The notes under the pieces: generated by a model
Database searches by the model: none
What the model saw: only the letters and a program-made list of their open reading frames with translations
What the model was told of the DNA's origin: nothing
In this document: piece by piece, positions 1-64,000 of the stretch
How positions within the stretch are numbered: the first letter of the stretch is position 1
Layout of the letters: each line of letters opens with the position of its first letter
Assembly (NCBI GenBank): GCA_016202605.1
Contig: JACQOJ010000074.1
Coordinates: 4,499 to 68,498 of the forward strand
Source of the DNA: Betaproteobacteria bacterium
GTDB taxonomy: Bacteria > Pseudomonadota > Gammaproteobacteria > Burkholderiales > SG8-41
Direction of reading: 5' to 3'
DNA: 64,000 bases
Made by a program: the position numbers and the translations under genes

Positions 1-307
1 CGCGAAGATCGTTCCAGTACTCGATGGCAGGAGCCGCGACGAAGTATTGAACCGCGCGCCGTCGCACGCTGCTGGCCACGATCTTGAAGCGCGCGCCGCG
101 GCCCACGGCGGTTATCGCCGGCGGAGTTCCGAGCTCGCCGATCTTCAGCGCACCCTCGTCGTAGGCGCGCGCGATCTCAGGTCCGCCAAAGACGATTTTC
201 AGCGAGAGAGCTATTCCTTCGTCGCGAAAAAATCCGCGCGCGATGCCGAGGCGCAGCTGGAGCGCCTCTTTGTCGGTCGGAATGCCGTACTCGAGCCTGA
301 CGCTCAT
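1..307 (-). CDS. ABC-type substrate-binding protein, SsuA/NMT1-THI5-like (3' end runs off the window)
   Basis: Not in the ORF track. Translated by hand from ATG at 307: MSVRLEYGIPTDKEALQLRLGIARGFFRDEGIALSLKIVFGGPEIARAYDEGALKIGELG. The GFFxDEG motif is typical of this family. ATGA overlap with the upstream gene's stop. Confidence 0.75.
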   Translation of the reverse strand, partial: MSVRLEYGIPTDKEALQLRLGIARGFFRDEGIALSLKIVFGGPEIARAYDEGALKIGELGTPPAITAVGRGARFKIVASSVRRRAVQYFVAAPAIEYWNDLR

Positions 308-1131
308 TCTTCCGCCATATCGGCTGCTGGCCTTGTCTCTCCATCCTTGTACTCGCCCCACGCGGCGGAGAGCTGTTCCATCGACTGTGGATCAAGATCG
401 AAGTGCGGCACGTGGTCCGCGTCCCAGTATCCATCGTCGTCCCGACCGCGCACCAGCGTCGCGCGCCTGCGGCTGATGGTCGATCGCACGTAAGTGGGGA
501 TGTGGAAGAATGCGAAGCCAATACGGCGATCGGCACCGCGATTCGGCCCCGAGGCATGTGCTGTGCGCTCGTGATGCAGCGAGAACTCTCCCGCTGCCAG
601 CTCCATGAACACGGCCCGATTTTCATCCAGAGCTTCGATGCTTTGGCCTCTCGCGAGCATGTTGTCTTCGGCGTACGTCTCGACGTGCCGCATGTCGGGG
701 GCGAGAGGCGTGCGCGGCATGACCTTGAGACAACCTTTCTCCATCGTGCTGTCCGTGAACGCCACCCAAGCAGTAACTTCCTCGTGCGGAGCAAGGCCGA
801 AGCAGACTGAATCCTGATGCCAAGACACGTAGCGGGGATCACGGCCATCCTTGGCGAAGATCGAGGCCCCGAACAGCAGGATATTCGGCCCGATCACGTC
901 TTCCACTGCGTCAAGGATGCGTGGGTTGCGCCCCAATTTCATGAGCCAGGGAAAGGCGAGGTCGCCCTTGATCTTGAGCGTGCGGTTGGCGTCGTGGCCC
1001 GCCTGGGCTTCATAGGCCTCGATGCGCGCGCGGCATTCGGCCGCCCGGCCAGGACTCATGGCCCGCAGAGGAAAGACATAACCTTCGCTGCGAAATCGGG
1101 AGAGTTGCGCCGCAGTCAGATGTTTAGGCAT
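304..1131 (-). CDS. Phytanoyl-CoA dioxygenase (PhyH) family Fe(II)/2-oxoglutarate dioxygenase
   Basis: FRSEGY N-terminus, WHQD (HxD) and HASGPN...RR motifs. Start taken at MPKHLT. Confidence 0.88.
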   Translation of the reverse strand: MPKHLTAAQLSRFRSEGYVFPLRAMSPGRAAECRARIEAYEAQAGHDANRTLKIKGDLAFPWLMKLGRNPRILDAVEDVIGPNILLFGASIFAKDGRDPRYVSWHQDSVCFGLAPHEEVTAWVAFTDSTMEKGCLKVMPRTPLAPDMRHVETYAEDNMLARGQSIEALDENRAVFMELAAGEFSLHHERTAHASGPNRGADRRIGFAFFHIPTYVRSTISRRRATLVRGRDDDGYWDADHVPHFDLDPQSMEQLSAAWGEYKDGETRPAADMAEE

Positions 1132-1255
1132 CGTGTTCCTCTTCGACACGCACGGAGCGACGTAAGGCCCCCAGCACACTCCAGTCCGCTGGCGCGGCCC
1201 ATGTGGAGTGCTCGCTTGATATCTATGTCGGCCTATGATAGGTTTATTATGTGTG

Positions 1256-1275
1256 CTTATGTTAGATATCATAAG
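1256..1275. promoter_or_regulatory. Possible regulator binding site (inverted repeat in AT-rich divergent intergenic region)
   Basis: CTTATG-N8-CATAAG upstream of the phyH-like gene. Confidence 0.3.
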
Positions 1276-1650
1276 TTGACTCCAATGCTATTGCAACTTC
1301 TCCGTTCCGCTCGAATAGCGGACGGACCGCTAGACGGTGGCCAAGCCCCACGAACACTTAGCGTATGCGGTCTTCCTGACGTGATCGAACGAGATTCCCC
1401 GGCGGCCTCGCTCGTATCAAACCGCCAGCAAAACGCAGGGCAGACATGAACTCAGTCCGTGTTCGGGGGAAGCATGCGGGCGGGACCCGGTCTCATCTTC
1501 GAAACCACCGTGAGCCCCCATACCGGCGGGCACAGATCGTGCTTTGGATCGACAAACTGCGCAGCGCGCAGCCCGAGCCGCCGGCGAATGGCCGGAGCAG
1601 CTATCGAACTTGGTACTTGGCAGCCTGACGCTTGAAAAGGGGAACCAAGC

Positions 1651-2613
1651 ATGAAGAGAGTCGCACTAGCCTCGGCCTTTCTGGCCACTTGTCTTGTTGG
1701 CGCCTCCAATGCCCTGGCGCAGGGATATCCGGCAAGATCGATCCGGCTGATAGCGCCGTATCCCCCGGGTGGCGGCGTAGACGCGACTGCCCGCATAATC
1801 GCTCAGGCACTCACCGAGCAACTCGGACAGCAGGTCGTCGTTGAAAATCGTTCAGGCGCGACGGGGCGCATCGGCACTGAAATCGCGGCCAAGGCGACCG
1901 CTGACGGTTACACGTTACTGCTTGGCAGCGGAGCACCGAACGCCGTAGTGCCCAGCGTCACTCCCAACCTTCCCTATGATCCGATAAAGGACTTTGCGCC
2001 AATCAGTCTCGTGGGCACGACGGATTATGATCTCCTCGTGCACCCCTCTCTGCCGGTGCACTCCGTCAAGCAGCTCATCTCTCTTGCAAGGGCGAAACCG
2101 GGAGAAATTACTTATGGGTCGAGCGGCATACTCAGCAACACACATCTTGCCGGCGAACTGCTGAAGCAGTTGGCGAACGTGAACATGATTCACGTCGCGT
2201 ACAAGGGCACGGGGCCTGCCATGGTTAGCGTCCTTACGGGCGAGACGGCGATCACATTCGGAGGCGGACCGGGCGCGGCACCGCATATCAAAGCAAAGAG
2301 GTTACGGGCGTTGGCGACGACCGGAACGAAGCGCAGGGATCCGAATTTGCCGACAATCGGTGAGACTTTGCCAGGCTATTCAATCAATCAGTGGTATGGG
2401 GTGCTGGCGCCCGCGGGTACCCCGTCAGGAATCCTCCAGCAGCTGCACAAGGAAATCGTTCGTGCGGTCGCCAGTCAGAGGATCGCTCAACAATTCACAA
2501 ATCTTGGAACCGAACCCGTTACCAACAAACCTGAAGAATTTCAGGCGTTCATCAAATCGGAAATCGCGAAATGGGGGAAAGTCATCAGGGCGGCCAAGAT
2601 CGAGGTGAAATAG
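1651..2613 (+). CDS. Bug/TctC tripartite tricarboxylate transporter substrate-binding protein
   Basis: Signal peptide, YPARSIRLIAPYPPGGGVD, VENRSGA, HVAYKG. Confidence 0.93.
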   Translation: MKRVALASAFLATCLVGASNALAQGYPARSIRLIAPYPPGGGVDATARIIAQALTEQLGQQVVVENRSGATGRIGTEIAAKATADGYTLLLGSGAPNAVVPSVTPNLPYDPIKDFAPISLVGTTDYDLLVHPSLPVHSVKQLISLARAKPGEITYGSSGILSNTHLAGELLKQLANVNMIHVAYKGTGPAMVSVLTGETAITFGGGPGAAPHIKAKRLRALATTGTKRRDPNLPTIGETLPGYSINQWYGVLAPAGTPSGILQQLHKEIVRAVASQRIAQQFTNLGTEPVTNKPEEFQAFIKSEIAKWGKVIRAAKIEVK

Positions 2614-2763
2614 TTTTCGTCAGCCCGCCTTATTCCTGCTGTAAGACTTCGCCGGAAACGGTTTGAATATCGTAATTTGCGGTTGAGAATCGAAGATTCA
2701 ACCATCCGCAAGTCCTGGAACACGCAACGTCAATTGATTGGCCAATCTCTGTAGGGAGTCAGC

Positions 2764-3765
2764 ATGCTGTTTCTAACCGAGAAAGACGTGAAGAGCGCCC
2801 TGGAAGGTCAAAACGCCGCTCTCGAATCCGTCCAGACCATTGAAGAAGTTCTCAAGCAGCAGTCCGCAGGAAGCACATTTCATCTGAAACGATACACCAT
2901 GACCCACCCGAAACATCCGGGACACCTCTGGCATAACATCCGAATTCTGCCTGGAATGGTTCCTGACCTCGGAGCCGCCGCGGTACGAGTCTATTCCGGC
3001 CACCGCGGAACCAACAGGTCGGAAGTGATCTGCCTGTTTGACTGGTCCGACATGGGAATGGTGGCCATCATTTCCGACTACCGTCTCCACGCCATCCGGA
3101 CCGCCGCACCGTACGGTGTCGCGGCCAAATACCTGTCCAGACCGGAAGCCAGCACCCTCGGGATCATCGGCACGGGGCGCTATGCCCGCGGCATGGCCCA
3201 TGCGGTCTGCGCGGTGCGCCCCATCAAGAGGATAAAAGTCTACAGCCGCGACCCGAACAATGTCCGCAGGTTCGTTGAAGCCATGGAGCAGAGCCTCGGT
3301 ATCGAGGTCGCGCCCGCCGGCACGGGACGCGAAGCGGTGAGGAATGCGGAAATCATGATTACTGCAACCAGTGGAAACACCATTGTCTTCGAGGGAAGCT
3401 GGCTCGAGCCAGGCGTGCTTTACATGTCGCTCGCACCCGGCGAATGCGACGAAGACACAGTATTGCGTTCACGCGTCTTTCTGTCCGGCAGCGACCAGGT
3501 GCTCGGGGACAACCCACCCCGGAAGCCTTTCAATACGCTGCTGTCAAGCGGGAAATTCAGGCCCGAGGATGTTGTAGCGGAGTTTTGCGACGTAGTGGCC
3601 GGAAAGAAAGCCGGACGTCAGAGCCCGGACGAAATCACATTTTTTGAGTCACCGGGCATGGGCATCCTCGATGCCGGCATAGGGCACTGGGTCTATACCC
3701 GGGCTGTCCAGAACGGCCTCGGAACGAGACTGCCTTTCGGCGAAGAGGAGCGAGAGCTCGCGTGA
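2764..3765 (+). CDS. Ornithine cyclodeaminase/mu-crystallin family protein
   Basis: IRTAA, GIIGTGRYA Rossmann motif, FESPGMGILDA. GGAG RBS. Confidence 0.88.
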   Translation: MLFLTEKDVKSALEGQNAALESVQTIEEVLKQQSAGSTFHLKRYTMTHPKHPGHLWHNIRILPGMVPDLGAAAVRVYSGHRGTNRSEVICLFDWSDMGMVAIISDYRLHAIRTAAPYGVAAKYLSRPEASTLGIIGTGRYARGMAHAVCAVRPIKRIKVYSRDPNNVRRFVEAMEQSLGIEVAPAGTGREAVRNAEIMITATSGNTIVFEGSWLEPGVLYMSLAPGECDEDTVLRSRVFLSGSDQVLGDNPPRKPFNTLLSSGKFRPEDVVAEFCDVVAGKKAGRQSPDEITFFESPGMGILDAGIGHWVYTRAVQNGLGTRLPFGEEERELA

Positions 3766-3800
3766 ACACTTCAACAAAGCCGTAGCGTCAAGTAAAACGA

Positions 3801-4760
3801 ATGGCCAAATTGAAGCTGAGTGTAGCGCTGGACAGGTACGATTACCTGCAGCCCTTCTATGAGGGAAAGATCCAGGCGGAAGGATTGGAAATCGACTTGA
3901 CGATCCTGGACAGCAAGACACGCCACATACGTATGTACCGCGACGGGGCCTTTGATGCGTGCGAGTTCTCGATGGCAAGCTATCTCGTCGCCAGATCCAG
4001 GCACATCGATTGGCTGCAAGCGATTCCGTTTTTTCCCCGCCGGATGTTCGGCCATCATTACTGTTTTGTCAGAGCAGGGTCGGAATTCAAGAGCCCCTCG
4101 GATCTGAGAGGCCGCAGGATCGGGATCAGGACGTATGAAAATACTCTGGCGGTCATGGTCAAGGGAATGTTTGACCATGACTATGGACTCCCGGTTGAGG
4201 AGGTCACCTGGGTTTGCGCGAATAACGAGTTGGTTGGAACCAAACCGCCCCCATCCGTCAGGATCGAGCAACTCAAGGAAGGAAGAAAACTCGAAGATCT
4301 CCTGGCAGCCGGAGAGATCGACGCAACGGTGGAACCCGCCCTGCCGCAGGGCTGGCTTGCGGGCAAGGGAACCGTTGCACGGCTCTTTCCCGATTTTTGG
4401 AAGGAAGAGCAGGAATACTACAAGCGGACGCGCGTGTTTCCCATCATGCATCCTGTCGTGATCAAGAAAGAGGTTCTTGACCGGGAGCCGTGGGTGGCCA
4501 GGAGCCTTTTCGATGCTTTCAACAGGAGCCAACGGCTTTACGAGCAATTCATGCAGCAGCCCCATCGCCTGAGCTTTGTATGGGCTGCGTCGTACCTCGA
4601 GCAGGAGCGAGCGCTGTTCGACGGGGATCCTTTTCCTCAGGGATTGCGCGCGAACCGTCACGATCTCCTGACGATGATCGGCTTCGCACAAGAGCAGGGA
4701 CTGCTCGACCGGTCACTGGCGGTGGACGAGATCTTTACAGAAAACATGCGGGAAACCTGA
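3801..4760 (+). CDS. 4,5-dihydroxyphthalate decarboxylase-like protein (periplasmic-binding-protein fold)
   Basis: FDACEFSMASY, IPFFPRRMF, DLRGRRIG, FPIMHPVVI. No signal peptide. Confidence 0.82.
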   Translation: MAKLKLSVALDRYDYLQPFYEGKIQAEGLEIDLTILDSKTRHIRMYRDGAFDACEFSMASYLVARSRHIDWLQAIPFFPRRMFGHHYCFVRAGSEFKSPSDLRGRRIGIRTYENTLAVMVKGMFDHDYGLPVEEVTWVCANNELVGTKPPPSVRIEQLKEGRKLEDLLAAGEIDATVEPALPQGWLAGKGTVARLFPDFWKEEQEYYKRTRVFPIMHPVVIKKEVLDREPWVARSLFDAFNRSQRLYEQFMQQPHRLSFVWAASYLEQERALFDGDPFPQGLRANRHDLLTMIGFAQEQGLLDRSLAVDEIFTENMRET

Positions 4761-4893
4761 ATTGGAATGTGAACCCTGCAGCGAGGGCCATGTGGCCGGC
4801 CCCCGCCATCGCGCTACCCGCCAGCGGTGACTCATGCTATCGTATGTAAAATAGTATAATTTAGCTCGGCCAGCACCGGACAACAATCGACGT

Positions 4894-6300
4894 ATGGAAC
4901 AGAGCGCCGTGGACATGAACCGGCAGAGCCTGCGGGGCTTTCTTGCCATGGTCGAGCGCGATTTCCCCGAGGAAATCCTCCGCATCAGGAACCCCGTCCG
5001 CGCCGACCTCGACATCACTTCGCTCGTCTTCGAGCTCGAGCGCGCAGGCCGAAGCCCGGTTGTCGTGTACGAAAACGTCGAGGGCTACACGATGCCGGTC
5101 GTCACGAATATCGCCGGCAACCGCAGGCTGCTCGCGGCGTGCCTCGGTGTCACGCCAATGGAACTGCCAACCGCATTTCGCGAGCGCTGCCAGAAGTACG
5201 TTCCTTGCGAGGTGGTCAAGAATGCGCCCTGGCAGGAGGTCGTACTCGAGGGCAACCAGGTCGACCTGGGAAGGCTGCCCATTCCGCTGCACTTCCCGAA
5301 CGATGGCGCACCCTATATCACGGCAGGCCAGATCGCGGCACGCGACCCGATTACGGGAGTCGATACGACCGGGTTCCATCGATTGATGATCAAGGGCGGG
5401 AACCGGCTGGGCGTGTCGCTGCACTCGCGTCGCCGCATGCACGAATTCCATCGCCGCGCCGAGGAACGCGGGCACAATCTGCCCGCGGCGATCACCGTCG
5501 GCATCCATCCCCTCCATTACATGGGTTCGATGGTCTATGCTTACCCGCCACACGTCCGGAAATTCGAAATTATCGGCGGCCTTTTCGGTGAACCGTATCT
5601 CCTGGCAAGAACGAACGTGCAGGACCTCGAGGTTCCGGCGGGCGCCGAGATCGTCATCGAGGGCGAGATTCTGGCCCAGGTAAGAGAGCCGGAGGGCCCC
5701 TTCGGTGAGTTTACGGGGTACGCGTCCTACCGCAGCACTGAGAACGTATTCGTCGCCCATCGCATCCGCATGCGACGCGACGCCATGTATCACTCGATCG
5801 TTTCGGGAATGTCGCAGGACCACATTCTCGTGTCCTGCGTTACCCGGGAAGGCGAAATCCTCAATACCCTGCGCCGGAACCTGCCCAACGTCAGGGCTGT
5901 GCACGTACCGCATCGGACCTGCGGGGCGTTCCTCGCGATCGTAAAGATGACCAAGACGGCACAGGGTGAACCGCAGCAGGCGATCATGGCCGCACTCGGA
6001 ACCGAGTTCTATACGAAGCACGTTATCGTGGTCGACGATGACGTGGATATCTACGACATGAACGATGTAATGTGGGCGGTGGCCACCCGCGTTCGGGCAG
6101 AAAAGGATATCGTCCTCATCCCGGAGTGCAAGGGAGCAATCCTCGATCCGACATCCGATCCGGACAATTTCACCGTTACCAAGATGGGAATCGACGCTAC
6201 GCGGCCGATCGGGCAGGACTTTGCCGAACGGCTGATCATCTCGGAGGAGCAGCGCGCACGCGTCCGCGGCATACTCGAGGCGTCGGGAGTGAAAGTCTGA
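4894..6300 (+). CDS. UbiD family prFMN-dependent decarboxylase
   Basis: DGAPYIT, GFHRL, EIVIEG, EGPFGEFTGY, VDDDVD, LDP, KMGIDAT. Start may be a few codons later (MNRQ). Confidence 0.92.
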   Translation: MEQSAVDMNRQSLRGFLAMVERDFPEEILRIRNPVRADLDITSLVFELERAGRSPVVVYENVEGYTMPVVTNIAGNRRLLAACLGVTPMELPTAFRERCQKYVPCEVVKNAPWQEVVLEGNQVDLGRLPIPLHFPNDGAPYITAGQIAARDPITGVDTTGFHRLMIKGGNRLGVSLHSRRRMHEFHRRAEERGHNLPAAITVGIHPLHYMGSMVYAYPPHVRKFEIIGGLFGEPYLLARTNVQDLEVPAGAEIVIEGEILAQVREPEGPFGEFTGYASYRSTENVFVAHRIRMRRDAMYHSIVSGMSQDHILVSCVTREGEILNTLRRNLPNVRAVHVPHRTCGAFLAIVKMTKTAQGEPQQAIMAALGTEFYTKHVIVVDDDVDIYDMNDVMWAVATRVRAEKDIVLIPECKGAILDPTSDPDNFTVTKMGIDATRPIGQDFAERLIISEEQRARVRGILEASGVKV

Positions 6301-6387
6301 CGGGATCACGAAAGATTGCGCGCGTAGTCGCCACGCGTCCTTGCATTGACTATGGGCGACAGGCCAACATCACCAAGGAGGCAACCT

Positions 6388-7383
6388 ATGAAACTCGTTC
6401 GTGTCATCACGTTCATGGCCGCCGCAGGTATCTGTCTGGGTGTGGCGCCTTCTTTCGCGCAGCAGAAGGCCAGCCTGCGTTTCGGCACCGTCGGTATTGG
6501 TTCGGCCTGGTACAACTATGGCGCCGGCATCGCAGACCTCGTCAAACCCAAGCTGCCCGCCGGCTCCGCGATTGACGTGCTGCCAAAAGCCGGCGGCGTC
6601 GGCAACATAAAGCTTCTTCAGTCCGGCGAGATCGAACTGGGGTTGAGCTTCGCCGTGACCTCGTCCGAGGGTTGCGGCGGATTCGGTACCTTCAAGGAAA
6701 AGCAAACCAGGCTGCGAGGCGTGCTCGGCGGTCTTGATATTTATTACGTCGGCACGTTCGTAACCAAAAAGTCGGGCATTACGTCGTGGGACGAGATCGC
6801 GGCGGGCAAGAACAAATTCCACCTGCTTACGACAAGGCCGGGCGGAACGGGCGAGCAGGCTGTCCGCCAAGTGTTGTCTCTCCTCGGTTCGAGCAAGGAG
6901 GACGTCGCGAAAAAGGGCGGGCAGATCGAGGCGACTACACGCTCCGGCGCCGCCGAAACCATCAAGGACGGCCAGGCGGACGGCTGGGCCCACATCGTGA
7001 CCAAGGGCCATCCGGGGGCCACGCAGATCGTGACGATCAACGACATGATCATGCTGCCCCTGCCCGATAAGGTGATCAAGGGCATGGTCGAGAAGTACGG
7101 CTGGGCACCGGCAGAAGTACCGGCCAACACCTTCAAGGGCCAGACCGCGCCGGTGAAGACCGTGAAGGCGGCCTCGAACCTCCTTGTCAGGGCCGATCTT
7201 CCGGATTCCGTCGTTTACACCATCACCAAGACAATCATCGAGAACGCGGGCAGGCTGCCGAAAATCCATGCGGCCCTCGGCGACTTCGATCCAAAAATGG
7301 CGGCGGATCCCGGGCTCAACGGAAACTGCCCGATGCATCCCGGCGCAGTCAAGTACTACAAGGAAGCCGGATTGATGAAGTGA
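6388..7383 (+). CDS. TAXI-family TRAP transporter solute-binding protein
   Basis: AAGGAGG RBS, signal peptide, GGVGNI and PMHPGAVKYYKEAG motifs. Confidence 0.9.
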   Translation: MKLVRVITFMAAAGICLGVAPSFAQQKASLRFGTVGIGSAWYNYGAGIADLVKPKLPAGSAIDVLPKAGGVGNIKLLQSGEIELGLSFAVTSSEGCGGFGTFKEKQTRLRGVLGGLDIYYVGTFVTKKSGITSWDEIAAGKNKFHLLTTRPGGTGEQAVRQVLSLLGSSKEDVAKKGGQIEATTRSGAAETIKDGQADGWAHIVTKGHPGATQIVTINDMIMLPLPDKVIKGMVEKYGWAPAEVPANTFKGQTAPVKTVKAASNLLVRADLPDSVVYTITKTIIENAGRLPKIHAALGDFDPKMAADPGLNGNCPMHPGAVKYYKEAGLMK

Positions 7384-7417
7384 CAAGCCCGTTGAGCGGA
7401 GGCTAAAAAAAGGCAGG

Positions 7418-9328
7418 GTGATCAGAGTGCAATTATCCGCCGCGGGGGTCCGGTGGCCGCTCGGCGCGATCGCCGTCACTTTGACGGTGGTGGAATTCTC
7501 CCAGCTCATGCTGGGCCGCTCACTCGATCATCTCACCTTCCTCGGCATCCACGTCGGGGCAGCGACGGCAGTCACGTTCTTCATTTGCGGCTGGCGGGAG
7601 CGGCGCAAGGCTGATCAGCCTGTGCCGTTTCCCGACCTGTTGCTTTGCCTGGTTGCCCTAGTCTCGGCAGGTTACTTCGCGTTGCAGGGTCCGCGCGCCA
7701 CCGAACGCATAGCCGGCGTGGATGCGGTTTTTACGCTCGATATCGCCTTTGGCATTGTGCTGATCCTGGTCTTGCTCGAGGCATGCCGCCGCATCGCGGG
7801 AATCGTCCTCACCGTCATCGCGGCATTATTCGTTGGTTATATCCTTCTTGGGCCTTACCTTCCCGGTAGCCTTGCCCATCGGGGCCTTAGCTTGATGCGC
7901 TTCATCGACTTACAGGTGCTGTCGACTCAGGGCATCTTCGGTACGCCGATCTCGGCCTCGGCCCACATGGTTTTCTACTTCGTATTGGTTGGCGCTTTCC
8001 TTGAGCGATCTGGAGCGGGCAAGCTTTTCGTAGACCTCGCCTACTGCCTGACCGGTCGCGCGTGGGGTGGCGCCGGCAAGGCATCGGTCATCTCCTCGTC
8101 CCTTTTCGGGACGGTTTCGGGCAGCGCGGTCGCCAACGTCCTGATGACCGGTGTTGTAACGATCCCGCTCATGAAGCGCTCGGGGTTCAAGCCGGCCCAG
8201 GCTGCCGCAATCGAGGCGACGGCGTCCACGGGCGGTCAGCTCGCGCCTCCCATCATGGGGGCGGCCGCCTTCATCCTCGCCGATATTGTCGGCATCAGCT
8301 ACGCGAGTGTTGTCGTTGCCGCCATCGTGCCGGCCTTACTCTACTATCTCTCGCTCTTCATGGTGGTCGATTGTTACTCACGGCGCCATGCATTGGGACC
8401 GGATCCGTTGCTACCCGTCGCAGAATCACTGGCCGGCCTGCGCGAACGGTGGCATCTGATCCCGCCACTCTTTTTGATGATCTATCTTCTCATGTCGCAT
8501 TACTCGCTGATGTTGACCGGCGGCATCACCGTGCTCGCCATCATCGCCGTGAGCTGGATACGCACCGCGACTCGCATGGAGTTCAAAGCCATTGTTGACG
8601 CGATCATCGCGGGAACGCGCACCACGGCGGAAGTCGCCGTGCCCTCGGCCGTCGCGGGAATTATCGTAGGCACCCTGGTAGAAACCGGCATGGCGCTGAA
8701 TTTGCAGCGCTGGCTTCTGGACGTCGCCGGCAATTCCCTCATGATCTCGCTTTTCGGCGCGATGCTCCTGACGATCATCTTCGGCATGGGCATGCCGACC
8801 GCCGCAGCCTATCTCGTATCCGCGATTCTCGTGGCGCCCGCCCTGCAAGAGCTCGGCGTGCCGGCGCTGGCCGCGCACCTGTTTGTGTTCTATTTCGCGA
8901 TTCTCTCGATGGTGACGCCTCCGGTGGCGCTGGCGGCCTACGCCGCCGCCGGCATCAGCCGCGCGAACCTGTGGACTACCGGCTGGAAGGCCTTCGTCAT
9001 CGCTGTCCCGGGTTTCCTTATCCCGTACGCGTTTGTGTTCGACCAGGGCATTCTGCTCCAAGGCGACGCCCTGCACATCGCTCGAGTACTGGTAACGGCG
9101 ACAATCGGCGTGCTAGGCCTTTCCGCTGCGACCGGCGGCTACGCCTTCGGACCGCTCGCGTGGCCCCTGCGCGTGGCGCTCTTCTGCTTTTCCCCGCTAT
9201 TGATCGATCCGCGCCAATTTACCGACATGGTCGGGCTCGCCGGCATCGTGGCCACAGTCAGCTACCAGATCTGGCGCTACAAGCTTTCCGGGCGGCCGAA
9301 GCCTGCTGCCGCACCTCCTCAATTGTAG
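7418..9328 (+). CDS. TRAP transporter fused 4TM/12TM permease
   Basis: Highly hydrophobic. SGSAVANV, ASTGGQLAPPIMGAAAF, GMGMPT, TPPVALAAYAAA. Confidence 0.93.
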   Translation: MIRVQLSAAGVRWPLGAIAVTLTVVEFSQLMLGRSLDHLTFLGIHVGAATAVTFFICGWRERRKADQPVPFPDLLLCLVALVSAGYFALQGPRATERIAGVDAVFTLDIAFGIVLILVLLEACRRIAGIVLTVIAALFVGYILLGPYLPGSLAHRGLSLMRFIDLQVLSTQGIFGTPISASAHMVFYFVLVGAFLERSGAGKLFVDLAYCLTGRAWGGAGKASVISSSLFGTVSGSAVANVLMTGVVTIPLMKRSGFKPAQAAAIEATASTGGQLAPPIMGAAAFILADIVGISYASVVVAAIVPALLYYLSLFMVVDCYSRRHALGPDPLLPVAESLAGLRERWHLIPPLFLMIYLLMSHYSLMLTGGITVLAIIAVSWIRTATRMEFKAIVDAIIAGTRTTAEVAVPSAVAGIIVGTLVETGMALNLQRWLLDVAGNSLMISLFGAMLLTIIFGMGMPTAAAYLVSAILVAPALQELGVPALAAHLFVFYFAILSMVTPPVALAAYAAAGISRANLWTTGWKAFVIAVPGFLIPYAFVFDQGILLQGDALHIARVLVTATIGVLGLSAATGGYAFGPLAWPLRVALFCFSPLLIDPRQFTDMVGLAGIVATVSYQIWRYKLSGRPKPAAAPPQL

Positions 9329-9348
9329 TTTTGAAAGGAACACAACGC

Positions 9349-10836
9349 ATGCGCACCAGAATCAATGCGACGTGGATCGTTGGTCATTCGGGCGGCCAGC
9401 ATCAGCTTATCCGTGACGGCGTCCTCGTCTACGAGGGAAATAAAATCGTTCATGTGGGCAAACGCTTCGCGGGCCGGGTCGACAAGACCATTGACGCCAC
9501 CGGCAAGCTGGTCGCTCCCGGCTTCATCGATACCCATGTGCATTCCGGCCACCGCGCCTCACATCGGCTCATTACCGACACGGGTCGCCCGCTGTACTTC
9601 GGCCAGCCCTTTCTCGAGATCAGCGTCCCCAAGGAAGGCAAAGTCGTCAAGGGAGACCCGAGGTATCTGAAACACGGCGACGCGGGTGTCGAAGCGGCGT
9701 TCCATCTCAACGCGTCCTTCACCGTCGCCGAGCTTCTGAGAAACGGCGTCACGACTTTCATCGAATACGGCAGCCAGCTGCGCGTGCAGGATTCGCTGCT
9801 GGCGGAAGTAACGCGTCTTGGCATACGTGCTTATCTCGCGCCCGGCTACGATTGCGGGCGCTGGGTCGGAGACGAAAAAGGGCGGTTGAAGCGCGTTCGC
9901 GACGATGCGATGGGACTGACCGGGCTGGAGACCGCGCTCCAATGGATCGAGATGCACGACGGAGCGGCCGGCGGTCGCGTGCGCGGAATCCTCGTGCCGC
10001 GCGAGGTCGAGACCTCCAGCGTCGAACTCCTGACCCGCACCCGTACGGCCGCCGACGAGCGCAAGCTACCGGTCGCAACGCACGCCGCGTACAGCGTTCT
10101 CGAGTTCCATGACGTCGTACGTGAGCACATGATGACGCCGATAGAACTTCTGGACGATATCGATCTCCTCCGCCCAACCCTCAACATCGGCCACGGCAAC
10201 TTCATCGCCGACAACCTCAACTTGAACTACTCGGCCGCCCGCGACCTCGCGCTCATGGGAAGCGCCAGAGCCACGATCTCGCACTGCCCGATCAACATCG
10301 TGCGGCGCGCCCGCACGCTCGATAACTGGAAAAAATACCAGGAGGCAGGCGTCAATATCTCAATCGGCTCGGACACCTACCCGCGCGACATGATCATGAA
10401 CATGCGCACGGCCTCCTATCTCGGCAAGATCATGAGCCACACATACTTCGCCGCAACCGCAGGCGAAGTGTTTCGCGCCGCGACCCTGGGCGGAGCAACC
10501 TCCGTCGGGCGCGATGATCTCGGCCGCCTTGCCCCCGGTGCGCTTGCCGACATCATCATCATCGACCTGTCAGGCCGGAACTCTCTGCGTTACGGTCCCG
10601 TGCGCGACCCCGTGAAAAGCGTCGTCGAGTGCGGCGTCGGCGACGACGTCGACACCGTGATCATTGACGGCAAGATGTGCATGGAGGGCGGCATTATTCC
10701 CGGCGTCGATTTCTCGAAGTTGCGCGAGCAGGCACAGGCGGCGGGCGAACAAGTGTGGGACACCCTGGCCGAGTGGGACCCGCTGGGAAGAACCGCCGAA
10801 AAAGCGTGCCCTTGGTCTTTCCCGCTCGCCGATTGA
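9349..10836 (+). CDS. Metal-dependent amidohydrolase (AtzA/chlorohydrolase-like)
   Basis: PGFIDTHVH (HxH), GVTT, GSDT, GRLAPGALADIIII. Start at MRTRI after a GGAA purine run. Confidence 0.88.
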   Translation: MRTRINATWIVGHSGGQHQLIRDGVLVYEGNKIVHVGKRFAGRVDKTIDATGKLVAPGFIDTHVHSGHRASHRLITDTGRPLYFGQPFLEISVPKEGKVVKGDPRYLKHGDAGVEAAFHLNASFTVAELLRNGVTTFIEYGSQLRVQDSLLAEVTRLGIRAYLAPGYDCGRWVGDEKGRLKRVRDDAMGLTGLETALQWIEMHDGAAGGRVRGILVPREVETSSVELLTRTRTAADERKLPVATHAAYSVLEFHDVVREHMMTPIELLDDIDLLRPTLNIGHGNFIADNLNLNYSAARDLALMGSARATISHCPINIVRRARTLDNWKKYQEAGVNISIGSDTYPRDMIMNMRTASYLGKIMSHTYFAATAGEVFRAATLGGATSVGRDDLGRLAPGALADIIIIDLSGRNSLRYGPVRDPVKSVVECGVGDDVDTVIIDGKMCMEGGIIPGVDFSKLREQAQAAGEQVWDTLAEWDPLGRTAEKACPWSFPLAD

Positions 10837-10956
10837 AAGGGGTCCTACCAGTTATAAGATGTTCCAGAACGCGACTCAAGTACGGTCAGCGCATCCGGAA
10901 ATTCCTCAAGGAGCCGTACGAAAGCCCGACGCGAACCCGCGGATTTCGTCCCTGAC

Positions 10957-12480
10957 TCACTTCCTGTCCTGTGCGATGATTTCATCCACAGCGGCCTCGA
11001 GCTTGCGGGCGGATTCGGCAAGGCGGGCGTCGATCCCTGAGACGACCTGCTCGTCCGCAGCCGTCGTATCCTCGAAAAGCTGCGCCTGCCGCAATGACTC
11101 CGCTTTCTCTGGACCACCCTGCAGCGCGCGAACGGCGATGAACCTTTCCGGGTCCAGGGCTCGGTTTATTGCCTCTTGATCGAGACCCGCCGGAGCTTCG
11201 TGATAAAGCACCGCCGCTTCGTCCAACAGCCCGGGCGTGACATCAGCCGGTCCGAGCCCGCGCTCTTCGCACAGCCTCACCATGATGCCGACGATCTGAT
11301 GCGCCGTCCGCCAGGGCAGGTCACGCTGAGTGACCAGCGCACCGGCAAGGTCGGTCACCGTCGCCCAGTTCCGCCAGGACTGCTCGCGCATGTGCGGTTT
11401 GTTGACGACGAGCACCGGAAGCAGGTCGCAGAACCATCCGAGATCGCGAACCGCGCTGTCGGCGACTTTCCACAGCATCTCGCATGCACAGTAGCGCTCG
11501 TTGACGGGCATCCCGGTCGTGCCCTTCAGGCCGTGGTAGGCTACAACGTAACCGCCCAGCGCCTCCGCAGACGCCCCCTTGACCTCCGCCGGACCGATCA
11601 CGTTCTTCTTCTGCATCATGATCGACGATGTATTGCAGTAGCGGTCGGGAATGTCGACAAAGTTGTACTCACTCGTGCTCCACTGTATGAGGTCGTCGGC
11701 CCATTTGGCCAGAGAATGGTAGAGAATCGACACCACGGCCGGCACCTCGAGGCTGTCGTCGTTGGTGAGTTCGAGAATGGCATCGGCGCAGTTCTCGTGA
11801 ACGGCATCGAAGCCAAGCAGCTCCGCAGTGCGCTGACGGTTTATCGGGAACTCGGAGCCGACCATGATCGCCGCACCTGCGGGACTGCGATTCACCCGTC
11901 CGTACGCCCCGTGCAACCGCTCGAAGTCGCGGGCGAGGGTTGCCGCCCACGAGAGCCACAAGTGTGCAAGCGTCATGGGCTGCGCCTGCTGCCCGAAGCT
12001 GTAGCCCGGCAGGATGGTATCGGTGTGCTGGCGGGCCAGATCGATCAACACGCGGCGAAGCCTGTTTACCGCGCGCATCAATGCGAGAAGCTTCTGCCGC
12101 TGCGTGATATTCATCCCAACCGAGCTCAGGTCGCCAGAACTCCGCGCCACGTGCATCCGGCCACCGATGTCCTCACCCAGCAGGCGGATCAGATACTGCT
12201 CTCCGGAATGGAGACCGCCGCCGACTCGTGTGCGCGTCTCGACAACATCCCCGGCCTCCATTTTCCGCAGCCCGCGCAAAAGAGCAGCGCCCACCTCGGG
12301 CGTCAGCACGCCCTGCTCTACGAGCATGACAATGTGAGCCTTGTCGAAAGCATGGATCGCCGGTATCAGCACCGGGATTCGGGACCCGTAGAGCTGCGCG
12401 AGCTGCGGCACCATTTCTTCTTTCAAACGAATCCCCGCATTGCGGAAACCGCGGTACTCAGACGACTTCTGCTTCAACAT
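10957..12480 (-). CDS. Argininosuccinate lyase-like C-N lyase (fumarase/aspartase superfamily), non-canonical
   Basis: HVARSSGD, PGYSFGQQAQP, SSIMMQKKN, RTAHQIVG. GGAGG RBS. Confidence 0.85.
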   Translation of the reverse strand: MLKQKSSEYRGFRNAGIRLKEEMVPQLAQLYGSRIPVLIPAIHAFDKAHIVMLVEQGVLTPEVGAALLRGLRKMEAGDVVETRTRVGGGLHSGEQYLIRLLGEDIGGRMHVARSSGDLSSVGMNITQRQKLLALMRAVNRLRRVLIDLARQHTDTILPGYSFGQQAQPMTLAHLWLSWAATLARDFERLHGAYGRVNRSPAGAAIMVGSEFPINRQRTAELLGFDAVHENCADAILELTNDDSLEVPAVVSILYHSLAKWADDLIQWSTSEYNFVDIPDRYCNTSSIMMQKKNVIGPAEVKGASAEALGGYVVAYHGLKGTTGMPVNERYCACEMLWKVADSAVRDLGWFCDLLPVLVVNKPHMREQSWRNWATVTDLAGALVTQRDLPWRTAHQIVGIMVRLCEERGLGPADVTPGLLDEAAVLYHEAPAGLDQEAINRALDPERFIAVRALQGGPEKAESLRQAQLFEDTTAADEQVVSGIDARLAESARKLEAAVDEIIAQDRK

Positions 12481-12501
12481 GGATTGGCCTCCTCCTTGTT
12501 T

Positions 12502-13479
12502 TCAGTCGATTTTCAGTCCGACCGTAGTGACCAGCCTGCGGTAGCGCGCGAGCTCGGATTTGATGTGGGCTGAAAGCTGCGGAGGTGTACCCACGGCGGC
12601 ATCGATGCTCTGTTTCCTGAGCCGACCGATCACATCGGGCTGGTTGAAGCCCGTGACCACTTCCGCGTTGAGACGCTTGATCACGTTCGGCGGGGTATCA
12701 CGCGGCGCCACGATGCAGTTCCATCCACTCACTTGAAAACCTGCGACTCCTCCCTCCGCGAACGTCGGGATTTCCGGAGCCCCTGCGGCGCGTTTCGCGC
12801 TTGCGACGGCGAGCAGCCGCAACTTCTTTGCGGTCGCATGCGGATAGAGCGAGGATATGCTGCCCAGCATCAACCCGATCTGTCCTCCAATGAGATCGAT
12901 GATTGCCGGGCCGTTGCCCTTGTAAGGGACGTGCACGATGTCAATGCCTGCAACCTGTCTGAACATCTCTGCGGCTAGGTGATTGCCGCCGCCCGCGCCT
13001 GCTGACCCATAGCTCAATCGGCCCGGGTTGGACTTCGCGTACGCGACAAGCTGTGAAACGGAATTGACAGGCAGTGACAGGCTTACTGCCAGTACATACG
13101 GCTGGGTCGTAAGCAGCGATATCGGGGCAAAATCCCGCTCCGGATCATAGGGAAGCTTCGTTCGCACTGCAGGATTCACCGCAAAAGTGGTCTCAGACGA
13201 CACAAACAGGGTGTAACCGTCCGCCGGCGAACGTGCCGCGATTTCGGCGCCGATCGCCGTCGCGGCGCCTCCCCGATTGTCCACCACGACATTCTGCGAC
13301 AGGCGCTTTGCCAGCACATCGCTCGTCAGGCGCCCCATGATGTCCGTAGGGCCGCCGGGCGGGTAGGGCACAATGAGTCGTATCGGCTTGTTCGGATACT
13401 CCTGCTGAGCCAGAGATGCAGCCGACGGCAGCAGAAAGGCCACAACGAACGCCATGCGTAAGATAACAGTTATTTTCAT
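12502..13479 (-). CDS. Bug/TctC substrate-binding protein
   Basis: Signal peptide, YPNKPIRLIVPYPPGGPTD, HVPYKG. Start MKITV with GAGG RBS. Confidence 0.93.
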   Translation of the reverse strand: MKITVILRMAFVVAFLLPSAASLAQQEYPNKPIRLIVPYPPGGPTDIMGRLTSDVLAKRLSQNVVVDNRGGAATAIGAEIAARSPADGYTLFVSSETTFAVNPAVRTKLPYDPERDFAPISLLTTQPYVLAVSLSLPVNSVSQLVAYAKSNPGRLSYGSAGAGGGNHLAAEMFRQVAGIDIVHVPYKGNGPAIIDLIGGQIGLMLGSISSLYPHATAKKLRLLAVASAKRAAGAPEIPTFAEGGVAGFQVSGWNCIVAPRDTPPNVIKRLNAEVVTGFNQPDVIGRLRKQSIDAAVGTPPQLSAHIKSELARYRRLVTTVGLKID

Positions 13480-13549
13480 GTTGCCCTCACTGATGAAAAA
13501 GCAATGAACTGTGGATTCCTCCCCGGAGCGTTCCGGCATTCGGGGAAAG

Positions 13550-14713
13550 TTACGGCCCCTCATCCCGGTACGTGCGAAACGCGCGCTTGTCGAACTGCTT
13601 GTACGGATACCTTGCAAGCGCCGCCTCATCGATATCCACGCCCAGCCCCGGCGCCTCGGGCAGCGAAATATAACCGCCTTCGACTTCAAGCTGGCTGGCG
13701 ATCCGGCGGCCCTGATCGAGGAAAGCGATGAAGCACTCCGCGATGAGGAAGTTCGTCATCGTGGCCGCAACGTGCACGGTCGCAGCCTGTGCCAGCACTG
13801 TCGAATTGAAATTGTGCGGCGAGATCGCCACGTAGTGTGGCTCCGCCATCGCCGCTATCTCCTTCATCTCGAGAATGCCGCCGACGATACAGACATCAGG
13901 ATTGAGAATATCGGTCGCGCGCTTCCCGAGAACCGGAACAAACTGCCCCTTTCCGTACAACGTCTCTCCGGTGACGATCGGTATCTTCGTCTTGCTCCGG
14001 ATCTCCGCAAGCGCATCGACATTGTCGATCGGGCAGGGCTCCTCGAACCAGTATGGCTTGAATTCTCCTATTCGTTCTGCCAACTCCACGGCCTGCATCG
14101 GTGACAGCCGGCGGCATACGTCCACCATCACGTCCGTCCCGGGTCCCACCGCATCGCGAACTGCGCGCACGATCTCCACTCCCCGCGCTATTTCTTCCTT
14201 CGGTGGATACAGGCGATTCGCCGGAAGCTGCGATCCCTTCTGGAAGGGATAGCACTTCAGCGCCGTGTAGCCCTGCTTCACCGTCCGCTCGGCGGCGCGG
14301 GCGTGTTCGGCCGGCGTCCTGGTGCCGTAGAACCAGCCATTGGCGTATACGCGTATCTTCGGGCGACAGGCGCCACCCAGCAAGTTGTACACCGGCTGTT
14401 TCAAGACTTTCCCGACAATGTCCCACATCGCCATCTCGATGCCGCTCAATGCGCTGTAGAATTCCAGAGATCCATGGCGCCAGGCAAAGTCGTCGCAAGC
14501 AACCTGTACAAAATGCTTGATGTTGAACGGGCTATAACCGACGACATACCGGCTCATCTGCTCCAGATGGCCGACGACCGCCGTGTCCATGTCGAGCGAT
14601 GTGTGAGCCTCTCCCCACCCTGCTATGCCCTCATCTGTTTCAAGTTTCACGAATATGAAATTCTTGCGTTGCTTCTCGTGAACCAGGTAAGTCTTGACAC
14701 TGGTAATCCGCAT
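13550..14713 (-). CDS. Mandelate racemase/galactonate dehydratase-like enolase-superfamily protein
   Basis: GIAGWGE, MAMWDIVGK, YANGW, WFEEP, TGE, PGLGVDIDE. Confidence 0.92.
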   Translation of the reverse strand: MRITSVKTYLVHEKQRKNFIFVKLETDEGIAGWGEAHTSLDMDTAVVGHLEQMSRYVVGYSPFNIKHFVQVACDDFAWRHGSLEFYSALSGIEMAMWDIVGKVLKQPVYNLLGGACRPKIRVYANGWFYGTRTPAEHARAAERTVKQGYTALKCYPFQKGSQLPANRLYPPKEEIARGVEIVRAVRDAVGPGTDVMVDVCRRLSPMQAVELAERIGEFKPYWFEEPCPIDNVDALAEIRSKTKIPIVTGETLYGKGQFVPVLGKRATDILNPDVCIVGGILEMKEIAAMAEPHYVAISPHNFNSTVLAQAATVHVAATMTNFLIAECFIAFLDQGRRIASQLEVEGGYISLPEAPGLGVDIDEAALARYPYKQFDKRAFRTYRDEGP

Positions 14714-15015
14714 ACGCTCCCTTTATGCGCGCGCGCGCTCAACCGCCCTTGAGGATGTGCTCACATTTGGTTCGACTCGCACGCCGCGCGCCCCAAAAAG
14801 CGTGACGCGGCGTAATTACCAGGCTAGTGGGTTCGGGGCGCGGTGTGCCGGTGCCGAGCGTAACGAGGCGGATCGGTTTATTCATGACGGTTTAGTCGCC
14901 ATGGCCAGGCTCGCAATCGCAATGCAAACGCCGGGAACCCGCCATCATCCACGGCTGTGCCATGTTGCAGCCTTTTCACTGACTGTGGAATACCGGTATC
15001 ATGTCCTTTCCAATG

Positions 15016-15044
15016 ATTCTATTTATGGTATGTTAGAATGTCAA
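15016..15044 (-). promoter_or_regulatory. Near-consensus sigma70 promoter pointing toward the enolase-Bug-lyase operon
   Basis: Minus strand TTGACA (15044-15039), 17-nt spacer, TAGAAT (15021-15016). Confidence 0.65.
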
Positions 15045-15120
15045 ATTGACGCAATGCCCTCTTTTCTTTTGTGCAGCGGCTGCATCAAGTGACAACAAAA
15101 CGTGGAATCGATGGATACCT

Positions 15121-16620
15121 ATGAGTCGGATTGACCTTGCTCCAGAGATCGCCGATGAAAAAGTGCGCGAACGTGCGGTACGCCGCTTGCGTGAACTGCG
15201 GGTTCCCCTGCCCACCCTGTCCGAACTCGCCGAGCCCGACCTCATCCCCGGCCCGCAGCAGGTGACGCTTTCGGGCATTGGCCCGGACGAGCCGCTGGCC
15301 GCGAACCTATGGCGCGTCCATTGGTTCAATGACGAGACGCGGACACGACGGGTGCCCGTCCCGGGATACCTGTTGCTCCCCGAGGCCCTGACGGGCGTAA
15401 AGGCCAGGATCGTGGTGGCGCTCGGGGACCGCTTTCCGATGATTGGCGCGCACAAAGTTCTTGCCGCCTATGGTTGTCTGGTCCCGCGTCTCGTCACCGG
15501 CCGCTTCGACCCGACGTCCGACAAGGCGATCTGGCCGTCGACCGGAAATTACTGCCGCGGCGGAGTGGCGATCTCGCGCACGTTGGGCTGCCGCGGCGTT
15601 GCTGTACTGCCGGCCGGCATGAGCAAGGAGCGATTCGCCTGGCTCGAGGGCTGGGTGAGCGACCCGGCAGACATCATCCGGACCCCTGGCACCGAGAGCA
15701 ACGTCAAGGAAATCTACGACAAGTGCGCAGAACTCTCCCGCGACCCGCAGAACGTGATCTTCAATCAGTTCTCCGAGTTCGGCAATTACCTCGTGCATTA
15801 TCACTGCACGGGGCGGGCGCTGGATCGCATATTCGACGACGTGCGCCGCAAACAGGACGGCCTCCATCTCTCCGCCTTCGTCGCGGCCACTGGCTCGGCA
15901 GGCACCATCGCGGCAGGCGACTATCTGAAGTCCCTTCACGGCAGCAAGATCGCGGCCGTCGAGGCAGTCGAGTGTCCGACAATGCTCTACAACGGCTACG
16001 GCGAGCATAACATTCAGGGTATCGGCGACAAGCATATTCCGCTCATTCACAACGTGATGAACACGGATATCGTTGTTGGGGTGTCGGATCGCAGTTCGGA
16101 CGCGCTCAACCTCCTGTTCAACGACAAGACCGGCCTTGGCTATCTCGTCAAGCGGCGCAAGATCGATCCCCTGCTGGCGAAGCAACTCGAGAATATCGGG
16201 CTCTCCGGCATCGCCAACATCGTTGCCGCCATCAAGCTGGCCAAACACCTCGAACTCGGCGCCTCGGATGCCATCGTGACTGTCGCGACCGACAGCGCTT
16301 CGCTCTATGATAGCGAACGCGCCGCCCATCTCGGGCGTCATTATTCCGGCGGCTTCGACGAAGTACATGCCGGCGAGATTTTCGGCCAGCACATCCAGGG
16401 CATATCGGACGATCATCTGATCGAGCTCACGCACGTTGACCGACGCCGCGTGTTCAACCTGGGCTACTACACGTGGGTCGAGCAGCAGGGCGTCTCGGTA
16501 GTTGATTTCGACCGCCGGAAGGAAACCGGTTTTTGGTCCGAGCTCCAGGCCTCTGTCCCCGCGTGGGACAAACTCATCAAGGATTTCAATGAGGACACGG
16601 GAGCGATGCACGCGGGGTGA
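15121..16620 (+). CDS. PLP-dependent fold type II enzyme (cysteine synthase/lyase/thiolase-like)
   Basis: GAHKV (PLP lysine), PSTGNY, ATGSAGT, HNIQGIG. Confidence 0.85.
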   Translation: MSRIDLAPEIADEKVRERAVRRLRELRVPLPTLSELAEPDLIPGPQQVTLSGIGPDEPLAANLWRVHWFNDETRTRRVPVPGYLLLPEALTGVKARIVVALGDRFPMIGAHKVLAAYGCLVPRLVTGRFDPTSDKAIWPSTGNYCRGGVAISRTLGCRGVAVLPAGMSKERFAWLEGWVSDPADIIRTPGTESNVKEIYDKCAELSRDPQNVIFNQFSEFGNYLVHYHCTGRALDRIFDDVRRKQDGLHLSAFVAATGSAGTIAAGDYLKSLHGSKIAAVEAVECPTMLYNGYGEHNIQGIGDKHIPLIHNVMNTDIVVGVSDRSSDALNLLFNDKTGLGYLVKRRKIDPLLAKQLENIGLSGIANIVAAIKLAKHLELGASDAIVTVATDSASLYDSERAAHLGRHYSGGFDEVHAGEIFGQHIQGISDDHLIELTHVDRRRVFNLGYYTWVEQQGVSVVDFDRRKETGFWSELQASVPAWDKLIKDFNEDTGAMHAG

Positions 16621-16662
16621 CTCGCAATGGTCACTGGCCCGCGATAACGCAATGGTTCGCAC

Positions 16663-17619
16663 ATGATGAGCCCGTCTTATCTCGATCTGCGGCGCAGACT
16701 CACGGAACGCGACCGGAGTCTTCGCGAAAAGGTCATGTCCCTGACGGAGGCCGCTTCGCTCGTCAAGGACGGCGATACAGTCGGCATAGGCGGCAGCACG
16801 CTGTCGCGCACCCCGATGGCGATGATTTGGGCCCTGATTCGCGCGCGCAGGAAAACCCTCACCTGTGCGCGCGGCATCACTTCGAGCGAAGGCGACTGGC
16901 TCCTGGGCTCCGGCGCCTGCGATCGCGTGGTGACAAGCTGGTTCAGTCAGGGCATCGTGTGGGGCATCTCCAAGGTGATGCGTTATTACGTCGAGAGCGG
17001 CGCCGTCCGATTCGACGAGTGGAGTCACATGGCGATGGGGATGCGATTCAAAGCCGGCGCAATGGGTGTGCCCTTTCTGCCGATGCGCTCCATGCTGGGC
17101 TCGGACGTCATGCGGCAACGCCCGGAAGCGCGCGAGATGGATTGTCCCTTCAGCGGAGACAGGCTTCTGCTTGTGCCGGCACTCAATCCGGACGTCGCGC
17201 TTATCCACGTGCAGCGCTGCGACGCTTATGGCAACGCCCAGATCGATGGCTTACAGTTCCTGGACATCGACCTCGCGATGGCGGCAAACCGGGTCATACT
17301 GACAACCGAACGCATCATTTCGAACGACCAGATCCGGCGGGCTCCGGACCAGACGAAGATCCCGTTCTTCGCGGTGGAAGCCGTAGTGGAAGTTCCATTT
17401 GGATGTGCTCCGCACGAATGCAGCGGTGCTTACGAGCCGGTTTACGAACATATGGATTACTACACCGCGCTGGTCAACAACAATCCGGTCGACGGAATGC
17501 AGGAATACCTGGATCGTTATGTCTACGGGCCGGCGTCGTGGGTCGACTATCTGAACCTGCTGGGTCTTAATGCCCTGCTCGACGCCGCACGCCGCGGGCG
17601 GAGCGTCTCCAATGCCTAG
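16663..17619 (+). CDS. Family I CoA-transferase subunit A (glutaconate/3-oxoadipate-type)
   Basis: VKDGDTVGIGG, AGAMGVPFLP, PDVALIHVQRCDAYGN. Confidence 0.9.
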   Translation: MMSPSYLDLRRRLTERDRSLREKVMSLTEAASLVKDGDTVGIGGSTLSRTPMAMIWALIRARRKTLTCARGITSSEGDWLLGSGACDRVVTSWFSQGIVWGISKVMRYYVESGAVRFDEWSHMAMGMRFKAGAMGVPFLPMRSMLGSDVMRQRPEAREMDCPFSGDRLLLVPALNPDVALIHVQRCDAYGNAQIDGLQFLDIDLAMAANRVILTTERIISNDQIRRAPDQTKIPFFAVEAVVEVPFGCAPHECSGAYEPVYEHMDYYTALVNNNPVDGMQEYLDRYVYGPASWVDYLNLLGLNALLDAARRGRSVSNA

Positions 17620-18382
17620 CACGGGAGACTACACCGCGAGCGAGTTGCTCGCAGTGATGAGCTCGAGGCTGCTCGAGGACGGACAGATCGTGTTCGCCGG
17701 CGTCGGCATCCCGCTGCTCGCGGCCACACTTGCGCAGGGATTGCACTGCCCGAGCCTCACGATCCTGTTCGAAGGGGGTGTAATCGGGCCCGTCATAGAA
17801 CCCGGAAAACTGCCACCTTCGACCAACGAACAACGCTGCACCATACACGCCAACATGGTGCTCGGCAGCACGGATGTGCTGCTTCTCCTGCAGCGCGGCT
17901 ACGTCGATGTCGGCTTCATGGGCGGCGCCCAGATCGATCAGCACGGTAACCTGAACTCATCCTTCATCGGGGATCCCGCGCGACCAAAGACGCGCCTCCC
18001 GGGCACCGGCGGCGGCAATGATATCGCGAGCCTCGCTCAGATGATCGTGGCAATGAAGCACGAGAAACGGCGCTTCGTCGAAAACGTCGATTTCGTGACG
18101 AGCCCGGGATTCCTGCGCGGCGGTAATTCACGCCGGGACAGCGGGTTACCCGCCGGCGGGATGTACAGAGTCGTCACGGACCTTGGCATATTCGGCTTCG
18201 ACGACGAAACGAAGCGCATGAAAATCCTTGCGCTTCACGCCGGCATCACGGTGGCGCAGGTGCAGGAAAACACGGGATTCCAGCTCGCCGCCGCACCTGA
18301 TATGGGGGTGACCGAGGCGCCAACCGACCGCGAGCTCGAGTTTCTTCGCAGGCTGGACCCCGATCGGCTCTATACCGCCTAG
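17612..18382 (+). CDS. Family I CoA-transferase subunit B
   Basis: FAGVGIP, FEGG (catalytic Glu), GGAQIDQHGNLNS, LPGTGGGND. Overlaps the stop of subunit A. Confidence 0.9.
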   Translation: MPSTGDYTASELLAVMSSRLLEDGQIVFAGVGIPLLAATLAQGLHCPSLTILFEGGVIGPVIEPGKLPPSTNEQRCTIHANMVLGSTDVLLLLQRGYVDVGFMGGAQIDQHGNLNSSFIGDPARPKTRLPGTGGGNDIASLAQMIVAMKHEKRRFVENVDFVTSPGFLRGGNSRRDSGLPAGGMYRVVTDLGIFGFDDETKRMKILALHAGITVAQVQENTGFQLAAAPDMGVTEAPTDRELEFLRRLDPDRLYTA

Positions 18383-18437
18383 AGAACGACATTTGGCGAG
18401 CACCATGATCAGACGGTGGTAATCCAGGAGGATCTGC

Positions 18438-19400
18438 ATGTCCGGTTTGCACAACACATTCGGTATCGCCGTTCGAAACTTTACCGCCTACCCGGAGATG
18501 CCGGATGCAAAGGCGCTGGTCGATTACGGCATCAAGATGGAAGAGATGGGCTTCGACTCCCTGTGGGTCTGGGACCACATCCTGCTCGGCGTCGAGCCGA
18601 ATTTTCCGATCATCGACTCGCTCACGCTGCTGACCGCGATCGCCGCACGCACCAGGCGGATCAAGCTCTCGACCGGGATTCTGGTGCTTCCCTTGCGCAA
18701 TCCGGTGGTGCTCGCAAAGCAGCTCGCGAGCATGGATCAGCTCTCGGGTGGTCGCCTGCTTCTGGCTATGGCCGCAGGCTGGTACAAGCGCGAGTTCGAC
18801 GCCGTGGGGGTGCCGTTTGAGCGACGCGGCAAGATCATGGACGAGAACCTCGATATCCTGAAGCGCTTCTGGACCGAGGACATGGTCAAAGGAGAGTGGA
18901 CCCACCACAAGATCCCTGCCGGGGTCATGTATCCCAAGCCGCTGCAGCGTCCGCGCCCGCCGATTCTGATCGGCGGCTACGTCGATCGTGTGCTCAAGCG
19001 CGCGGCGACGGCAGGCGACGGCTGGCTTACCTATTTTTACCGGCCCGAAAGTTTTGCCAAGTCATGGGCGAAGGTTCTAGCCTTCGCGAAGGAAGCCGGC
19101 AAGGATCCCGATACCCTGATGAATGGCGCGCAATTGCCCATCATGGTCGGCGAGTCACGCGCCGACGTTGAAAGCAGAATGATGGAATGGCTCGGCAAGG
19201 AGTGGGACTATGCGTCCTGGAGCGATTCGACGAAGGACAGTGCCATTATCGGCACGGTCGACGAGTGCGTGGCACAACTCAGGGAACATCTTGCCGTCGG
19301 CGTTCAAAAGATCATTTTCGTGCCCTACAAGTACGAGATGAACCAGATCGAGATCATCGCCAACCAGATCATCCCAAGACTCAGAGCGTCCCACCAATAG
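18438..19400 (+). CDS. LLM-class flavin-dependent oxidoreductase
   Basis: GFDSLWVWDH, LRNPVVLAKQLASMDQLSGGRL, PPILIGG. AGGAGG RBS. Confidence 0.92.
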   Translation: MSGLHNTFGIAVRNFTAYPEMPDAKALVDYGIKMEEMGFDSLWVWDHILLGVEPNFPIIDSLTLLTAIAARTRRIKLSTGILVLPLRNPVVLAKQLASMDQLSGGRLLLAMAAGWYKREFDAVGVPFERRGKIMDENLDILKRFWTEDMVKGEWTHHKIPAGVMYPKPLQRPRPPILIGGYVDRVLKRAATAGDGWLTYFYRPESFAKSWAKVLAFAKEAGKDPDTLMNGAQLPIMVGESRADVESRMMEWLGKEWDYASWSDSTKDSAIIGTVDECVAQLREHLAVGVQKIIFVPYKYEMNQIEIIANQIIPRLRASHQ

Positions 19401-19477
19401 CATCCTACATATCGCAAGGCGGCCGAACTCGTCAATTGTTCTCATAAGCATATTGAACGCAAGGCAGTCACAACACA

Positions 19478-20848
19478 GTGATCAGCATCTTTGATCTCTT
19501 CAAGATCGGCATTGGGCCATCGTCATCACACACCGTGGGCCCCATGAAGGCTGCTGGAGCTTTCATGAGCGCGCTCACGGCGGACGGAAGTGTCACTTCC
19601 ATCGCGCGCCTCAACGTGCGGCTGTTCGGTTCTCTCGCCTGGACGGGTAAGGGTCATGCCACCGACAAGGCCGTCACTTTGGGCCTGGCGGGGCGCGCGC
19701 CCGATACGGTCGATCCGGACGAAGCGGACGGCCTGTGGGTATCCGTACAGGTTTCAAATTATTTGCCGCTTCCCGGCGGCCGGAAAATCGATTTCAATCC
19801 GGCACGCGATTTCGTCTTCGATACTGCGGTTACGTTACCGCGTCATTCCAATGCGTTGAAATTATGCGCAACGGACGAGGCGGGGCGATTGGTAGCGGAA
19901 CAAGTGTGGTATTCCGTCGGCGGCGGCTTCATCGTACGGGACGGCGATGGCGAAGAGGTCTCCGCAGCCGTTACCGAAGCACCATTCCCGTTTCGGTCTG
20001 CCGAGGAACTTCTCGCAATGTGCCGCGAAGACGGTCGCTCCATAGCCGATGTCGTTCTGGCGAACGAGCTCTCGCTGCGCATGCGCCAGGAGATAGATGA
20101 CTATATCTCCCGGGTCGCCAATACCATGTTTTCGTGCATTGATAATGGAATGAGCGCCAAGGGCGTATTGCCGGGCGGACTTAAGGTGAGACGTCGTGCG
20201 CATGCGCTTTCCCAGCGATTAGAGGCCGATCGTCTCAGCAGCACACGCACGCCACATGACGTCATGGATTATGTCAGCATCTACGCCATTGCGGTGAACG
20301 AGGAAAACGCTGCCGGCAGGCGCGTCGTCACCGCGCCGACTAATGGTGGCGCCGGGGTAGTGCCAGCCGTGCTGCGATACTACCGCGATCACTGCCCGTC
20401 AGCGTCGACACAGGGGCTTGCAACCTTCCTCTTGGTCGCAACGGCGATCGGCGGACTTTTCAAAATGAACGCCTCGATCTCCGCGGCCGAAGTGGGCTGC
20501 CAGGGGGAGATCGGGGTCGCGTGTTCGATGGCGGCAGCCGGTCTTGCAGCCGCTCTTGGCGGTACAAACGAACAGATCGAGAACGCAGCCGAGATCGGCA
20601 TGGAGCACCATCTGGGCATGACCTGCGACCCGGTCGGCGGCCTGGTGCAAATTCCGTGCATCGAGCGCAACGCATTTGGCGCCGTAAAAGCCATCAATGC
20701 GGCCTCGCTCGCATTACGGGGGGACGGAGCGCATCATGTCAGCCTCGATCAGGTGATCACGACGATGCGTGATACCGGGGCCGATATGCAAGTCAAGTAC
20801 AAAGAGACGGCTCTTGGCGGGCTCGCGGTCAACGTGCCGAACTGCTGA
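19478..20848 (+). CDS. sdaA: L-serine ammonia-lyase, Fe-S dependent, single chain
   Basis: [41 protein letters not shown]. Confidence 0.95.
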
Positions 20849-20935
20849 GCAAATTCTGCCTTCCGGGCGAATGGACAGAGGCTGGACGGCAACTCAGAAA
20901 GCCGGATTCAAATATAACCTCGGAGGCGAGGAGCG

Positions 20936-22558
20936 ATGACTTTGGAAAACACGAAAAACGAAACTTTCCGCGAATTCCTGGAGCGCCTGCGGCAGGAGCA
21001 CGAACTCGTCGACATCAAACAGGCAATCGACATTCGCCATATCGCAACACTCGTCGATCAATCCGACAAGGCGCTGCTCTTCCATAATGTCATCGGCTAC
21101 AAGATCCCGGTCGTTTCCGGCATCTTCCGTAATCAGCAACGCACCGCCTTGTCGATGAGCTGCAGCAATTTCTCCGAGATCGAAGCCAGGCTGCGGCAAG
21201 CCATCGATCGCCCCATCCCGCCCGAATATCTCAAGAGCGCGCCCGGAAAGGAAGTTATCATCCTCGGTGACGATGTTGATCTCTTCAGCCTTCCGGTGCC
21301 TATATGTTCGATATCCGATGGCGGGCCGATGATCACCGCCGGCGTGGTGATGGCGCGTGATCCCGAATACGGCATCAATGCCGGTGTTTACCGTTTCCTG
21401 GTCAAGGAACGAAATATTACGGGCATCGACATCAACACGCCGAACAACCTGCGGCTGTTCGCCCAGCGGGCGCTCGAAAGCGGGCGCTCGTGCCCGATCT
21501 CGATCTCCATCGGGACCCACCCGTTCGACATCATGGGGGCGGGTTATCGCGCCCCGCTGGGGGTCGATGAGATGGGGCTCGCCGGCGGCCTGCGGGGAGC
21601 ACCCTCACGACTCGCGCCGTGTGAAACCGTGGACGTGCCGTGCGTCGCCGATGCCGAATTCGTGCTCGAGGCCGAAATTCTGCCGACCGGATGGGTGTGG
21701 CCGGAAGGACGTTTCGGAGAATTTACCCGACTGATGGGGGGCTTGCACTGGAATCCGCTGGTCAAGATCAAGGCGATCACGCATCGGCGCGACCCGATCT
21801 ACTACTCCCTGCACATGCCATGGGAAAACACCTGGGTCGGTGCCCCGACCCGCTATGCGGCGATCCGTGCCGCACTCAAGAATGCCGGCGTGCAGGTGAA
21901 GGACATCAATGTCACCATCGGCGGCTGCGCAATGTGGCACGCCGTGATTTCCGTGAAAAAGCAGGCCGGTGAAGGCAAGAACGCCCTGCTGGCCGCGCTG
22001 TCCGTGATGGACCTGAAGCATGCCGTCGTGGTCGACGACGATATCGATGTGTTCGATCCGATCGACGTCGAATGGGCGATCGCGACTCGCGTCCAGGGCG
22101 ACCGCGACGTATTCGTCATTCCGGGCGCGCGTGCCAAGCCACTCGATCCCAGCCTCCCGGTGGTCCCTCCCGGCACCGTGCCAACCGGCGCAAAGGTCGG
22201 CATCGATGCCACCATCGGCGAAGGCATTCCACGCGAGCGCTTCGAGCGCATCGCCTACGCCTACGCAGAAAGCGCCAAGCTCAACGAGTACCTCGCGGGC
22301 AAAGGTGACCGGTTGCCGGCAATCGTAAATGCGCCGTCGGACCAGGTGTCACAGCTCGCACAGAAGATCCATGCGCTGATCGAGAAAACGCCGGGCTATT
22401 ACTCCGAGATCGCAGAGCAGTTTTCCGACTATGACTTCCAGTCGATCGCGCGCGCGCTCGGAAAGCTGCATGCCGAAGAGAAATTGTGGCAGGATCCACG
22501 CGGCCGCCTGTGCATCCGGGGTTCTGCATTCGCCGCCAAACCTCCGATGAAGAGCTGA
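20936..22558 (+). CDS. UbiD family decarboxylase with C-terminal extension
   Basis: DGGPMIT, GVYRF, EGRFGEF, VVDDDID, KVGIDAT, followed by more than 100 extra residues. Confidence 0.9.
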   Translation: MTLENTKNETFREFLERLRQEHELVDIKQAIDIRHIATLVDQSDKALLFHNVIGYKIPVVSGIFRNQQRTALSMSCSNFSEIEARLRQAIDRPIPPEYLKSAPGKEVIILGDDVDLFSLPVPICSISDGGPMITAGVVMARDPEYGINAGVYRFLVKERNITGIDINTPNNLRLFAQRALESGRSCPISISIGTHPFDIMGAGYRAPLGVDEMGLAGGLRGAPSRLAPCETVDVPCVADAEFVLEAEILPTGWVWPEGRFGEFTRLMGGLHWNPLVKIKAITHRRDPIYYSLHMPWENTWVGAPTRYAAIRAALKNAGVQVKDINVTIGGCAMWHAVISVKKQAGEGKNALLAALSVMDLKHAVVVDDDIDVFDPIDVEWAIATRVQGDRDVFVIPGARAKPLDPSLPVVPPGTVPTGAKVGIDATIGEGIPRERFERIAYAYAESAKLNEYLAGKGDRLPAIVNAPSDQVSQLAQKIHALIEKTPGYYSEIAEQFSDYDFQSIARALGKLHAEEKLWQDPRGRLCIRGSAFAAKPPMKS

Positions 22559-22714
22559 CACATGGGTGGTCGTCTGACGCGCGCGGAGATGCGACCTGCG
22601 GGTCGGGCGGCGGCCTCACGCGACCCCGCGAAGGGGGTTGCCTGTCTTGGCATCCGTGGCCGTGCGGTGTTTCGCGGCATGCCCATTAATCATCGCTCAT
22701 GACGCGCGGCGCCG

Positions 22715-23446
22715 ATGTCAGGTCTCGAAGTCCTCGTCTTCGCGCCGCTGATCGTCCTGCTTGCCAACATCGTCTTCAGCATCTCCGGATTCGGGCTGAC
22801 GCTTATCGCAATTCCCCTGCTCGCCCACCTCTTCCCGATCAAATTCGTGATCCCGATGGTGGTGCTGCTCGACGTCGTGTCCTCGCTGAAACAGGCCACG
22901 AAACTGCGCAGCGGCATCTACAGGGAGGAACTCGTGCCACTGCTGCCATTCATGCTGGTCGGCATGGTCGCGGGCGCATTCCTCCTCATCCGCCTTCCGG
23001 CGGAAACCCTTCTGCTGGTCCTGGGAATCCTGGTTCTGTGCTATGGCGTCTACTATCTGCTGCGCCACGATTCCGCCTTTCCGCTTGCCCGCTGGACCGT
23101 GGGTCCGATCGGACTGTTCGGGGGCACGATATCCGCCCTCTTCGGCGTCGGCGCACCGCTTTACGTAATGTATCTCACCGGGCGTGGCGCGACCCCCGAT
23201 CACATCCGCGCCACCATGCCAGTCATTTTCAGCTTCACGACCGTGGGGCGCATCTTGCTGTTCGCCGCGACCGGACTCTTCACCGGGGAAATCCTGCTCG
23301 CTGCGGCCTTGCTGGTGCCGGCGATGCTGCTCGGCCTCCATTGCGGCAACCGGCTGCACCTTAACCTGTCACGCGATCACCTGGTCCGCATCATCGGCGG
23401 GCTGTTGATCCTGAGCGGAATCTCGCTGCTGTTGCGCGCGATGTAA
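22715..23446 (+). CDS. TauE/SafE family sulfite/anion exporter
   Basis: About 8 hydrophobic segments, SGFG motif. Confidence 0.88.
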   Translation: MSGLEVLVFAPLIVLLANIVFSISGFGLTLIAIPLLAHLFPIKFVIPMVVLLDVVSSLKQATKLRSGIYREELVPLLPFMLVGMVAGAFLLIRLPAETLLLVLGILVLCYGVYYLLRHDSAFPLARWTVGPIGLFGGTISALFGVGAPLYVMYLTGRGATPDHIRATMPVIFSFTTVGRILLFAATGLFTGEILLAAALLVPAMLLGLHCGNRLHLNLSRDHLVRIIGGLLILSGISLLLRAM

Positions 23447-23481
23447 TTCGTCTCGCGCATCTCGCGGATGCTGGCGCAATT

Positions 23482-23871
23482 TCAACGGTCGCGATAATCG
23501 CCGCGCCCGGCCGGGTATTGTTTTTCCCACTCCCGCCCATTGCTCTGCTCCACGGCCATCTCTTCGACCGTGCCCTCGTCGAGACACCGCGCGTTCACGC
23601 TGAACCCGTCCGGGTGCGAGCGCGGCACGTAAAAGGACTTGATACCGCACACCGAGCAGAACAGATGCTGCGCGGTACGGGTGTTGAAACTGTAGGAAGT
23701 CAGCACTTCGCACCCGCTGAGAAGGGTAAAACGATCCGCGGGAACGACAAGATGAAGGTAGCCGGACTTGCCGCAGATCGAGCAGTTGCACTCGGAGACG
23801 CGGATTTTCGCCGGCGCCAAAACCTCGAAGCGCACGCGGCCACAGTGGCAACCGCCGGTGTGCCTGACCAT
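23482..23871 (-). CDS. GFA/CENP-V family zinc protein
   Basis: GGCHCG, CNCSIC, FCSVCGI. GGAG RBS. Confidence 0.92.
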   Translation of the reverse strand: MVRHTGGCHCGRVRFEVLAPAKIRVSECNCSICGKSGYLHLVVPADRFTLLSGCEVLTSYSFNTRTAQHLFCSVCGIKSFYVPRSHPDGFSVNARCLDEGTVEEMAVEQSNGREWEKQYPAGRGDYRDR

Positions 23872-23882
23872 GAATGCTCCCT

Positions 23883-24329
23883 TTACGCCGCGGTGCTCAC
23901 GTCCACCCGGACATCCGGCGTCGCAACTGCGACGCTGCCGTAGAGTGGTCACCGGCCCTTGAACTTGTCGATGAGCGCGGAACTTTGCGCCTCCGTCACG
24001 CCCGCGAGCCGGAACCGCAGATGCACGGAGTTGAAAACGGAGACGTCTCGCCGCACCGGATTGCTGCGATCGAGCGTGCCGGCAATCTCCACCTCGACCC
24101 CGCGCAACGGAACCTGGTCGGCCCTGGCAAAGGATTGCAGGAGCTCCACCCCGCAGGCGGCGATGCCGGTGAGGAAAAGCTCGGCGGGCGTGACCGCCTC
24201 ACCGGGGCAGCCATTCTGGACCGGGCCGTCGACAATGAAGTGGTGGTTGCGGGTGTTGCACAGCACCCGCCCGAAGGTGTCGGTCGAGCGCGCGTTGACT
24301 GCGTAGCTCCGAACTTCGCCTTGTGCCAT
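23883..24329 (-). CDS. OsmC/Ohr-like protein, predicted selenoprotein (Sec at TGA 23949-23951)
   Basis: TPAELFLTGIAAC (first Cys). In-frame readthrough gives KGR-U-PLYGSVAVATPDVRVDVSTAA-TAA, matching the second C-P motif of the OsmC family. Confidence 0.85.
23918..23935 (-). promoter_or_regulatory. SECIS-like hairpin of the OsmC-like gene
   Basis: GCGUCGC-AGUU-GCGACGC, beginning 13 nt after the UGA. Confidence 0.7.
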
Positions 24330-24352
24330 TTCATTTCCCCCATCGCTTTTCT

Positions 24353-24424
24353 GTGTCATGCCCGCGAAGGCGGGCATCCAACGTGCCGACCGCAATTAGA
24401 TTCCCGACTGCTCGGGAATGACAC
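24353..24424. repeat. REP-like palindrome (GTCATGCCCG/GTCATTCCCG...CGGGAATGAC family)
   Basis: GTGTCATGCCCGCGAAGGCGGGCATCCAA...ATTCCCG...CGGGAATGACAC. The same family recurs in at least eight clusters. Confidence 0.8.
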
Positions 24425-24584
24425 AGTAGATATAGTCTTGGTGTCCAGAAAATGCTAAACCCATATCCCGGCATATACAAGTTCTCGCCGATGAACGTGC
24501 CTTCGGTGGCAGATTGATGCGAAGCTGTTACGGCCATGGTGTCAGCGGCTCCTATAATATCGGCGTGACTTTGGTGAGGCACCC

Positions 24585-25487
24585 ATGACCCGCTCGAAGC
24601 TCCTTCTCGCGCCCGGTACGCTTTGGCCGGCGCTCGAGCGCGCGACGCGCCATGCGCTCGCATGCGGTGCGATGCAGCCCATCGAGACCGAGCAGGAAGT
24701 CGTGGAGGATGCCGGCGTGCGTTTCCTCGTGCGCCGGGTGTCGAGCCTCGCGCGCAAGGAACTCGAACGGCGCCGGCGCATCGAGAGCCCGGTGAATCCA
24801 TTCCTGCCTCACGAGCCCGATCTGTTTGTTGCGGAGGTGTCGGCGACACACGTCGCGCTTCTCAACAAGTTCAACGTCATCGACCGGCATCTGCTCATCG
24901 TGACGCGGCGTTTCGTGCACCAGGAGACGCTGCTCGACCGCGACGATCTCGCCGCGCTTCTCGCCTGCATGGCCGGGCACGAGGCGCTCGGTTTTTACAA
25001 CGGCGGGGTTACCGCGGGGGCGAGCCAGCCGCACAAGCACCTGCAGATGGTGCCGCTGCCGCTTGGCGAGGGAGGGACGCTTACCCCGATCGATGCGCTG
25101 CTCGACACGGTGCCGCACCGGCCGGGGTTCTGCACCGTACCGCGCCTCCCCTTCCGGCACACGTTCGCGTGGCTCGAACCCGCGCTCCCCGGCGATCCGC
25201 TCAAGGCCGCGGCGCGGCTCGAGGCGCTTTACCTCGCGGCGCTCGCACATATCGGCGTGATGGCGGTTGAGGGCGAGGGCGAGCACCGGCAGTCCGCGCC
25301 CTACAACCTGCTGGTAACACGCCGCTGGCTGCTCGCGGTGCCGCGGACACGCGAGCACTTCGATTCCATCTCGATCAACGCCCTCGGGTTTGCGGGTTCG
25401 CTCTTCGTGCGCGACGAAGCCCAGTTCGCCGCAGTGAAGCGCGCCGGGCCGATGGCGGTGCTGCGCGCCGTGGTGGAGTCTGCTTGA
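24585..25487 (+). CDS. ATP adenylyltransferase / Ap4A phosphorylase II family
   Basis: NPFLP, LLNKF, FYNGG..AGASQPHKHLQ, INALGFAG. Confidence 0.92.
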   Translation: MTRSKLLLAPGTLWPALERATRHALACGAMQPIETEQEVVEDAGVRFLVRRVSSLARKELERRRRIESPVNPFLPHEPDLFVAEVSATHVALLNKFNVIDRHLLIVTRRFVHQETLLDRDDLAALLACMAGHEALGFYNGGVTAGASQPHKHLQMVPLPLGEGGTLTPIDALLDTVPHRPGFCTVPRLPFRHTFAWLEPALPGDPLKAAARLEALYLAALAHIGVMAVEGEGEHRQSAPYNLLVTRRWLLAVPRTREHFDSISINALGFAGSLFVRDEAQFAAVKRAGPMAVLRAVVESA

Positions 25488-25555
25488 CGCCGGCATGTTT
25501 ACTTCATGAATCCGGAGACCTTCGAGCAGCAAGGCTCCGCGAGCGATACATCCGG

Positions 25556-25616
25556 CTACGCCGCCGTGCTCACGTCCACTCGGATATCCAGCGTCGCAAC
25601 CGCGATGCGGCAGTGG
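25556..25616 (-). pseudogene. Degenerate copy of the 3' end of the OsmC-like gene
   Basis: Encodes IAVATLDIRVDVSTAA-TAG versus VAVATPDVRVDVSTAA-TAA at 23883-23933. Confidence 0.75.
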
Positions 25617-25634
25617 AGCGATCATCCGAAGCCG

Positions 25635-25997
25635 CTATACGAAGTCCTTGATGAATTCGTAGTATGACCGCGCGCCATACTCGGAATGCCTGATCACTGA
25701 ACGCCTGATCTTCTCGATCCTGTTGAGGTACTCCTGGAGCGTGAGGTTGTTCACTATTCCGACGCGCTCCGTGCCGACCCAGACGCACCAATCGATAATT
25801 CCTTTCGCGAGCGGATGATCGGTGACCCTTTCGTTCTTCGCATATCCGAACTGTTTCTTTACGGCCACCTTGGCATTATCAAGCGCAAAAATGCAGACGG
25901 TGTCCGTGAGATCAGGATTGAGCTCGTATTGCTTCTTGAGACCGACTTCGATGTTCTGGAAAACATCGAGGTGTTCATCGTCATTGAGGTCCTTCAT
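25635..25997 (-). CDS. Hypothetical protein (120 aa, predicted helical)
   Basis: Protein-like composition, visibly lower GC than the flanks, no recognised motif. Confidence 0.7.
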   Translation of the reverse strand: MKDLNDDEHLDVFQNIEVGLKKQYELNPDLTDTVCIFALDNAKVAVKKQFGYAKNERVTDHPLAKGIIDWCVWVGTERVGIVNNLTLQEYLNRIEKIRRSVIRHSEYGARSYYEFIKDFV

Positions 25998-26007
25998 GCA
26001 GTTGCCT

Positions 26008-26130
26008 TCAATACCCGGCGGCTTCTTCCATCAAGAGTTCCGCGGGCGCCACGGATCGGAGTTCGTGCATCATCATTTTTCGTCAATGATGGTCCGCGAT
26101 TTCGATGTGCCGAGCGCCTGCGTCCGTGCT
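26008..26130 (-). pseudogene. HigB C-terminal and HigA N-terminal remnants (decayed toxin-antitoxin pair)
   Basis: ...TDAGARHIEIADHH* resembles the HigB ending (VEIVDYH). It is followed within a few nt by MMMHELRSVAPAELLMEE, resembling the HigA start (PxHPGEILxEE), which stops after 22 aa. Confidence 0.55.
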
Positions 26131-26155
26131 ACCGGCGGTACCGGTCTTGCGCCCC

Positions 26156-26326
26156 TCAACGACGCGCTGTGCGGCAGGCCACGAGATCAATAGACTCGGT
26201 TTTTGCGCGTTCGAGGCCGCGTTTAACTTTCTCGAGAACGTACAAATGATACTGAATGTCCTCGTAGCTCGCGTCGTCCGGCAGCTTTCCCAACAACGCG
26301 CGTACTTCGTCTTTCGGGCTGCCCAT
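26156..26326 (-). pseudogene. Small antitoxin-like protein with divergent or truncated C-terminus
   Basis: GGAGG RBS. MGSPKDEVRALLGKLPDDASYEDIQYHLYVLEKVKRGL resembles small proteins found upstream of RelE/ParE toxins; no cognate toxin follows. Confidence 0.55.
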
Positions 26327-26349
26327 ATCGCCTCCAAACGTGTGATTCG

Positions 26350-26509
26350 ATGCAACAGCACACTCGACACACAAGGGCTTCTCCTTTTCCATCCGCAGAA
26401 AGTCGCCCTTCGACAGTTCCGCTCCGCATTCCGAGCACACGGATGCTTTGAGTATCGAGAAGACAACCACGTCCTCTGCGGGCGCGGCCTTGCTCCGGCG
26501 CGTTTCCAT
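26350..26509 (-). pseudogene. N-terminal zinc-finger fragment, DUF2293-protein-like
   Basis: VVFSILKASVCSECGAELSKGDFLRMEKEKPLCVEC (CxxC...CxxC), then runs into unrelated sequence. Confidence 0.5.
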
Positions 26510-26516
26510 TTACTCC

Positions 26517-27671
26517 TCAGCGAAGAAACTCGCCGATGCGACGTACGCCCTCCTGCAACCGCTCGACTGAACTGGTGTAGGCGAAGCGCACGTGGGCGTG
26601 GGGCGTGTTCGCGCCGAAGTCGATGCCGGGCGTGATGGCCACACCGGCCCGTTCGAGCAGGTCGCGGGCGAACGCGAAGCTGTCCCGCGTGAGCGCGCTG
26701 CAGCCGGCATAAATGTAGAAGGCGCCCTGCGGCGTCTGCGGAATGTCGAAACCGAGCGCGCGCAATGCCGGCACGAGGTAATCCCGACGCGCCTTGAACT
26801 CGGCGCGACGGGCTTCGAGTATGGCGAGCGTCTCCGGCCGGAACGCCGCCAGCGCCGCGAGTTGCGCCGGCGTCGGCGCGGCGAGAAAGATGTTCTGCGC
26901 GAGCTTGTCGATCTCGCGCATGTAACGCTCCGGCACCACCATCCAGCCCACGCGCCAGCCGGTCATGTTGAAGTACTTGGAGAAACTGTTGATTACGAAC
27001 ACGTCGTCGGCGAGCGCAAGTGCGGTGGTCGCCTCCGTGTCGTACACGAGGCCGTGATAGATTTCGTCCACGATGAGCGTGCCGCCGCGACGGGTCGCGA
27101 ACGCGGCCATCGCTTTCAGTTGCCCGGCGGAAACCAGCGTCCCGGTCGGATTCGACGGCGAGGCGACGATCGCAGCCACCGCGCGAGAGCCCCAGTGCTG
27201 TTCGATCAACTCGGGCGTGAGCTGGTAGTTGCTGTCGGCGCCCACCGCGACCGCCACCGGCTCGCCTTCCAGCAGCCGCACGAAATGCCGGTTGCAGGGA
27301 TAGCCGGGGTCGGCGACCAGCACTTCCTCGCCGGGATTGACGAGCGCGCCCAGCGCCAGCAGCAGCGCGCCGGATGAGCCGGTGGTCACGATGATGCGCG
27401 AAGGCGGGATCTCCACGCCGTAGCGGGAATGATAGAACCCGGAGATCGCGTCGCGCAGCGCCGGCAGGCCGAGCGCCGGCGTATAGAACAGTTCGCCCTT
27501 CTCCAGCGCCGCAATGCCCGCTTCGCAGATCGGCCGCGGTGTGGGGAAATCCGGCTCGCCGATTTCCATGTGGATGATCGAGCGACCCTGCGCTTCCAGC
27601 TCGCGCGCGCGGGCGAGGATCTCCATCACGCGGAAGGGCGCGATGTCCCCCATGCGCGCGGCGAGATGCAC
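26517..27671 (-). CDS. PLP-dependent aminotransferase class I/II
   Basis: IGEPDF, SPSNPTG, VDEIY, NSFSKYFNMTGWRVG. Start GTG 27671 or ATG 27653. Confidence 0.92.
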   Translation of the reverse strand: MHLAARMGDIAPFRVMEILARARELEAQGRSIIHMEIGEPDFPTPRPICEAGIAALEKGELFYTPALGLPALRDAISGFYHSRYGVEIPPSRIIVTTGSSGALLLALGALVNPGEEVLVADPGYPCNRHFVRLLEGEPVAVAVGADSNYQLTPELIEQHWGSRAVAAIVASPSNPTGTLVSAGQLKAMAAFATRRGGTLIVDEIYHGLVYDTEATTALALADDVFVINSFSKYFNMTGWRVGWMVVPERYMREIDKLAQNIFLAAPTPAQLAALAAFRPETLAILEARRAEFKARRDYLVPALRALGFDIPQTPQGAFYIYAGCSALTRDSFAFARDLLERAGVAITPGIDFGANTPHAHVRFAYTSSVERLQEGVRRIGEFLR

Positions 27672-27770
27672 GTCTTTAGGATGCCCGTCACACGGGCATG
27701 ACACAAAGCGCCTGCGCGGCCACGACAGGCCTGTGTCATTCCCGAGAAGCCTGTCCTCCGAATTTTCCAT

Positions 27771-27830
27771 CTCTGTGATCTCTGTGGCAAAAAATCAAAA
27801 CAAGCCACAGAGCACACAGAGTTCACGGAG
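27771..27830. repeat. Inverted pair of 9-mer arrays (CTCTGTGRY / RCCACAGAG-like)
   Basis: CTCTGTGAT CTCTGTGGC facing GCCACAGAG CACACAGAG TTCACGGAG, adjacent to a GTCATTCCCG element. Confidence 0.7.
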
Positions 27831-27934
27831 AGCAGCCCCGCTCCCGCGTTGCAGTCGGCCCCGGTATTTTCGATCTCTGTGGCTTAAATACAAGGAACTT
27901 GATCCTGCTGGCGTCACTCGGCGTCAATCGGCGG

Positions 27935-28891
27935 TTATTTCACCGTCACGCCGCGGTCGGCGAAGTACTTCACCGCGCCGGGATGCCACGGCACGGCGGT
28001 CGCGCCTATGGTCTGGTTCTCCAGCGTCATGTTGGCGGATTCGCGGTGCGCGATGACGAGGTCCTGATGCCGGTCAAAGAATGTCTTGAGAATGTTGTAC
28101 GCGAGCTTCTCGTCCATGCTCTCGTGAACGAGCAGCACGCCCCACACGTTGATCGTCCGGCTTTCCTTCTCCTGGCCGGGGTAGGAGCGCGCCGGGATCC
28201 TGCCGGTGGCGTAGATCGGGCCGTACTTCTTGCGCATCGCCTCGAGGCCGCCGGCGTGATCGATCAGCTTCAACTTGATTCCCGGCGTTGCCGCGACATC
28301 CGTCACCGCGGGCAGCGGAACCCCGGCGGCGTGCATGAACGCGTCGATCTTGCGGTCCTTGAGCGCGTTGGCGGCCTCCGCCACGCTCAGGCGCTCGCGG
28401 GTGATGTCCTTGTCAGGATTGATACCGTGGGCCTCGAGGATGCGCAGCGCCATCACCTCCGTGCCGCTTCCGGGCGAACCGGTGGATACGCGCTTGCCCT
28501 TGAAATCGGCGATCTTCTCGATTCCCCTGCCCTCCGCGGAGACCACGTGCATCACGAGCGGGTGCACGACCGCAAGCGTGCGCATCGGCACCTTGTTGTC
28601 CTTGAACTTGCCCGTACCGTTCAGGCCTTCCCAGGCGACATCGACCATGGAAAAACCGACTTCAGTCTTGCGCGTGGCGATAAGCTTCACGTTGTCCACG
28701 CTGCCGCCGGTCACTTCGGCGGTCACCGCCGTATTCGGCATGTGTTTGGACAGAACGTTGGCCATCGCTCCGCCCATCGGATACCACACGCCCCCCGTGC
28801 CGCCGGTGGCGATCGACAGATTTACCTGCTGGCCGTGGGCAGTGATCGCAAACCCTAATGCGATCACTCCGCCGATCAAATATTTTTTCAT
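27935..28891 (-). CDS. TAXI-family TRAP solute-binding protein (no permease adjacent)
   Basis: ATGGTGGVWYPMG, TGGSVDN, GSPGSGTE, PWHPGAVKYF. AGGAGGAG RBS. Confidence 0.93.
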   Translation of the reverse strand: MKKYLIGGVIALGFAITAHGQQVNLSIATGGTGGVWYPMGGAMANVLSKHMPNTAVTAEVTGGSVDNVKLIATRKTEVGFSMVDVAWEGLNGTGKFKDNKVPMRTLAVVHPLVMHVVSAEGRGIEKIADFKGKRVSTGSPGSGTEVMALRILEAHGINPDKDITRERLSVAEAANALKDRKIDAFMHAAGVPLPAVTDVAATPGIKLKLIDHAGGLEAMRKKYGPIYATGRIPARSYPGQEKESRTINVWGVLLVHESMDEKLAYNILKTFFDRHQDLVIAHRESANMTLENQTIGATAVPWHPGAVKYFADRGVTVK

Positions 28892-28911
28892 GGCTGCTCC
28901 TCCTTTGGGAA

Positions 28912-29583
28912 TCAGAACTTGACCATATCGAACTTGGTCAGCGTCACGTTGCGCGAGACCACCGGCCCGTTGGCGAGGTGCCATGCCGTGTACTGTTCGG
29001 TATAGAGATCATTCGACACGCCGTCCACCGGTACGATGACTTTCAGCCCGCGCAATGCCGCCGCGCCGGCGGTGTAGAGGACCGCGCCGTGTGCCGCCGT
29101 GCCGATGGTGATCACGGTCTGGATGTCTTTGTCCTTGAGAATTTTCTCGAGGTCGGTGTTGATGAACTTGTCCGGCCCGGACGAAACGACAGGCTCGCTG
29201 CCGGTCGGCGCAACGTCCTTCAGGGTATCGGTGATCTTCGCGTTGGGAACCGTCGCGTACACGACGAACATGCCTTTGGAGCGCGCCTCGTCGAGGAATT
29301 TCCTGGCCGCCGGCAGTGACGCAAGACAACGCGGCCGCTTGCCGCAATTCTGGATCACGAAATCCAGCATCAGCAGCGCAGTGGTCTTCGCCTCAACCGT
29401 TACCGGTTTCAACTGGGGCGCGGGCGGCGCCTTCACACTTGCCCACTCGTCCACGATAGTCTGCGCCGACATCGCGGGAAAAGCCAGGCTGCACGCCGCG
29501 ACGAACAGAAGTCCCAGCGTCGATCGCCGGCCGCGGCGCTCTTGGCGAGACTGGACATGCAGGTTCTTGTCGAGATCGTTCAT
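28912..29583 (-). CDS. Secreted isochorismatase/cysteine-hydrolase-fold protein
   Basis: Signal-like N-terminus, TALLMLD, DKF..TDLEKIL, IGTAAHGAVLYT. Confidence 0.82.
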   Translation of the reverse strand: MNDLDKNLHVQSRQERRGRRSTLGLLFVAACSLAFPAMSAQTIVDEWASVKAPPAPQLKPVTVEAKTTALLMLDFVIQNCGKRPRCLASLPAARKFLDEARSKGMFVVYATVPNAKITDTLKDVAPTGSEPVVSSGPDKFINTDLEKILKDKDIQTVITIGTAAHGAVLYTAGAAALRGLKVIVPVDGVSNDLYTEQYTAWHLANGPVVSRNVTLTKFDMVKF

Positions 29584-29700
29584 GGATGTCCTCCGGTGGT
29601 GGGCAGATTATCGAAAAAGGTGCTCAAGGCTAGGCCAAAGACAGGCCGCTGGCAAGTCACAGGGCCGGGGCGCGCTTTATTCCACCGCCGTGGACAGCCG

Positions 29701-30210
29701 CTACGAACCGGCACCCCGTCGGGCGCCGCTGCCGGCTCGAGCCGGCAGCGGCAACGCCGTCTTGTACTTCACCTGCTTCAGCGCGAAACTCGATTTGATG
29801 CTGGCTACCCCGGGGATTTTCGCGAGGTAATCGACGATGAACCGCTCCAGTGACTGCACATCGGAAACCACGACCCGCAGCAGGTAATCCGCATCCCCCG
29901 TCATGAGGTAGCACTCCATCACTTCGTCGCGCGCGAGCACCGAGTTCTGGAACACGTCGAGCGCATTGCGCACCTGTTTCTCCAGGCTCACCTGGATGAA
30001 CACGCTCACCGTGAGCCCCAGCCTGAGGGGGTCGAGCAGCGTCACGTAGCGGCTGATGATCCCGCTTTTCTCCAGCGCTCGGACGCGATTGAGGCACGGC
30101 GAGGGCGAGAGGTTCACCGCCCGCGCCAGCTCCACATTGGACGCGCGTGCATTCTCCTGCAGCCGGCCGAGTATTTTCCAGTCCATGACGTCCAGTTCCG
30201 AATTCAGCAT
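29701..30210 (-). CDS. Lrp/AsnC family transcriptional regulator
   Basis: [30 protein letters not shown]. Confidence 0.95.
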
Positions 30211-30250
30211 TTTATTTCTCCATCCTATTTCTTTTCAGCATTTAATGCTG
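30205..30250. promoter_or_regulatory. Lrp-type operator sites
   Basis: Perfect palindrome CAGCATT-T-AATGCTG (30236-30250) and a related site CAGCATTTTATTTCT at 30205, 31 bp apart. Confidence 0.65.
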
Positions 30251-30384
30251 CATATGGATGACCTGTCAAGACGGTCCGCAACCATCTGCCGCGCGAGCTG
30301 CGCTATCATGAAATCCGATACCGACGTTCCGGATCCGGCTCCAGACCACGTACCACGAGCCACGAACCATGTCCAGAGGTTGTC

Positions 30385-33246
30385 ATGACCGATCTGTCCG
30401 ACTTTTCCTTTTCCGGTTTCTGGCGGGTGCTGCCACGGGATGCCGATCCGGTGGAGACACGCGAATGGCTGGATGCTTTCGACGCGGTCATCGAGTCCGA
30501 AGGCAGCGAGCGCGCGAATTTCATCCTGCGCAAGCTTCTCGACCGCGCGCGGGCGCGGCGGGTGCCTCTGCCGCCGGTGCTCAACACGCCGTACTGCAAC
30601 ACCATTTCGCTCGCCGACCAGCCGCAATATCCCGGCAACCTCGACATCGAGAGCCGCATCATCGCCATCGTGCGCTGGAACGCGCTCGCCATGGTGGTGC
30701 GCGCGAACCGCGAGCACGCGGAACTGGGCGGCCATATCGCGACCTACGCGTCGATCGCCGATCTCTTCGAGGTCGGATTCAACCATTTCTTCCGCGCGGC
30801 CGGTACCGGTGACGGCGCTGCAGCCGGCGGCGGGGACCTCGTCTACTTCCAGCCGCATGCTTCGCCCGGCGTCTATGCGCGGGCTTTCCTCGAAGGCCGC
30901 CTGACCGAGGAACAGCTTGCAAACTACCGGCGTGAGACTGCCGGAGCGGGACTCCCCTCCTACTGCCATCCGTATCTCATGCCCGAGTTCTGGCAGTTCC
31001 CCAACGCCTCCATGGGTGTGGGCCCGATCACGGCGATCTACCAGGCACGCTTCATGCATTATCTCGAGCACCGCGGCATTCTCGAAACCGCGGGCCGCAA
31101 GGTGTGGGCCTTCGTCGGCGACGGCGAGATGGACGAACCCGAGTCGCTCGCGGGCCTGTCCGTGGCGGCGCGCGAAGGGCTCGACAACCTGATCTTCGTC
31201 GTGAACTGCAATCTCCAGCGCCTTGACGGACCGGTGCGCGGCAACGGTTCGATCATCCAGGAGCTGGAAGGCCTGTTCGCGGGCGCCGGCTGGAACGTGG
31301 TCAAGCTGCTGTGGGGATCGGACTGGGATCCGCTGTTCGCGCGCGACGAGGAAAGCGTCATCCTCAAGCGCCTGCACGAAACGGTGGACGGCGAGTTCCA
31401 GAAATACGCGGCGACCGACGGGCGCTTCAACCGCGAGCACTTCTTCAACAAGTATCCCGAACTCAAGGCGATCGTCGCGCATCTGTCGGATGAAGACATC
31501 GACCGCCTGCACCGCGGCGGCCACGACCCGATCAAGATCTACGCAGCGTACCACGCCGCGGTCAACCACAAGGGCCGGCCCACGGTGATCCTGGCGCAGA
31601 CCAAGAAGGGCTACGGCATGGGCCACTGGGGCCAGGGCAAGATGGGCGCCCACCAGGCCAAGAAACTGGAGGACGAAGCGCTGCTCGCGTTCCGCGACCG
31701 CTTCGCGCTGTCGCTTTCGGCGGAAGACGTCCAGAACCTGCGCTTCTACAAGCCTCCGATGGACAGTCCGGAAATGAGATACCTGCACGCACAGCGCGGC
31801 AAACTGGGCGGTTATCTTCCGGCGCGGCCGCGTGCGGCGCCGGCGCTTCCGGTTCCTGCGCTCGCCGCTTTTTCACGGCTTCTCGAAGGATCCAACGGGC
31901 GCGAGGAATCGACCACCATGGCCTTCGTGCGCCTGCTCTCGCAACTGCTCAAGGACGCGCAGATCGGCCGGCGCGTCGTTCCCATCGTCGCCGACGAAGC
32001 GCGCACGTTCGGGATGCAGTCGCTCTTCCGCCAGGTCGCCATCTATTCCGCGGTCGGACAACTCTACGAACCCGAGGACCGCGACGAGCTGCTCTACTAC
32101 AAGGAAGCGCAGGACGGGCAGATCCTCGAGGAAGGCATCACCGAGGCGGGCGCGATGTCGTCGTGGATCGCGGCGGCGAGCGCCTACAGCGCGCACGGCG
32201 TGCCGATGGTGCCGTTCTACATCTTCTACTCGATGTTCGGCTTCCAGCGCGTGGGCGACTTCCTGTGGGCGGCGGCGGACTCGCGCGCGCGCGGATTTCT
32301 AATCGGCGCCACCGCCGGGCGCACCACGCTGTCGGGCGAAGGCCTGCAGCATCAGGACGGATCGAGCCAGCTCGTCGCATCGACCGTGCCCAACTGCGTT
32401 TCGTACGACCCCGCGTTCGGCTACGAGCTGGCGGTGATCGTACACGATGGAATGCGCAGGATGCTCGAGAAGCAGGAGGACGTTTTCTATTACATTACCG
32501 TCATGAACGAAAACTATCCGCAGCCGGCCATGCCGGGCGAACCCTCACCCCCGCCCCTCTCCCGCACTGATGCGCGAGAGAGGGGCGATTCGAGGCGCGC
32601 AGGCCCGCGTGCGCGCGAGGATGCGATTGAAGGCATCCTCCGCGGCATGCACCTGGTCCGTCCCTCTTCCCTGCCTCTGCCCGCGGGAGAGGGTCGGGTG
32701 CAAGGTTCAGGGTTCAAGGTTCAAGGTTCAAAGCTCGAGGTTCAAGGGTTGAAGCGCGTCCAGCTTCTCGGCAGCGGCACCATCCTGCGCGAAGCGCTGG
32801 CCGCAGCGGACATGCTCGAAAAGGATTTCGGCATCGGCGCAGACGTGTGGAGCGTCACGAGTTTCACCGGGCTGGCGCGCGATGGCATGCGCGTGGAGCG
32901 CTGGAACCGCCTGCACCCCGAGGCGCCGCCCCGCGAAACCTGGGTGGATTCTTGCCTCAAAGACCATGCGGGTCCGGCGATCGCCGCAACCGATTACGTC
33001 CGCGGCTACGCCGAGCAGATCCGCGGCCTGGTCCGCCGATCCTATACCACGCTCGGCACCGATGGCTTTGGCCGCAGCGATACTCGCAGCGCGCTGCGCG
33101 CGTTCTTCGAGGTCGATCGCAACCACATCGCGATCGCGGCGCTGAAGGCACTCGCCGAACAGGAAATCCTGCCGGCCTCCACCGTCCGCGGCGCCATCGA
33201 CAAGCTCGGCATCGATGCGGAGCGCATCGAGCCCTGGCTCACGTGA
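30385..33246 (+). CDS. aceE: Homodimeric 2-oxoacid (pyruvate/2-oxobutyrate) dehydrogenase E1, AceE/MdeB type
   Basis: DADPVETREW, LGGHI, GDGEMDEPES TPP motif, GEGLQHQDG, LGTDGFGRSD. No E2/E3 adjacent. Confidence 0.93.
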   Translation: MTDLSDFSFSGFWRVLPRDADPVETREWLDAFDAVIESEGSERANFILRKLLDRARARRVPLPPVLNTPYCNTISLADQPQYPGNLDIESRIIAIVRWNALAMVVRANREHAELGGHIATYASIADLFEVGFNHFFRAAGTGDGAAAGGGDLVYFQPHASPGVYARAFLEGRLTEEQLANYRRETAGAGLPSYCHPYLMPEFWQFPNASMGVGPITAIYQARFMHYLEHRGILETAGRKVWAFVGDGEMDEPESLAGLSVAAREGLDNLIFVVNCNLQRLDGPVRGNGSIIQELEGLFAGAGWNVVKLLWGSDWDPLFARDEESVILKRLHETVDGEFQKYAATDGRFNREHFFNKYPELKAIVAHLSDEDIDRLHRGGHDPIKIYAAYHAAVNHKGRPTVILAQTKKGYGMGHWGQGKMGAHQAKKLEDEALLAFRDRFALSLSAEDVQNLRFYKPPMDSPEMRYLHAQRGKLGGYLPARPRAAPALPVPALAAFSRLLEGSNGREESTTMAFVRLLSQLLKDAQIGRRVVPIVADEARTFGMQSLFRQVAIYSAVGQLYEPEDRDELLYYKEAQDGQILEEGITEAGAMSSWIAAASAYSAHGVPMVPFYIFYSMFGFQRVGDFLWAAADSRARGFLIGATAGRTTLSGEGLQHQDGSSQLVASTVPNCVSYDPAFGYELAVIVHDGMRRMLEKQEDVFYYITVMNENYPQPAMPGEPSPPPLSRTDARERGDSRRAGPRAREDAIEGILRGMHLVRPSSLPLPAGEGRVQGSGFKVQGSKLEVQGLKRVQLLGSGTILREALAAADMLEKDFGIGADVWSVTSFTGLARDGMRVERWNRLHPEAPPRETWVDSCLKDHAGPAIAATDYVRGYAEQIRGLVRRSYTTLGTDGFGRSDTRSALRAFFEVDRNHIAIAALKALAEQEILPASTVRGAIDKLGIDAERIEPWLT
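32542..32750 (+). repeat. Palindromic element and CAAGGTT heptamer array inside the aceE coding sequence
   Basis: CCCTCACCCCCGCCCCTCTCCCGC...GCGAGAGAGGGG (32542-32585), GCGGGAGAGGGTCGGGTG (to 32700), and about 7 copies of CAAGGTT (32701-32750). Confidence 0.8.
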
Positions 33247-33264
33247 GGTTCGCCTGTAGTTACT

Positions 33265-33522
33265 GTGTCATGCCCGCGTAGAGCCTGCCCTCGAGTGCTT
33301 TAATCGGGGGGCGGGCATTCAATTTTCGCCGCGTTGAAATTGGATTCCCATCTTCATGGGAATGACAAAGGTCTGTCATGCCCGCGTAGGCGGGCATCCA
33401 ATTTTCGCCGCGTTGAAATTGGATTCCCGTCTTCATGGGAATGACAAAGGTCTGTCATGCCCGCGTAGGCGGGCATCCAATTTGTCGTGGTTCAGATGAG
33501 ATTCCCGATTGTTCGGGAACGA
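33265..33522. repeat. Cluster of GTCATGCCCG/GGGAATGAC REP-like palindromes with a tandemly duplicated ~74-bp unit
   Basis: TTCGCCGCGTTGAAATTGGATTCCC..GGGAATGACAAAGGTCTGTCATGCCCGCGTAGGCGGGCATCCAA occurs twice. Confidence 0.85.
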
Positions 33523-33532
33523 CACAGCAGAT

Positions 33533-34552
33533 TCAGTTCCCGGGGACAAGGCGCGTCATCGGCATACCGGCGCCGATGTACACGTCCTGGGGGCCGGGAC
33601 CGCCGGCGACCGCGATGTAGATCTCGTCTGGACTCCGGGCGCGCCACACGGTATTCGCATCGCCACGGCCGGCGGCGATTTCCATCTGCGCGAAGTCGGT
33701 CGCAAAGTGCGATACCGGCAACCGCGCAAGTTCCCATAACCGCTGCCGGATGTCGCGCTTGGTAAGTCCGGCGCCATGCAGCGATTCCGCGTGGTTGACG
33801 CCGAGCAGCAGCAGCGCGCCGTCGCCTCCGCCGTACATCGGCGGCATGTTGGTCGCGATCTGGCGCAGGATCTCGTCCGGGCCCACGCCCTCGCCGCCCG
33901 AAATATTGCAGAAGTTCGACGCCTTGAATACGGTGACGGTGCTGTCTTCGCGGGAAAATCCGCGATCCACATGGAACGGCGCCCACGGATTCTCTTCCTC
34001 GTTCTCGCCGCAGATGTAGGAGTAGCGCAGCGGCGAGCCGAAGCTCACCTTCGAATATATGCCGGGCAGCGCGCCGCCGATATTGTTGAGGATGAGGCGA
34101 ATCGCGCGGCCGATGGTCGCATTCGCGCGCCATCCCGGTCCGAGGCAGCCGGTGCCGAAATTGATCTCGAGCTCGTGACGCACCGGTCCGTTGACGAGCA
34201 GAAAGGGCGTCATCGGGTTGGTCGTCACCTGCATGAATTCGAGCGGATAGTTGGGATCGGTCAACCCGTCCACCGCGGCGACGAGGAGCGGCATGTACTC
34301 CGGACGGCATCCGGCCATGACCGCGCTCACCGCGATCGCCTCCACCGTCGCCCTGCCCTTGCGCGGGGGCAGCAAGGCGATTACCTCTTCCGCCGCGCGG
34401 CCGCTTGCGGCAATGAACCGGTCCACGGCCTCCGGTGTTGCGGGGATGATGGGCAAGCCGTCGGTCCAGCCCTGTTCGTACGCGTGCTCGTAAGCGAGCG
34501 TGATCAGCTCCGCTGCCGACGGAGCCTCGAGTTGTTTTTGGGCGTGTGTCAT
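33533..34552 (-). CDS. Conserved hypothetical protein, partner of the UGSC protein
   Basis: GWTDGLPIIP, AVMAGCRPEY, GPGWRANATIGRA, ENEEENPW, VAGG. Starts 13 nt after the UGSC gene with GGAG RBS. Confidence 0.85.
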   Translation of the reverse strand: MTHAQKQLEAPSAAELITLAYEHAYEQGWTDGLPIIPATPEAVDRFIAASGRAAEEVIALLPPRKGRATVEAIAVSAVMAGCRPEYMPLLVAAVDGLTDPNYPLEFMQVTTNPMTPFLLVNGPVRHELEINFGTGCLGPGWRANATIGRAIRLILNNIGGALPGIYSKVSFGSPLRYSYICGENEEENPWAPFHVDRGFSREDSTVTVFKASNFCNISGGEGVGPDEILRQIATNMPPMYGGGDGALLLLGVNHAESLHGAGLTKRDIRQRLWELARLPVSHFATDFAQMEIAAGRGDANTVWRARSPDEIYIAVAGGPGPQDVYIGAGMPMTRLVPGN

Positions 34553-34565
34553 CGAAGGTGCTCCA

Positions 34566-35222
34566 TCATACAGGCACCGAGGCGCGCACCATGCCCTCGG
34601 GATGAATCTGCCGCTTCGCGATGTCCTTCAACCGGGTTTCGATCTCGGCCGGCGGCAGCGTGAGCCCTTCGACGAGCGTGCCGATCATCGCTTCGGCACG
34701 GACGCGCAACGCCTCCGGCTCGAGCTGGCGGATGGGGTTCGGGGTCTCCGCGATGATCACGTACGGGCAACCCTGCGTGGACGACATGCGCCGCGCGAAC
34801 TGCGCGAAGGTATCGGTGACGATCATCGCCGTCGGGATGCCGCGGGCTTCAAGAGCGGGGGTGACGTGGCTACACCACGTCGTGCACGAGCCTCAGTCGC
34901 CGGTCGCGGTGATCGCCACGTCGACGCGGCTCGCGAAATTGTCGAGCGTCTCGCGCATGGTATCGAGCAGTTTGCCGGTGCGAATCGGCAGTTCGCGCAC
35001 CGGCTGCTCGATGACCAGCGCCTTCAGGCGATAGCGTTCCTCGAGCAGGGTCCCCACCGCCTTGAGGATGTGCAGCGCCGAGGGCCGCCAGTTCGGCAGC
35101 AGCCCCACCACCTTGCCCTCCAGCGTCGCGGGGCGCGGCGCAAGCGTGCCGCTCGTCTCCGCCTCGTCCAGGTAAACGGGAAGAGGCGAAACCATCGTGA
35201 GGCGCATCATGGACTCGGACAT
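34566..35222 (-). CDS. UGSC-family thioredoxin-like predicted selenoprotein (Sec at TGA 34893-34895)
   Basis: ORFs 34893..35222 and 34566..34826 are one frame joined by ATGD-U-GSCTTWCSHVTPALEARGIPTAMIV. 218 aa. AAGGAG RBS. Confidence 0.9.
34863..34881 (-). promoter_or_regulatory. SECIS-like hairpin of the UGSC gene
   Basis: GACGUGG-UGUAG-CCACGUC, beginning 11 nt after the UGA. Confidence 0.72.
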
Positions 35223-35278
35223 GGATGACTCCTTTTCTGAAAAATGGCTCGTTTAATACCCCATCGGGGATGGTTGAA

Positions 35279-35420
35279 ATTGGATTCCCGATTGTTCGGG
35301 AATGACAAGAGAAGCCCCCTCGGGAATGACACAAGCGTGTCATTCCCGCGCAGGCGCGTTGTGTCATGCCCGCGCAGAGCCTGCCCTCGAGTGCTTTAGT
35401 CAGGGGCGGGCATCCAATTT
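35279..35420. repeat. REP-like palindrome cluster
   Basis: GGATTCCCG..CGGGAATGAC, GTCATTCCCG and GTCATGCCCG..CGGGCATCCAA units. Confidence 0.8.
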
Positions 35421-35473
35421 CGTGATGCTGAAACTTGATTCAGGTCAAGCATGGGCTTCGCATGGCGCCAGGT

Positions 35474-36379
35474 TCACGCCTTCGTGTTCGCGTAATGGTC
35501 CTTGCACTCCGCTTCGCGCCCGCGCACGACTCTCATGCCTGACAGCGGCCCGCGCGTTTCGGTGACCGCCGTATGCTGTCCCTCGGAGTGGTGATCGTCA
35601 TAAAAATAGATCACGACCCAATCGCGCACCTTGTCCAGCCGGTGCGCCTGCGCGGTGTTCGAATAAAGAGCGGTAAAGTGCCACACCGCACGCTTCGTAT
35701 GCAATACCGGCAGCCATGACTCTCCCCCGGGGTTGAAGCGGCGCGGCGCGATGGTCGGGAGCTTTCCTGCCTCTGCCTTCTCGCGGTACTCCCGGTCCAC
35801 ATCGAGGAGCAGCGCGACCGAAGGACCGTCCGCAAGCCGCGCCGCGCGGGGCGGAGGCACCCGCGTGCGCCTGAGCATCGTGGCGAGCGCGCCGCGAATC
35901 GCCGCCGCCCGCCGCGGCCCCATGCCCGGAACACGCTCCAGCCGCCCGTCGTGCGCCGCCGTTTCCAGCGCCTCGAGCGTATCGACGTGCAGATCGTCGT
36001 GAATGCGTTCGGCAAGACCGGGGCCGATCGCCGGAACGGACTGGAAAAGCGTGACCGCGTCGACCGTCCCGCGCAGGCGCTCGAGCTGGCTCCAGCGGCC
36101 GGTGATGAGTATCTCGGCGATCGCCGAGGCGATCCCGCGCCCGATCCGCGGCAGCGCCTCCAGGCCCTCGGCGCCCTTCTCGTCGAACACGGACCGAACG
36201 CCTTGCCCGAGCTGCACGATCTCCGCCGCGGCATTGCGGTAGGCATTGACGCGGAACGGATTTGCGCCCTGCACCTCGAGCAGGGTCGCCGTCTCGCGCA
36301 GCATGTCCGCAATCCGGACGTTTTCCGCGCGCGGGCCGGTGCGCGGTTGATTCACGGGAGTGCCAATTATTGTGACCAC
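35474..36379 (-). CDS. Helix-hairpin-helix DNA-binding protein with DNA polymerase X N-terminal-like domain (start uncertain)
   Basis: GANPFRVNAYRNAA, LPRIGRGIA, VPAIGPGLA, VPGMGPRRA. No polymerase catalytic or PHP domain visible. Confidence 0.85.
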   Translation of the reverse strand: MVTIIGTPVNQPRTGPRAENVRIADMLRETATLLEVQGANPFRVNAYRNAAAEIVQLGQGVRSVFDEKGAEGLEALPRIGRGIASAIAEILITGRWSQLERLRGTVDAVTLFQSVPAIGPGLAERIHDDLHVDTLEALETAAHDGRLERVPGMGPRRAAAIRGALATMLRRTRVPPPRAARLADGPSVALLLDVDREYREKAEAGKLPTIAPRRFNPGGESWLPVLHTKRAVWHFTALYSNTAQAHRLDKVRDWVVIYFYDDHHSEGQHTAVTETRGPLSGMRVVRGREAECKDHYANTKA

Positions 36380-36500
36380 TGACCGGGATTATATTGCAGC
36401 TCTTGCCCCTGCCGCGCGACAAGGGCACAATCGTGCGGCAAATCCGATCCGTGCGGGGCAACGGCCTCGCCTCGGACTGACGGCGCCAAAGGAGAGGGTC

Positions 36501-36938
36501 ATGAAATTCGCTGGTTTCCTGCATTTGAACGTTCGCTGCTCGAAGAGCGACATCCCCGCAATCGAAAAGTTCTACGGCGACGTGCTCGGCCTCAAGAAGG
36601 GCTATCGGCCGGCGTTCATGTTCGACGGGATCTGGCTCTATGACGGGGACGATCCCATCGTGCACGTGTCGGCGCGATTTCCGGAAGGCTCGATCGCGAA
36701 GAACGACAAGCACACCGGCAGCATCGACCATATCGCGTTCAAGGCGGCGGGCGCCGCGGACTTCCGCAAGCGCCTGAAACAGTTCGGCGTCGCCTTCGAG
36801 GAACAGAACATCGAGAACGCGGGATACCAAGTGTTCCTGCACGATCCCGTGGGCACCAAGCTCGAGTTCAATTTCCTGAACGAAGCGGTTCCGGACGCAG
36901 TGCCATTGGGCACCACGGCGGCAACCAACATCGCGTAA
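36501..36938 (+). CDS. VOC/glyoxalase family protein
   Basis: FYGDVLGL, IDHIAF, FLHDPVGTKLE. AAGGAG RBS. Confidence 0.9.
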   Translation: MKFAGFLHLNVRCSKSDIPAIEKFYGDVLGLKKGYRPAFMFDGIWLYDGDDPIVHVSARFPEGSIAKNDKHTGSIDHIAFKAAGAADFRKRLKQFGVAFEEQNIENAGYQVFLHDPVGTKLEFNFLNEAVPDAVPLGTTAATNIA

Positions 36939-37102
36939 GCGCCAAAGCCTCGATCCCGGTTCATTCATCTGCGCGTGCCGCATGGGGCGTCAACCGTCTT
37001 TGCGGGGAGCGCAGCGACGAAGCAACCCCGGGATCGGCCGCCGGACCAACGCGGGTGCCCGACGTGGGAAGAGATCGTGATGGCGCCGTGACCACCTTCC
37101 GC

Positions 37103-38353
37103 ATGCGCCGCCGCCTCGTCAATGGCGCGGTGGCGTGGTTGACCGGCGGATTCGCAACCGGCTTGTTCGTCGCGCGGGAGGCGACGCGTGCGGCGGGTGC
37201 AGAGGCAAAGCAAATGTCGCGATCAGTTGTTCACCCGGACGCCGGCTCGTCCCACCTCACGCTCTTTCTGTGCGGCGACGTGATGACGGGTCGCGGCATC
37301 GACCAGGTGCTCCCGCATCCCGGCAAACCACATCTCTTCGAGCCCTATATGCGCTCGGTGCGGGGCTACGTGGCGCTGGCCGAGGAGAAAACGGGACCGC
37401 TGAAGCGGCCGGTGGATTTCGCATATGTCTGGGGCGATGCGCCGGCTGAATTCGAGCGCGTGCGGCCGGACGTGCGGATCATCAATCTCGAAACCGCGGT
37501 GACGACAGCCGAGGATGCCTGGCCGGGTAAAGGCATTCATTACCGCATGCATCCCGCCAACGTCCCCTGCATCACGGCCGCGGGCATCCACTGCTGCGTG
37601 CTCGCGAACAACCACGTGCTGGATTGGGGCTACGACGGCCTGCGGGAAACCCTCGATGTGCTGCGCGGCGCCGGCATTCGCGTTGCGGGCGCAGGGCGGA
37701 ACGATGCGGAGGCGGCCGCACCCGCGATCATCGAATTGACCGGCAAGGGCCGGGTTGTGGTGTTTTCCTTCGGTACCGAGAGCGCGGGCGTGCCGCGCGC
37801 GTGGGCGGCGCATGGAAATCGCGCGGGTGTGAATTTCCTTCCCGATTTCTCCGAACGGAGCGCGGATTCGATCGCGCGGCAGATCCGCGCCGCGAAACGC
37901 CCCGGCGACATCGTCGTGGCCTCCATCCACTGGGGAAGCAACTGGGGCTACGAGATTCCCGACGAACAACGCGCCTTTGCACACCGTCTCATCGATGCGG
38001 CCGCCGTGGACGTGGTGCACGGGCATTCTTCACACCATCCGCAGGCAATCGAAGTCCATCGCGGCAAACCGATCCTCTACGGTTGCGGCGACTTCCTGAA
38101 CGACTACGAAGGCATCAGCGGTCACGAATCGTACCGCCCCGACCTCGCCCTGATGTACTTCCTGACGTTCGATGCCGCGGGCAGCCTGGCGCGCCTCGCC
38201 ATGACGCCGACGCAGATCCGCCGCTTCCGCGTGAACCGCGCGCCGGACGAGGGCGCACGCTGGCTCGAACGGATGCTGAACCGCGAGGGGCGCCCGTACT
38301 CCACGCGCGTCGATCGCGTCCCGGACAACACGTTCCTGCTGCGGTGGCGCTGA
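37103..38353 (+). CDS. CapA/PgsA family metallophosphoesterase-like protein
   Basis: CGDVMTGR, INLET, LANNHVLDWG, SIHWG, HGHSSH. RR-type leader; alternative start 37214. Confidence 0.9.
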   Translation: MRRRLVNGAVAWLTGGFATGLFVAREATRAAGAEAKQMSRSVVHPDAGSSHLTLFLCGDVMTGRGIDQVLPHPGKPHLFEPYMRSVRGYVALAEEKTGPLKRPVDFAYVWGDAPAEFERVRPDVRIINLETAVTTAEDAWPGKGIHYRMHPANVPCITAAGIHCCVLANNHVLDWGYDGLRETLDVLRGAGIRVAGAGRNDAEAAAPAIIELTGKGRVVVFSFGTESAGVPRAWAAHGNRAGVNFLPDFSERSADSIARQIRAAKRPGDIVVASIHWGSNWGYEIPDEQRAFAHRLIDAAAVDVVHGHSSHHPQAIEVHRGKPILYGCGDFLNDYEGISGHESYRPDLALMYFLTFDAAGSLARLAMTPTQIRRFRVNRAPDEGARWLERMLNREGRPYSTRVDRVPDNTFLLRWR

Positions 38354-38360
38354 CAGCCGC

Positions 38361-38966
38361 TCACGGCCGCAAACCGTTCCCCCATCCGCCTTCGAAAAAG
38401 CGCTCGGCAAGCGGTTTTCTGCCGCGCGCGCGCAGTTCCTTCGCCTTTGTTTCATCGTCGAGGATGTCGGGCTCGGCCTGGTAGCCGACGGCGATCATCG
38501 ACATCGGCGCGTACTCGGCGGGAACTTCGAATGCCGCGCGCGCTTTCTCGACATCGAATCCTCCCATCTGGTGCGCGACCAATCCCAGCGCGAGCGCCTG
38601 CAGCGCGATGGACAAACTCGCCGCACCGGTGTCGTGCTGCGTCCAGCGATTGGGTTTGCCGTTATGCTGGAAAAGGCTGCCGGCGCACGAGAGCATGAGC
38701 AACGGCACGTTCTTTACCCATTTCCGGTTATTTTCCGACAGGCAGTCGAAGGCTTTCTGCCAGCCCTCGGGATCCCGCTTTCGCTCCCAGATCAGATAGC
38801 GCCACGGTTCGTCGCCGTTGCACGAGGGCGCCCACCTCCCCGCCTCGAGCAAGGTCACCAGTTGCTCGCGCGTGACCTCGCGCGCGGGGTCGAAGGCGCG
38901 TGGACTCCACCGCCGCGCCAGCAAATCGTGAATGGGAACACTCGTCGTCGCTCGTCGCTCCTGCAT
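38361..38966 (-). CDS. Nitroreductase family protein
   Basis: RRWSPRAF, EAGRWAPSCNGDEPWR, HQMGGFD. Confidence 0.93.
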   Translation of the reverse strand: MQERRATTSVPIHDLLARRWSPRAFDPAREVTREQLVTLLEAGRWAPSCNGDEPWRYLIWERKRDPEGWQKAFDCLSENNRKWVKNVPLLMLSCAGSLFQHNGKPNRWTQHDTGAASLSIALQALALGLVAHQMGGFDVEKARAAFEVPAEYAPMSMIAVGYQAEPDILDDETKAKELRARGRKPLAERFFEGGWGNGLRP

Positions 38967-39002
38967 TTCGGACTTCCTTTGTTGAGTAGTTCTAGGTTCA
39001 AG

Positions 39003-39057
39003 GTAGGTCGGCAATCCTTTGCCAACAATCGCCGGCGGCATGGGAATACCGCCCTAC
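39003..39057. repeat. GTAG-type REP element, copy 1
   Basis: GTAGGTCGGCAATCC...GGGAATACCGCCCTAC, near-identical to 45523-45577. Confidence 0.8.
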
Positions 39058-39089
39058 CATGTCGTCGTTCATCGGTCATCATTCATCGT

Positions 39090-39512
39090 TCATTCTTTGA
39101 CCTTCGCCTTGTCCAGGGCGAGCGGTCCGGCGCCGAACGCCATCACGTAGAGCAGCCCGCCGATCATGGCGACATTCTTCATGAAATGGTTGAGCTGGTT
39201 GCCGTAGTGCGCGGCATCGGCCGCCCAGAAATCGTGAAAGACGAGGGTCGCGGGAATCATGAACACGATCAGCAGCAATGCGCCCCAGCGCGCCTTCCAG
39301 CCGATGACAAGCATGATCGCGCCCGCCAGCTCGAGGACGATCGCCCCCACCAGCAGGACCTCCGCCATCGGCATGCCCTTGCTCGCCATATAACCCGCCG
39401 TGCCGGCGAAGTTCGTGACCTTGCCGAAACCGGACTTCAGGAAAATCAGCGCCATCAGGATGCGTCCCGCCAGGGGACCATAACGTTTCGCCGCTTCGCA
39501 CAGTCGCTCCAT
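39090..39512 (-). CDS. DoxX family membrane protein
   Basis: GRILMALIF..SG..K, FHDFW, HFMKNVAMIGGLL..G.G..ALD. AAGGAGG RBS. Confidence 0.93.
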   Translation of the reverse strand: MERLCEAAKRYGPLAGRILMALIFLKSGFGKVTNFAGTAGYMASKGMPMAEVLLVGAIVLELAGAIMLVIGWKARWGALLLIVFMIPATLVFHDFWAADAAHYGNQLNHFMKNVAMIGGLLYVMAFGAGPLALDKAKVKE

Positions 39513-39521
39513 GTTGCCTCC

Positions 39522-40466
39522 TTACTCCATAGGTACGTCGATCGCAATCTCGTGTCCGGCGGCAATCCACGCCTCCAGACCGCCTTCGAGCGGGCGCACG
39601 CGTTTGAACCCCTTGTCCATCAACAGGCGGGCGACACGCGCCGCGCTCGCTTCATTCGGTCAACTGCAGTACACCACCACGTCGTGGTCCGGGGGCACCG
39701 CGGCAAGACTGATCCCGGGAACGTTGATGTCCACCGCAACCGCACCCGGAATGCGACGCGGATCGAGCCGGCGCGCCATGCCCGACCGGGCATCAAGTAT
39801 CACCAGTTCAGCTCCACTTCGCATCAGGTCGTGCAACTCCCCGACGCTGATGCGGACCATCCGCAGAAAGCGAATGAGGAGGTAGCGCTCCAACCCCTTG
39901 ATCCCGGCGTAGGCCGCAATGATACCCGCGAGCAGCATCAGCGCGCCGGTGCCCGTGTTCACCAGCCACGCGAGGGCCTGCTCCACTTCGGAGTGAAAAA
40001 ACATCCCGGCAACCACCGGCACCGCGGCCCACAGCAACGCACCCGCGGAGCTGTAGCCCGCGAATCGCCCGATGTCGAGACGCATCGTGCCGGCCAGCGG
40101 CGGCGCCACCGTCGCGAACCCCGGAATGAACTTCGCCACCACGAGCGACGGGGCACCCCAACGCTCGAAAATGTTCTCCGTCTGCTTGACGCACGAGTCC
40201 GGTTCGATCGCTATGCGGCAGAGCGTGCGCAGGATGCGGTATCCGTGGCGCCGGCCGGCGACGAACCACAGCGCATCGCCGAGCAACGATGCCGCGACCG
40301 CCGTCACGAGCACCCCGGCCATGGCGAGTTCTCCCTGCTGCACGAACGCTCCGGCCACCACGAGCACCGGGATCGCCGGCACCGGCAGCCCGGCCTGGGT
40401 GAGGAACACGTTCACGAACACCAGCGTCAATCCATGCTGGGCGAGGAGGTTCGTCATTTCCTGCAT
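39522..40466 (-). CDS. DedA/VTT-rhodanese fusion, predicted selenoprotein (Sec at TGA 39660-39662)
   Basis: DedA motifs (GLPVP, AKFIPG) and rhodanese motifs (ILDAR, IPGA). Readthrough VVYCS-U-PNEASAARVARLLMDKGFKRVRPLEGGLEAW...PME-TAA completes the rhodanese fold and ends 9 nt before the doxX start. Confidence 0.9.
39627..39650 (-). promoter_or_regulatory. SECIS-like hairpin of the DedA-rhodanese gene
   Basis: GCGGC-GCGU-GUCGC core with a bulged GCG/CGC extension. Loop GU at +23/+24 after the UGA. Confidence 0.55.
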
Positions 40467-40530
40467 AAGGTTCGTGGTTCGTGGCTCGTGGTTCGGAGCG
40501 GCAGGCGCTGCTGGCGCTTGGCGGGTGAAA

Positions 40531-43500
40531 TCACGTTCTGGGAGCGGGCGCGGGTTCGCTTTCTCTCCTCAACACCGCGGTTTCTCCTTCGGCGATCCGC
40601 ACGCGGTCGCCGACGATGTAAGTGTAAGCGGTGGGGATCACGTAGAGCGTGAAGAGCGTGCCCACGCTCATGCCGCCGATCACCACCCAGCCGATCGCGG
40701 AACGGGACTCGGAGCCGGCGCCGGCCGCGACGGCCAGCGGCACCGCGCCCAGCACCGTCGCGAAGGTCGTCATCAGGATCGGGCGCAGCCGCAGCGCGGA
40801 GGCCTCGACCAGCGCGTCGAACTTCTCCATGCCGCGGTCCCTCAACTGGTTTGTGAACTCTACGATCAGGATGCCGTTCTTTGTGATCAGCCCGATCAGC
40901 ATCACCAGCCCGATCTGGCTGTAGACGTTGAGCGTGATGCCGGCGAGCTTCATCATGGCGAGCGCTCCCGTGATGGCGAGCGGCACGGTGAGCATGATGA
41001 CGAGCGGGCCGCGGAAACTTTCAAACTGCGCGGAGAGCACGAGATAGATGAAGGCGAGCGCCAGCACGAACACCACCCACAGCTCCTGACCCGACTCGCG
41101 AAATTCACGCGACTGGCCGTCGAGCGCCGTCCGGTATTCGGCGGTGAGCATCTCTCCCGCCGCTTTCTCCATGAAGATCAAGGCTTCGGACAGCGTGTAG
41201 CCGGGAGCGACGTTCGCCTGGATGATGGCCGCCCGCAGGCGATTGAAGTGATTGAGTTCCTTCGGCGCGACCGTCTCGTTGACCGTCACCAGGTTGGCAA
41301 GCTGGTTCAACCGCCCGTCGGCGCCGCGCACGTAGATCGCGGTGAGATCGGTCGGCTTGCGGCGGTCCTTGTCCTCGAGCTTGACGATCACGTCGTATTG
41401 CTTGCCCTCGCGCTTGAAGCGGGTCACCTGCCGGCCGCCGAGGAGCGTCTCCAGCGTGCGGCCGATGTTCTCCACCTGCACGCCCACCGCCGCCGCCTTC
41501 TCGCGGTTGATGTCGACGGCAAGCTGCGGCTTGTTCAGCTTGAGATCCGAGTCGATGTTGGCGAGTCCCGGGAAGCCGCGGGCCTTCTCCATGAGCGCGT
41601 TGACCACGCGTTCGAGGTCCCCGTACGAATTGCCCTGCACCACGAACTGCACCGGCGGATTGCGAAAGCTCTGTCCGAGCGAGGGCGGATTGATGGGAAA
41701 CGCCAGTACGCCCGGCATGGCGCCGAACATTTTCGGGGCAAGCGCGGCCGTGATTTCCTGCGTCTTGCGATCACGCTCGCCCCAGTCCTTGAGCCGCATG
41801 AACGACAGGGCGAAATTGACCGGGTTGGGACGCTCCAGTCCCGGCGCCACGACCACGAAATAATTGATGATCTCGGGCACCTCGCTGTAGATCTTTTCCC
41901 AGATCCTGGCGTAGCCGTCGGTGTAGTCCATGGTCGCGCCCTCCGGTGCGACCATCACCCCGATGAAGTAGCCGCGGTCTTCGAGCGGAGAAAGCTCCGA
42001 CTTGAGCGTCTTGAAGAGCAGCGCGCCACTCACGGCGACGATTGCGAAGACGCCGATCACCAGCACGCGGTGCCCGAGGCTCCAGGCCAACGACCGGCGA
42101 TAGCCCAATGCGACTCCGTTGAAGAACTTCTCGAGCGCGTTGTAGATGCGACCGTGCGACTTCTCGTGATGCAGAAGCTTCGAGCACATCATCGGCGTCA
42201 GCGTGAGCGCGACGAAACCCGAAACCACCACCGCTGCGGCGACGGTAAGGGCGAACTCCGTGAAGAGCCTGCCGGTATTGCCCGTTGCAAACGCGAGCGG
42301 CGCGAAGACCGCAGCAAGCGTCACCGTCATCGCCACAACGGCAAAAGCAATTTCGCGCGCACCGCGAAACGCGGCCTGCAGCGGCTTCATGCCCTCCTCG
42401 ATGTGGCGGTGAATGTTTTCCAGCACCACGATCGCGTCATCCACCACCAGCCCGATCGCGAGCACGATGCCGAGCAGCACCAGCACGTTGATGGTGAATC
42501 CCATCAGCCACACGAGGAAAAACGCGCCGATCAGCGACACCGGGATCGTGACGAACGGAATCAGCGTCGCGCGCACCGAGCGCAGGAAGAAAAAGATCAC
42601 GAGCACCACCAGCGCCAGCGCCTCGGCCGCCACGGTGTAGACCGACTTGACCGACTGGTCGATGAACACCGAGGTGTCGAACGCGATGCCGATGTCCATG
42701 CCCGGCGGCAGCGCGTCGCGGATTCTCGGCAACTCGGCCTTGACCGCCTGCGCCACGGCCAGCGTGTTCGCGGTCGACTGCTTCACCACGCCCAGTCCGA
42801 CGGCCGGATTGCCGTTCACGCGCACGATGTTGCGCTCGTCCTGCGGCCCCAGCTCGGCGCGCCCCAGGTCCTTCAGCCGGACCGGATAACCCTTCACCTC
42901 GCGCACGATGAGCCGGTTGAACTGCTCGGGCGTGCGCAGGTCCGATTCGGACAGCACCGTGAATTCGCGGCTGCGGCTCTCGATCCGGCCCGCGGGCACC
43001 TCGATGGTCTGGCGCCGCAGCGCGTCCTCCACGTCCTGCGGCGTCAAGGCGTAGGCCGCGAGCCGTTCGCGGTCGAGCCAGATGCGCATCGCGTAGCGGC
43101 GCTCGCCGCCGATGATGACGCTGGCGACGCCCCCCAGCGTCTTCAGGCGATCCGCGACGTAGCGATCCGCGTAGTCGGAAATCTCCAGCGCGTTGTGGCG
43201 GTCGCTGAACAGGCGCAGCCACATGATCGCCTGCGCGTCGGCCTCGACCTTGGCGATGATCGGCTCGTCGACCTCGTCGGGCAGCCTGCCCCGCACCCGC
43301 GAGACGCGGTCGCGCACGTCGTTGGCCGCGGCATCCGGATCGCGTTCGGACACGAACTCGACGGTGATCTGGCTCACCTCCTCGCGGCTCACCGACTTGA
43401 GGGTCCGCACGCCCTCGATTCCCGAGATGCTGTCCTCGAGCGGCTGCGTGACCTGGCTCTCGATCACCTGCGGGCTCGCGCCCTTGTAGACGGTGCGCAC

Positions 43501-43638
43501 CGACACCACCGGCGAATCGATTTTCGGGTACTCGCGCACCGTGAGCCGCAGGAACGAAATCACGCCCACCAGCACGATGAGCAGGCTCATCACCGTCGCC
43601 AGGACCGGACGCTTGATCGAAATGTCAGGCAAAAACAT
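40531..43638 (-). CDS. RND efflux permease (AcrB/MexF-like)
   Basis: IKRPV, GLVVDDAIVVLENI, LITKNGILIVEF, RLRPILMT. 1035 aa. Confidence 0.96.
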   Translation of the reverse strand: MFLPDISIKRPVLATVMSLLIVLVGVISFLRLTVREYPKIDSPVVSVRTVYKGASPQVIESQVTQPLEDSISGIEGVRTLKSVSREEVSQITVEFVSERDPDAAANDVRDRVSRVRGRLPDEVDEPIIAKVEADAQAIMWLRLFSDRHNALEISDYADRYVADRLKTLGGVASVIIGGERRYAMRIWLDRERLAAYALTPQDVEDALRRQTIEVPAGRIESRSREFTVLSESDLRTPEQFNRLIVREVKGYPVRLKDLGRAELGPQDERNIVRVNGNPAVGLGVVKQSTANTLAVAQAVKAELPRIRDALPPGMDIGIAFDTSVFIDQSVKSVYTVAAEALALVVLVIFFFLRSVRATLIPFVTIPVSLIGAFFLVWLMGFTINVLVLLGIVLAIGLVVDDAIVVLENIHRHIEEGMKPLQAAFRGAREIAFAVVAMTVTLAAVFAPLAFATGNTGRLFTEFALTVAAAVVVSGFVALTLTPMMCSKLLHHEKSHGRIYNALEKFFNGVALGYRRSLAWSLGHRVLVIGVFAIVAVSGALLFKTLKSELSPLEDRGYFIGVMVAPEGATMDYTDGYARIWEKIYSEVPEIINYFVVVAPGLERPNPVNFALSFMRLKDWGERDRKTQEITAALAPKMFGAMPGVLAFPINPPSLGQSFRNPPVQFVVQGNSYGDLERVVNALMEKARGFPGLANIDSDLKLNKPQLAVDINREKAAAVGVQVENIGRTLETLLGGRQVTRFKREGKQYDVIVKLEDKDRRKPTDLTAIYVRGADGRLNQLANLVTVNETVAPKELNHFNRLRAAIIQANVAPGYTLSEALIFMEKAAGEMLTAEYRTALDGQSREFRESGQELWVVFVLALAFIYLVLSAQFESFRGPLVIMLTVPLAITGALAMMKLAGITLNVYSQIGLVMLIGLITKNGILIVEFTNQLRDRGMEKFDALVEASALRLRPILMTTFATVLGAVPLAVAAGAGSESRSAIGWVVIGGMSVGTLFTLYVIPTAYTYIVGDRVRIAEGETAVLRRESEPAPAPRT

Positions 43639-43640
43639 CG

Positions 43641-43668
43641 ATGAACAATGAACGATGAACGATGAACG
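43641..43668. repeat. Heptamer array (ATGAACG)x4
   Basis: ATGAACA ATGAACG ATGAACG ATGAACG between the four-helix-bundle gene and the RND gene. Confidence 0.85.
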
Positions 43669-43674
43669 GCGATG

Positions 43675-44070
43675 TCACACGGCGACCCGCTTCCGGCGTT
43701 TTGCAGTTCTCACGCTTGCCACAAGCATTGAAATCAGTTCTTCTACCTCGTTACGCAGCACTTGAATTTCCGTTTGCGTGACGGTCTTTGGCTCACCCAA
43801 GAGCTCCAACCAGTATCCGGTCTCTTCGAGCTCCTGCAATGCGCCTTCCATCTTGCTAATGAAATCGGCGACGGACTTGGCGCGTCGGGCTTCGCGGTAC
43901 TGGGCACCAACCGATGTTCCGGATCTCAGGAGCTGTCTGCCAAGCACTTGGGCCACCGTCGATTTCGGAAGATCCGTATATAAGCTGATGATGTTCAGGG
44001 CGAATCGCTTGGTGCGTCGAAGCAGATCGCGTGGGTCAATGGCGCTCGCGTCGTTAAGTTCATCGATCAC
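43675..44070 (-). CDS. Four helix bundle protein (23S rRNA IVP-like family)
   Basis: RTKRFAL, QLLRSGTSVGAQYREA.RAKS.ADF, ELEETGYWLELL. Lower GC than the flanks. Confidence 0.92.
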   Translation of the reverse strand: MIDELNDASAIDPRDLLRRTKRFALNIISLYTDLPKSTVAQVLGRQLLRSGTSVGAQYREARRAKSVADFISKMEGALQELEETGYWLELLGEPKTVTQTEIQVLRNEVEELISMLVASVRTAKRRKRVAV

Positions 44071-44099
44071 CGTTCCGCGTTCATCGATTGATTCATCAT
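44057..44099. repeat. Degenerate heptamer array (GTTCATC), inverted relative to 43641-43668
   Basis: GTTCATC GATCACC GTTCCGC GTTCATC GATTGAT TCATCAT. Confidence 0.7.
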
Positions 44100-44101
44100 T
44101 G

Positions 44102-45196
44102 TTACTTGGTCATCGTTGCAAGCGGTTTATCCTTCAGGACCATGACTGAGGCACCATCCTGGAGCTTCAGCTGGCCGTCGATGACGATGGGGTCGCCACT
44201 GCTCAACCCTGTCACCACCTCGACGTCACCGATGCGGCGCAGGCCGATCTCGACCTTCGTCATCGCGGCCTTGCCCTCGACGATGCGGAAAACGAAGTTG
44301 TCCTTGCCGCGCGGCACGAGCGCCTGCTCCGGGATAAGCAGCGCGTTCTCGCGCGTACCGAGCACCAGGTTCACGCGAGCGAACATCCCGGGTTTCAGCC
44401 GCACGCCGGGATTGGGGACGCGGGCGCGCAGCAGGACCGTGCGCGTCTGTTCATCGACCGCCGGCTCGATCGCGTAGATCTCGCCCTGGAAAGCGTCGCC
44501 GGGATAGGCGTCGACGCGCACCTGCACCGCCTGCCGCGGCTTGAGCCTGCCCAGGTAGATCTCGGGCACGCGGAAGTCGAGCTTCAACGTGCCGATGCCC
44601 TCCAGCCGCGCGATGTCCTGTCCCGCCTTGACGTAGGCCCCGGGGCTCACCTGCCGCAGCCCGGCCACGCCCTCGAACGGCGCCGAGATCACGGTCTTGT
44701 CGAGGCGCGCCTTGACCTCCGCCTGGCGCGCGAGCGACTGGTTGAGGTTTTCGCGCGCCTCATCGAGCGCCTGCGCGCTGATGAAATTCTTCGCGTGCAG
44801 TTCCTCGGCGCGCTTCATGCGGCTGCGATTGAGGCTCAACTCGGCGTTGACCGCCGCCAGCTGCGCTTCGATTTCCGAGGAGTCGAGTGACACCAGTCTG
44901 GCATCCTTGCGCACGAGCTGGCCCTCGCCGAAGTGAATTTCCGAAATGCGGCCGTCGCGTTCCGGGCGGATCATCACCGATTCGTTCGCGAGCAGCGTGC
45001 CGACCGCGCTCAGTTCGTCCAGGATCCTTCCGCTCTTGACGACGCCCGCTTTCACGGGCAGGCCGCGCGGCGGACCGCCGCCACCGCCTGGACCCGCCGC
45101 CTTTTGTGCAACAGGCGAAGAAGTCGAGTACTTCCAGTAGTAGCCGACTCCGCCCAACACGCCGACAGCGAGCAAGATCAACACCAGTTTTTTCAT
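44102..45196 (-). CDS. RND periplasmic adaptor (membrane fusion protein)
   Basis: N-terminal TM, EGQLV, ISAPFEG, LKPGMFA, IPEQAL. Confidence 0.95.
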   Translation of the reverse strand: MKKLVLILLAVGVLGGVGYYWKYSTSSPVAQKAAGPGGGGGPPRGLPVKAGVVKSGRILDELSAVGTLLANESVMIRPERDGRISEIHFGEGQLVRKDARLVSLDSSEIEAQLAAVNAELSLNRSRMKRAEELHAKNFISAQALDEARENLNQSLARQAEVKARLDKTVISAPFEGVAGLRQVSPGAYVKAGQDIARLEGIGTLKLDFRVPEIYLGRLKPRQAVQVRVDAYPGDAFQGEIYAIEPAVDEQTRTVLLRARVPNPGVRLKPGMFARVNLVLGTRENALLIPEQALVPRGKDNFVFRIVEGKAAMTKVEIGLRRIGDVEVVTGLSSGDPIVIDGQLKLQDGASVMVLKDKPLATMTK

Positions 45197-45296
45197 GACT
45201 TTCCGGATGCGGTCCCAGGGGACAGGAGGACAGATTGTATCCTCGCTCCGGCCGGGCCGTCAGCGCGCGGCGGGTTCAAGGTTCGGGGTTCGGCTT

Positions 45297-45491
45297 TCAG
45301 TTCTTGTCGTCGGTGAAGCCGATCTTCTTGTGCGTGCCGTCGCAGAACGGCTTGTTCCGCGAACCGCCGCAACGGCAAAGGAAAATCGTCTCCTGCACCG
45401 CGATCGACTCGCCACGGGAATTGCGGCAAGCCGTTATGCCCGTAACCTTCAGCGGGCCGTTCTTGATGATCTCGATCGTCGCTTCAGTCAT
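45297..45491 (-). CDS. CDGSH iron-sulfur domain protein
   Basis: NGPL, LCRCGGSRNKPFCDGTH. Confidence 0.92.
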   Translation of the reverse strand: MTEATIEIIKNGPLKVTGITACRNSRGESIAVQETIFLCRCGGSRNKPFCDGTHKKIGFTDDKN

Positions 45492-45495
45492 AGGA

Positions 45496-45577
45496 TTCAA
45501 GGTTCAAGGTGCAAGGTTCAAGGTAGGCCGGCAATCCTTTGCCGACAATCGCCGGCGGCATGGGAATGCCGCCCTAC
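45496..45577. repeat. TTCAAGG heptamer array plus GTAG-type REP element, copy 2
   Basis: TTCAAGG TTCAAGG TGCAAGG TTCAAGG, then GTAGGCCGGCAATCC...GGGAATGCCGCCCTAC. Confidence 0.8.
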
Positions 45578-45948
45578 TGCTGTTGTTGGGCTTCCTGCTC
45601 GGCGATTTCCTGGTGGACCTTGGCGATGTCGAGTGCCTTGGCCTGGGCGATCACGCTCTCCAGCCCCTGCGCCGGCAGCGCGCCGGCCTGGGAAAACAGG
45701 ATCACCTTCTCGCGGAACACCATGAGCGTCGGAATCGAGCGTATGGCGAAGTGCCCGGCGATTTCCTGCTCCTCGTCGGTATTGACCTTGGCGAAGACGA
45801 CGTCGGGGTGCTGCTCGGAAGCCGCGTCGAAGATCGGTGCAAACCCTTTGCACGGGCCGCACCACGGCGCCCAGAAATCGACGATGACCATGTCGTTCTT
45901 GGTCACCACGTCCTCGAAAGTATCCTTGTTCAGTTCAAAAACCGCCAT
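45574..45948 (-). CDS. trxA: Thioredoxin
   Basis: VDFWAPWCGPC, IRSIPT. Confidence 0.93.
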   Translation of the reverse strand: MAVFELNKDTFEDVVTKNDMVIVDFWAPWCGPCKGFAPIFDAASEQHPDVVFAKVNTDEEQEIAGHFAIRSIPTLMVFREKVILFSQAGALPAQGLESVIAQAKALDIAKVHQEIAEQEAQQQQ

Positions 45949-46082
45949 CGCGTGCTCCCGGAAAATGTCCGCCACAGAGATCGAAGAGAAATTCGCTTGA
46001 TACCGTCAGACAGCCGGCGCGCCAGGAAGTTTATCAGGAGCGCAGGCCTCAGCCCTGATAAATTACTTCAGCCACGGAGTTC

Positions 46083-46182
46083 TGTCATTCCCGAGGAGCT
46101 TGTCCCCGAGTGTCTTAGTCGGGGATCGGGAATCCAATTTCGGTGCGCTTCAAATTGGATACCCGCCGCTGCGGGCATGACA
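46083..46182. repeat. REP-like palindrome
   Basis: TGTCATTCCCGAGG...CGGGAATCCAA...TTGGATACCCG..CGGGCATGACA. Confidence 0.8.
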
Positions 46183-46256
46183 TGAGGGCTCCGATGCGGG
46201 AGCGGGGAATTTCAAGCATTCGATAGCGACCTTCGCGTTCTCTGTAATCTCTGTGG

Positions 46257-47570
46257 CTAATGAAGCTTGATCCTGGGTTCGGTGCGGCGCGTGATCCAGC
46301 GCGCGAGCGTGTCGAACACCACCTTCGCGAGTCCGTGCAGCGCGTAGAGATGCATGCGGTAGAGCGACACGTACATGAAACGCGCGAACAACCCCTCGAT
46401 GAAGATGCTGCCGCCCAGCAGCGCGCCCATCAGGTTGCCGACCGTCGAATATTCGCCGAGAGACACGAGAGAACCGAAATCCCGGTACACGTACGGCTTG
46501 AGCGGTTTCCCGGCGAGACGGCGCCCGAGCATCGACACGAGATGCAGCGCCTGCTGATGGGCGGCCTGCGCGCGCGGCGGCACCGGATGCGCGTGACCCG
46601 GCCAGGGACAGCTCGCGCAGTCCCCGATCGCGAAGATGTCGGGATCCCGGGTCGTGTCGAGCGTCTGCCTGACCACGAGCTGGTTCAGGCGGTTGGTCTC
46701 CAGGCCGCCGATGTCCTTGAGGAAATCCGGCGCCTTGATCCCTGCCGCCCACACGGTCAGTTCGGCCGGGATTTTCCTGCCGCCCGCCGTCAAGACGCCG
46801 TCGGCGACCACTTCCGTCACACGCTCGCCGGTGAGCACCTGCACCTTGATGTCCTGCAGCAGGCTCTCGGTCGCCTTCGACAGACGTTCGGGCAGCGCCG
46901 GGAGAATGCGCGGCGCGGCCTCGATGATGGTGAGCTTCACGTCGCGCTCCGGATCGATCTTGTCGAGCCCGTAGGCGATGAGCTCGCGCGTGGTCTTGTG
47001 CAGCTCGGCGGCCAGTTCCACGCCCGTCGCACCGCCGCCGATGATCGCGACGTTGAGCTGCTCGGGCTTTAGCGGCGCGGCCTGGGCGTTGGCACGGATG
47101 CAGGCATTGATGAGCCGCCGGTGAAAAAGCTCCGCCTGCTCCGGAGTATCCAGGCTGATCGCGTGCTCGCGCGCGCCGGGCGTGCCGAAATCGTTGGTGT
47201 TGCTGCCGACCGCGATCACCAGCGTATCGTAGTGAATCTCGCGGCGGGAAATGAGCTCGCGGCCTTCGTCATCGAAGCTGGGCGCAACCAGCACCACGCG
47301 GCGCACGCGATCGATGCCGTCCATGCTCCCCAACTGGAACCGAAAGTGGTGCCAGCGCGCCTGCGCCAGGTAGTCGAGGTCGTGGGCATCGAGATCCATG
47401 CTGCCCGCGGCGACTTCGTGCAGCAGCGGCTTCCACAAATGCGTGCGGGCACGCTCGACGAGCGTGATCCGCGCGCGCTCCCGGCGGCCCAGCGTGTCAC
47501 CCAGCCGCGTAGCGAGTTCGAGCCCTCCCGCACCCCCGCCGACGATTACGATACGACGGATGTCTGTCAT
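46257..47570 (-). CDS. ndh: Type II NADH:quinone oxidoreductase
   Basis: VGGGAGGL, WKPLLHEVA, GGGATGVELA, IFAIGDCA, PPRAQAAHQ. Confidence 0.93.
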   Translation of the reverse strand: MTDIRRIVIVGGGAGGLELATRLGDTLGRRERARITLVERARTHLWKPLLHEVAAGSMDLDAHDLDYLAQARWHHFRFQLGSMDGIDRVRRVVLVAPSFDDEGRELISRREIHYDTLVIAVGSNTNDFGTPGAREHAISLDTPEQAELFHRRLINACIRANAQAAPLKPEQLNVAIIGGGATGVELAAELHKTTRELIAYGLDKIDPERDVKLTIIEAAPRILPALPERLSKATESLLQDIKVQVLTGERVTEVVADGVLTAGGRKIPAELTVWAAGIKAPDFLKDIGGLETNRLNQLVVRQTLDTTRDPDIFAIGDCASCPWPGHAHPVPPRAQAAHQQALHLVSMLGRRLAGKPLKPYVYRDFGSLVSLGEYSTVGNLMGALLGGSIFIEGLFARFMYVSLYRMHLYALHGLAKVVFDTLARWITRRTEPRIKLH

Positions 47571-47711
47571 TGCGCGTTAAGAATAAACCGTATGGTTATC
47601 GGGGACACGATTTTCGTGAACCTGCCAGCGTGAGCTGGGAGCGGAAATGGGTGTCCCTATTATAAATCGCGTAGAACCTCCACATCGTGATTATCGGGGG
47701 GAGAACGCGTC

Positions 47712-48683
47712 ATGAGTGGCGCCAAGACCAGTGGATTCGCCGCAATTCTTTTTGCTCTCGCTCTGGGCACTCAGGCAGCACAGTTTCCCGAGCGGCCGGT
47801 ACGCATGATCGTGCCCTTCGCTCCCGGAGGCAATGTGGACATCACCGCGCGCACCGTCGCTCCCGCGCTCGGCCAGGCTTTCGGCCAGCAGGTGCTCGTG
47901 GAGAACCGGGCCGGCGCGGGCGGAACGATCGGCGCCGATGTCGTCGCCAAAGCCGCGCCCGATGGTCACACGGTCCTCATGGCTTCGAGCAGCGTCATGA
48001 CCAACGGCCCCGCGCTCTATCCCAAACTGCCGTACGACATCGTGCGCGACTTCGCTCCGGTCGGACGCGTCGCCGTCGTGCCCCTCGCCATCGTGGTCCA
48101 CCCCGCGGTGCCGGCCAGGACCACCAGGGAGCTGATCGCGGTCGCAAATGCGCAGGGCGGCAGGATGCTCATGGCCAACGCCGGAGTGGGCACCACCAAC
48201 CACCTCATCGCCGAGTTGTTCATGATCAGGGCCGGCGCACGCATGACGCTGGTCCCATACAAGGGAAGCGGACCGGCCCTGGTGGATCTGATCGCCGGGC
48301 ACGTGTTCGCGCATGTGGACCAGATCTCCTCGGCGCTGCCGTATATCAAGGCGAACCGCATCCGGCCGATCGCGGTGACCACGGCGAAGCGTGCCGCCGC
48401 CCTGCCCGAGGTGCCGACGCTTTCGGAGTCCGGCGTCCCGGGATTCGACGCCAGCACGGTCACCGGCGTGCTCGCTCCGGCGAAAACCCCGCGCGACGTC
48501 GTGGCCCGGCTGAACGCGACGCTCGTGAAAATTCTCGCCGCCCCCGCCATCAGGGGGCGCTTCACCACGCTCGGCGCGGAAGTCCAGCCGAGCACGCCGG
48601 AGGAACTCGGCGCCTTCATCCGCGACGATCTCGCGCAGTGGGTGAAGGTCGTCAAGCAGGCAGGGATCAAAGTCGAGTTGTAG
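47712..48683 (+). CDS. Bug/TctC substrate-binding protein
   Basis: FPERPVRMIVPFAPGGNVD, VENRAGAGG, VPYKG. Confidence 0.93.
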   Translation: MSGAKTSGFAAILFALALGTQAAQFPERPVRMIVPFAPGGNVDITARTVAPALGQAFGQQVLVENRAGAGGTIGADVVAKAAPDGHTVLMASSSVMTNGPALYPKLPYDIVRDFAPVGRVAVVPLAIVVHPAVPARTTRELIAVANAQGGRMLMANAGVGTTNHLIAELFMIRAGARMTLVPYKGSGPALVDLIAGHVFAHVDQISSALPYIKANRIRPIAVTTAKRAAALPEVPTLSESGVPGFDASTVTGVLAPAKTPRDVVARLNATLVKILAAPAIRGRFTTLGAEVQPSTPEELGAFIRDDLAQWVKVVKQAGIKVEL

Positions 48684-48740
48684 CCACAGCACCCCGCCTT
48701 CCCGAGGAGGGATGCCGAACAAATGTTAGGCGAGGTGGTG

Positions 48741-50135
48741 TTACGCGCCAGCCTGACTGGCGGCGCTCTGCTGCAGGAGCTTCAACATGGCCGCCGCCTT
48801 GTCGAAGGTTTCCTGGTATTCGTCCTCGAGCCTTGAATCGGCGACGATGCCGCCGCCCGCCCAGAAGCGGATCGTTCCATGAGAACGGACCAGCGTGCGG
48901 ATCGCGATGTTGAGATCCATGTTGCCGTCGAAACCGATGTAGCCGATCGCGCCGCAGTAAACGCCGCGGCGATGCGGCTCGAGCTCCTCGATGATCTGCA
49001 TCGCGCGCACCTTGGGCGCGCCGGTGATCGAGCCGCCGGGAAAGCACCCGCGCAAGAGGTCGAGCGCGTCGCGTCCCGGTCTCAGCTCGCCCGTGACCGT
49101 GCTGACCAGATGGTGCACCGTCGCGAAACTCTCGACATCGAACAGCTTCGGCACTTTCACCGAGCCGGACGCGCAGTTCTTCGACAGGTCGTTCCTCAGC
49201 AGGTCGACGATCATGACGTTCTCCGCGCGGTCCTTCTCGCTCGCGCGCAGCACCTCGGCGAGCTCGGCGTCGAGCCGCGGATGTCCCACGCGCGGACGTG
49301 TGCCCTTGATCGGTTTCGTCTCCACGCGTCCGTTCTCCACCTTCAGAAAACGCTCGGGAGAGGCGGAAAGAATCTGCGCGTAGGGCGTGCTCAGAAACGC
49401 GGATAACGGCGCCGGATTGATGACGCGCAGTCGCTGATAGGCGAGCCACGGATCTCCCGCCGCGCCGGCCGCGAAACGCTGTGCCAGATTCACCTGGTAG
49501 CAGTCCCCGTTCCCGATGTAGTCGTGAATGCGCCTGAATGCTTCTCCATAGGTTTCCCGCGTCATGTTGGACACGACCGGCGAGGTGACGCAAAACGGCA
49601 CGCGCGCCTTCTCGGGCTGCGGCGCGCTGAAACACGCGACGAGGCCGTCCCACTTGACGTCGGTATCGGGATCGCGGCCCTGGCCAACGAGCCAGCTCCT
49701 GCGCTCGAGGTGATCGACCACTAGCGCCCAGTCGTAAATGCCGATCGCCATGTCCGGGATCCGCTCGGAATCCTCGGCAAGCGCGGGAAGATTTTCCAGG
49801 CGCCGCGCGAGATCGTATGCGAAGTAGCCGATCGCCCCGCCGCAGAAGGGAAAATCATTGCGCGCCGCCGCGTCGATCTCCAGGTGGCGCCTCACCAGCG
49901 CAAACGGGTCCTCGCGCGAGAGCTCGACCGCATCGGCGTGAATCTCGGTGAGGCCGCCGCGCGTCACCAGTCGCACGTACGGCTGCGCGGCGAGGATGTC
50001 GTAGCGCGACTGGCCCGGATGGTGTTGCCCGCTGTCGAGGAACACCGCCCATGGCAGGTCGGCGATCGCCTCGAACAGCGCGACGCTGTCGGATCGATAG
50101 GGCAGTTCGGTGCGAAGTGGCGCGGTCATAATCAT
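48741..50135 (-). CDS. pabB: Aminodeoxychorismate synthase component I
   Basis: GDCYQVNL, SPERF, PIKGTRPR, KDRAENVMIVDLLRND, FPGGSITGAPK. Confidence 0.93.
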   Translation of the reverse strand: MIMTAPLRTELPYRSDSVALFEAIADLPWAVFLDSGQHHPGQSRYDILAAQPYVRLVTRGGLTEIHADAVELSREDPFALVRRHLEIDAAARNDFPFCGGAIGYFAYDLARRLENLPALAEDSERIPDMAIGIYDWALVVDHLERRSWLVGQGRDPDTDVKWDGLVACFSAPQPEKARVPFCVTSPVVSNMTRETYGEAFRRIHDYIGNGDCYQVNLAQRFAAGAAGDPWLAYQRLRVINPAPLSAFLSTPYAQILSASPERFLKVENGRVETKPIKGTRPRVGHPRLDAELAEVLRASEKDRAENVMIVDLLRNDLSKNCASGSVKVPKLFDVESFATVHHLVSTVTGELRPGRDALDLLRGCFPGGSITGAPKVRAMQIIEELEPHRRGVYCGAIGYIGFDGNMDLNIAIRTLVRSHGTIRFWAGGGIVADSRLEDEYQETFDKAAAMLKLLQQSAASQAGA

Positions 50136-50150
50136 GAACGGAATCGAGCC

Positions 50151-50582
50151 TGCGAAAAGCGTTCAGCCACAGAGATCACAGAGAAAAGAACAAAAGCTGT
50201 AGCCCGGATAAAACGAAGTGGAATCCGGGGTCGGAATCACCCGGAATCCGCTCCGCTTCTTCCGGGCTACCTGCTGGTTTTACATGCGTACCGCCGATTT
50301 GTCATTCCCGAGGAGCCTGTCCCCGAGTGTCTTAGTCGGGGCTCGGGAATCCAATTGTAACTCGCAAGGGGCTGGAATTTCCCGGAATCCGCCCCGTTTC
50401 TTCCGGGCTACCCGCTAATGCGAAAAGCGTTCAGCCACAGAGATCACGGAGAAAAGAACAAAAGCTGTAGCCCGGATAAAACGAAGTGGAATCCGGGGTC
50501 GGAATCGCCCGGAATCCGCTCCGCCTCTGCCCGGCTACCCGCTTAACGATCTTTCTCTGTGATCTCTGTGGTCTCTGTGGCG
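50151..50582. repeat. Composite repeat region: ~120-bp direct repeat, GTAG-REP, GTCATTCCCG element and 9-mer arrays
   Basis: 50151-50271 is repeated at 50419-50540. GTAGCCCGGA...CGGGCTAC units. CTCTGTG arrays at 50166, 50435 and inverted at 50555. Confidence 0.85.
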
Positions 50583-50611
50583 AAATCGTTTTTCGCATTA
50601 GACTGTAGCGC

Positions 50612-51532
50612 ATGGAACACTGCCGCGGGCGCTTTGCGCCCTCCCCCACCGGTCCGCTGCACTTCGGTTCGCTGATCGCTGCGGTCGGAAGCTACCTCGA
50701 GGCAAGATCGCGCGGCGGCGAATGGCTCGTGCGCGTCGAAGATCTCGATCCGCCGCGCGTCGTTCCCGGCGCGGTCGGCGACATTCTGCGCGCCCTCGAC
50801 GCCTGCGGCATGCATTGGGACGGCCAGGTCATCTATCAGAGCGCGCGCAGCGATGCTTACCACACCGCGCTGCACGAATTGCGCCAGCGCAGCCTCATCT
50901 ATCCGTGCGCCTGCAGCCGCCGCGAGATCGCCGATTCGGCAGTGACCGGGGTCGATGGCTTCGTCTATCCGGGCACCTGCCGCGCGGGCCTTCCCGCCGG
51001 CAAGACCGCGCGCGCGTTGCGGGTGAATACGCGGAACGCGGCGATCGGATTCGTGGACGCGCTGCAGGGCCGAATCCGGCAGGATCTGGAAACGGATGTG
51101 GGCGATTTCATCATCTACCGCGCGGACAGGGTTTTCGCATACCAGCTCGCGGTCGTCGTCGATGACGCGGAACAGGGCATCACCGACGTCGTGCGCGGCG
51201 CCGATCTTCTCGACTCCACGCCGCGCCAGATCTATCTGCAACGGCTGCTCGGTTTCGCGACCCCGCGCTACGCCCATCTGCCCGTCGCGGTCAACGCGGA
51301 GGGCGAAAAGCTGTCCAAACAGACCTTCGCGCCCGCAATCGATCCGCGGCGTCCCGTGCCCCAGCTCGTGGCGGCTCTGCGGTTCCTCGGTCAGGAGATC
51401 CCGCCCGCGCTCGAACAGGCCGACGTGCGTTCCTTATGGGACTGGGCGCTCGGCAACTGGAATCTCGCACGCGTGCCGCGCGCAAGAAGCTTGGGTGAAT
51501 TCAGTGTTGAAGGCGTGACCGGTGACCGGTGA
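50612..51532 (+). CDS. gluQ: Glutamyl-Q tRNA(Asp) synthetase
   Basis: GRFAPSPTGPLHFGS, YQLAVVVDD, VRGADL, KLSKQ. Lacks an anticodon-binding domain. Confidence 0.93.
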   Translation: MEHCRGRFAPSPTGPLHFGSLIAAVGSYLEARSRGGEWLVRVEDLDPPRVVPGAVGDILRALDACGMHWDGQVIYQSARSDAYHTALHELRQRSLIYPCACSRREIADSAVTGVDGFVYPGTCRAGLPAGKTARALRVNTRNAAIGFVDALQGRIRQDLETDVGDFIIYRADRVFAYQLAVVVDDAEQGITDVVRGADLLDSTPRQIYLQRLLGFATPRYAHLPVAVNAEGEKLSKQTFAPAIDPRRPVPQLVAALRFLGQEIPPALEQADVRSLWDWALGNWNLARVPRARSLGEFSVEGVTGDR

Positions 51533-51778
51533 CCGGTTTGTCATTCCCGAGGAATCGGGAATCCAATTTCAAGCACGGAATTGGATGCCCGTCTACACGG
51601 GCATGACACGTGACTGTCATTCCCGAGTAGCCTGTCCTCGAGTGTCTTGATCGGGGATCGGGAATCCAATTTCAGAGCATGTCATTCCCGAGGAGTCGGG
51701 AATCCAATTTCAAGCACGGGATTGGATGCCCGTCCCCCGACTACGGCACTCGGGGGCAGGCCCCGCGGGCATGACACT
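51516..51778. repeat. (GTGACCG)x3 array plus REP-like palindrome cluster
   Basis: Three GTCATTCCCGAG..CGGGAATCCAA units and two TTGGATGCCCG..CGGGCATGAC units. Confidence 0.85.
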
Positions 51779-51806
51779 CGGCGGAAAAGGTGGTCCCCGA
51801 TTTTTC

Positions 51807-53021
51807 TCAAATTACGCCGCTCTCGCGCAACCCGCGTATGTCGTCGGCGCTATAGCCCAGATCCTGCAGCACCGCATCGGTATCGGACCCGACCGGACGC
51901 GGCGGAGTATCCGCCTGCGGGCCGTCGTGCTCGAACCGGAACGGCGCGAGCGGAATCCGGAGGTCGCGGGAAAATCCGGTCATCCCGGGCGGAAAGGTGT
52001 GGAACAACGATCGCGATTCGATCTGCGCCTCGCCCAGGGCTTCCGGTATCGTGCGCACGCGCCCGCCCGGCACGCCGGCCTCATTGAGCAGCGCTTCCCA
52101 ATCCGCGGCGGTGCGCGACATGAGCGTTTGCTGGATCGCCGCGCGCAGCGCCGGCACGTTTTCACGGCGGGCCGACGGCTGGGCGAAGCGCGAATCGTTG
52201 TTGAGTTCCTGCAGACCGAGGACCCGCAGCAGATTCTGATACTGATGCTCCTCGTTCACGGCGATGGCGAGCAGCCCGTCCGCGGTGTTGAACGTGGTCG
52301 ATGCAGGCGCACGGCTGGCGGCGTCGTTTCCCGCGGGCTTCGGCGCAACGCCGGTGTTGAGGTAAGCCGTCACCACCGAGGCCATCAGAACCATCGTGGT
52401 GTCGAGCATCGAGAGATCGATGTACTGCCCTTCTCCCGTCCGGCCGCGCTGGAAAAGCGCGGCGGAGACCGCGTACGCCGCGGCGATTCCGGTCGCGTAA
52501 TCGACGATCGGCGGGCCGGCCTTGAGCGGCGCGCTCTCCGGCGTGCCGGTGATGCTCATCAGGCCCGACCATGCCTGGATCACGCTGTCGTACGCCGCGT
52601 GGCGCTGTTTCGGCCCGGTATTTCCGTAAGCCGTGACCGAACAGTAGATGACCCCGGGGTTGAGCGCCTTGATGTCCTGGTAACCGATGCCGCGTTTTTC
52701 GGCGGAACCGGTGCGCAGGTTCTGCACCACGACGTCGGCGTTCGCCGCGAGCCTGAGGAAAATCTCCCGCCCCTCGGGCCGGTCGACGTCGACCGCGATG
52801 CAGCGCTTGTTCGCGGCCTGCGTCATGAATCCCAGCGACATGCCGTTCCTGCCGAACGCCGGATCGGCCTCGGTGCGCCAGCGGATGGTTTCACCGCGGC
52901 CCGGGCGCTCCACCTTGACGACGTCGGCGCCCAGCAATCCAAGCTGGTACGCGCAGTACGGTCCGGCCAGCACGCGGGTGAAATCAAGTACCTTGATCCC
53001 CGCAAAAGGGCGATTATTCAT
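51807..53021 (-). CDS. Family III CoA-transferase (CaiB/BaiF)
   Basis: GIKVLDFTRVLAGP, LGADVVKVE, PIVDYATG, GEGQYID. Confidence 0.93.
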   Translation of the reverse strand: MNNRPFAGIKVLDFTRVLAGPYCAYQLGLLGADVVKVERPGRGETIRWRTEADPAFGRNGMSLGFMTQAANKRCIAVDVDRPEGREIFLRLAANADVVVQNLRTGSAEKRGIGYQDIKALNPGVIYCSVTAYGNTGPKQRHAAYDSVIQAWSGLMSITGTPESAPLKAGPPIVDYATGIAAAYAVSAALFQRGRTGEGQYIDLSMLDTTMVLMASVVTAYLNTGVAPKPAGNDAASRAPASTTFNTADGLLAIAVNEEHQYQNLLRVLGLQELNNDSRFAQPSARRENVPALRAAIQQTLMSRTAADWEALLNEAGVPGGRVRTIPEALGEAQIESRSLFHTFPPGMTGFSRDLRIPLAPFRFEHDGPQADTPPRPVGSDTDAVLQDLGYSADDIRGLRESGVI

Positions 53022-53959
53022 TCGGCTTTGACGAGGGCCGGTTGCGCGCGCGCGCGGGTCAATCGGTGCTTCTCGGCGGCGACCCGGGCGATGATCTCGC
53101 GCAATTGCGGTATCGCTTCGCGCGCGGCTTCTTCACCTGCCGCGACGTTCTCCAGCTTGCGGTCGAAATCCAGCATGCGCGTGCGCACGGTGCGCGGCGC
53201 GATCACGACGTCGGCCTGCGCAAGTTCCCGCTCCAGCAACTGGTAGCGCGGCCGGCGCTGTGCCGCGTCCATGTCTCCGCCGCCGTTGCGCGCCTGCGCG
53301 AACCACGACACGTCCACCGCAATCACCACGTCCGCACCCATGCGCCGCGCGATGTGCACCGGCACCGGACTCGTCAGCCCGCCGTCGACATACTCCTCGC
53401 CGTTGATGACCGGCGGCACGAAGAGATTCGGAACGCTCGCCGATGCACGCACCGCAACGCCGGTGTTTCCCCGATTGAAAACCGTCAGCCGCCCGCTCTT
53501 CGCCTCGGTGGCGACCACCGCGAACGCCCTGGGCAGCCGCTCGATCGGGCGTCGCGCGAGCAGATCGTTGACGAACTCCTGCAACGCTTCACCGCGCACC
53601 CATCCCTTTCCGAACAGCACGAAATCGACGAGATCGTCCTGTTCGAGGCCGACCGCGATTTCCTCCAAGCGCTGCGCCTTGTATCCCGCCGCGTAGAGCG
53701 CCGCAACGACGGCGCCGGAACTCGCTCCGGTCACGATGTCGGCCTCGATTCCTTCCGCTTCCAGCGCCTTGATCACGCCGACGTGCGCGAAGCCGCGCGT
53801 GCCGCCGCTGCCCAGCGCCAGCGCCACCAGAGGCCGCTCGGACCTCAACGGAACGATACGCGCGCTCGACGGCGCGCCGTCCCCGTTGTATTGATCGGGA
53901 ACGATGGCGCACGAACCGAGTCCCGCAAAGAACAGCAGGGCGATCAACAGACGTTTCAT
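53018..53959 (-). CDS. Patatin-like phospholipase, probable lipoprotein
   Basis: Lipobox-like LGSC, GSGGTRG, GASSG (GxSxG), DGG. Confidence 0.9.
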   Translation of the reverse strand: MKRLLIALLFFAGLGSCAIVPDQYNGDGAPSSARIVPLRSERPLVALALGSGGTRGFAHVGVIKALEAEGIEADIVTGASSGAVVAALYAAGYKAQRLEEIAVGLEQDDLVDFVLFGKGWVRGEALQEFVNDLLARRPIERLPRAFAVVATEAKSGRLTVFNRGNTGVAVRASASVPNLFVPPVINGEEYVDGGLTSPVPVHIARRMGADVVIAVDVSWFAQARNGGGDMDAAQRRPRYQLLERELAQADVVIAPRTVRTRMLDFDRKLENVAAGEEAAREAIPQLREIIARVAAEKHRLTRARAQPALVKAE

Positions 53960-54187
53960 GGGGGTCAATGCTACCTCATTCCTGCAGCGGCTCAAAAATG
54001 ACACCTTTCCCGGCCCCGAGTTCCCGCGGCGGCGGCAATCGCCGCCGACTCGGTCCGCCGCAGGCTGGTGGGATATTCGCGCCCATTTGTGCGGAATCGG
54101 GTTGCGGGTTTATTCTATGCGCCATCGAAACGGGGCGTGGACCCCGGACGATGCAGGATGCATTCCAACAACGAGAGGAGAGAACCA

Positions 54188-55171
54188 ATGAGACTCAGCA
54201 CATTCGTCGCGCTCGCGGCGGCGGCTACGGCGTTGATCAACACCCCACCGGCCGCGGCAGCGGACGCGGCCAAGGATTTTCCCACGCGTCCGGTACGGTT
54301 GATCGTTCCGAACGGGCCGGGCAGCGCAGTGGACACCTTGAGCCGCATCGTGAGCAACGAACTCTCGGAAGTCATCGGGCAGCAGATCGTGGTGGACAAC
54401 CGCGGCGGCGCGGCCGGCATCATCGGCATGGAAATCGCCAAGAACGCCAACCCGGACGGCTACACGCTGATTACCGCCACAACGGCAGCCACCACCATTG
54501 CGAGACTCCTCGTGAAGAATCCCACGTATCATCCCGTGAATGACTACGACTCTGTCGTGCAGTTTGCGGAAACGCTCAACGTGCTGGTGGTGAACCGCTC
54601 GCTGCCGATCAATTCGGTGAAAGACATGATTGCTTACGCCAGGAGCGGCAAGACGTTCAACATGGCCTCCGCCGGCACCGGTTCGCAGAGCCACCTTGCC
54701 GGGGCGTACTTGTTACAGGCGGCCAGGTTCAAGTCGCTGCACGTGCCCTACAAGGGCGGCGGCGCATCGTCGGCGGCGGTCGCGTCCGGCGAGTCCCAAT
54801 GGTCGCTCATACCTTCTCCGGCCGCGATGAGGCACGTGCAAGCCGGACGCATGCGCGCGATCGCCCACAGCCTGCCCAGGGCGACGCCGCTGCTCCCCGG
54901 CATTCCTCCGATTTCCGACACCATCCCGGGCTTCGATTACAGCGGCTGGATGGGATTCTTCGTGCCGAAGGGTACGCCCAAGGCGCTCAGCGACAAGATC
55001 CGTGTAGCAGTGGTAAAGACCATGGGAGCACCCCAGGTCAAGAAGGGCATGGCTTTCCAGGCCACGGAAATCGTCATCCGCGGCGCGAACGAATTCCGCA
55101 AGGTGGTGCAGGACTCGATGGTCAAGAACGAGAAGCTCCTGAAGTCGCTCGGGTTGAAGGCCACCAACTGA
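54188..55171 (+). CDS. Bug/TctC substrate-binding protein
   Basis: GAGGAG RBS, FPTRPVRLIVPNGPGSAVD, HVPYKG. Confidence 0.92.
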   Translation: MRLSTFVALAAAATALINTPPAAAADAAKDFPTRPVRLIVPNGPGSAVDTLSRIVSNELSEVIGQQIVVDNRGGAAGIIGMEIAKNANPDGYTLITATTAATTIARLLVKNPTYHPVNDYDSVVQFAETLNVLVVNRSLPINSVKDMIAYARSGKTFNMASAGTGSQSHLAGAYLLQAARFKSLHVPYKGGGASSAAVASGESQWSLIPSPAAMRHVQAGRMRAIAHSLPRATPLLPGIPPISDTIPGFDYSGWMGFFVPKGTPKALSDKIRVAVVKTMGAPQVKKGMAFQATEIVIRGANEFRKVVQDSMVKNEKLLKSLGLKATN

Positions 55172-55198
55172 CCTGGCGGCACGCATCTTCCATCGTGC

Positions 55199-55225
55199 AA
55201 AGGGCGGCCTCGGCCGCCCTTTTTT
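55199..55225 (+). terminator. Rho-independent terminator
   Basis: AAAGGGCGGCC-TC-GGCCGCCCTTTTTT. Confidence 0.85.
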
Positions 55226-55398
55226 CCGCCGAAGATCCTGCTTGTCCGTTGAAACTGCCGCGCTCAAGTTCGTGCGCGCGTGGTATCGTACGCACGCCAC
55301 GCCGGCGATGCCGTCGGAGGGGCCGGGCTGGCCGGATGAGCGACACTGGAACAGCCGGCTTACAAAACCAATACCGAATAGTGTAAGGAGTACAACAA

Positions 55399-56382
55399 AT
55401 GAGATGCACCAGGCTTTACATGTTGACCTGCGCTGTCGCGGCTCTGGCGACAAGCCCGTTCGCCGCCGGGGCGGACGCCGTGAAGGATTATCCCAACAGG
55501 CCGCTGCGCATGCTGGTGCCGAACGCGCCCGGCAGCGCGGTGGACACTCTGAGCCGCATCGTCGGCGGCAAGCTCTCCGACGTGCTCGGGCAGCAGGTCG
55601 TGATGGACAACCGCGCCGGCGCTGGCGGCATCATCGGCATGGAGATCGCCAAGGCCGCGAACCCGGACGGCTACACGGTGATCACCGCGACCACTGCGGC
55701 CACGACCATCGCCAGGCTGCTCCTGAAGAAACCTCCGTTCGACCCGCTGAAGGACTACGATTATGTCGGGCAGTTCGCGGTCACGCCCAATGTGCTGCTG
55801 GTCAATCCGTCGCTGCCGATCAAATCCACCAAGGAATTGATCGATTACGCCAAGAGCAACCCCGGCAAGTTCAACATGGCCTCCGCCGGCGCCGGCTCGC
55901 AAAGCCATTTGTCGGGCGCGTATTTCCAGCAGGTCGCCAAGATCGATTCGCTGCATGTCCCGTACAAGGGCGGCGGCGCGTCCGTCGCCTCTGTCATCGC
56001 GGGCGAGTCGCAATGGACCATCACGCCGGCGCCGGCGGCAATGTCGCATGTCAACGCGGGACGGCTGCGCGCGATCGCCCATAGTCTCCCGCAGCGCACT
56101 GCGCTCCTGCCCAACGTTCCCGCGATCGCCGAAACCCTCCCCGGCTTCGATTACAGCGGGTGGATGGGCTTCTTCGTGCCGAAGGGAACGCCGAAAGCGA
56201 TCACCGACAAGCTGCGTGTGGCGGTGGTGAAGACCATGGATCATCCCGAAGTGAAGAAGGGAATGGCCTTCCAGGCCACCGAGATCGTCATCCAGGGGCC
56301 GGCGGAATTTCGAAAAGTGGTCGAAGACTCCATGATCAAGAACGCCAGGGTCGTGGCGGCGGTCGGACTGAAAGCCAATTGA
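55399..56382 (+). CDS. Bug/TctC substrate-binding protein, close paralog of the upstream gene
   Basis: AAGGAG RBS, YPNRPLRMLVPNAPGSAVD. Long stretches identical to 54188..55171. Confidence 0.93.
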   Translation: MRCTRLYMLTCAVAALATSPFAAGADAVKDYPNRPLRMLVPNAPGSAVDTLSRIVGGKLSDVLGQQVVMDNRAGAGGIIGMEIAKAANPDGYTVITATTAATTIARLLLKKPPFDPLKDYDYVGQFAVTPNVLLVNPSLPIKSTKELIDYAKSNPGKFNMASAGAGSQSHLSGAYFQQVAKIDSLHVPYKGGGASVASVIAGESQWTITPAPAAMSHVNAGRLRAIAHSLPQRTALLPNVPAIAETLPGFDYSGWMGFFVPKGTPKAITDKLRVAVVKTMDHPEVKKGMAFQATEIVIQGPAEFRKVVEDSMIKNARVVAAVGLKAN

Positions 56383-56401
56383 CGCCCGTTCAGAGAGTAA
56401 A

Positions 56402-56434
56402 AGAGAGGGCGGCATGGCCGCCCTTTCTCGTTTT
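56402..56434 (+). terminator. Rho-independent terminator
   Basis: AGAGAGGGCGGC-ATG-GCCGCCCTTTCT followed by a T-rich tail. Confidence 0.7.
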
Positions 56435-56543
56435 GGGACGCGTGCCCTCAAACGGATCGCCCCACGACTTGACGCGCATGGCCGTTTTTTCTATCTTGGC
56501 GTCCCGCCTTTGAATCACACCACCAACCGGAGAGGAATTCCAC

Positions 56544-57794
56544 ATGTTGTTAGATGAGATGGTCGAGCGCGGCCTGCCCGAAGAAACCCGCATGATGCGG
56601 GACGTCACGCGGAAGTTCGTGAACGAGCACGTCATCCCCTTCACCCGGCAGAACTGGCAGCAGGAATGGAAGATGACGCCCGGGGACCGCCTGCCGCGCA
56701 AGATCCTGGAAGTCGCGGACGAGATCGGGATCCGCACGCTCGGCATCCCCGAAGAATTCGGCGGCACGCCGCTCGATCCCAGGACCGAGGTGCAGACCTT
56801 TGCCGTGATTTCGGAAGAAATCTCGCGCGGCGATTGCGGCCTCTCCGACAAGATGGTGCAGATCTGGAAAGTCTCGGTGCTGCTCAGAAACGTCGCGCCG
56901 CGCCACCTGCAGGAACTCTGGTTCCCGCGCGTCGCCAAGGATCCGACGTTTCTGCTCGCGCACTGTCTCACCGAACCGCGCGGCGCCTCCGATCGCTGGC
57001 TGCCCTACAATGTCCCGGAAGCCGCGATGCAGACCCGGGCGGTGCTGAAGGGCGACCGGTGGGTAATCAACGGCCGCAAGCAATTCATCAGCAACGGCTA
57101 CGACGCCAAGCTCTACGTCGTCTACGCCAACACCAATCCCAAGGTCGGCATGCTGCAGGGCACGTCGAGCTTCCTCGTGCCGCGCGACACCCCGGGATTC
57201 ACCGTCCAGCGCTGCAACGAGACGCTCGGCGGGCGCTTCATGAATAACGGGGAGATGGTGTTCGAGGACATGGAATTACCCAAAGACCATCTTCTTGTCG
57301 AGAATACCGCGCTCTCCCGTGCCGGCGTCTATTTCCGTCCCGGTAAGATCATCCAGGGCTCGAAGAACCTCGGCGTCGCGGTGCGGGCGTTCGAGGAGAC
57401 TGCCAAGTACGTCCAGGAGTACGTGCAGGGGGGCAGGATCCTCATCAAGCACCAGGCGACCGCCATCCGGCTCGCCGAGATGGCGACCAGGATCTGCGCC
57501 GTGCGCGGACTGCTGCGTGAAGCCTCGCGCGCCGTGGACGACAATTCGCCTGAGGCCGAAGTGCTGTGCAACATGGTGAAGTTGTACGCGTCGGAAGCGG
57601 TGCTCGAGGTGTGCAAGCACGCGATGGAACTGCACGGCGGCAACGGCACCATGCTCGACTTCGGCATCGAGAAGCTCTACCGCGACGCCTCGATGTTCCT
57701 CCACATGGACGGAACCGTGGACGTGACGAAGTTCAAGATCGTGAAGAACCTGTTCCCGGACACAGCGGGCAAGTACGCGGGACCGGAAGCTTGA
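56544..57794 (+). CDS. Acyl-CoA dehydrogenase family protein
   Basis: IPEEFGG, CLTEP, WVINGRKQFISNG, ELHGGNG, EKLYRDA. Confidence 0.92.
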   Translation: MLLDEMVERGLPEETRMMRDVTRKFVNEHVIPFTRQNWQQEWKMTPGDRLPRKILEVADEIGIRTLGIPEEFGGTPLDPRTEVQTFAVISEEISRGDCGLSDKMVQIWKVSVLLRNVAPRHLQELWFPRVAKDPTFLLAHCLTEPRGASDRWLPYNVPEAAMQTRAVLKGDRWVINGRKQFISNGYDAKLYVVYANTNPKVGMLQGTSSFLVPRDTPGFTVQRCNETLGGRFMNNGEMVFEDMELPKDHLLVENTALSRAGVYFRPGKIIQGSKNLGVAVRAFEETAKYVQEYVQGGRILIKHQATAIRLAEMATRICAVRGLLREASRAVDDNSPEAEVLCNMVKLYASEAVLEVCKHAMELHGGNGTMLDFGIEKLYRDASMFLHMDGTVDVTKFKIVKNLFPDTAGKYAGPEA

Positions 57795-57799
57795 AATGC

Positions 57800-58175
57800 G
57801 TGACCGGTGACCGGGGTGTCATTCCCGAGGAGCCTGTCCCCGAGGTAGTAATCGGGGAGCGGGAATCCAATGTCAACATCGCCAAATTGGATGTCCGTCT
57901 GCGCGGGCATGACATGCTGCTGTTGCAATTGGATGCCCACCTGCGCGGGCATGACAGCGCTTTGTAAAATTGGATGTCCGTCTGCGCGGGCATGACATGC
58001 TGCTGTCGCAATTGGATGCCCACCTGCGCGGGCATGACAGCGCTTTGTAAAATTGGATGTCCGTCTGCGCGGGCATGATACCCTCTTGTCATTCCCGAGG
58101 AGTCGGGAATCCAATTTCCGCCCCCACGGATTGGATGCCGACTTGCGCGGGCATGACAATCTGGTCACCGGTCAC
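57800..58175. repeat. REP-like cluster with five tandem half-elements, bracketed by inverted GTGACCG heptamers
   Basis: AATTGGATGYCCRYCTGCGCGGGCATGA five times (57886-58078) with alternating 12-13 nt linkers. GTGACCGGTGACCG on the left, GGTCACCGGTCAC on the right. Confidence 0.87.
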
Positions 58176-58187
58176 GCCGTTCCAAGT

Positions 58188-58465
58188 TCAGGCCATGCGC
58201 GCCTTCCTCGCCGCCAGAAAAGCTTCCAGCTCACCCTGCTGCGTCGAGAACGGAGCGTCTTCAGCCAGCGCTGACCGCCGAAGGTAAAGCCGATCCAGTA
58301 GCCCATTTCGACGAGCTGCGGTTCGCTGAATTCGGCGTGCAGGTCGGACCACAGCGCATCGTTCGCCTGCGCCGGATCGTACATGATGGCGTCCGCATAG
58401 CGCCGCGCGAGCTTCGCGCGCGGCGTGAAGCGCGCGGATTTTTCATACTGCGTCGCTTCGGCCAT
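58188..58465 (-). pseudogene. C-terminal half of an AhpD/carboxymuconolactone decarboxylase-like protein, frameshifted
   Basis: FTPRAKLARRYADAI...LWSDLHAEFSEPQLVEM resembles AhpD-like C-halves. The tail TQQGELEAFLAARKARMA is in a different frame. No N-terminal half. Confidence 0.65.
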
Positions 58466-58502
58466 GCGCCTTTCGGAGTCGCGCTCAGCGCTGTGTAATC
58501 GA

Positions 58503-60290
58503 TTATGCCGCCTCGCCCTCCGCGATGAACTGCAGCCGCGCCAGATGCGCGTAGAGGCCATTTGCCCGCAGCAGTTCATTGTGCGTGCCGACGGAATGGA
58601 TGCGGCCGCGATCCAGAACGATGATGCGGTCGGCATTGCGCACGGTCGCCAGACGATGCGCGATCACCAGCGTCGTGCGCCCGCGCGCGAGGCGCTCCAG
58701 CGCCGCGGCGACCTGGCGTTCGCTCTCGGCATCGAGCGAGCTCGTCGCCTCATCCAGCAGCAGGATCGGCCGGTCGGCGAGGATCGCGCGCGCGATTGAA
58801 ATCCTCTGGCGCTGACCGCCGGAGAGCTTCACGCCGCGCTCGCCCAGGTCGGTATCGAATCCCTGCGGCAGCCGCTCGATGAATTCCAGGGCATGCGCCG
58901 CGGCGCACGCTTCCCGCACTTGGGCGAATGACGCTTCGCGACGGCCGAAACGCACGTTGTCCGTGACGCTCGCGGCGAAGATCACCGGGTCCTGCGGCAC
59001 GAGCGCGATCGCCCGGCGCAGGTCGCGGGGCTCGCAGTGCCGGACATCGGCGCCATCGACGAGAATGCGGCCCGACCGTGGATCGTAGAACCGCAGGATC
59101 AGGGCGAAGATCGTGGATTTCCCGGCGCCCGACGGGCCGACGAGCGCCACGCGCTCTCCGGCATCGACGGTGAACGAGACCGGCCCCAGCGCGGTGACCT
59201 CCGGACGGGTCGGGTACACGAACACGACGTCGTCGAAGCGGATCGCGCCCGTCACGCGCGACGGCAGCCGGATCGGCGGCTGCGCCACCGCGAGTTCCGG
59301 CCGCGTGTCGAGCAGTTCCATCAACCGTTCGGTGGCCCCTGCCGCGCGCTGGATCTCGCCCCACACTTCCGACACCGTTCCCGCGCCGCTTGCGACAACC
59401 GCGGCATAGAACACGAAAGCGGAGAGCTCGCCCGCCGTCATGCGTCCCGCGAATACGTCGTGCCCGCCGATCCACAGGATCACGCCCACGGCGCAAAAGC
59501 CGATCAGCATCACGAGCGAAATGAGCCACGCCTTGACTCGAATGCGGTGTACCCCGGCGCCATAAGCCGCTTCCGTCGCCCGCTCGAAATGCCCGCGCGC
59601 GTGGTCCTCGTGGCGATAGGCCTGCACCGTGCGCACTTCGTGCAGCGACTCGTCGATGTAGGCCGAAACGTCCGCCACCCGGTCCTGGTTCACGCGCGAC
59701 AGACGACGCACGCGGCGCCCCATAACGAGAATCGGAACGACCGTTGCCGGCACGCCGAGCACGATCAGCGCGGCGAGCTTGGGACTGGTCGCGAAGAGCA
59801 GCGCCAGCGCGCCCACCATCATCAGCCCGTTTCTCAGGAACATCGAAAAGCCGAAGCCGATCACCTGCCGGATCTGCTCGCTGTCGTTGGTGAGGCGCGA
59901 GGCGATCTCGCCGGTGCGCGCCGAATCGAAGAACCCGGCCGAGAGCGTGAGCACATGGCCGTACACCGCCTGCCGCAGGTCGGCGATCACGCGCTCGCCG
60001 ACACTCATCATCAGGTAAAAGCGCGCCCAGGTAGCGCACGCCAGCACCACGGACACGCCCACGATTGCGGCCAGCGCGGCGTTGAGCAGCCGCGGATCAC
60101 CGCTGCCGAAACCGGCGTCGATCACGTGGCGCAGGCCCTGCCCCAGCGCGAGCACGCAGCTCGCGGCCACGACGAGCGCCGCCAGCGCCGCGGCGATACG
60201 CCCGCGATACGGCATGAGAAACCGGCCCAAGCGCGCAAGCTGCGCCAGGTCTCCCTTGGGCGGCGCAACGAAGTCGGAAACCATCGCCAT
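58503..60290 (-). CDS. ABC exporter, fused permease/ATPase (MsbA/ABCB-like)
   Basis: TM domain, GPSGAGKS, LSGGQRQR, LLLDEATSSLD, IAHRL. Confidence 0.95.
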   Translation of the reverse strand: MAMVSDFVAPPKGDLAQLARLGRFLMPYRGRIAAALAALVVAASCVLALGQGLRHVIDAGFGSGDPRLLNAALAAIVGVSVVLACATWARFYLMMSVGERVIADLRQAVYGHVLTLSAGFFDSARTGEIASRLTNDSEQIRQVIGFGFSMFLRNGLMMVGALALLFATSPKLAALIVLGVPATVVPILVMGRRVRRLSRVNQDRVADVSAYIDESLHEVRTVQAYRHEDHARGHFERATEAAYGAGVHRIRVKAWLISLVMLIGFCAVGVILWIGGHDVFAGRMTAGELSAFVFYAAVVASGAGTVSEVWGEIQRAAGATERLMELLDTRPELAVAQPPIRLPSRVTGAIRFDDVVFVYPTRPEVTALGPVSFTVDAGERVALVGPSGAGKSTIFALILRFYDPRSGRILVDGADVRHCEPRDLRRAIALVPQDPVIFAASVTDNVRFGRREASFAQVREACAAAHALEFIERLPQGFDTDLGERGVKLSGGQRQRISIARAILADRPILLLDEATSSLDAESERQVAAALERLARGRTTLVIAHRLATVRNADRIIVLDRGRIHSVGTHNELLRANGLYAHLARLQFIAEGEAA

Positions 60291-60372
60291 GGGCTTATCG
60301 TAGCATTAGACCGCTTATTAGTTCGGCAGCACGGTGGCCAGGCGGGTGCGCTAAGTTGTGCCGTGCTCGCGG

Positions 60373-60486
60373 CGCGCGGGCGGCGAGCCGGCGACCAGCA
60401 CGCCGCAGGGTTTGATCAAGCTGATCGACGAGGAATACGCACGCTTCGGCCAGGCGATCCGCCTCGCCAGGCTCAAGGTCGAGTAA
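60373..60486 (+). pseudogene. Bug-family C-terminal remnant
   Basis: GGEPATSTPQGLIKLIDEEYARFGQAIRLARLKVE-TAA matches the C-termini of Bug proteins in this window. Confidence 0.7.
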
Positions 60487-61561
60487 GCGAGGGTTTGTTC
60501 CCGGCTGCTGCCTCGCGCGGGGCGCTCGCCGCGCTCTTCGCTTCGGACGCCGGAAGTACGGTCACCTGCCGGGCGACCAAGGACTCCTGTTCTCCGAAAT
60601 GCTCGACGAGCGGCTGCAGCGGGGCCCGATTGAGATTGAGCGTCAGGACATCGGACCGGTTGTAGTGCCCGGCCACGTCGTGGCGCAACTTGGGCGCGAT
60701 GATGGATTCGATGTCGCATTCGGCGTAGACGATGCCTTCCTCGCCCGGCGCAACCGTAGCGCTGCACAGGCGCCCTCCGGGCGCGAAGATTCCGGTGAAG
60801 CTCATGCACGGCCCCGACATCGCGCGGCGCTTCTCCTCCGTGTCGGCGACTTTGGCGATGACGCGCTCGTCGATGACCGCGGAGACAACGATGTTGAAGA
60901 CCTTGCCTTCGAAGGCGTGGGTGGCCCCCCGCAATTCGATTTCCTTGCCGAGGTCGTAGCCGCCGGCATCGCCGCCGGGCAAGGCCGGGTAGTTCGACAC
61001 GTGCACCTGTTCCCCCTGGGCGATGAGCGCATACCGCGCCAGGGGATTGGCGTTCTCGCCGCAGATGAGGGTGCCCAGCTTACCGACCACCGTGTCCAGC
61101 ACGCGCAGCGTGGACCCGTCCCCGAAACCCCACACCATCTTTTCAGCATAGGTCGGCATGAGCTTGCGGTGCTTGAGCAAAATGTCTCCGTACGGCCCGA
61201 TGACGAGATTGGTGTTGTAAAGCGTGCCCAGCGTATTCAGCGGCCGCTCGTTGATGCCGATGACGACATGAATCCCCGCCCTCCGGGCCGCCTCGCACAA
61301 TCGCGCGGTGGTCGGGCTCGGCACCTCCACGGCATTCTTCACGAGCTCGATGAAAAACGACGTGGTGCGGAAGGGATTCTCGAGCCGGATCCAGTACGGA
61401 TAGCCGGGCAGAAACACTTCCGGAAACGCGACGAGGCTCGCCCCCGCATGCGCGGCTTCGGCAATGAGAGCACACGCCTTGTCGAGGGTCGCCTCACGGT
61501 CCATGTAAACGGGAGCTGCCTGAACCGCGGCCGCCTTGAATTTTGGAAAGGTATCACCCAT
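60473..61561 (-). CDS. Nitrilase (carbon-nitrogen hydrolase)
   Basis: FPEVFLPGYP, HRKLMPT, LICGEN (E-K-C triad), DVAGHY. GGAGG RBS. Confidence 0.93.
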   Translation of the reverse strand: MGDTFPKFKAAAVQAAPVYMDREATLDKACALIAEAAHAGASLVAFPEVFLPGYPYWIRLENPFRTTSFFIELVKNAVEVPSPTTARLCEAARRAGIHVVIGINERPLNTLGTLYNTNLVIGPYGDILLKHRKLMPTYAEKMVWGFGDGSTLRVLDTVVGKLGTLICGENANPLARYALIAQGEQVHVSNYPALPGGDAGGYDLGKEIELRGATHAFEGKVFNIVVSAVIDERVIAKVADTEEKRRAMSGPCMSFTGIFAPGGRLCSATVAPGEEGIVYAECDIESIIAPKLRHDVAGHYNRSDVLTLNLNRAPLQPLVEHFGEQESLVARQVTVLPASEAKSAASAPREAAAGNKPSLTRP

Positions 61562-61650
61562 CACGACCTCCTTCGATGGAGTCATGCAGCGAACGCCAAG
61601 CCACCGGCGTTTTTGACAAGCTTACCATCGTCCGGCGGTGGGTGGACGCC

Positions 61651-61713
61651 CTGATGACTGACGACTGATGACTGACGACTGATGACTGACGACTGATGAC
61701 TGACGGCTGACGG
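61651..61713. repeat. Heptamer tandem array (CTGAYGR)x9
   Basis: Alternating CTGATGA/CTGACGA, ending in two CTGACGG copies. Confidence 0.92.
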
Positions 61714-61826
61714 CTCGGCCCCGTCGTCCGCCCGCGCCTGGATGCCTTCGGATACGCGTCAGTGAGACAGCATGGCGGCGCTCGCCATGGTATGGTTTGG
61801 TTTTCGCGAATCACATGAAAGGCAAG

Positions 61827-62714
61827 ATGATGCGGATCGAGAAAGTCGGATTGATGACCCCGGGAGATATGGGTCAGGCAGTGGCGATGCAGATCAAGGC
61901 GAAGGGATTCCCCGTCTGCACCGCGCTCAACCAACGCAGCGAGCGCAGCCGTGCGCTCGCGCGCGAGGCGGGATTGACCGATGTCGGCACGGTGGCGCGG
62001 CTCGTCGCCGAATGCGACGTCGTGCTTTCCGTCATGAATCCGGGCGCCGCGCTCGACTTCGCGCGCGAGGCCGCGGAGGGCTTGCGCGCGAGCGGCCGCC
62101 CGGCGCTGATCGTCGACTGCAACGCGATCGCTCCGGACACCGTGCATGAAATCGCCGGCATGGTCGAAAGCGCCGGCGGGCGTTTTCTCGACGCCGGCAT
62201 CATCGGCCCGCCGCCGCGCGGCAAGGTGAAGACCAATCTCTACGTCTCCGGCCCCGGCGCCGCCGATCTCGAAGCGCTTGCCGGGCCGCAACTCGTCGTG
62301 CACGTGGTGAGCGAACGCATTGCGGACGCGAGCGCGCTCAAGATGTGCTACGGCGCTCTCAACAAGGGCACGCAGGCGCTGTGGCTGGAAGTGCTGATGG
62401 CCGCGCGACGGCTGGGCGTCGACGGTCTTCTGGAACAGCAGTTGCGGCAATCCCGCGCAGATTTGTATGACTGGGCGCTCAGCCAGTTTCCGATCCTGCC
62501 GCCCAAAGCGTATCGCTGGGTGCCGGAAATGATCGAGATCTCCAAGACTCTCGCCGCCGCAGGCATTACTCCGAAAGTGTTTCAGGGAGCGGCGGACATC
62601 TATCAGTTTGTCGCCGGCACGGCGCTCGGAAAGGAAACTCCGGAAAATCGCGACAAGAGCCGGACCGGCAAGGATGTCTTGCGCCTGCTGGCTGCGGAAC
62701 GCGGTCGATCGTGA
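61827..62714 (+). CDS. NAD(P)-dependent oxidoreductase, 3-hydroxyisobutyrate/6PGD-like with DUF1932-type C-terminus
   Basis: PGDMG, DCNAIAP, DAGIIGPPP, ASALKMCY, RWVPEMIEI. Confidence 0.88.
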   Translation: MMRIEKVGLMTPGDMGQAVAMQIKAKGFPVCTALNQRSERSRALAREAGLTDVGTVARLVAECDVVLSVMNPGAALDFAREAAEGLRASGRPALIVDCNAIAPDTVHEIAGMVESAGGRFLDAGIIGPPPRGKVKTNLYVSGPGAADLEALAGPQLVVHVVSERIADASALKMCYGALNKGTQALWLEVLMAARRLGVDGLLEQQLRQSRADLYDWALSQFPILPPKAYRWVPEMIEISKTLAAAGITPKVFQGAADIYQFVAGTALGKETPENRDKSRTGKDVLRLLAAERGRS

Positions 62715-62724
62715 CGCGCGGTCT

Positions 62725-63474
62725 TCATCCTTCCGCCTTCGTTCCGCCGCCTTCACGCTTCTGCGGCGGAGCTTCCAGCAGCCGCATCACTTCAGCCGCG
62801 GCGCGGCTCGCTTCCTCGCGCGTTATGCGTTCCGCCCGATCGCCATCGCGCTTGCCGATCGCGGCAAGCATGGCGCGCAGATTGTGGATGCTTTCTTTGG
62901 AGCGCTCCGCGGAACGCCCCGGATGGCTCAGGCCGAGCGCGCGCCAGCGCCAGATGCGCGCGTGCAGCGTGCCGAGCATCGAGGACAGCGTCTCGCTTCC
63001 CGCACCCTCGAACAGGGCGTCATAGAACCGGTTCTTGGTCTCGAGCACCTGCTGCGCATCGCCGCCTTCGTAGGCCGCGACCACCACCTCCAGCGCCTGC
63101 GCGAGCTTGCCGATCTGCGCATCGCCCGCATTTTCGACAAAGAGCCGCGCGGCCAGTCCTTCCAGCACGGCGCGGATGTTGTAGAGGTCCTTCGCTTCCC
63201 CCAGCGTCAGTTCGCGCACCACCGGTCCCTTGTTGGGGATGATGGCGATCAAGCCCTCCGATTCGAGCTGGCGCAGCGCTTCACGGACCACCGTGCGCGA
63301 TACGCCCATCATCTCGGTCAGCTCGCGCTCCGTCAGGCGCGCCCCGGGTGCCAGGCGCCCGTCGATGATGGCCTGACGCAGTCCGTCCAGAACCTGCTGG
63401 CGCAGAGGCGCGGCAAGCCTTTGAACTTCAAGCACAGGCAGGGGATCCGCGGCTTGGGTTGACCGATTCGTCAT
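62725..63474 (-). CDS. GntR/FCD family transcriptional regulator
   Basis: LAPGARLTEREL, GVSRTVVREALRQLESEGL, IRAVLE. Confidence 0.93.
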   Translation of the reverse strand: MTNRSTQAADPLPVLEVQRLAAPLRQQVLDGLRQAIIDGRLAPGARLTERELTEMMGVSRTVVREALRQLESEGLIAIIPNKGPVVRELTLGEAKDLYNIRAVLEGLAARLFVENAGDAQIGKLAQALEVVVAAYEGGDAQQVLETKNRFYDALFEGAGSETLSSMLGTLHARIWRWRALGLSHPGRSAERSKESIHNLRAMLAAIGKRDGDRAERITREEASRAAAEVMRLLEAPPQKREGGGTKAEG

Positions 63475-63495
63475 ACCGTAATACGATATTACGGT
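63475..63495. promoter_or_regulatory. Palindromic operator between divergent gntR and oxidoreductase genes
   Basis: ACCGTAATA-CGA-TATTACGGT, a perfect 9-bp inverted repeat. Confidence 0.7.
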
Positions 63496-63532
63496 TTTCT
63501 CTTCCTGGCAACCATCAATCGAGGAGCGCCGC

Positions 63533-64000
63533 ATGAGCAACGCCGTCAGAGTCGGCATCGTCGGGCTTGGCCGCTGGGCCAAGGTTCTGACGCGAGCCGC
63601 CACCAAGTCAGACCGGATCAAGATCGTCGCCGGATACAGCCGCTCGCAGGAGAAGCGCGAAGCCTTCCAGAAGGAATTCGGCGTGCCGCCGGTCTCCGAC
63701 ATGAAAAGCATGCTGGCGGATCCCGAAATCAAGGGCGTCATCCTCACCGTGCCCAACGAGCAGCATCTGCCGCTCGCCGAGGAGGTGGCAAAGGCGAAGA
63801 AGCACGTCTATACCGAGAAGCCGATCGCGCAGACGCTGGAAGACGGGTTGAAGATCGCCGCGCTCGAAAAACAGTACGGCGTCACCGTTACGGTCGGGCA
63901 CAGCGCGCGGCTCATGGCGGGCATCCGCATCATCAAGGAAAAAATCGACAACGACGAACTGGGGCGCGTCGCCTTCCTGGAAGCCAACTTCTCCAACGAG
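63533..64000 (+). CDS. Gfo/Idh/MocA family oxidoreductase (3' end runs off the window)
   Basis: Translated by hand: MSNAVRVGIVGLGRWA...VPNEQH...KHVYTEKP...VGH. GAGGAG RBS. Confidence 0.92.
   Translation, partial: MSNAVRVGIVGLGRWAKVLTRAATKSDRIKIVAGYSRSQEKREAFQKEFGVPPVSDMKSMLADPEIKGVILTVPNEQHLPLAEEVAKAKKHVYTEKPIAQTLEDGLKIAALEKQYGVTVTVGHSARLMAGIRIIKEKIDNDELGRVAFLEANFSNE

Follow-up and report, generated by a model that had tools for sequence, protein, structure and literature searches.

In bacterial selenocysteine (Sec) insertion, SelB binds the G/U in a hairpin loop some 20-24 nt past the UGA and brings Sec-tRNA to that codon. The bSECISearch consensus (PMC13188914) describes a loop of 3-9 nt with a G in its first two positions, located 16-37 nt from the UGA, on a stem of 4-16 bp with an energy of at most -7.5 kcal/mol. 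Selenoprotein-rich organisms, defined as having at least six such genes, were reported among Deltaproteobacteria, Clostridia and Synergistetes (PMC5029168), and the top ten genomes of BSepDB hold 46-63 genes each, with no Pseudomonadota genome among them (PMC13326102). According to a 2026 review, aerobic bacteria rarely keep selenoproteins and anaerobes are listed as the richest, and an earlier survey found Sec users to be split between aerobes and anaerobes.

The UGSC selenoproteins have long been known as a family (PF24696, NF041046; Table 1 of PMC13188914; PMC2398784), for which the GOS survey (PMC2398784) reported a UGSC/Unknown_1 fusion and an enrichment in non-marine samples, and supposed a Trx-like fold. 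Other described relatives of the genes analysed here are the OsmC-like UxxT selenoprotein (PMC1088965; NF041052) and the rhodanese-like selenoprotein form 3 (NF041203). In this paper, we report on three predicted selenoprotein genes in a 64,000-nucleotide stretch of a Burkholderiales contig, hereafter the window, and on the selenoproteome of their host family.

Three in-frame TGA codons, their hairpins and the Sec machinery

The features of the locus are as follows, with protein lengths given for the read-through products.

23883..24329, minus strand: OsmC/Ohr-fold gene (PF02566), 148 aa, with C59 and predicted Sec127 (R-U-P-L-Y-G)
23919..23934, minus strand: SECIS-type hairpin of the OsmC gene, loop A-GU-U, G at +22
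23949..23951, minus strand: in-frame TGA, predicted Sec127 of the OsmC/Ohr-fold protein, at a conserved Cys position
33533..34552, minus strand: partner gene of 339 aa, no Pfam family, directly after the UGSC gene
34566..35222, minus strand: UGSC-family gene (PF24696), 218 aa from the first ATG, predicted Sec110 (G-D-U-G-S-C), ordinary TGA end
34863..34881, minus strand: SECIS-type hairpin of the UGSC gene, loop U-GU-A, G at +20
34893..34895, minus strand: in-frame TGA, predicted Sec110 of the UGSC protein, at a conserved Cys position
39090..39512, minus strand: DoxX-family membrane gene, not a selenoprotein, directly downstream of the DedA-rhodanese gene
39522..40466, minus strand: DedA/VTT-rhodanese fusion gene (PF09335 and PF00581), 314 aa, predicted C267-S-U269 in the rhodanese active-site loop
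39627..39644, minus strand: SECIS-type hairpin of the DedA-rhodanese gene, loop C-GU-G, one bulged base, G at +23
39660..39662, minus strand: in-frame TGA, predicted Sec269 of the DedA-rhodanese protein, at a conserved Cys position

A first-pass annotation of this DNA had placed in-frame TGA codons at 23949, 34893 and 39660, each at a family Cys position and each followed by a loop GU at +22/23, +20/21 and +23/24, respectively. The coordinates are correct, all on the minus strand, each codon aligns with the Cys of homologues, and the loop positions hold when the base following the TGA is taken as +1. The E. coli fdhF reference of G23/U24, given for comparison, is true when counted from the U of UGA but equals +20/21 in the count used for the three genes, as checked on the fdhF gene itself; the exact E. 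coli spacing is therefore found in the UGSC hairpin only, with the OsmC and DedA loops lying 2-3 nt further out.

In each loop the GU is flanked by two complementary bases, N-GU-N' (AGUU, UGUA and CGUG, compared with GGUC in E. coli fdhF), the fold energies are -8.7 (OsmC), -11.2 (UGSC) and -9.0 (DedA-rhodanese) kcal/mol, and the published SECIS limits for loop, G, spacing (16-37 nt), stem and energy accommodate all three hairpins. The shared geometry that had been noted is thus present at all three sites, but it is that of the general bacterial SECIS model (a coding-region hairpin just 3' of the UGA, with G then U in a small loop) and nothing in it is peculiar to these genes. An Rfam scan of four loci returned tRNA-Sec only, with no match to a SECIS family. 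A strict rule, which called for an N-G-[U/G]-(N)-N' loop at +18..+25 on at least 4 Watson-Crick pairs, was passed by chance in 17/1273 other TGA-ending gene calls, 14/872 TAA/TAG calls and 82/5674 Cys codons; the rule was devised after the candidate sites had been seen, and its hit rate on candidates is partly circular. Within the window it was passed by 5 of the 34 TGA-ending calls, namely the three sites and two hits with the minimum of four pairs, located where ordinary genes end.

No sel gene was found in the window, in line with the first-pass annotation. The lack of tRNA-Sec, SelA or SelB had been named as an outcome that would count against Sec; selA, selB and tRNA-Sec (77.7 bits against a cut-off of 47) were all found on contig C48. 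Of selABCD, selD was not found in the genome (assembly 73.7% complete); it occurs with one TGA in 8/8 same-genus genomes. Across the host family, selA was detected in 135 of 151 genomes and in 74 of the 79 that are at least 90% complete; some of the five genomes of this completeness without a selA match carry a TGA gene (e.g. G004, G029). SelB and tRNA-Sec would decode each UGA via its loop G/U hairpin.

Conservation of the OsmC-fold and DedA-rhodanese genes

The predicted structure of the OsmC gene product has the OsmC fold (TM 0.84, pLDDT 95.7) and, with two conserved Cys positions, the protein belongs to the OsmC/Ohr superfamily: U127 aligns with the Cys of the Ohr 'VCPY' motif, which is the second conserved Cys of the family, and C59 with 'AACF'. 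This second position is usually called resolving in OsmC proteins. TGA was found in 38 of 39 OsmC matches spanning residue 127 and, among 60 distinct homologous genes, in 57 (TGC in the remaining 3), with the TGA form also occurring in records titled Acidobacteria, Chloroflexia, Opitutales and Gemmatimonadaceae; these and the following counts are of homologues that share ancestry and are not independent events. The hairpin alignment comprises seven pairs, with 100% of 273 cells paired and four pairs changed on both sides, and its covariation of 0.361 compares with 0.138 after shuffling (0/500 shuffles); sliding gave no more than 0.097. The loop reads AGUU in 37 and GGUC in 31 of 68 TGA loci, and neither in the Cys loci (0/3). 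On plasmids, the OsmC query matched distant Enterococcus OsmC proteins only. By analogy, as with the functions proposed below for the other two proteins, the OsmC-fold protein is most likely a thiol peroxidase or reductase that would work through a C59-U127 selenenylsulfide cycle.

C267 of the DedA-rhodanese protein lines up with the canonical Cys of rhodaneses. TGA occupies the site in 108 of 110 matches spanning residue 269 (position checked in 30 loci), and the genes compared comprise 39 distinct ones with TGA and 18 with Cys. The loop CGUG is present in 41/41 TGA loci and 0/18 Cys loci. Codons +6..+10 are invariant in 39/39 Sec genes, with a synonymous diversity of 0.0, against 0.59 in the 18 Cys genes; because synonymous sites are frozen, amino-acid constraint is insufficient as the cause, and another RNA signal is possible. 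The hairpin is short (4 stem pairs and a closing pair) and invariant, hence it gives evidence of constraint without covariation. One Cys gene is nested within a Sec clade (support 100/99) and has lost the loop U, which documents a Sec-to-Cys reversion, an event termed rare in the 2026 review. The deep branches of the tree fit one or several Sec origins alike. The DoxX gene is a neighbour in 12/29 family loci. The protein is likely to be a membrane-tethered sulfur-/selenium-transfer or redox enzyme whose loop would carry C267 and U269.

A lack of conservation 3' of the UGA codons had been the other outcome expected to speak against Sec; this sequence was found to be conserved in relatives. Beyond the hairpin, third codon positions account for most of the differences (0.24/0.18/0.61 and 0.23/0.17/0.47 for the three positions), and there are no stops. 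The expectation that annotation would fragment such genes is borne out for DedA-rhodanese, whose database entries stop at the TGA: of the 120 best hits, 116 have lengths of 265-269 aa and YCS, YCN or YCT as their last residues.

Such truncated database products, together with a DedA domain that is complete before its TGA, are what would be expected if the TGAs were true stops or recent nonsense mutations in truncated or dead genes. However, TGA recurs at this codon in different genera and phyla, the 3' part retains a coding pattern and matches the Cys homologues in tail length, and selection acts on the hairpins only in genes with TGA at this position; this conservation refutes the true-stop reading, to which we give hardly any weight. 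A similarly negligible probability attaches to UGA being read as Cys, Trp or Gly, either genome-wide or via a SECIS-dependent Cys-charged tRNA, with no selenium involved. The missing selD would agree with such a reading, but 1518 of the 2592 gene calls in the genome end in TGA, the relatives' SelD is itself encoded with a TGA, and the sole tRNA with a TCA anticodon is the tRNA-Sec beside selA and selB. Since that is the sole TCA-anticodon tRNA and tRNA-Trp has CCA, a UGA=Trp/Gly code is excluded, in agreement with the first-pass annotation. With the machinery present and both the codon and its 3' sequence conserved, comparative sequence evidence makes it very likely that the three TGAs are Sec codons, read by the host's standard bacterial SelB/tRNA-Sec machinery.

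Linkage, the UGSC family and the size of the selenoproteome

That the three genes lie within 17 kb had been given prominence; the closeness is real but looks incidental, with neighbours that are not conserved. A functionally linked selenium island would be compatible with the Sec explanation, and three of the 17 sites of the genome do fall within 15.7 kb, which occurred in 3.4% of random placements; all three are on one strand. This figure is post hoc, however, and some ten unrelated genes lie between them, in both orientations; the window neighbours recur in only 3-6/29 OsmC loci, and in the fragmented assemblies of relatives, for example G045, G031, G052 and G004, the OsmC and DedA genes are on separate contigs. 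Co-operonic genes with a conserved neighbourhood, as in operons of the SAO/Tso type, were not observed, and we consider an island unlikely. Each of the three genes belongs independently to a selenoproteome that is family-wide and dominated by UGSC; together they form no cluster, operon or single system.

The UGSC gene scores 133.1 bits against PF24696 (cut-off 25) with the U-G-S-C motif present, and 101.2 bits against the NF041046 equivalog, below the cut-off of 125. All eight UGSC matches in the genome have one TGA, and homologues of the partner are fused or adjacent to seven of them, the eighth being at a contig end; this partner domain may or may not correspond to Unknown_1 (PMC2398784). 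The predicted UGSC model matches flavodoxin-like alpha/beta (or Rossmann-like) folds (best Z 11.1, rmsd 3.0, 127 aligned), with no thioredoxin among the top fold matches. A PDB sequence search with the UGSC protein gave no match, and its similarity to PrdB/GrdB is weak (E 7e-4, probability 27%). The UGSC protein likely provides the redox half, with its U-x-x-C motif, of an enzyme in two parts, the other being the neighbouring partner domain. UGSC was found in 60/60 relatives tested, with a median of 13.5 matches per genome.

The first-pass annotation had proposed an unusually rich selenoproteome, and the genome was found to contain at least 17 genes predicted to encode Sec, each supported by its family and by a hairpin, compared with the six that define a selenoprotein-rich organism (PMC5029168). 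The formate dehydrogenase of the genome has no TGA. A DsbA-like gene (C61 11123; V-V-U-P-W-C) has family support and no hairpin and is an uncertain Sec candidate. Further candidates (C30 9086, C37 15455, C143 45422, C6 3185, C6 28496, C139 26587, C95 24333, C138 11217 and others) proved to be ordinary stops, gene junctions or broken genes. In the relative G014, at least 56 Sec genes are predicted, a total that would rival the record holders and enter the published top ten. The CMD, OsmC-UxxT and ArsM Sec genes were not found in G014, nor were the OsmC-Sec127 and DedA-rhodanese forms. The excess of Sec genes is mostly due to one family, UGSC.

An aerobic host had also been suggested. The genome has an oxidase subunit that we take to be cbb3-like by its motif, and the aa3-type oxidase gene (CtaD) is present in 57/60 relatives, but CtaD was not found in the genome itself; judging from gene content, the host family is likely to be oxygen-respiring.

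Comparison with described selenoproteins and selenoproteomes

None of the three proteins reaches the NCBIfam cut-offs. The OsmC gene shares with the UxxT form the OsmC/Ohr fold and two conserved Cys positions, but UxxT proteins have Sec at the first Cys, whereas the present protein has C59 there and the predicted Sec at the second (R-U-P). It scores 32.1 bits against NF041052, below the cut-off of 95; a true UxxT member is also encoded in the genome, on contig C119 (162.7 bits), and BLASTP gave no significant match between the two. The DedA-rhodanese protein has its best NCBIfam hit (E 3e-19) in rhodanese-like form 3, which has C-x-U at the same motif, but it scores 68.8 bits against the cut-off of 115 (126-position model) and has an additional DedA/VTT membrane domain. 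Cys-type DedA-rhodanese fusions of other Burkholderiales have the same architecture, and the word 'DedA' is absent from the text of the 2026 review. The OsmC form with Sec at the second Cys and the DedA-rhodanese fusion are both absent from the 2026 catalogue. Public databases consistently contain shortened versions of both forms, and annotation therefore misses their redox sites.

Taken jointly, the data may describe an as yet undescribed group of uncultured, oxygen-respiring Burkholderiales with selenoproteomes of record-anaerobe size (at least 56 genes in G014), driven by a very large expansion of the uncharacterised UGSC two-part enzyme and including two uncatalogued forms; we offer this combined claim tentatively, holding it slightly less probable than its opposite. 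With Sec and Cys sister genes and a Sec-to-Cys reversion in one lineage, the question of oxygen versus selenocysteine is testable there. Compared with the known UGSC family, the host family carries from 2 to over 50 copies per genome. The aa3-type oxidase genes of the relatives, beside their many UGSC matches, contrast with the anaerobe-rich picture of the 2026 review: gene numbers are like those of the selenoprotein-rich bacteria described before (PMC5029168, PMC13326102), but the host is a Burkholderiales family with genes for an aa3-type oxidase.

Predicted read-through genes, hairpins and decoding machinery

The three in-frame TGA codons proposed in the first-pass annotation were confirmed on the minus strand, with the reading frame open through each. 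The genes and hairpins are as follows (U, predicted selenocysteine, Sec; G000, the source genome; C, contig):

G000:C37:4499-68498, the window
24329..23883, minus, OsmC-family gene, 148 aa, U127, TGA read as U
35222..34566, minus, UGSC gene, 218 aa, U110, TGA read as U
40466..39522, minus, DedA/VTT-rhodanese fusion gene, 314 aa, U269, TGA read as U
23919-23934, minus, OsmC hairpin, loop GU at +22/23 after TGA
34863-34881, minus, UGSC hairpin, loop GU at +20/21 after TGA
39627-39644, minus, DedA-rhodanese hairpin, loop GU at +23/24 after TGA

The GU positions agree with those first reported, counted after the TGA. The accompanying comparison with G23/U24 of E. coli fdhF held for the GU in the loop but not for its numbering, which starts at the U of UGA and corresponds to +20/21 here. 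The fdhF loop, GGUC, and all three window loops follow the pattern N-GU-N', in which N and N' are complementary. Folding energies were -8.7 to -11.2 kcal/mol, and all three hairpins satisfied the bacterial SECIS criteria in the accessible part of the published description (PMC13188914). A strict hairpin rule (N-G-[U/G]-(N)-N' loop at +18..+25, at least 4 Watson-Crick pairs), drawn up after the candidate sites had been inspected, was satisfied at 17 of 18 candidate sites; background rates were 17/1273 for other TGA-ending calls, 14/872 for TAA/TAG calls and 82/5674 for Cys codons. A looser folding rule used earlier gave a background of 73/1283. By eye, imperfect repeat motifs could be seen in the intergenic stretches 5' of the OsmC gene and the UGSC gene (window 24331-24440 and 35230-35440).

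There is no general reassignment of UGA because 1518 of the 2592 gene calls in G000 end in TGA and its sole tRNA with a TCA anticodon is tRNA-Sec, which upholds the earlier dismissal of a UGA=Trp/Gly code. The absence of tRNA-Sec, SelA or SelB had been named as grounds for rejecting selenocysteine; all three are encoded together on contig C48 of this genome (2.8 Mb, 73.7% complete, 64% G+C). No selD match was found in the 73.7% complete assembly; selD is present in 8/8 same-genus genomes, with one TGA in each, and selA in 135/151 family genomes (74/79 high-quality ones). In genus g4, three genomes (G136:C205, G101:C181, G064:C152) carry the OsmC Sec gene and selA on one contig, 1.5-10 kb apart.

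Unrelated genes on both strands separate the three Sec genes, relatives show no linkage among them, and random placement of 17 sites brought three within 15.7 kb in 3.4% of trials, a post hoc figure; their closeness is read as incidental. All three are very likely genuine selenoprotein genes, with decoding by the mechanism already known. One belongs to a family already known (UGSC) and the OsmC and DedA-rhodanese forms are uncatalogued variants; no NCBIfam model (June 2026) takes either form, one 'GroundWater' selenoprotein model being present. In the literature available, a Burkholderiales search gave off-topic papers only.

Conservation of the OsmC and DedA-rhodanese forms

Sequence conservation 3' of the UGA had been proposed as a test, and both genes showed it. 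The OsmC gene was present in 39/151 family genomes, with TGA in 38/39 matches spanning residue 127, and its motif was recovered in 71/72 loci (68 TGA and 3 TGC; 57 and 3 without duplicates). In 39 distinct 42-nt stretches the 7 hairpin pairs were paired in 273/273 cells, with both sides changed at 4 pairs; the loop-closing pair is A-U (19) or G-C (20), at two synonymous sites. Covariation scored 0.361; shuffling gave 0.138 and sliding no more than 0.097. As the sequences are related, this is not a probability. The loop was kept in 0/3 Cys genes. Closest GTDB records are titled Betaproteobacteria or Burkholderiales MAGs; others are titled Acidobacteria, Chloroflexia, Opitutales and Gemmatimonadaceae. 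Two loci at 70-73% identity (L077, L082) occur in records titled Bordetella parapertussis MAGs, titles that look like automatic mislabels.

The protein model has the OsmC fold (pLDDT 95.7, TM 0.84). In the Ohr alignment C59 matches the first conserved Cys and U127 the second, usually called the resolving Cys; the TGA does lie at a family Cys position. Available text on Ohr describes two essential Cys, a VCPY motif and lipoyl-dependent reduction (PMC8945050). UxxT is the motif of the catalogued OsmC selenoprotein (PMC1088965), the only form given in the literature consulted; the window protein scores 32 against that family's cut-off of 95. A UxxT-type gene also occurs in G000, on C119.

The DedA-rhodanese gene was found in 111/151 family genomes, with TGA in 108/110 matches spanning residue 269; in 30 loci the site was TGA in 29 and TGT in 1. 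Codons +6 to +10 were identical in 39/39 distinct Sec genes; synonymous diversity was 0.50 elsewhere in the examined stretch of Sec genes and 0.59 at the same codons of 18 Cys genes. With site and hairpin codons masked, the tree placed the Cys gene of relative G118 inside a Sec clade (support 100/99); support holds for the clade around G118, the deep branches being without resolution. On this placement the gene is a Sec-to-Cys reversion. Its locus (L034, G118:C2:10554-11468) has lost the loop U, and selA is still in G118. In the wider order, 45/301 genomes gave a match to the rhodanese part; Sec forms occur in f1, f7 and f14, Cys forms in other families.

In alignment with solved rhodanese structures, C267 matches the canonical Cys, and U269 is therefore a second, additional residue in the loop. 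The suspected fragmentation by standard annotation is evident among the best 120 database proteins, where 116 stop at the TGA and Cys is found in the 4 that are full-length. Downstream lies a DoxX gene in 12/29 family loci. In L010-L039 the Ser codon before the TGA was AGT in 34/34 Sec genes with Ser there, possibly a context effect on read-through. In the literature available, no paper combined DedA, selenocysteine and rhodanese.

Predicted selenoproteomes of the source genome and its relatives

Scanning 73,922 TGAs and comparing 12 candidates with protein families gave 17 predicted Sec sites in G000, in keeping with the rich selenoproteome first suspected:

Sec sites in G000: 8 UGSC, 2 OsmC, DedA-rhodanese, PrdB-like, ArsM-like, glutaredoxin, MerP-like, two AhpD/CMD-like

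The glutaredoxin (U-S-S-C; L166, G000:C48:8542-9357) lies 2 kb upstream of selA and forms a fusion with a DinB-like domain, and the MerP-like metal-binding protein (L167, G000:C133:7988) exceeds the TIGR02052 cut-off and has M-T-U-A-G-C with a clear hairpin. A DsbA-like gene (L169, G000:C61:11123) has V-V-U-P-W-C at the catalytic Cys and lacks a hairpin of the usual form; it was left as uncertain: its SECIS may be non-canonical, or the TGA may be a nonsense mutation. The formate dehydrogenase of G000 has no TGA.

All 8 UGSC matches in G000 contain one TGA, and homologues of the partner gene (34552..33533) are fused or adjacent at 7/8; a fusion is already described in the accessible part of the GOS paper (PMC2398784). 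That text supposed a thioredoxin-like fold, whereas the predicted model (window 34650-35180) matches flavodoxin-like alpha/beta proteins, a close structure being absent among the matches. U-x-x-C is in register with PrdB/GrdB-like proteins in a weak profile match (E 7e-4, probability 27%).

UGSC occurred in 60/60 relatives (2 to at least 47 matches, median 13.5; six or more in 53), with one TGA in each of the matches listed (150 of 899); across the order 19/201 genomes matched, mainly in f1, f7 and f14. Relative G014 (98% complete, 2% contamination) had 58 matches, 54 with TGA and 51 without any other stop; G052 had 40, G072 35 and G034 31. All 30 of the G014 matches examined carried U-G-[S/G/A]-C and 27 passed the strict hairpin rule; these copies are not assembly duplicates, since their nearest paralogues are only 35-73% identical. 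Over nine families tested, G014 has at least 56 predicted Sec genes (L175-L213), comprising 51 UGSC, three GrdB/PrdB-like, SelD and glutaredoxin. One locus of this Burkholderiales genome, L205 (G014:C148:4958-6007), encodes a GrdB-type reductase selenoprotein B at full length (S-T-U-G-T-C).

An aa3-type CtaD was found in 57/60 relatives, G014 included; G000 gave no match and has two COX1-family genes, one of them cbb3-like. The selenoproteome size of the host lineage is unexpected for likely aerobes. The top ten genomes in the available text on BSepDB have 46-63 selenoprotein genes, none being Pseudomonadota (PMC13326102); the predicted total for G014 is comparable, in a genome with an aa3-type oxidase gene.

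Follow-up and report, generated by a model that had tools for sequence, protein, structure and literature searches.

UGSC proteins are listed as uncharacterised in several accounts of selenoproteins (PMC13188914, PMC1976440, PMC9312934, PMC5029168). Zhang and Gladyshev supposed a thioredoxin-like fold for them in 2008, and the fusion of UGSC to a domain called Unknown_1 has been in print since that report, whose Fig. S1A presents it with one conserved Cys and gives no function (PMC2398784). In proline reductase, a member of the described systems that UGSC most resembles, the Sec of PrdB attacks the alpha-carbon of the PrdA-bound substrate, and the PrdB U151C variant is inactive (PMC11229817). 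The apical loop of bacterial SECIS elements has a conserved G, according to a figure legend in PMC1976440. The locus described here agrees with the published family (PF24696, NF041046; PMC2398784) in its UGSC motif and in a partner that matches the Unknown_1 alignment. Where the part of the 2008 account that deals with UGSC offers one fusion and a thioredoxin-like guess (PMC2398784), we find a near-obligate module, a relation to GrdB/PrdB, an expansion in copy number and a link to TrxB. None of these four was found in the openly readable papers searched.

The UGSC gene and its selenocysteine codon

The window, the whole 64,000-nt stretch of DNA that was analysed, contains the following features of the locus.

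35222-34566, minus strand: UGSC-family selenoprotein gene, a single 218-aa frame if the TGA at 34895-34893 is read through
34895-34893, minus strand: predicted Sec UGA, codon 110, in a UxxCxxxC motif
34863..34881, minus strand: bacterial SECIS-like hairpin, nt +12 to +30 after the UGA, loop starting GU
34568-34566, minus strand: stop TGA of the UGSC gene
35229..35234, minus strand: ribosome-binding site of the UGSC gene, AAGGAG, seen in the sequence
34552-33533, minus strand: partner gene, 339 aa, Unknown_1 family of Zhang and Gladyshev 2008
33264-33524, no strand: REP-like palindromic cluster between a convergent pyruvate dehydrogenase E1 gene and the partner
35271-35438, no strand: REP-like palindromic cluster upstream of the UGSC gene

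The original prediction joined two in-frame ORFs through D-U-G-S-C-T-T-W-C, around residue 110, into one Sec-containing protein of the UGSC family, and both the joining and the family assignment are borne out. The Pfam model for UGSC (PF24696) matches the read-through protein with 133.1 bits (cut-off 25) over residues 15-188, which span both halves, and a GGAG ribosome-binding site precedes the UGSC gene as well as the partner gene. Because the Pfam cut-off is exceeded while the NCBIfam model NF041046 scores 101.2 bits, under its equivalog cut-off of 125, the protein is placed in a divergent subfamily (UGSCTTWC) within the Pfam family. The third Cys that had been noted in addition to UxxC is present here and is a trait of this subfamily rather than of the family as a whole.

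Codon 110 is TGA in all 78 homolog alignments that span it (80 loci from other genomes) and at the equivalent site of all 7 other UGSC copies in the same genome. A larger sample of 150 loci was assembled from the 80 fetched loci, 60 regions from the host's family selected among the top scorers of 870 matches, 3 hits from the class and 7 regions of the host's own genome; over these, 164 of 167 homologous sites are TGA, three are Cys codons and none is TAA or TAG. Cys-type forms are also present in plasmid records and in fusions. The host genome (2.8 Mb, 74% complete) encodes selA, selB and tRNA-Sec, and selB is present in 28 of 31 genomes of the host's family. As a practical consequence, the UGA splits every Sec copy of UGSC in gene-caller output.

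Downstream of the UGA, the perfect 7-bp hairpin at a distance of 11 nt, also part of the original prediction, proved to be conserved. It can be drawn as seven pairs closing a 5-nt loop or as eight pairs, including a U-G wobble, closing a 3-nt GUA loop, and in the latter register (nt +12 to +19 with +23 to +30) all eight pairs form in 87 of 113 distinct Sec sites, compared with 4% in synonymous-codon controls. The G at +20, in the loop, is kept in 99 of the 113. Pairs are swapped at several stem positions (T-A 63 and A-T 34; G-C 91 and C-G 21), swaps that are tied to amino-acid changes and come from Sec sites among which related sequences are not independent. The 8-bp register pairs poorly at 16 Sec sites from other subfamilies; of the three Cys sites, two also form 6-7 of the 8 pairs. 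As in hairpins of the SelB type, the structure begins about 11 nt after the UGA and carries a G in the apical loop; the same UGA-to-hairpin spacing of 11 nt is that of E. coli fdhF.

Since TGA occupies 164 of 167 sites, the hairpin is conserved and selA, selB and tRNA-Sec are encoded in the genome, the UGA at codon 110 is almost certainly read as selenocysteine, a conclusion drawn from sequence. That it is instead a true stop, leaving two short ORFs or a pseudogene, is very unlikely. The sequence-based nature of the case for readthrough and the failure to find selD above cut-off in the 74%-complete host assembly would favour such a stop; they stand against a site that is never TAA or TAG and elsewhere carries Cys codons, a single Pfam domain over both halves of the frame, the conserved hairpin that follows, and Sec machinery in the host and its relatives.

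The partner gene and its linkage to UGSC

As first described, the partner begins 13 nt after the UGSC stop and is a 339-aa protein with strongly patterned motifs (TDGLP, AGC, RANATIGRA, ENEEENPW and VAGG). Conserved residues include D31, C82, T111, N144, R149, E183, E185, W190, H194 and H254; of 250 sequences, 95% keep Cys82 and about 81% have another Cys near position 180. By-eye comparison shows that residues 74-133 plainly correspond to the aligned segment of Unknown_1 (AVxxVMAGCRPEY...NG; PMC2398784). The description of the partner as uncharacterised thus holds for its function, none being given with the published alignment, and fails for the family itself, which had already been reported as Unknown_1 (PMC2398784 Fig. 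S1A). Sequence searches of Pfam, NCBIfam and the PDB returned no match, and the predicted structure (pLDDT 94.5) has no clear solved relative. With 4,913 clusters at 50% identity, no model in Pfam or NCBIfam and no solved protein clearly related to it, this large family is a place to look for a new fold and new chemistry.

The best structural match of the partner model (residues 84-339), a weak one, is the alpha subunit of class I (Fe-S) fumarate hydratase. A partner that is itself a metal- or Fe-S-dependent lyase or isomerase for organic acids, with UGSC providing a ligand or keeping the centre reduced, is nevertheless improbable: the match has a TM-score of 0.23 and an rmsd of 15.9 A, profile similarity to the hydratase family (PF05681) is absent at an HHalign probability of 0.1%, and the partner has only one or two conserved Cys, without the three-Cys cluster motif. 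Persistent Sec use and the TrxB linkage described below also suit turnover of a redox pair better.

The pairing itself is observed almost throughout the samples. UGSC was found in 74 of the 80 loci fetched via the partner, the six misses having the partner at the locus edge. By profile search of the 150 loci, 164 of 174 partner domains (6 short partial hits left out) have UGSC within 1.5 kb on the same strand; nine of the others lie at an edge and one has no UGSC. A further 20 loci, drawn from other Pseudomonadota, Chloroflexota, Myxococcota and deltaproteobacteria, show the link for all 25 of their partners, and a sample of 16 from the 24 plasmid records with a hit shows it for 15 of 16. Two of the plasmid links are weak, and most UGSC proteins there are natural Cys forms, haloarchaea included. 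Among the 174 partner domains 37 are fused in frame to UGSC. Fusions are known in both orders, some without one or both motif residues, and a natural Cys fusion was modelled as one unit with a pTM of 0.92. Co-occurrence and fusion had been set beforehand as the comparison that could refute a two-gene module; the partner is tied to UGSC or CGSC genes almost everywhere, and UGSC and its partner are a near-obligate module.

Several partner architectures extend beyond the simple pair. Tandem-duplicated partners exist, among them eight proteins of 616-741 aa with two tandem partner domains and no UGSC domain (P0123-P0127, P0130, P0249, P0266), hinting that the partner is dimeric. A NifU-like CxxC domain is fused to or lies beside the partner in P0195, P0199, P0214, L104:1188-1451 and L228:11987-12262, one partner protein (P0262) carries the catalytic chain of ferredoxin-thioredoxin reductase, and partners fused to other domains also occur.

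In the host's family the partner is present in 60 of 61 genomes, at 2 to at least 32 copies each, and the sole genome without it (84% complete) is also without selB. Among sampled genomes of the class it was found in only 4 of 300, and among those of the phylum in only 7 of 401, counts that include the host's own genome and rest on few scored candidates per genome. The closest loci are labelled uncultured Betaproteobacteria or Burkholderiales from soil and groundwater. Copy numbers of at least 32 per genome would make the pair one of the largest selenoprotein expansions in bacteria. A Sec-type pair also lies beside IS1071 and IS91 on the IncP conjugative plasmid of Acidovorax sp. T1 (NZ_CP021650.1), suggesting mobile catabolic spread.

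Relation to GrdB/PrdB and a probable electron supply

The literature's guess of a thioredoxin-like fold for UGSC (PMC2398784), repeated in the original prediction, is not supported. The UGSC model is a five-stranded alternating beta-alpha domain in which each strand is followed by a helix and the motif follows strand 3, whereas thioredoxin has the order beta-alpha-beta-alpha-beta-beta-alpha with CxxC after the first core strand. Like thioredoxin-fold UxxC selenoproteins, UGSC has UxxC at a helix N-terminus and a link to thioredoxin reductase; unlike them, it is predicted to lack a beta-hairpin, its strands always being separated by a helix, and its profile similarity to thioredoxin is at background level (HHalign 0.5-0.6% against thioredoxin and redoxin, with a positive control at 89%).

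Comparison of UGSC with a GrdB/PrdB-like region gave, by contrast, an HHalign probability of 84.7% (E 6.7e-6, 83 columns) with Sec aligned on Sec, against a background of at most 0.46% for 15 column-shuffled templates; the template is shallow and the match remote. With PrdB-like sequences alone the value fell to 35.6%. The NCBIfam PrdB model (TIGR04483) scored the protein at 17 bits (E 0.0027) against a cut-off of 300, there was no PF07355 hit, and all scores lay far under the GrdB/PrdB family cut-offs; of 49 Cys-type UGSC proteins, just 2 matched the GrdB model (E 0.038). The UxxCxxC spacing of GrdB appears in part of the UGSC family (16 of 153 pattern matches), and sequence search of a PDB copy found no solved GrdB relative. 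On profile evidence, UGSC is a remote homolog of the catalytic region of GrdB/PrdB at the superfamily level and not a member of either family.

The comparison extends to organisation. UGSC shares with GrdB/PrdB (PF07355, TIGR01917, TIGR04483) a UxxC that follows a strand and opens a helix, an E..G.P.V pattern after it, a later proline motif and the apparent requirement for a larger second subunit, and it resembles glycine reductase, which thioredoxin reductase feeds, in its link to such a reductase. It lacks their long N-terminal part; nothing in its partner points to a pyruvoyl subunit such as GrdE/PrdA, and the partner matches no Pfam or NCBIfam family and is not GrdE-like (0.2% profile similarity, with one GrdE sequence as comparison). 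No GrdA- or GrdC-type genes recur near UGSC modules, in contrast to glycine reductase, and the hosts include aerobes and haloarchaea, with many natural Cys forms. Proteins matching the described families are also encountered in these bacteria. PF07355 matches occur in 27 of 41 genomes of the host's family; a betaproteobacterium of this family has a full-length GrdB-type selenoprotein (UxxCxxC) with a GrdE-like gene downstream (L110, G333:C148:4943-7507), and the host genome has an AhpD-like gene followed by a PrdB-like selenoprotein (TPV-U-PNC) at G000:C73:14283-14649 (L123).

Several observations connect the module to thioredoxin reductase-like enzymes. The host genome has the order selA-selB-TrxB-like-tRNA(Sec) at G000:C48:2582-7218 (L239), with a TrxB-like gene that scores 217 bits against TIGR01292, under its cut-off of 343. 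Such a gene (VSQCADCDGP) directly follows selB in 22 of 25 loci of the family (L231-L255), the other three ending at a contig edge, and tRNA-Sec comes next in 15. TrxB-like genes with the VSxCAxCD motif adjoin modules in 4 of the 150 mainly Sec-type loci, one of them in the host genome, and a TrxB-like gene also neighbours the module in 7 of the 16 plasmid stretches and in 4 of the 20 further loci; the orders trxB-trxA-partner-UGSC in Arthrobacter and partner-UGSC-trxB in Roseovarius are examples. By an informal estimate, these rates are above expectation at one or two such genes per genome, modestly so for 4 of 150. In 14 of 15 pattern matches in 61 genomes a CxxC redoxin is fused to the partner via RPG-UGA-GS, whereas the reversed pattern gave no match; UGSC follows this type of paralog. 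One such fusion, with a CPTC redoxin, is in the host genome (G000:C96:4662-6191, minus strand, L262; L256-L269 are alike), and the fusion has no NCBIfam match. The linker UGA is a probable second Sec site, as judged from sequence, and a Cys form, RPGCGS, occurs in four other genomes (L212, L213, L214, L217).

The same TrxB, thioredoxin and redoxin links also fit a substrate-specific reductase of S-O or S-S bonds in small organosulfur compounds (disulfides, sulfoxides or sulfinates), in which electrons would pass from TrxB via redoxin, linker Sec/Cys and UGSC UxxC to Cys82 of the partner, much as in methionine sulfoxide reductases. The high conservation of Cys82, the frequent Cys near 180 and sporadic organosulfur neighbours speak for this alternative. 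These neighbours comprise TauD (at 8 of the 150 loci), phosphosulfolactate synthase (on two of the 16 plasmid stretches), DsrE/TusA/cysteine desulfurase near the pair in Paracoccus and an alkanesulfonate-monooxygenase-like gene at one locus. Sulfur-related neighbours, given here as raw counts, are nonetheless a minority, and UGSC resembles the carbon-attacking GrdB/PrdB rather than thioredoxin. We regard an S-bond reductase as possible, on the unlikely side.

A further alternative, in which the pair serves general antioxidant defence or metal(loid) detoxification and lacks a specific organic substrate, would agree with the common assumption that bacterial UxxC selenoproteins are redox proteins, as that source words it for most of them (PMC13188914). 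Three loci from alphaproteobacteria or other Pseudomonadota place the pair in the sel cluster or next to it, and several alphaproteobacteria have it inside that cluster with no catabolic genes there. That a genome can carry dozens of divergent copies next to transporter and catabolic genes fits substrate diversification better, however, and neither UGSC nor the partner has a peroxiredoxin-like match in Pfam or NCBIfam, making this role rather unlikely.

Genomic surroundings and a proposed reaction

The pair in the window is flanked by the convergent pyruvate dehydrogenase E1 gene and a helix-hairpin-helix gene, and has no catabolic neighbour. Both of the REP clusters said to bracket it are present, but a 10-mer core of their repeat turns up at 112 places in the genome, so the module has no special claim to them. 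Within the E1 gene, window positions 32520-32760 contain an in-frame insertion in which REP-like repeats are accompanied by short tandem ones (GGTTCAA).

Over the 150 loci, the commonest neighbours are genes for TctC receptors (90 loci) and MmgE/PrpD (34 loci), with LysR, enolase-superfamily, CoA-transferase, dehydrogenase and TauD genes in addition. Profile searches hit 156 TctC/Bug and 32 MmgE/PrpD genes in the 2.8 Mb of the host genome, over whose density the local enrichment is, by a rough comparison, about 2.2-fold and 2.6-fold, respectively. In the host genome these two families show an extreme co-expansion with the UGSC module. Cultured hosts have neighbours such as CoA-transferases, lyases, aconitase X, phosphosulfolactate synthase and transporters, which converge on no single pathway. 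Neighbours differ from locus to locus and point to no one substrate.

Given the remote homology, the obligate partnering and the reductase linkage, we judge a Sec attack as in PrdB to be the likeliest chemistry. Our preferred reading, put forward tentatively as a plausible one, is that the pair may be a TrxB-fed, Sec-nucleophile enzyme of reductive cleavage acting on a small organic substrate. From the conserved Sec codon and SECIS element, the linkage and fusion, the GrdB/PrdB homology and the TrxB/redoxin linkage we infer the following catalytic steps. With a small organic substrate bound by the partner, the UGSC selenol would attack it and reductively cleave one of its carbon-heteroatom bonds, by analogy with glycine and proline reductase, with a thioether, amine or halide as candidate leaving group. 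The partner would supply the substrate pocket and activation through its polar residues (D31, C82, T111, N144, R149, E183, E185 and H254), replacing the pyruvoyl subunits GrdE/PrdA. Sec110 would form an adduct with the substrate, which Cys113 would resolve to a selenenyl-sulfide, and NADPH would re-reduce the enzyme via the TrxB-like enzyme encoded within the selAB-selC operon, acting directly or through a redoxin or thioredoxin, sometimes one fused to the partner by the second Sec/Cys linker. Paralogs may take different substituted organic acids imported by TctC-type receptors.

Several points weigh against this reductive-cleavage reading, besides the variable neighbours and the remoteness of the GrdB/PrdB match noted above. 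The U151C form of PrdB is inactive (PMC11229817), yet many UGSC proteins are natural Cys forms and some fusions lack one or both of the motif residues. Because the partner is not similar to GrdE, the substrate-activating step has no known counterpart. The TrxB of the sel operon could serve other selenoproteins of the genome, TrxB-like genes adjoin just 4 of 150 loci in the mainly Sec-type sample, and TctC and MmgE/PrpD are abundant in these genomes anyway. More doubtful is the broader possibility that the pair represents a widespread, undescribed superfamily of selenium-dependent reductive lyases. Such enzymes would couple a pared-down GrdB-like Sec subunit to a partner whose fold seems new and whose activation of the substrate needs no pyruvoyl, would draw on a dedicated TrxB hard-wired in the sel operon and would number dozens per genome in betaproteobacteria that abound in soil and groundwater; they might be the main reason these bacteria keep Sec, and a general means to break C-N, C-S and C-halogen bonds in organic acids. 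With the partner, the likely electron donor and the relation to GrdB/PrdB defined, the question of UGSC function becomes directly testable, and natural Cys versions occur in culturable hosts (Arthrobacter, Roseovarius, Variovorax and haloarchaea).

Other candidate selenoproteins were encountered along the way. On the minus strand of the window, 39522-40466 encodes a DedA-rhodanese fusion with a likely in-frame Sec (UGA 39662-39660, YCS-U-PN), whose read-through product scores 69 bits against the NF041203 model for rhodanese-related (seleno)proteins, under the cut-off of 115. Elsewhere in the host genome, an in-frame TGA in an OsmC-like context (SIGF-U-LLTQ; G000:C119:34458, plus strand) has coding signal on both sides and is a candidate selenoprotein site. 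An in-frame TGA at G000:C6:3185 (plus strand; EEHA-U-MTLVAGLRAA), again with coding signal on both sides, marks either Sec or a broken gene, in a frame that presumably resembles a CoA-transferase subunit.

Follow-up and report, generated by a model that had tools for sequence, protein, structure and literature searches.

A DedA–rhodanese fusion gene with a conserved in-frame TGA encodes a predicted selenoprotein

Introduction

Proteins that join a DedA (VTT, PF09335) domain to a rhodanese domain (PF00581) have been noted before, with a function described as unclear (PMC10127716), and Todor et al. counted rhodanese fusions within a COG0586 subfamily (PMC10127716). PMC12893004 likewise notes the DedA–rhodanese fusion PA1209 of P. 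aeruginosa, a known cysteine-type protein, as being of unclear function. Cysteine-type fusions, annotated as "DedA family protein/thiosulfate sulfurtransferase GlpE", have the same domain order as the protein described here, read YCxCP in the rhodanese loop and are 37–51% identical to it (a range that excludes PA1209). They differ from the present protein in that here the second cysteine is replaced by a predicted selenocysteine (Sec), and a putative SECIS element would fix the codons behind it. The DedA core is also common to the COG0586 flippases, such as YghB/YqjA and UptA. Two UptA models scored 34.6 of 300 and 37.9 of 250 bits on the fusion, which has the pair Cys83-x8-Cys92 as an extra feature.

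Among described selenoprotein families, the best NCBIfam match is NF041203 (E 3e-19), or rhodanese_LYCAU, also listed as rhodanese-like form 3 and COG0607 form 2 (TKB26178.1). Its active site reads YCAUPNE in the supplement to PMC12013277, compared with YCSUPNE here, and both are predicted selenoproteins. The C-x-U motif is thus shared, but the fusion scores 68.8 of 115 bits and its relatives 21–79, below the curated cut-off. NF041203 is a stand-alone single domain of ≈130–150 residues, with an N-terminus that by eye is hydrophobic and signal-peptide-like, whereas the fusion has an N-terminal VTT domain with a cysteine pair of its own in the DedA part, probably faces the cytoplasm, and has hosts among the Betaproteobacteria, Acidobacteriota and Methylomirabilota. 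We considered 86 short matches as a stand-alone form and rejected them, as the 53 that were read appear to be fragments from the C-terminal end of the fusion. A second described family, TsoB (NF045694), is listed in Table 1 of PMC13188914 as a selenoprotein in which a rhodanese is joined to a DsbD-like portion. It differs in its partner domain and in its Sec motif, UxxxxU, with two Sec residues; its model gave no match to the fusion at E 0.01, and relatives reached ≈20 of 805 bits.

In mycobacteria, DoxX acts in a membrane complex together with SodA and SseA, the latter a predicted thiol oxidoreductase (PMC6930017). This complex serves here as an analogy; at the present locus doxX is the next gene. 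SseA is a rhodanese and, to our knowledge, a separate protein with neither a DedA domain nor Sec.

No DedA/VTT protein appears among the 119 families in Table 1 of a 2026 review (PMC13188914), and a word search for DedA, VTT or SNARE in PMC2864759 and in PMC12013277 with its four supplements gave no hit. In the full-text literature that was searched, which included few subscription papers, we found none joining a selenoprotein with a rhodanese and DedA, or with a VTT domain. Deng et al. in 2026 reportedly screened 44,000 groundwater genomes for selenoproteins, and their supplements may list a DedA–rhodanese family. An earlier note on this DNA had presented the protein as new to experiment. Its C-x-U-P-N-E site had already been catalogued (TKB26178.1) and the cysteine fusion is known (PA1209), so that what stands of the novelty is the combination: a DedA fusion with Sec, absent from the catalogues examined. 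On the comparisons below, the fusion is very likely a real, widespread and mis-annotated selenoprotein, in which a known Sec site occurs in an architecture absent from those catalogues.

Results

The 64,000-nucleotide stretch of betaproteobacterial DNA analyzed here (the window) carries the DedA(VTT)–rhodanese fusion gene at 39522..40466 on the minus strand, running from 40466 to 39522; the strand had not been given in the earlier note. That note had described an ORF halting at VVVYCS-TGA, and this is what translation produced: with table 11 the product is 268 residues long and ends in VVVYCS. Reading through the in-frame TGA at codon 269 (39660..39662, minus strand), the predicted Sec269, adds 45 residues past U and gives a protein of 314 residues with LEGGLEAW at 293–300. 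The new TAA stop (39524–39522) overlaps the ribosome-binding site of doxX, as had also been stated: the two share AA of AAGGAGG (stop and site together 39517..39524, minus strand), which ends 4 nt upstream of the doxX ATG at 39512. We looked for a sigma-70-like promoter and found none.

Pfam recognized only VTT/DedA in the truncated 268-residue product. In the read-through product, it placed VTT at residues 30–155 (40002..40379, minus strand; PF09335, E 5e-12, 46.8 bits against a cut-off of 33.9), followed by rhodanese at residues 208–302 (39561..39845, minus strand; PF00581, E 6e-11, 43.1 bits against 22.2), so that both domains of a DedA–rhodanese fusion lie above cut-off and in order. For the relative P0004, Atlas clusters have the same PF09335 and PF00581 make-up at 0.97–0.98. 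An AlphaFold2 model of the fusion, built on a 68-row alignment, had a mean pLDDT of 88 and a pTM of 0.77, and its C-terminal part resembled rhodaneses, with GlpE matched at Z 15.2 and an rmsd of 2.0 across 103 residues. When the whole model was searched, the solved structures that matched spanned the rhodanese domain alone and none covered the DedA part. A single-sequence model of the relative L024 had a pLDDT of 44 and was discarded.

The TGA codon was bridged by contigs from sequencing runs X2 and X3, with no alternative letter at that position, although this does not count as independent support because both runs are possibly the source of this DNA. Summed contig depth over 39615–39662 was ≈1,000–1,600 in runs X1–X3, compared with 24–52 across most of the gene. 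The rise over the SECIS came through many short foreign contigs, consistent with community members sharing that DNA nearly letter for letter.

The aligned codon was then compared in three sets of homologous loci. Of the best 120 protein matches, 116 (including the window's own) end at Y-C-[S/T/N], or 115 of 119 with that one excluded, and four are full-length with Cys. Gene callers thus cut the fusion at the UGA, and the truncated records include ones named "VTT domain-containing protein" by NCBI. In the best 80 of 490 confirmed GTDB loci, the aligned codon is TGA in 49, TGC in 26 and TGT in 5; none has TAA or TAG, and the reading frame continues with P-[NS]-[ED] in all 80. The cysteine homologues among them read YCxCP[NS][ED], which bears out the YCxCPNE motif that the earlier note had given for such fusions. 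The TGA records carry the labels Betaproteobacteria/Burkholderiales, Acidobacteriota and Methylomirabilota, and many of the bacteria that keep the codon are uncultured inhabitants of soil and groundwater. Among 301 genomes sampled evenly from the order, 53 contained the fusion. The codon was read in 30 of the 52 other than this genome, giving 12 TGA and 18 Cys, and the remaining 22 fusions have no internal stop. From metagenomes, 80 loci were fetched, including one close cysteine relative, and the 79 that cover the codon have TGA in 78 and TGC in one. The search for TGA orthologues that had been proposed therefore returned many (49/80 GTDB, 12/29 order-sample loci compared also for the SECIS, and 78/79 metagenome), in sets that may overlap in part and were not purged against each other, and with counts that, like those below for hosts, silent sites, trees, cysteines in close genes and neighbors, include the unpublished genomes G031 (L038) and/or G285 (L113), so that omitting either shifts each count by one.

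An alternative is that the TGA is a true stop, arising from a nonsense mutation or a sequencing error, or ending a functional 268-residue DedA protein with a dead half-rhodanese. This would agree with the databases, which annotate the 268-residue form. It would not explain why the break is always TGA and never TAA or TAG in the 49, 12 and 78 loci of the three sets, or why the TGA aligns with Cys and a conserved frame continues behind it. The UGA is also conserved in frame at this cysteine position in other organisms, as expected of a Sec codon. A TGA flagged in genome G255 turned out to be the normal stop of that gene and not Sec.

Two trees (a quick IQ-TREE run with 85 rows and FastTree with 114 rows) required five changes between Sec and Cys labels, at least three of them on strong branches, and both nested cysteine rows within the Sec clade of the window. 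A single origin of the Sec form in the fusion is neither shown nor excluded by these trees. The TGC gene L136, with DNA of the P0005 type, lies inside the Sec clade and keeps the 15-base hairpin core described below, and likely represents a recent change from Sec to Cys. Two loci titled "uncultured Streptomycetaceae" (L014 and L016) fall inside the betaproteobacterial clade of the tree and are probably from mislabelled or mixed bins.

The hairpin that the earlier note had described behind the UGA, with GU of its loop at +23/+24, is present, and these positions hold when numbering starts at the base next to the UGA. The predicted bacterial SECIS (39627..39644, minus strand) reads GCGGCG-CGUGU-CGCCCGC from +16 to +33, with a stem of +16..+21 against +27..+33 containing one bulged base, and the loop CGUGU at +22..+26. 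There are four stacked pairs and two more beyond the bulge, the loop starts after 21 nt, and the folding energy is -11.5 to -13.1 kcal/mol. PMC13188914 gives as limits for a bSECIS a loop of 3–9 nt with G within its first two bases, a stem of 4–16 bp, a distance of 16–37 nt from the UGA and an MFE of no more than -7.5 kcal/mol, and the fusion hairpin falls within all of these. Folding energy was nevertheless rejected as evidence for a SECIS, as it was not significant (z of 0.0, 0.76, 1.33 and -1.42 for four lengths, the last being 103 nt). A loose hairpin filter passed 3,697 of the 47,393 TGA triplets in the genome (7.8%). On its own the hairpin is no better than chance, and its support comes from comparison rather than from folding. 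Rfam gave no match in the 64-kb window.

That comparison was made at silent sites. Arg277, in the hairpin loop, is encoded by CGT in 61 of 62 TGA genes, compared with CGT at 53 of 1,005 Arg codons upstream. At six further conserved Arg positions that lie outside the hairpin, T occurs in 0 to 10 of the TGA genes. Across the 62 TGA genes, 57 variable silent sites gave 1,596 pairs, which were ranked by covariation. The stem pair +21:+27 ranked first, being paired in 62/62 (GC in 28, CG in 34), and +18:+30 ranked second, with 60/62; the third-ranked pair reached 77% and the mean was 43%. On the tree, the +21:+27 swap amounts to one change and +18:+30 to five to seven. Among 31 cysteine genes, the same positions pair in 16 and 12, respectively. 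The same 15 hairpin bases recur in 12/12 order-sample TGA genes, down to 46% protein identity, compared with 0/17 cysteine genes, and in 77 of 78 metagenome TGA genes, the last one being cut by a contig end. Constrained and co-varying silent sites behind the TGA argue further against a true stop.

The genome carries selA, selB and tRNA-Sec (77.7 bits), all on contig C48. No selD was found above cut-off in its assembly, which is 74% complete; four of four same-family genomes have selD, each copy with one in-frame TGA. In the GTDB set, SelA was found in 44 of 49 TGA hosts compared with 5 of 31 cysteine hosts, and the five TGA hosts lacking it all have a tRNA-Sec match, four of them strong and one at 48.8 bits (cut-off 47). 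In the order sample, SelB was found in 11 of 13 TGA genomes compared with 18 of 40 others, and one TGA genome lacking a SelB match (G290) carries a SelB wing domain along with selA and tRNA-Sec. These host counts, like the neighbor counts below, overstate the association and are given without a P value because related genomes are not independent. Neither selA, selB nor tRNA-Sec was found in G135, a genome of the same genus that is rated ≈100% complete and has a TGA fusion. The loss of one contig would account for this, as all three genes lie on a single 12.6-kb contig in the present genome. G135 (loci L098 and L131) carries a TGA-containing selD.

The selD missing here and the selABC missing in G135 fit a true stop, but the enrichment of TGA hosts for SelA and SelB does not, and we consider that explanation highly improbable. 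The G135 result would also fit a UGA read as Trp or Cys through a changed code or a leaky stop, with no Sec machinery involved. TGA, however, ends ordinary genes of the window (e.g. at 38361 and 40531), all non-TGA loci that were read have Cys at the aligned position, and SelA tracks the TGA form, making such decoding extremely improbable. Even taken together, the explanations with no Sec at all are very improbable, and the pseudogene and changed-code readings were rejected on the TGA-only break, the conserved frame and the association with SelA. The earlier note had named a TGA with no orthologues and a lack of Sec machinery as what would refute its selenoprotein proposal; both fail, since orthologues are numerous and the Sec genes are present, and the proposal is strongly supported. 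From these comparisons we put the probability that TGA269 is decoded as selenocysteine, with SelB binding the hairpin and Sec-tRNA reading the UGA, at roughly 0.97.

Other genes of this genome may also encode selenoproteins. In the window, a UGSC-family candidate at 34566–35222 (minus strand) reads GD-U-GSC, with a hairpin loop G at +20 (PF24696, E 1e-38; NF041046, 101 of 125 bits), and an OsmC-like candidate at 23883–24395 (minus strand) reads KGR-U-PLYGS, with a hairpin (PF02566, E 2e-11; NF041052, 31.7 of 95 bits). A genome-wide scan for TGA on codon usage alone was too noisy, and adding the hairpin filter recovered plausible selenoproteins. More candidates with TGA plus hairpin occur on contigs C14, C96, C97, C119, C154, C73, C145, C48, C30 and C6; they comprise five more copies of G-[DG]-U-GSC together with TPV-U-PNC, CPT-U-LRN, QPG-U-SSC, WTG-U-IAG, RVI-U-PAP, MSIGF-U-LLT and EEHA-U-MTL. 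From these motifs, the genome looks rich in selenoproteins. The window also encodes, at 35474–36379 (minus strand), a helix-hairpin-helix protein (HHH_8, HHH_5) that is similar to the N-terminal region of DNA polymerase X and has an unrecognized C-terminal part.

In the rhodanese loop of the fusion, which reads YCSUPNE, Cys267 (39666..39668, minus strand) is present in 81 of 81 close genes, and C-x-C/U is near invariant among homologues. When the sequence is aligned with those of Sud (1qxn) and NoxA-3 (6pfz), their canonical loop cysteine lines up with Cys267. Sec269 is therefore the second residue of C-x-U and not the canonical nucleophile, and the idea that Sec is the catalytic residue was rejected. 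GlpE/PspE-type loops have six residues. The fusion shares with that type the rhodanese fold and the catalytic cysteine as first residue of the loop, but its loop is two residues longer, as it also is relative to those of Sud and NoxA-3, and the GlpE model scores 19.2 of 102 bits. Position 272 is Glu or Asp in 106 of 149 distant representatives.

These features bear on a possible role as a sulfur/selenium transferase, as the earlier note had inferred. In such a protein Cys267 would carry a persulfide or perselenide, Sec269 would speed its loading or release, and the DedA part would import or pass on an oxyanion of a chalcogen, for example thiosulfate or selenite. The intact canonical cysteine in a rhodanese fold is in keeping with such a role. 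The longer loop and the low GlpE score (19 of 102 bits) speak against it, and the acidic residue at 272 would disfavor an anionic substrate, leaving the transferase possible but doubtful. We also looked in the literature for the identity of the selenite-linked dedA of C. metallidurans and did not find it.

The DedA domain has conserved cysteines of its own. Cys83 and Cys92 (40191..40220, minus strand), in a basic loop, are found in 50/50 Sec and 31/31 cysteine genes, in 142 and 141 of the 149 distant representatives, respectively, and in neither of the other two DedA-like genes of this genome. Two of the eight representatives without Cys83 or Cys92 also lack C-x-C, and at least four full-length representatives have lost C-x-C and kept both Cys83 and Cys92; the loss of the two pairs is thus, at most, loosely linked. 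Counts of Lys and Arg were seven in residues 71–104, five in 190–207 and zero in 43–50 and 157–172. By the positive-inside rule, the basic clusters at 71–104 and 190–207 would place both cysteine sets toward the cytoplasm, and we infer that Cys83/Cys92 and the C-S-U loop share that side.

Proton-driven flipping of UndP has been tied by Todor et al. to charged residues, namely YghB Glu39 and Asp51 in re-entrant helix 1 and Arg130 and Arg136 in helix 2 (PMC10127716). Correspondence to YghB numbering was made by motif. Compared with the canonical DedA protein of this genome (contig C55), the fusion has lost the aspartate of the PGDSLL motif and, in RFxPxxR, the second arginine: Glu becomes Thr23, at a position that is Glu in 34 of the 50 Sec genes, Asp becomes hydrophobic near 32, the first Arg becomes Lys112 and the second Ala/Ser118. 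The fusion thus lacks the full set of acidic helix 1 and basic helix 2 residues of the COG0586 UndP flippases. Q24, P28, P30 and P33 (each in 80/81, one row being cut), together with D64 and K112, are invariant in the 81 close genes. The earlier note had spoken of a DedA transporter domain. The fold family was right, but two charged residues used in UndP flipping are missing, and the absence of residues matching YghB Asp51 and Arg136 argues against the known proton-driven UndP flipping.

The four near-invariant thiol and selenol ligands Cys83, Cys92, Cys267 and Sec269 might instead jointly coordinate a soft metal or metalloid, or act as a redox sensor, and thereby gate lipid flipping or ion transport by the DedA part, with no turnover at Sec. 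Several Sec-containing metal-handling proteins are listed in Table 1 of PMC13188914, and the DedA core retains D64 and K112. We regard such a switch as unlikely: the missing YghB Asp51 and Arg136 equivalents tell against proton-driven UndP flipping, and metal-resistance genes were absent from the neighbor clusters scanned (15 of 32, each through a member).

The next gene, doxX (39090..39512, minus strand; PF07681), is likely co-transcribed with the fusion gene, and the third gene encodes a nitroreductase (38361..39041, minus strand; PF00881), whose true start is probably a later ATG; terminator-like sites follow it near 38401–38424. Among TGA loci of the betaproteobacterial clade, 8 of 15 have doxX nearby and 11 of 15 a nitroreductase gene; among the metagenome loci the figures are 39/79 and 16/79. 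Seven families that act in quinone, electrophile and thiol stress recur beside betaproteobacterial TGA loci: pirin, DoxX, nitroreductase, WrbA, a GST, a LigB/DOPA dioxygenase and a KefB/C-like channel. At least one of them occurs near 14/15 GTDB, 68/79 metagenome and 10/12 order-sample TGA loci, compared with 5/31 and 3/17 cysteine loci and none of the 34 TGA loci in the Acidobacteriota-rich clade, in counts for which query proteins came from betaproteobacterial loci, flank lengths differ and shared descent inflates the totals. Sulfur-metabolism genes were absent from the 32 most recurrent neighbor clusters, of which 15 were scanned through a member, a further point against the transferase.

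The Acidobacteriota TGA loci (L022–L077) often lie amid kdsD/kdsC-like, pyrG-like and tat-like housekeeping genes, pyrG and tat being named by eye, with the kdsD/kdsC-like and pyrG-like neighbors on the opposite strand to the TGA gene. A small exported-looking ORF lies directly behind the TGA gene in nine of these loci.

Discussion

The reading that we favor for function, at about even odds, is that of an inner-membrane selenoprotein whose C-S-U loop would be a thiol/selenol redox centre passing electrons or sulfane sulfur to the DedA cysteine pair. Cys267 and Sec269 would cycle between the selenol/thiol state and a selenenylsulfide, or a persulfide/perselenide, and Cys83 and Cys92, on the same cytoplasmic side, would resolve or receive. 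The protein would serve a response to quinone, electrophile or thiol stress together with DoxX, nitroreductase, pirin, WrbA, GST and the KefB/C-like channel. Sec makes the centres of selenoenzymes faster or less prone to over-oxidation, and here too it would speed the redox centre or raise its resistance to over-oxidation. In a related family of stand-alone rhodaneses, a form with U-x-U has been reported (PMC1976440). This U-x-U relative, the near-invariant C-x-C/U and Cys83/Cys92, the basic segments, the stress-related neighbors and the DoxX–SseA precedent are the grounds for the redox reading.

A more far-reaching idea, which we consider improbable, is a membrane selenol relay: the DedA fold would have given up UndP flipping, and Sec269/Cys267 with Cys83/Cys92 would couple selenium or sulfane-sulfur chemistry to passage through the membrane.

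The four conserved Cys/Sec residues open the link between DedA and rhodanese, called unclear in PMC10127716, to direct experiment. The Sec and Cys versions that occur in nature, L136 among them, allow the contribution of Sec to be tested cleanly, and strains that can be cultured, e.g. C. metallidurans, carry Cys versions. If the relay is true, the fusion would be the first DedA protein to contain selenocysteine and a candidate for the ill-defined route by which selenite enters bacteria. It would then also be a hidden selenoprotein that is common among bacteria of soil and groundwater.
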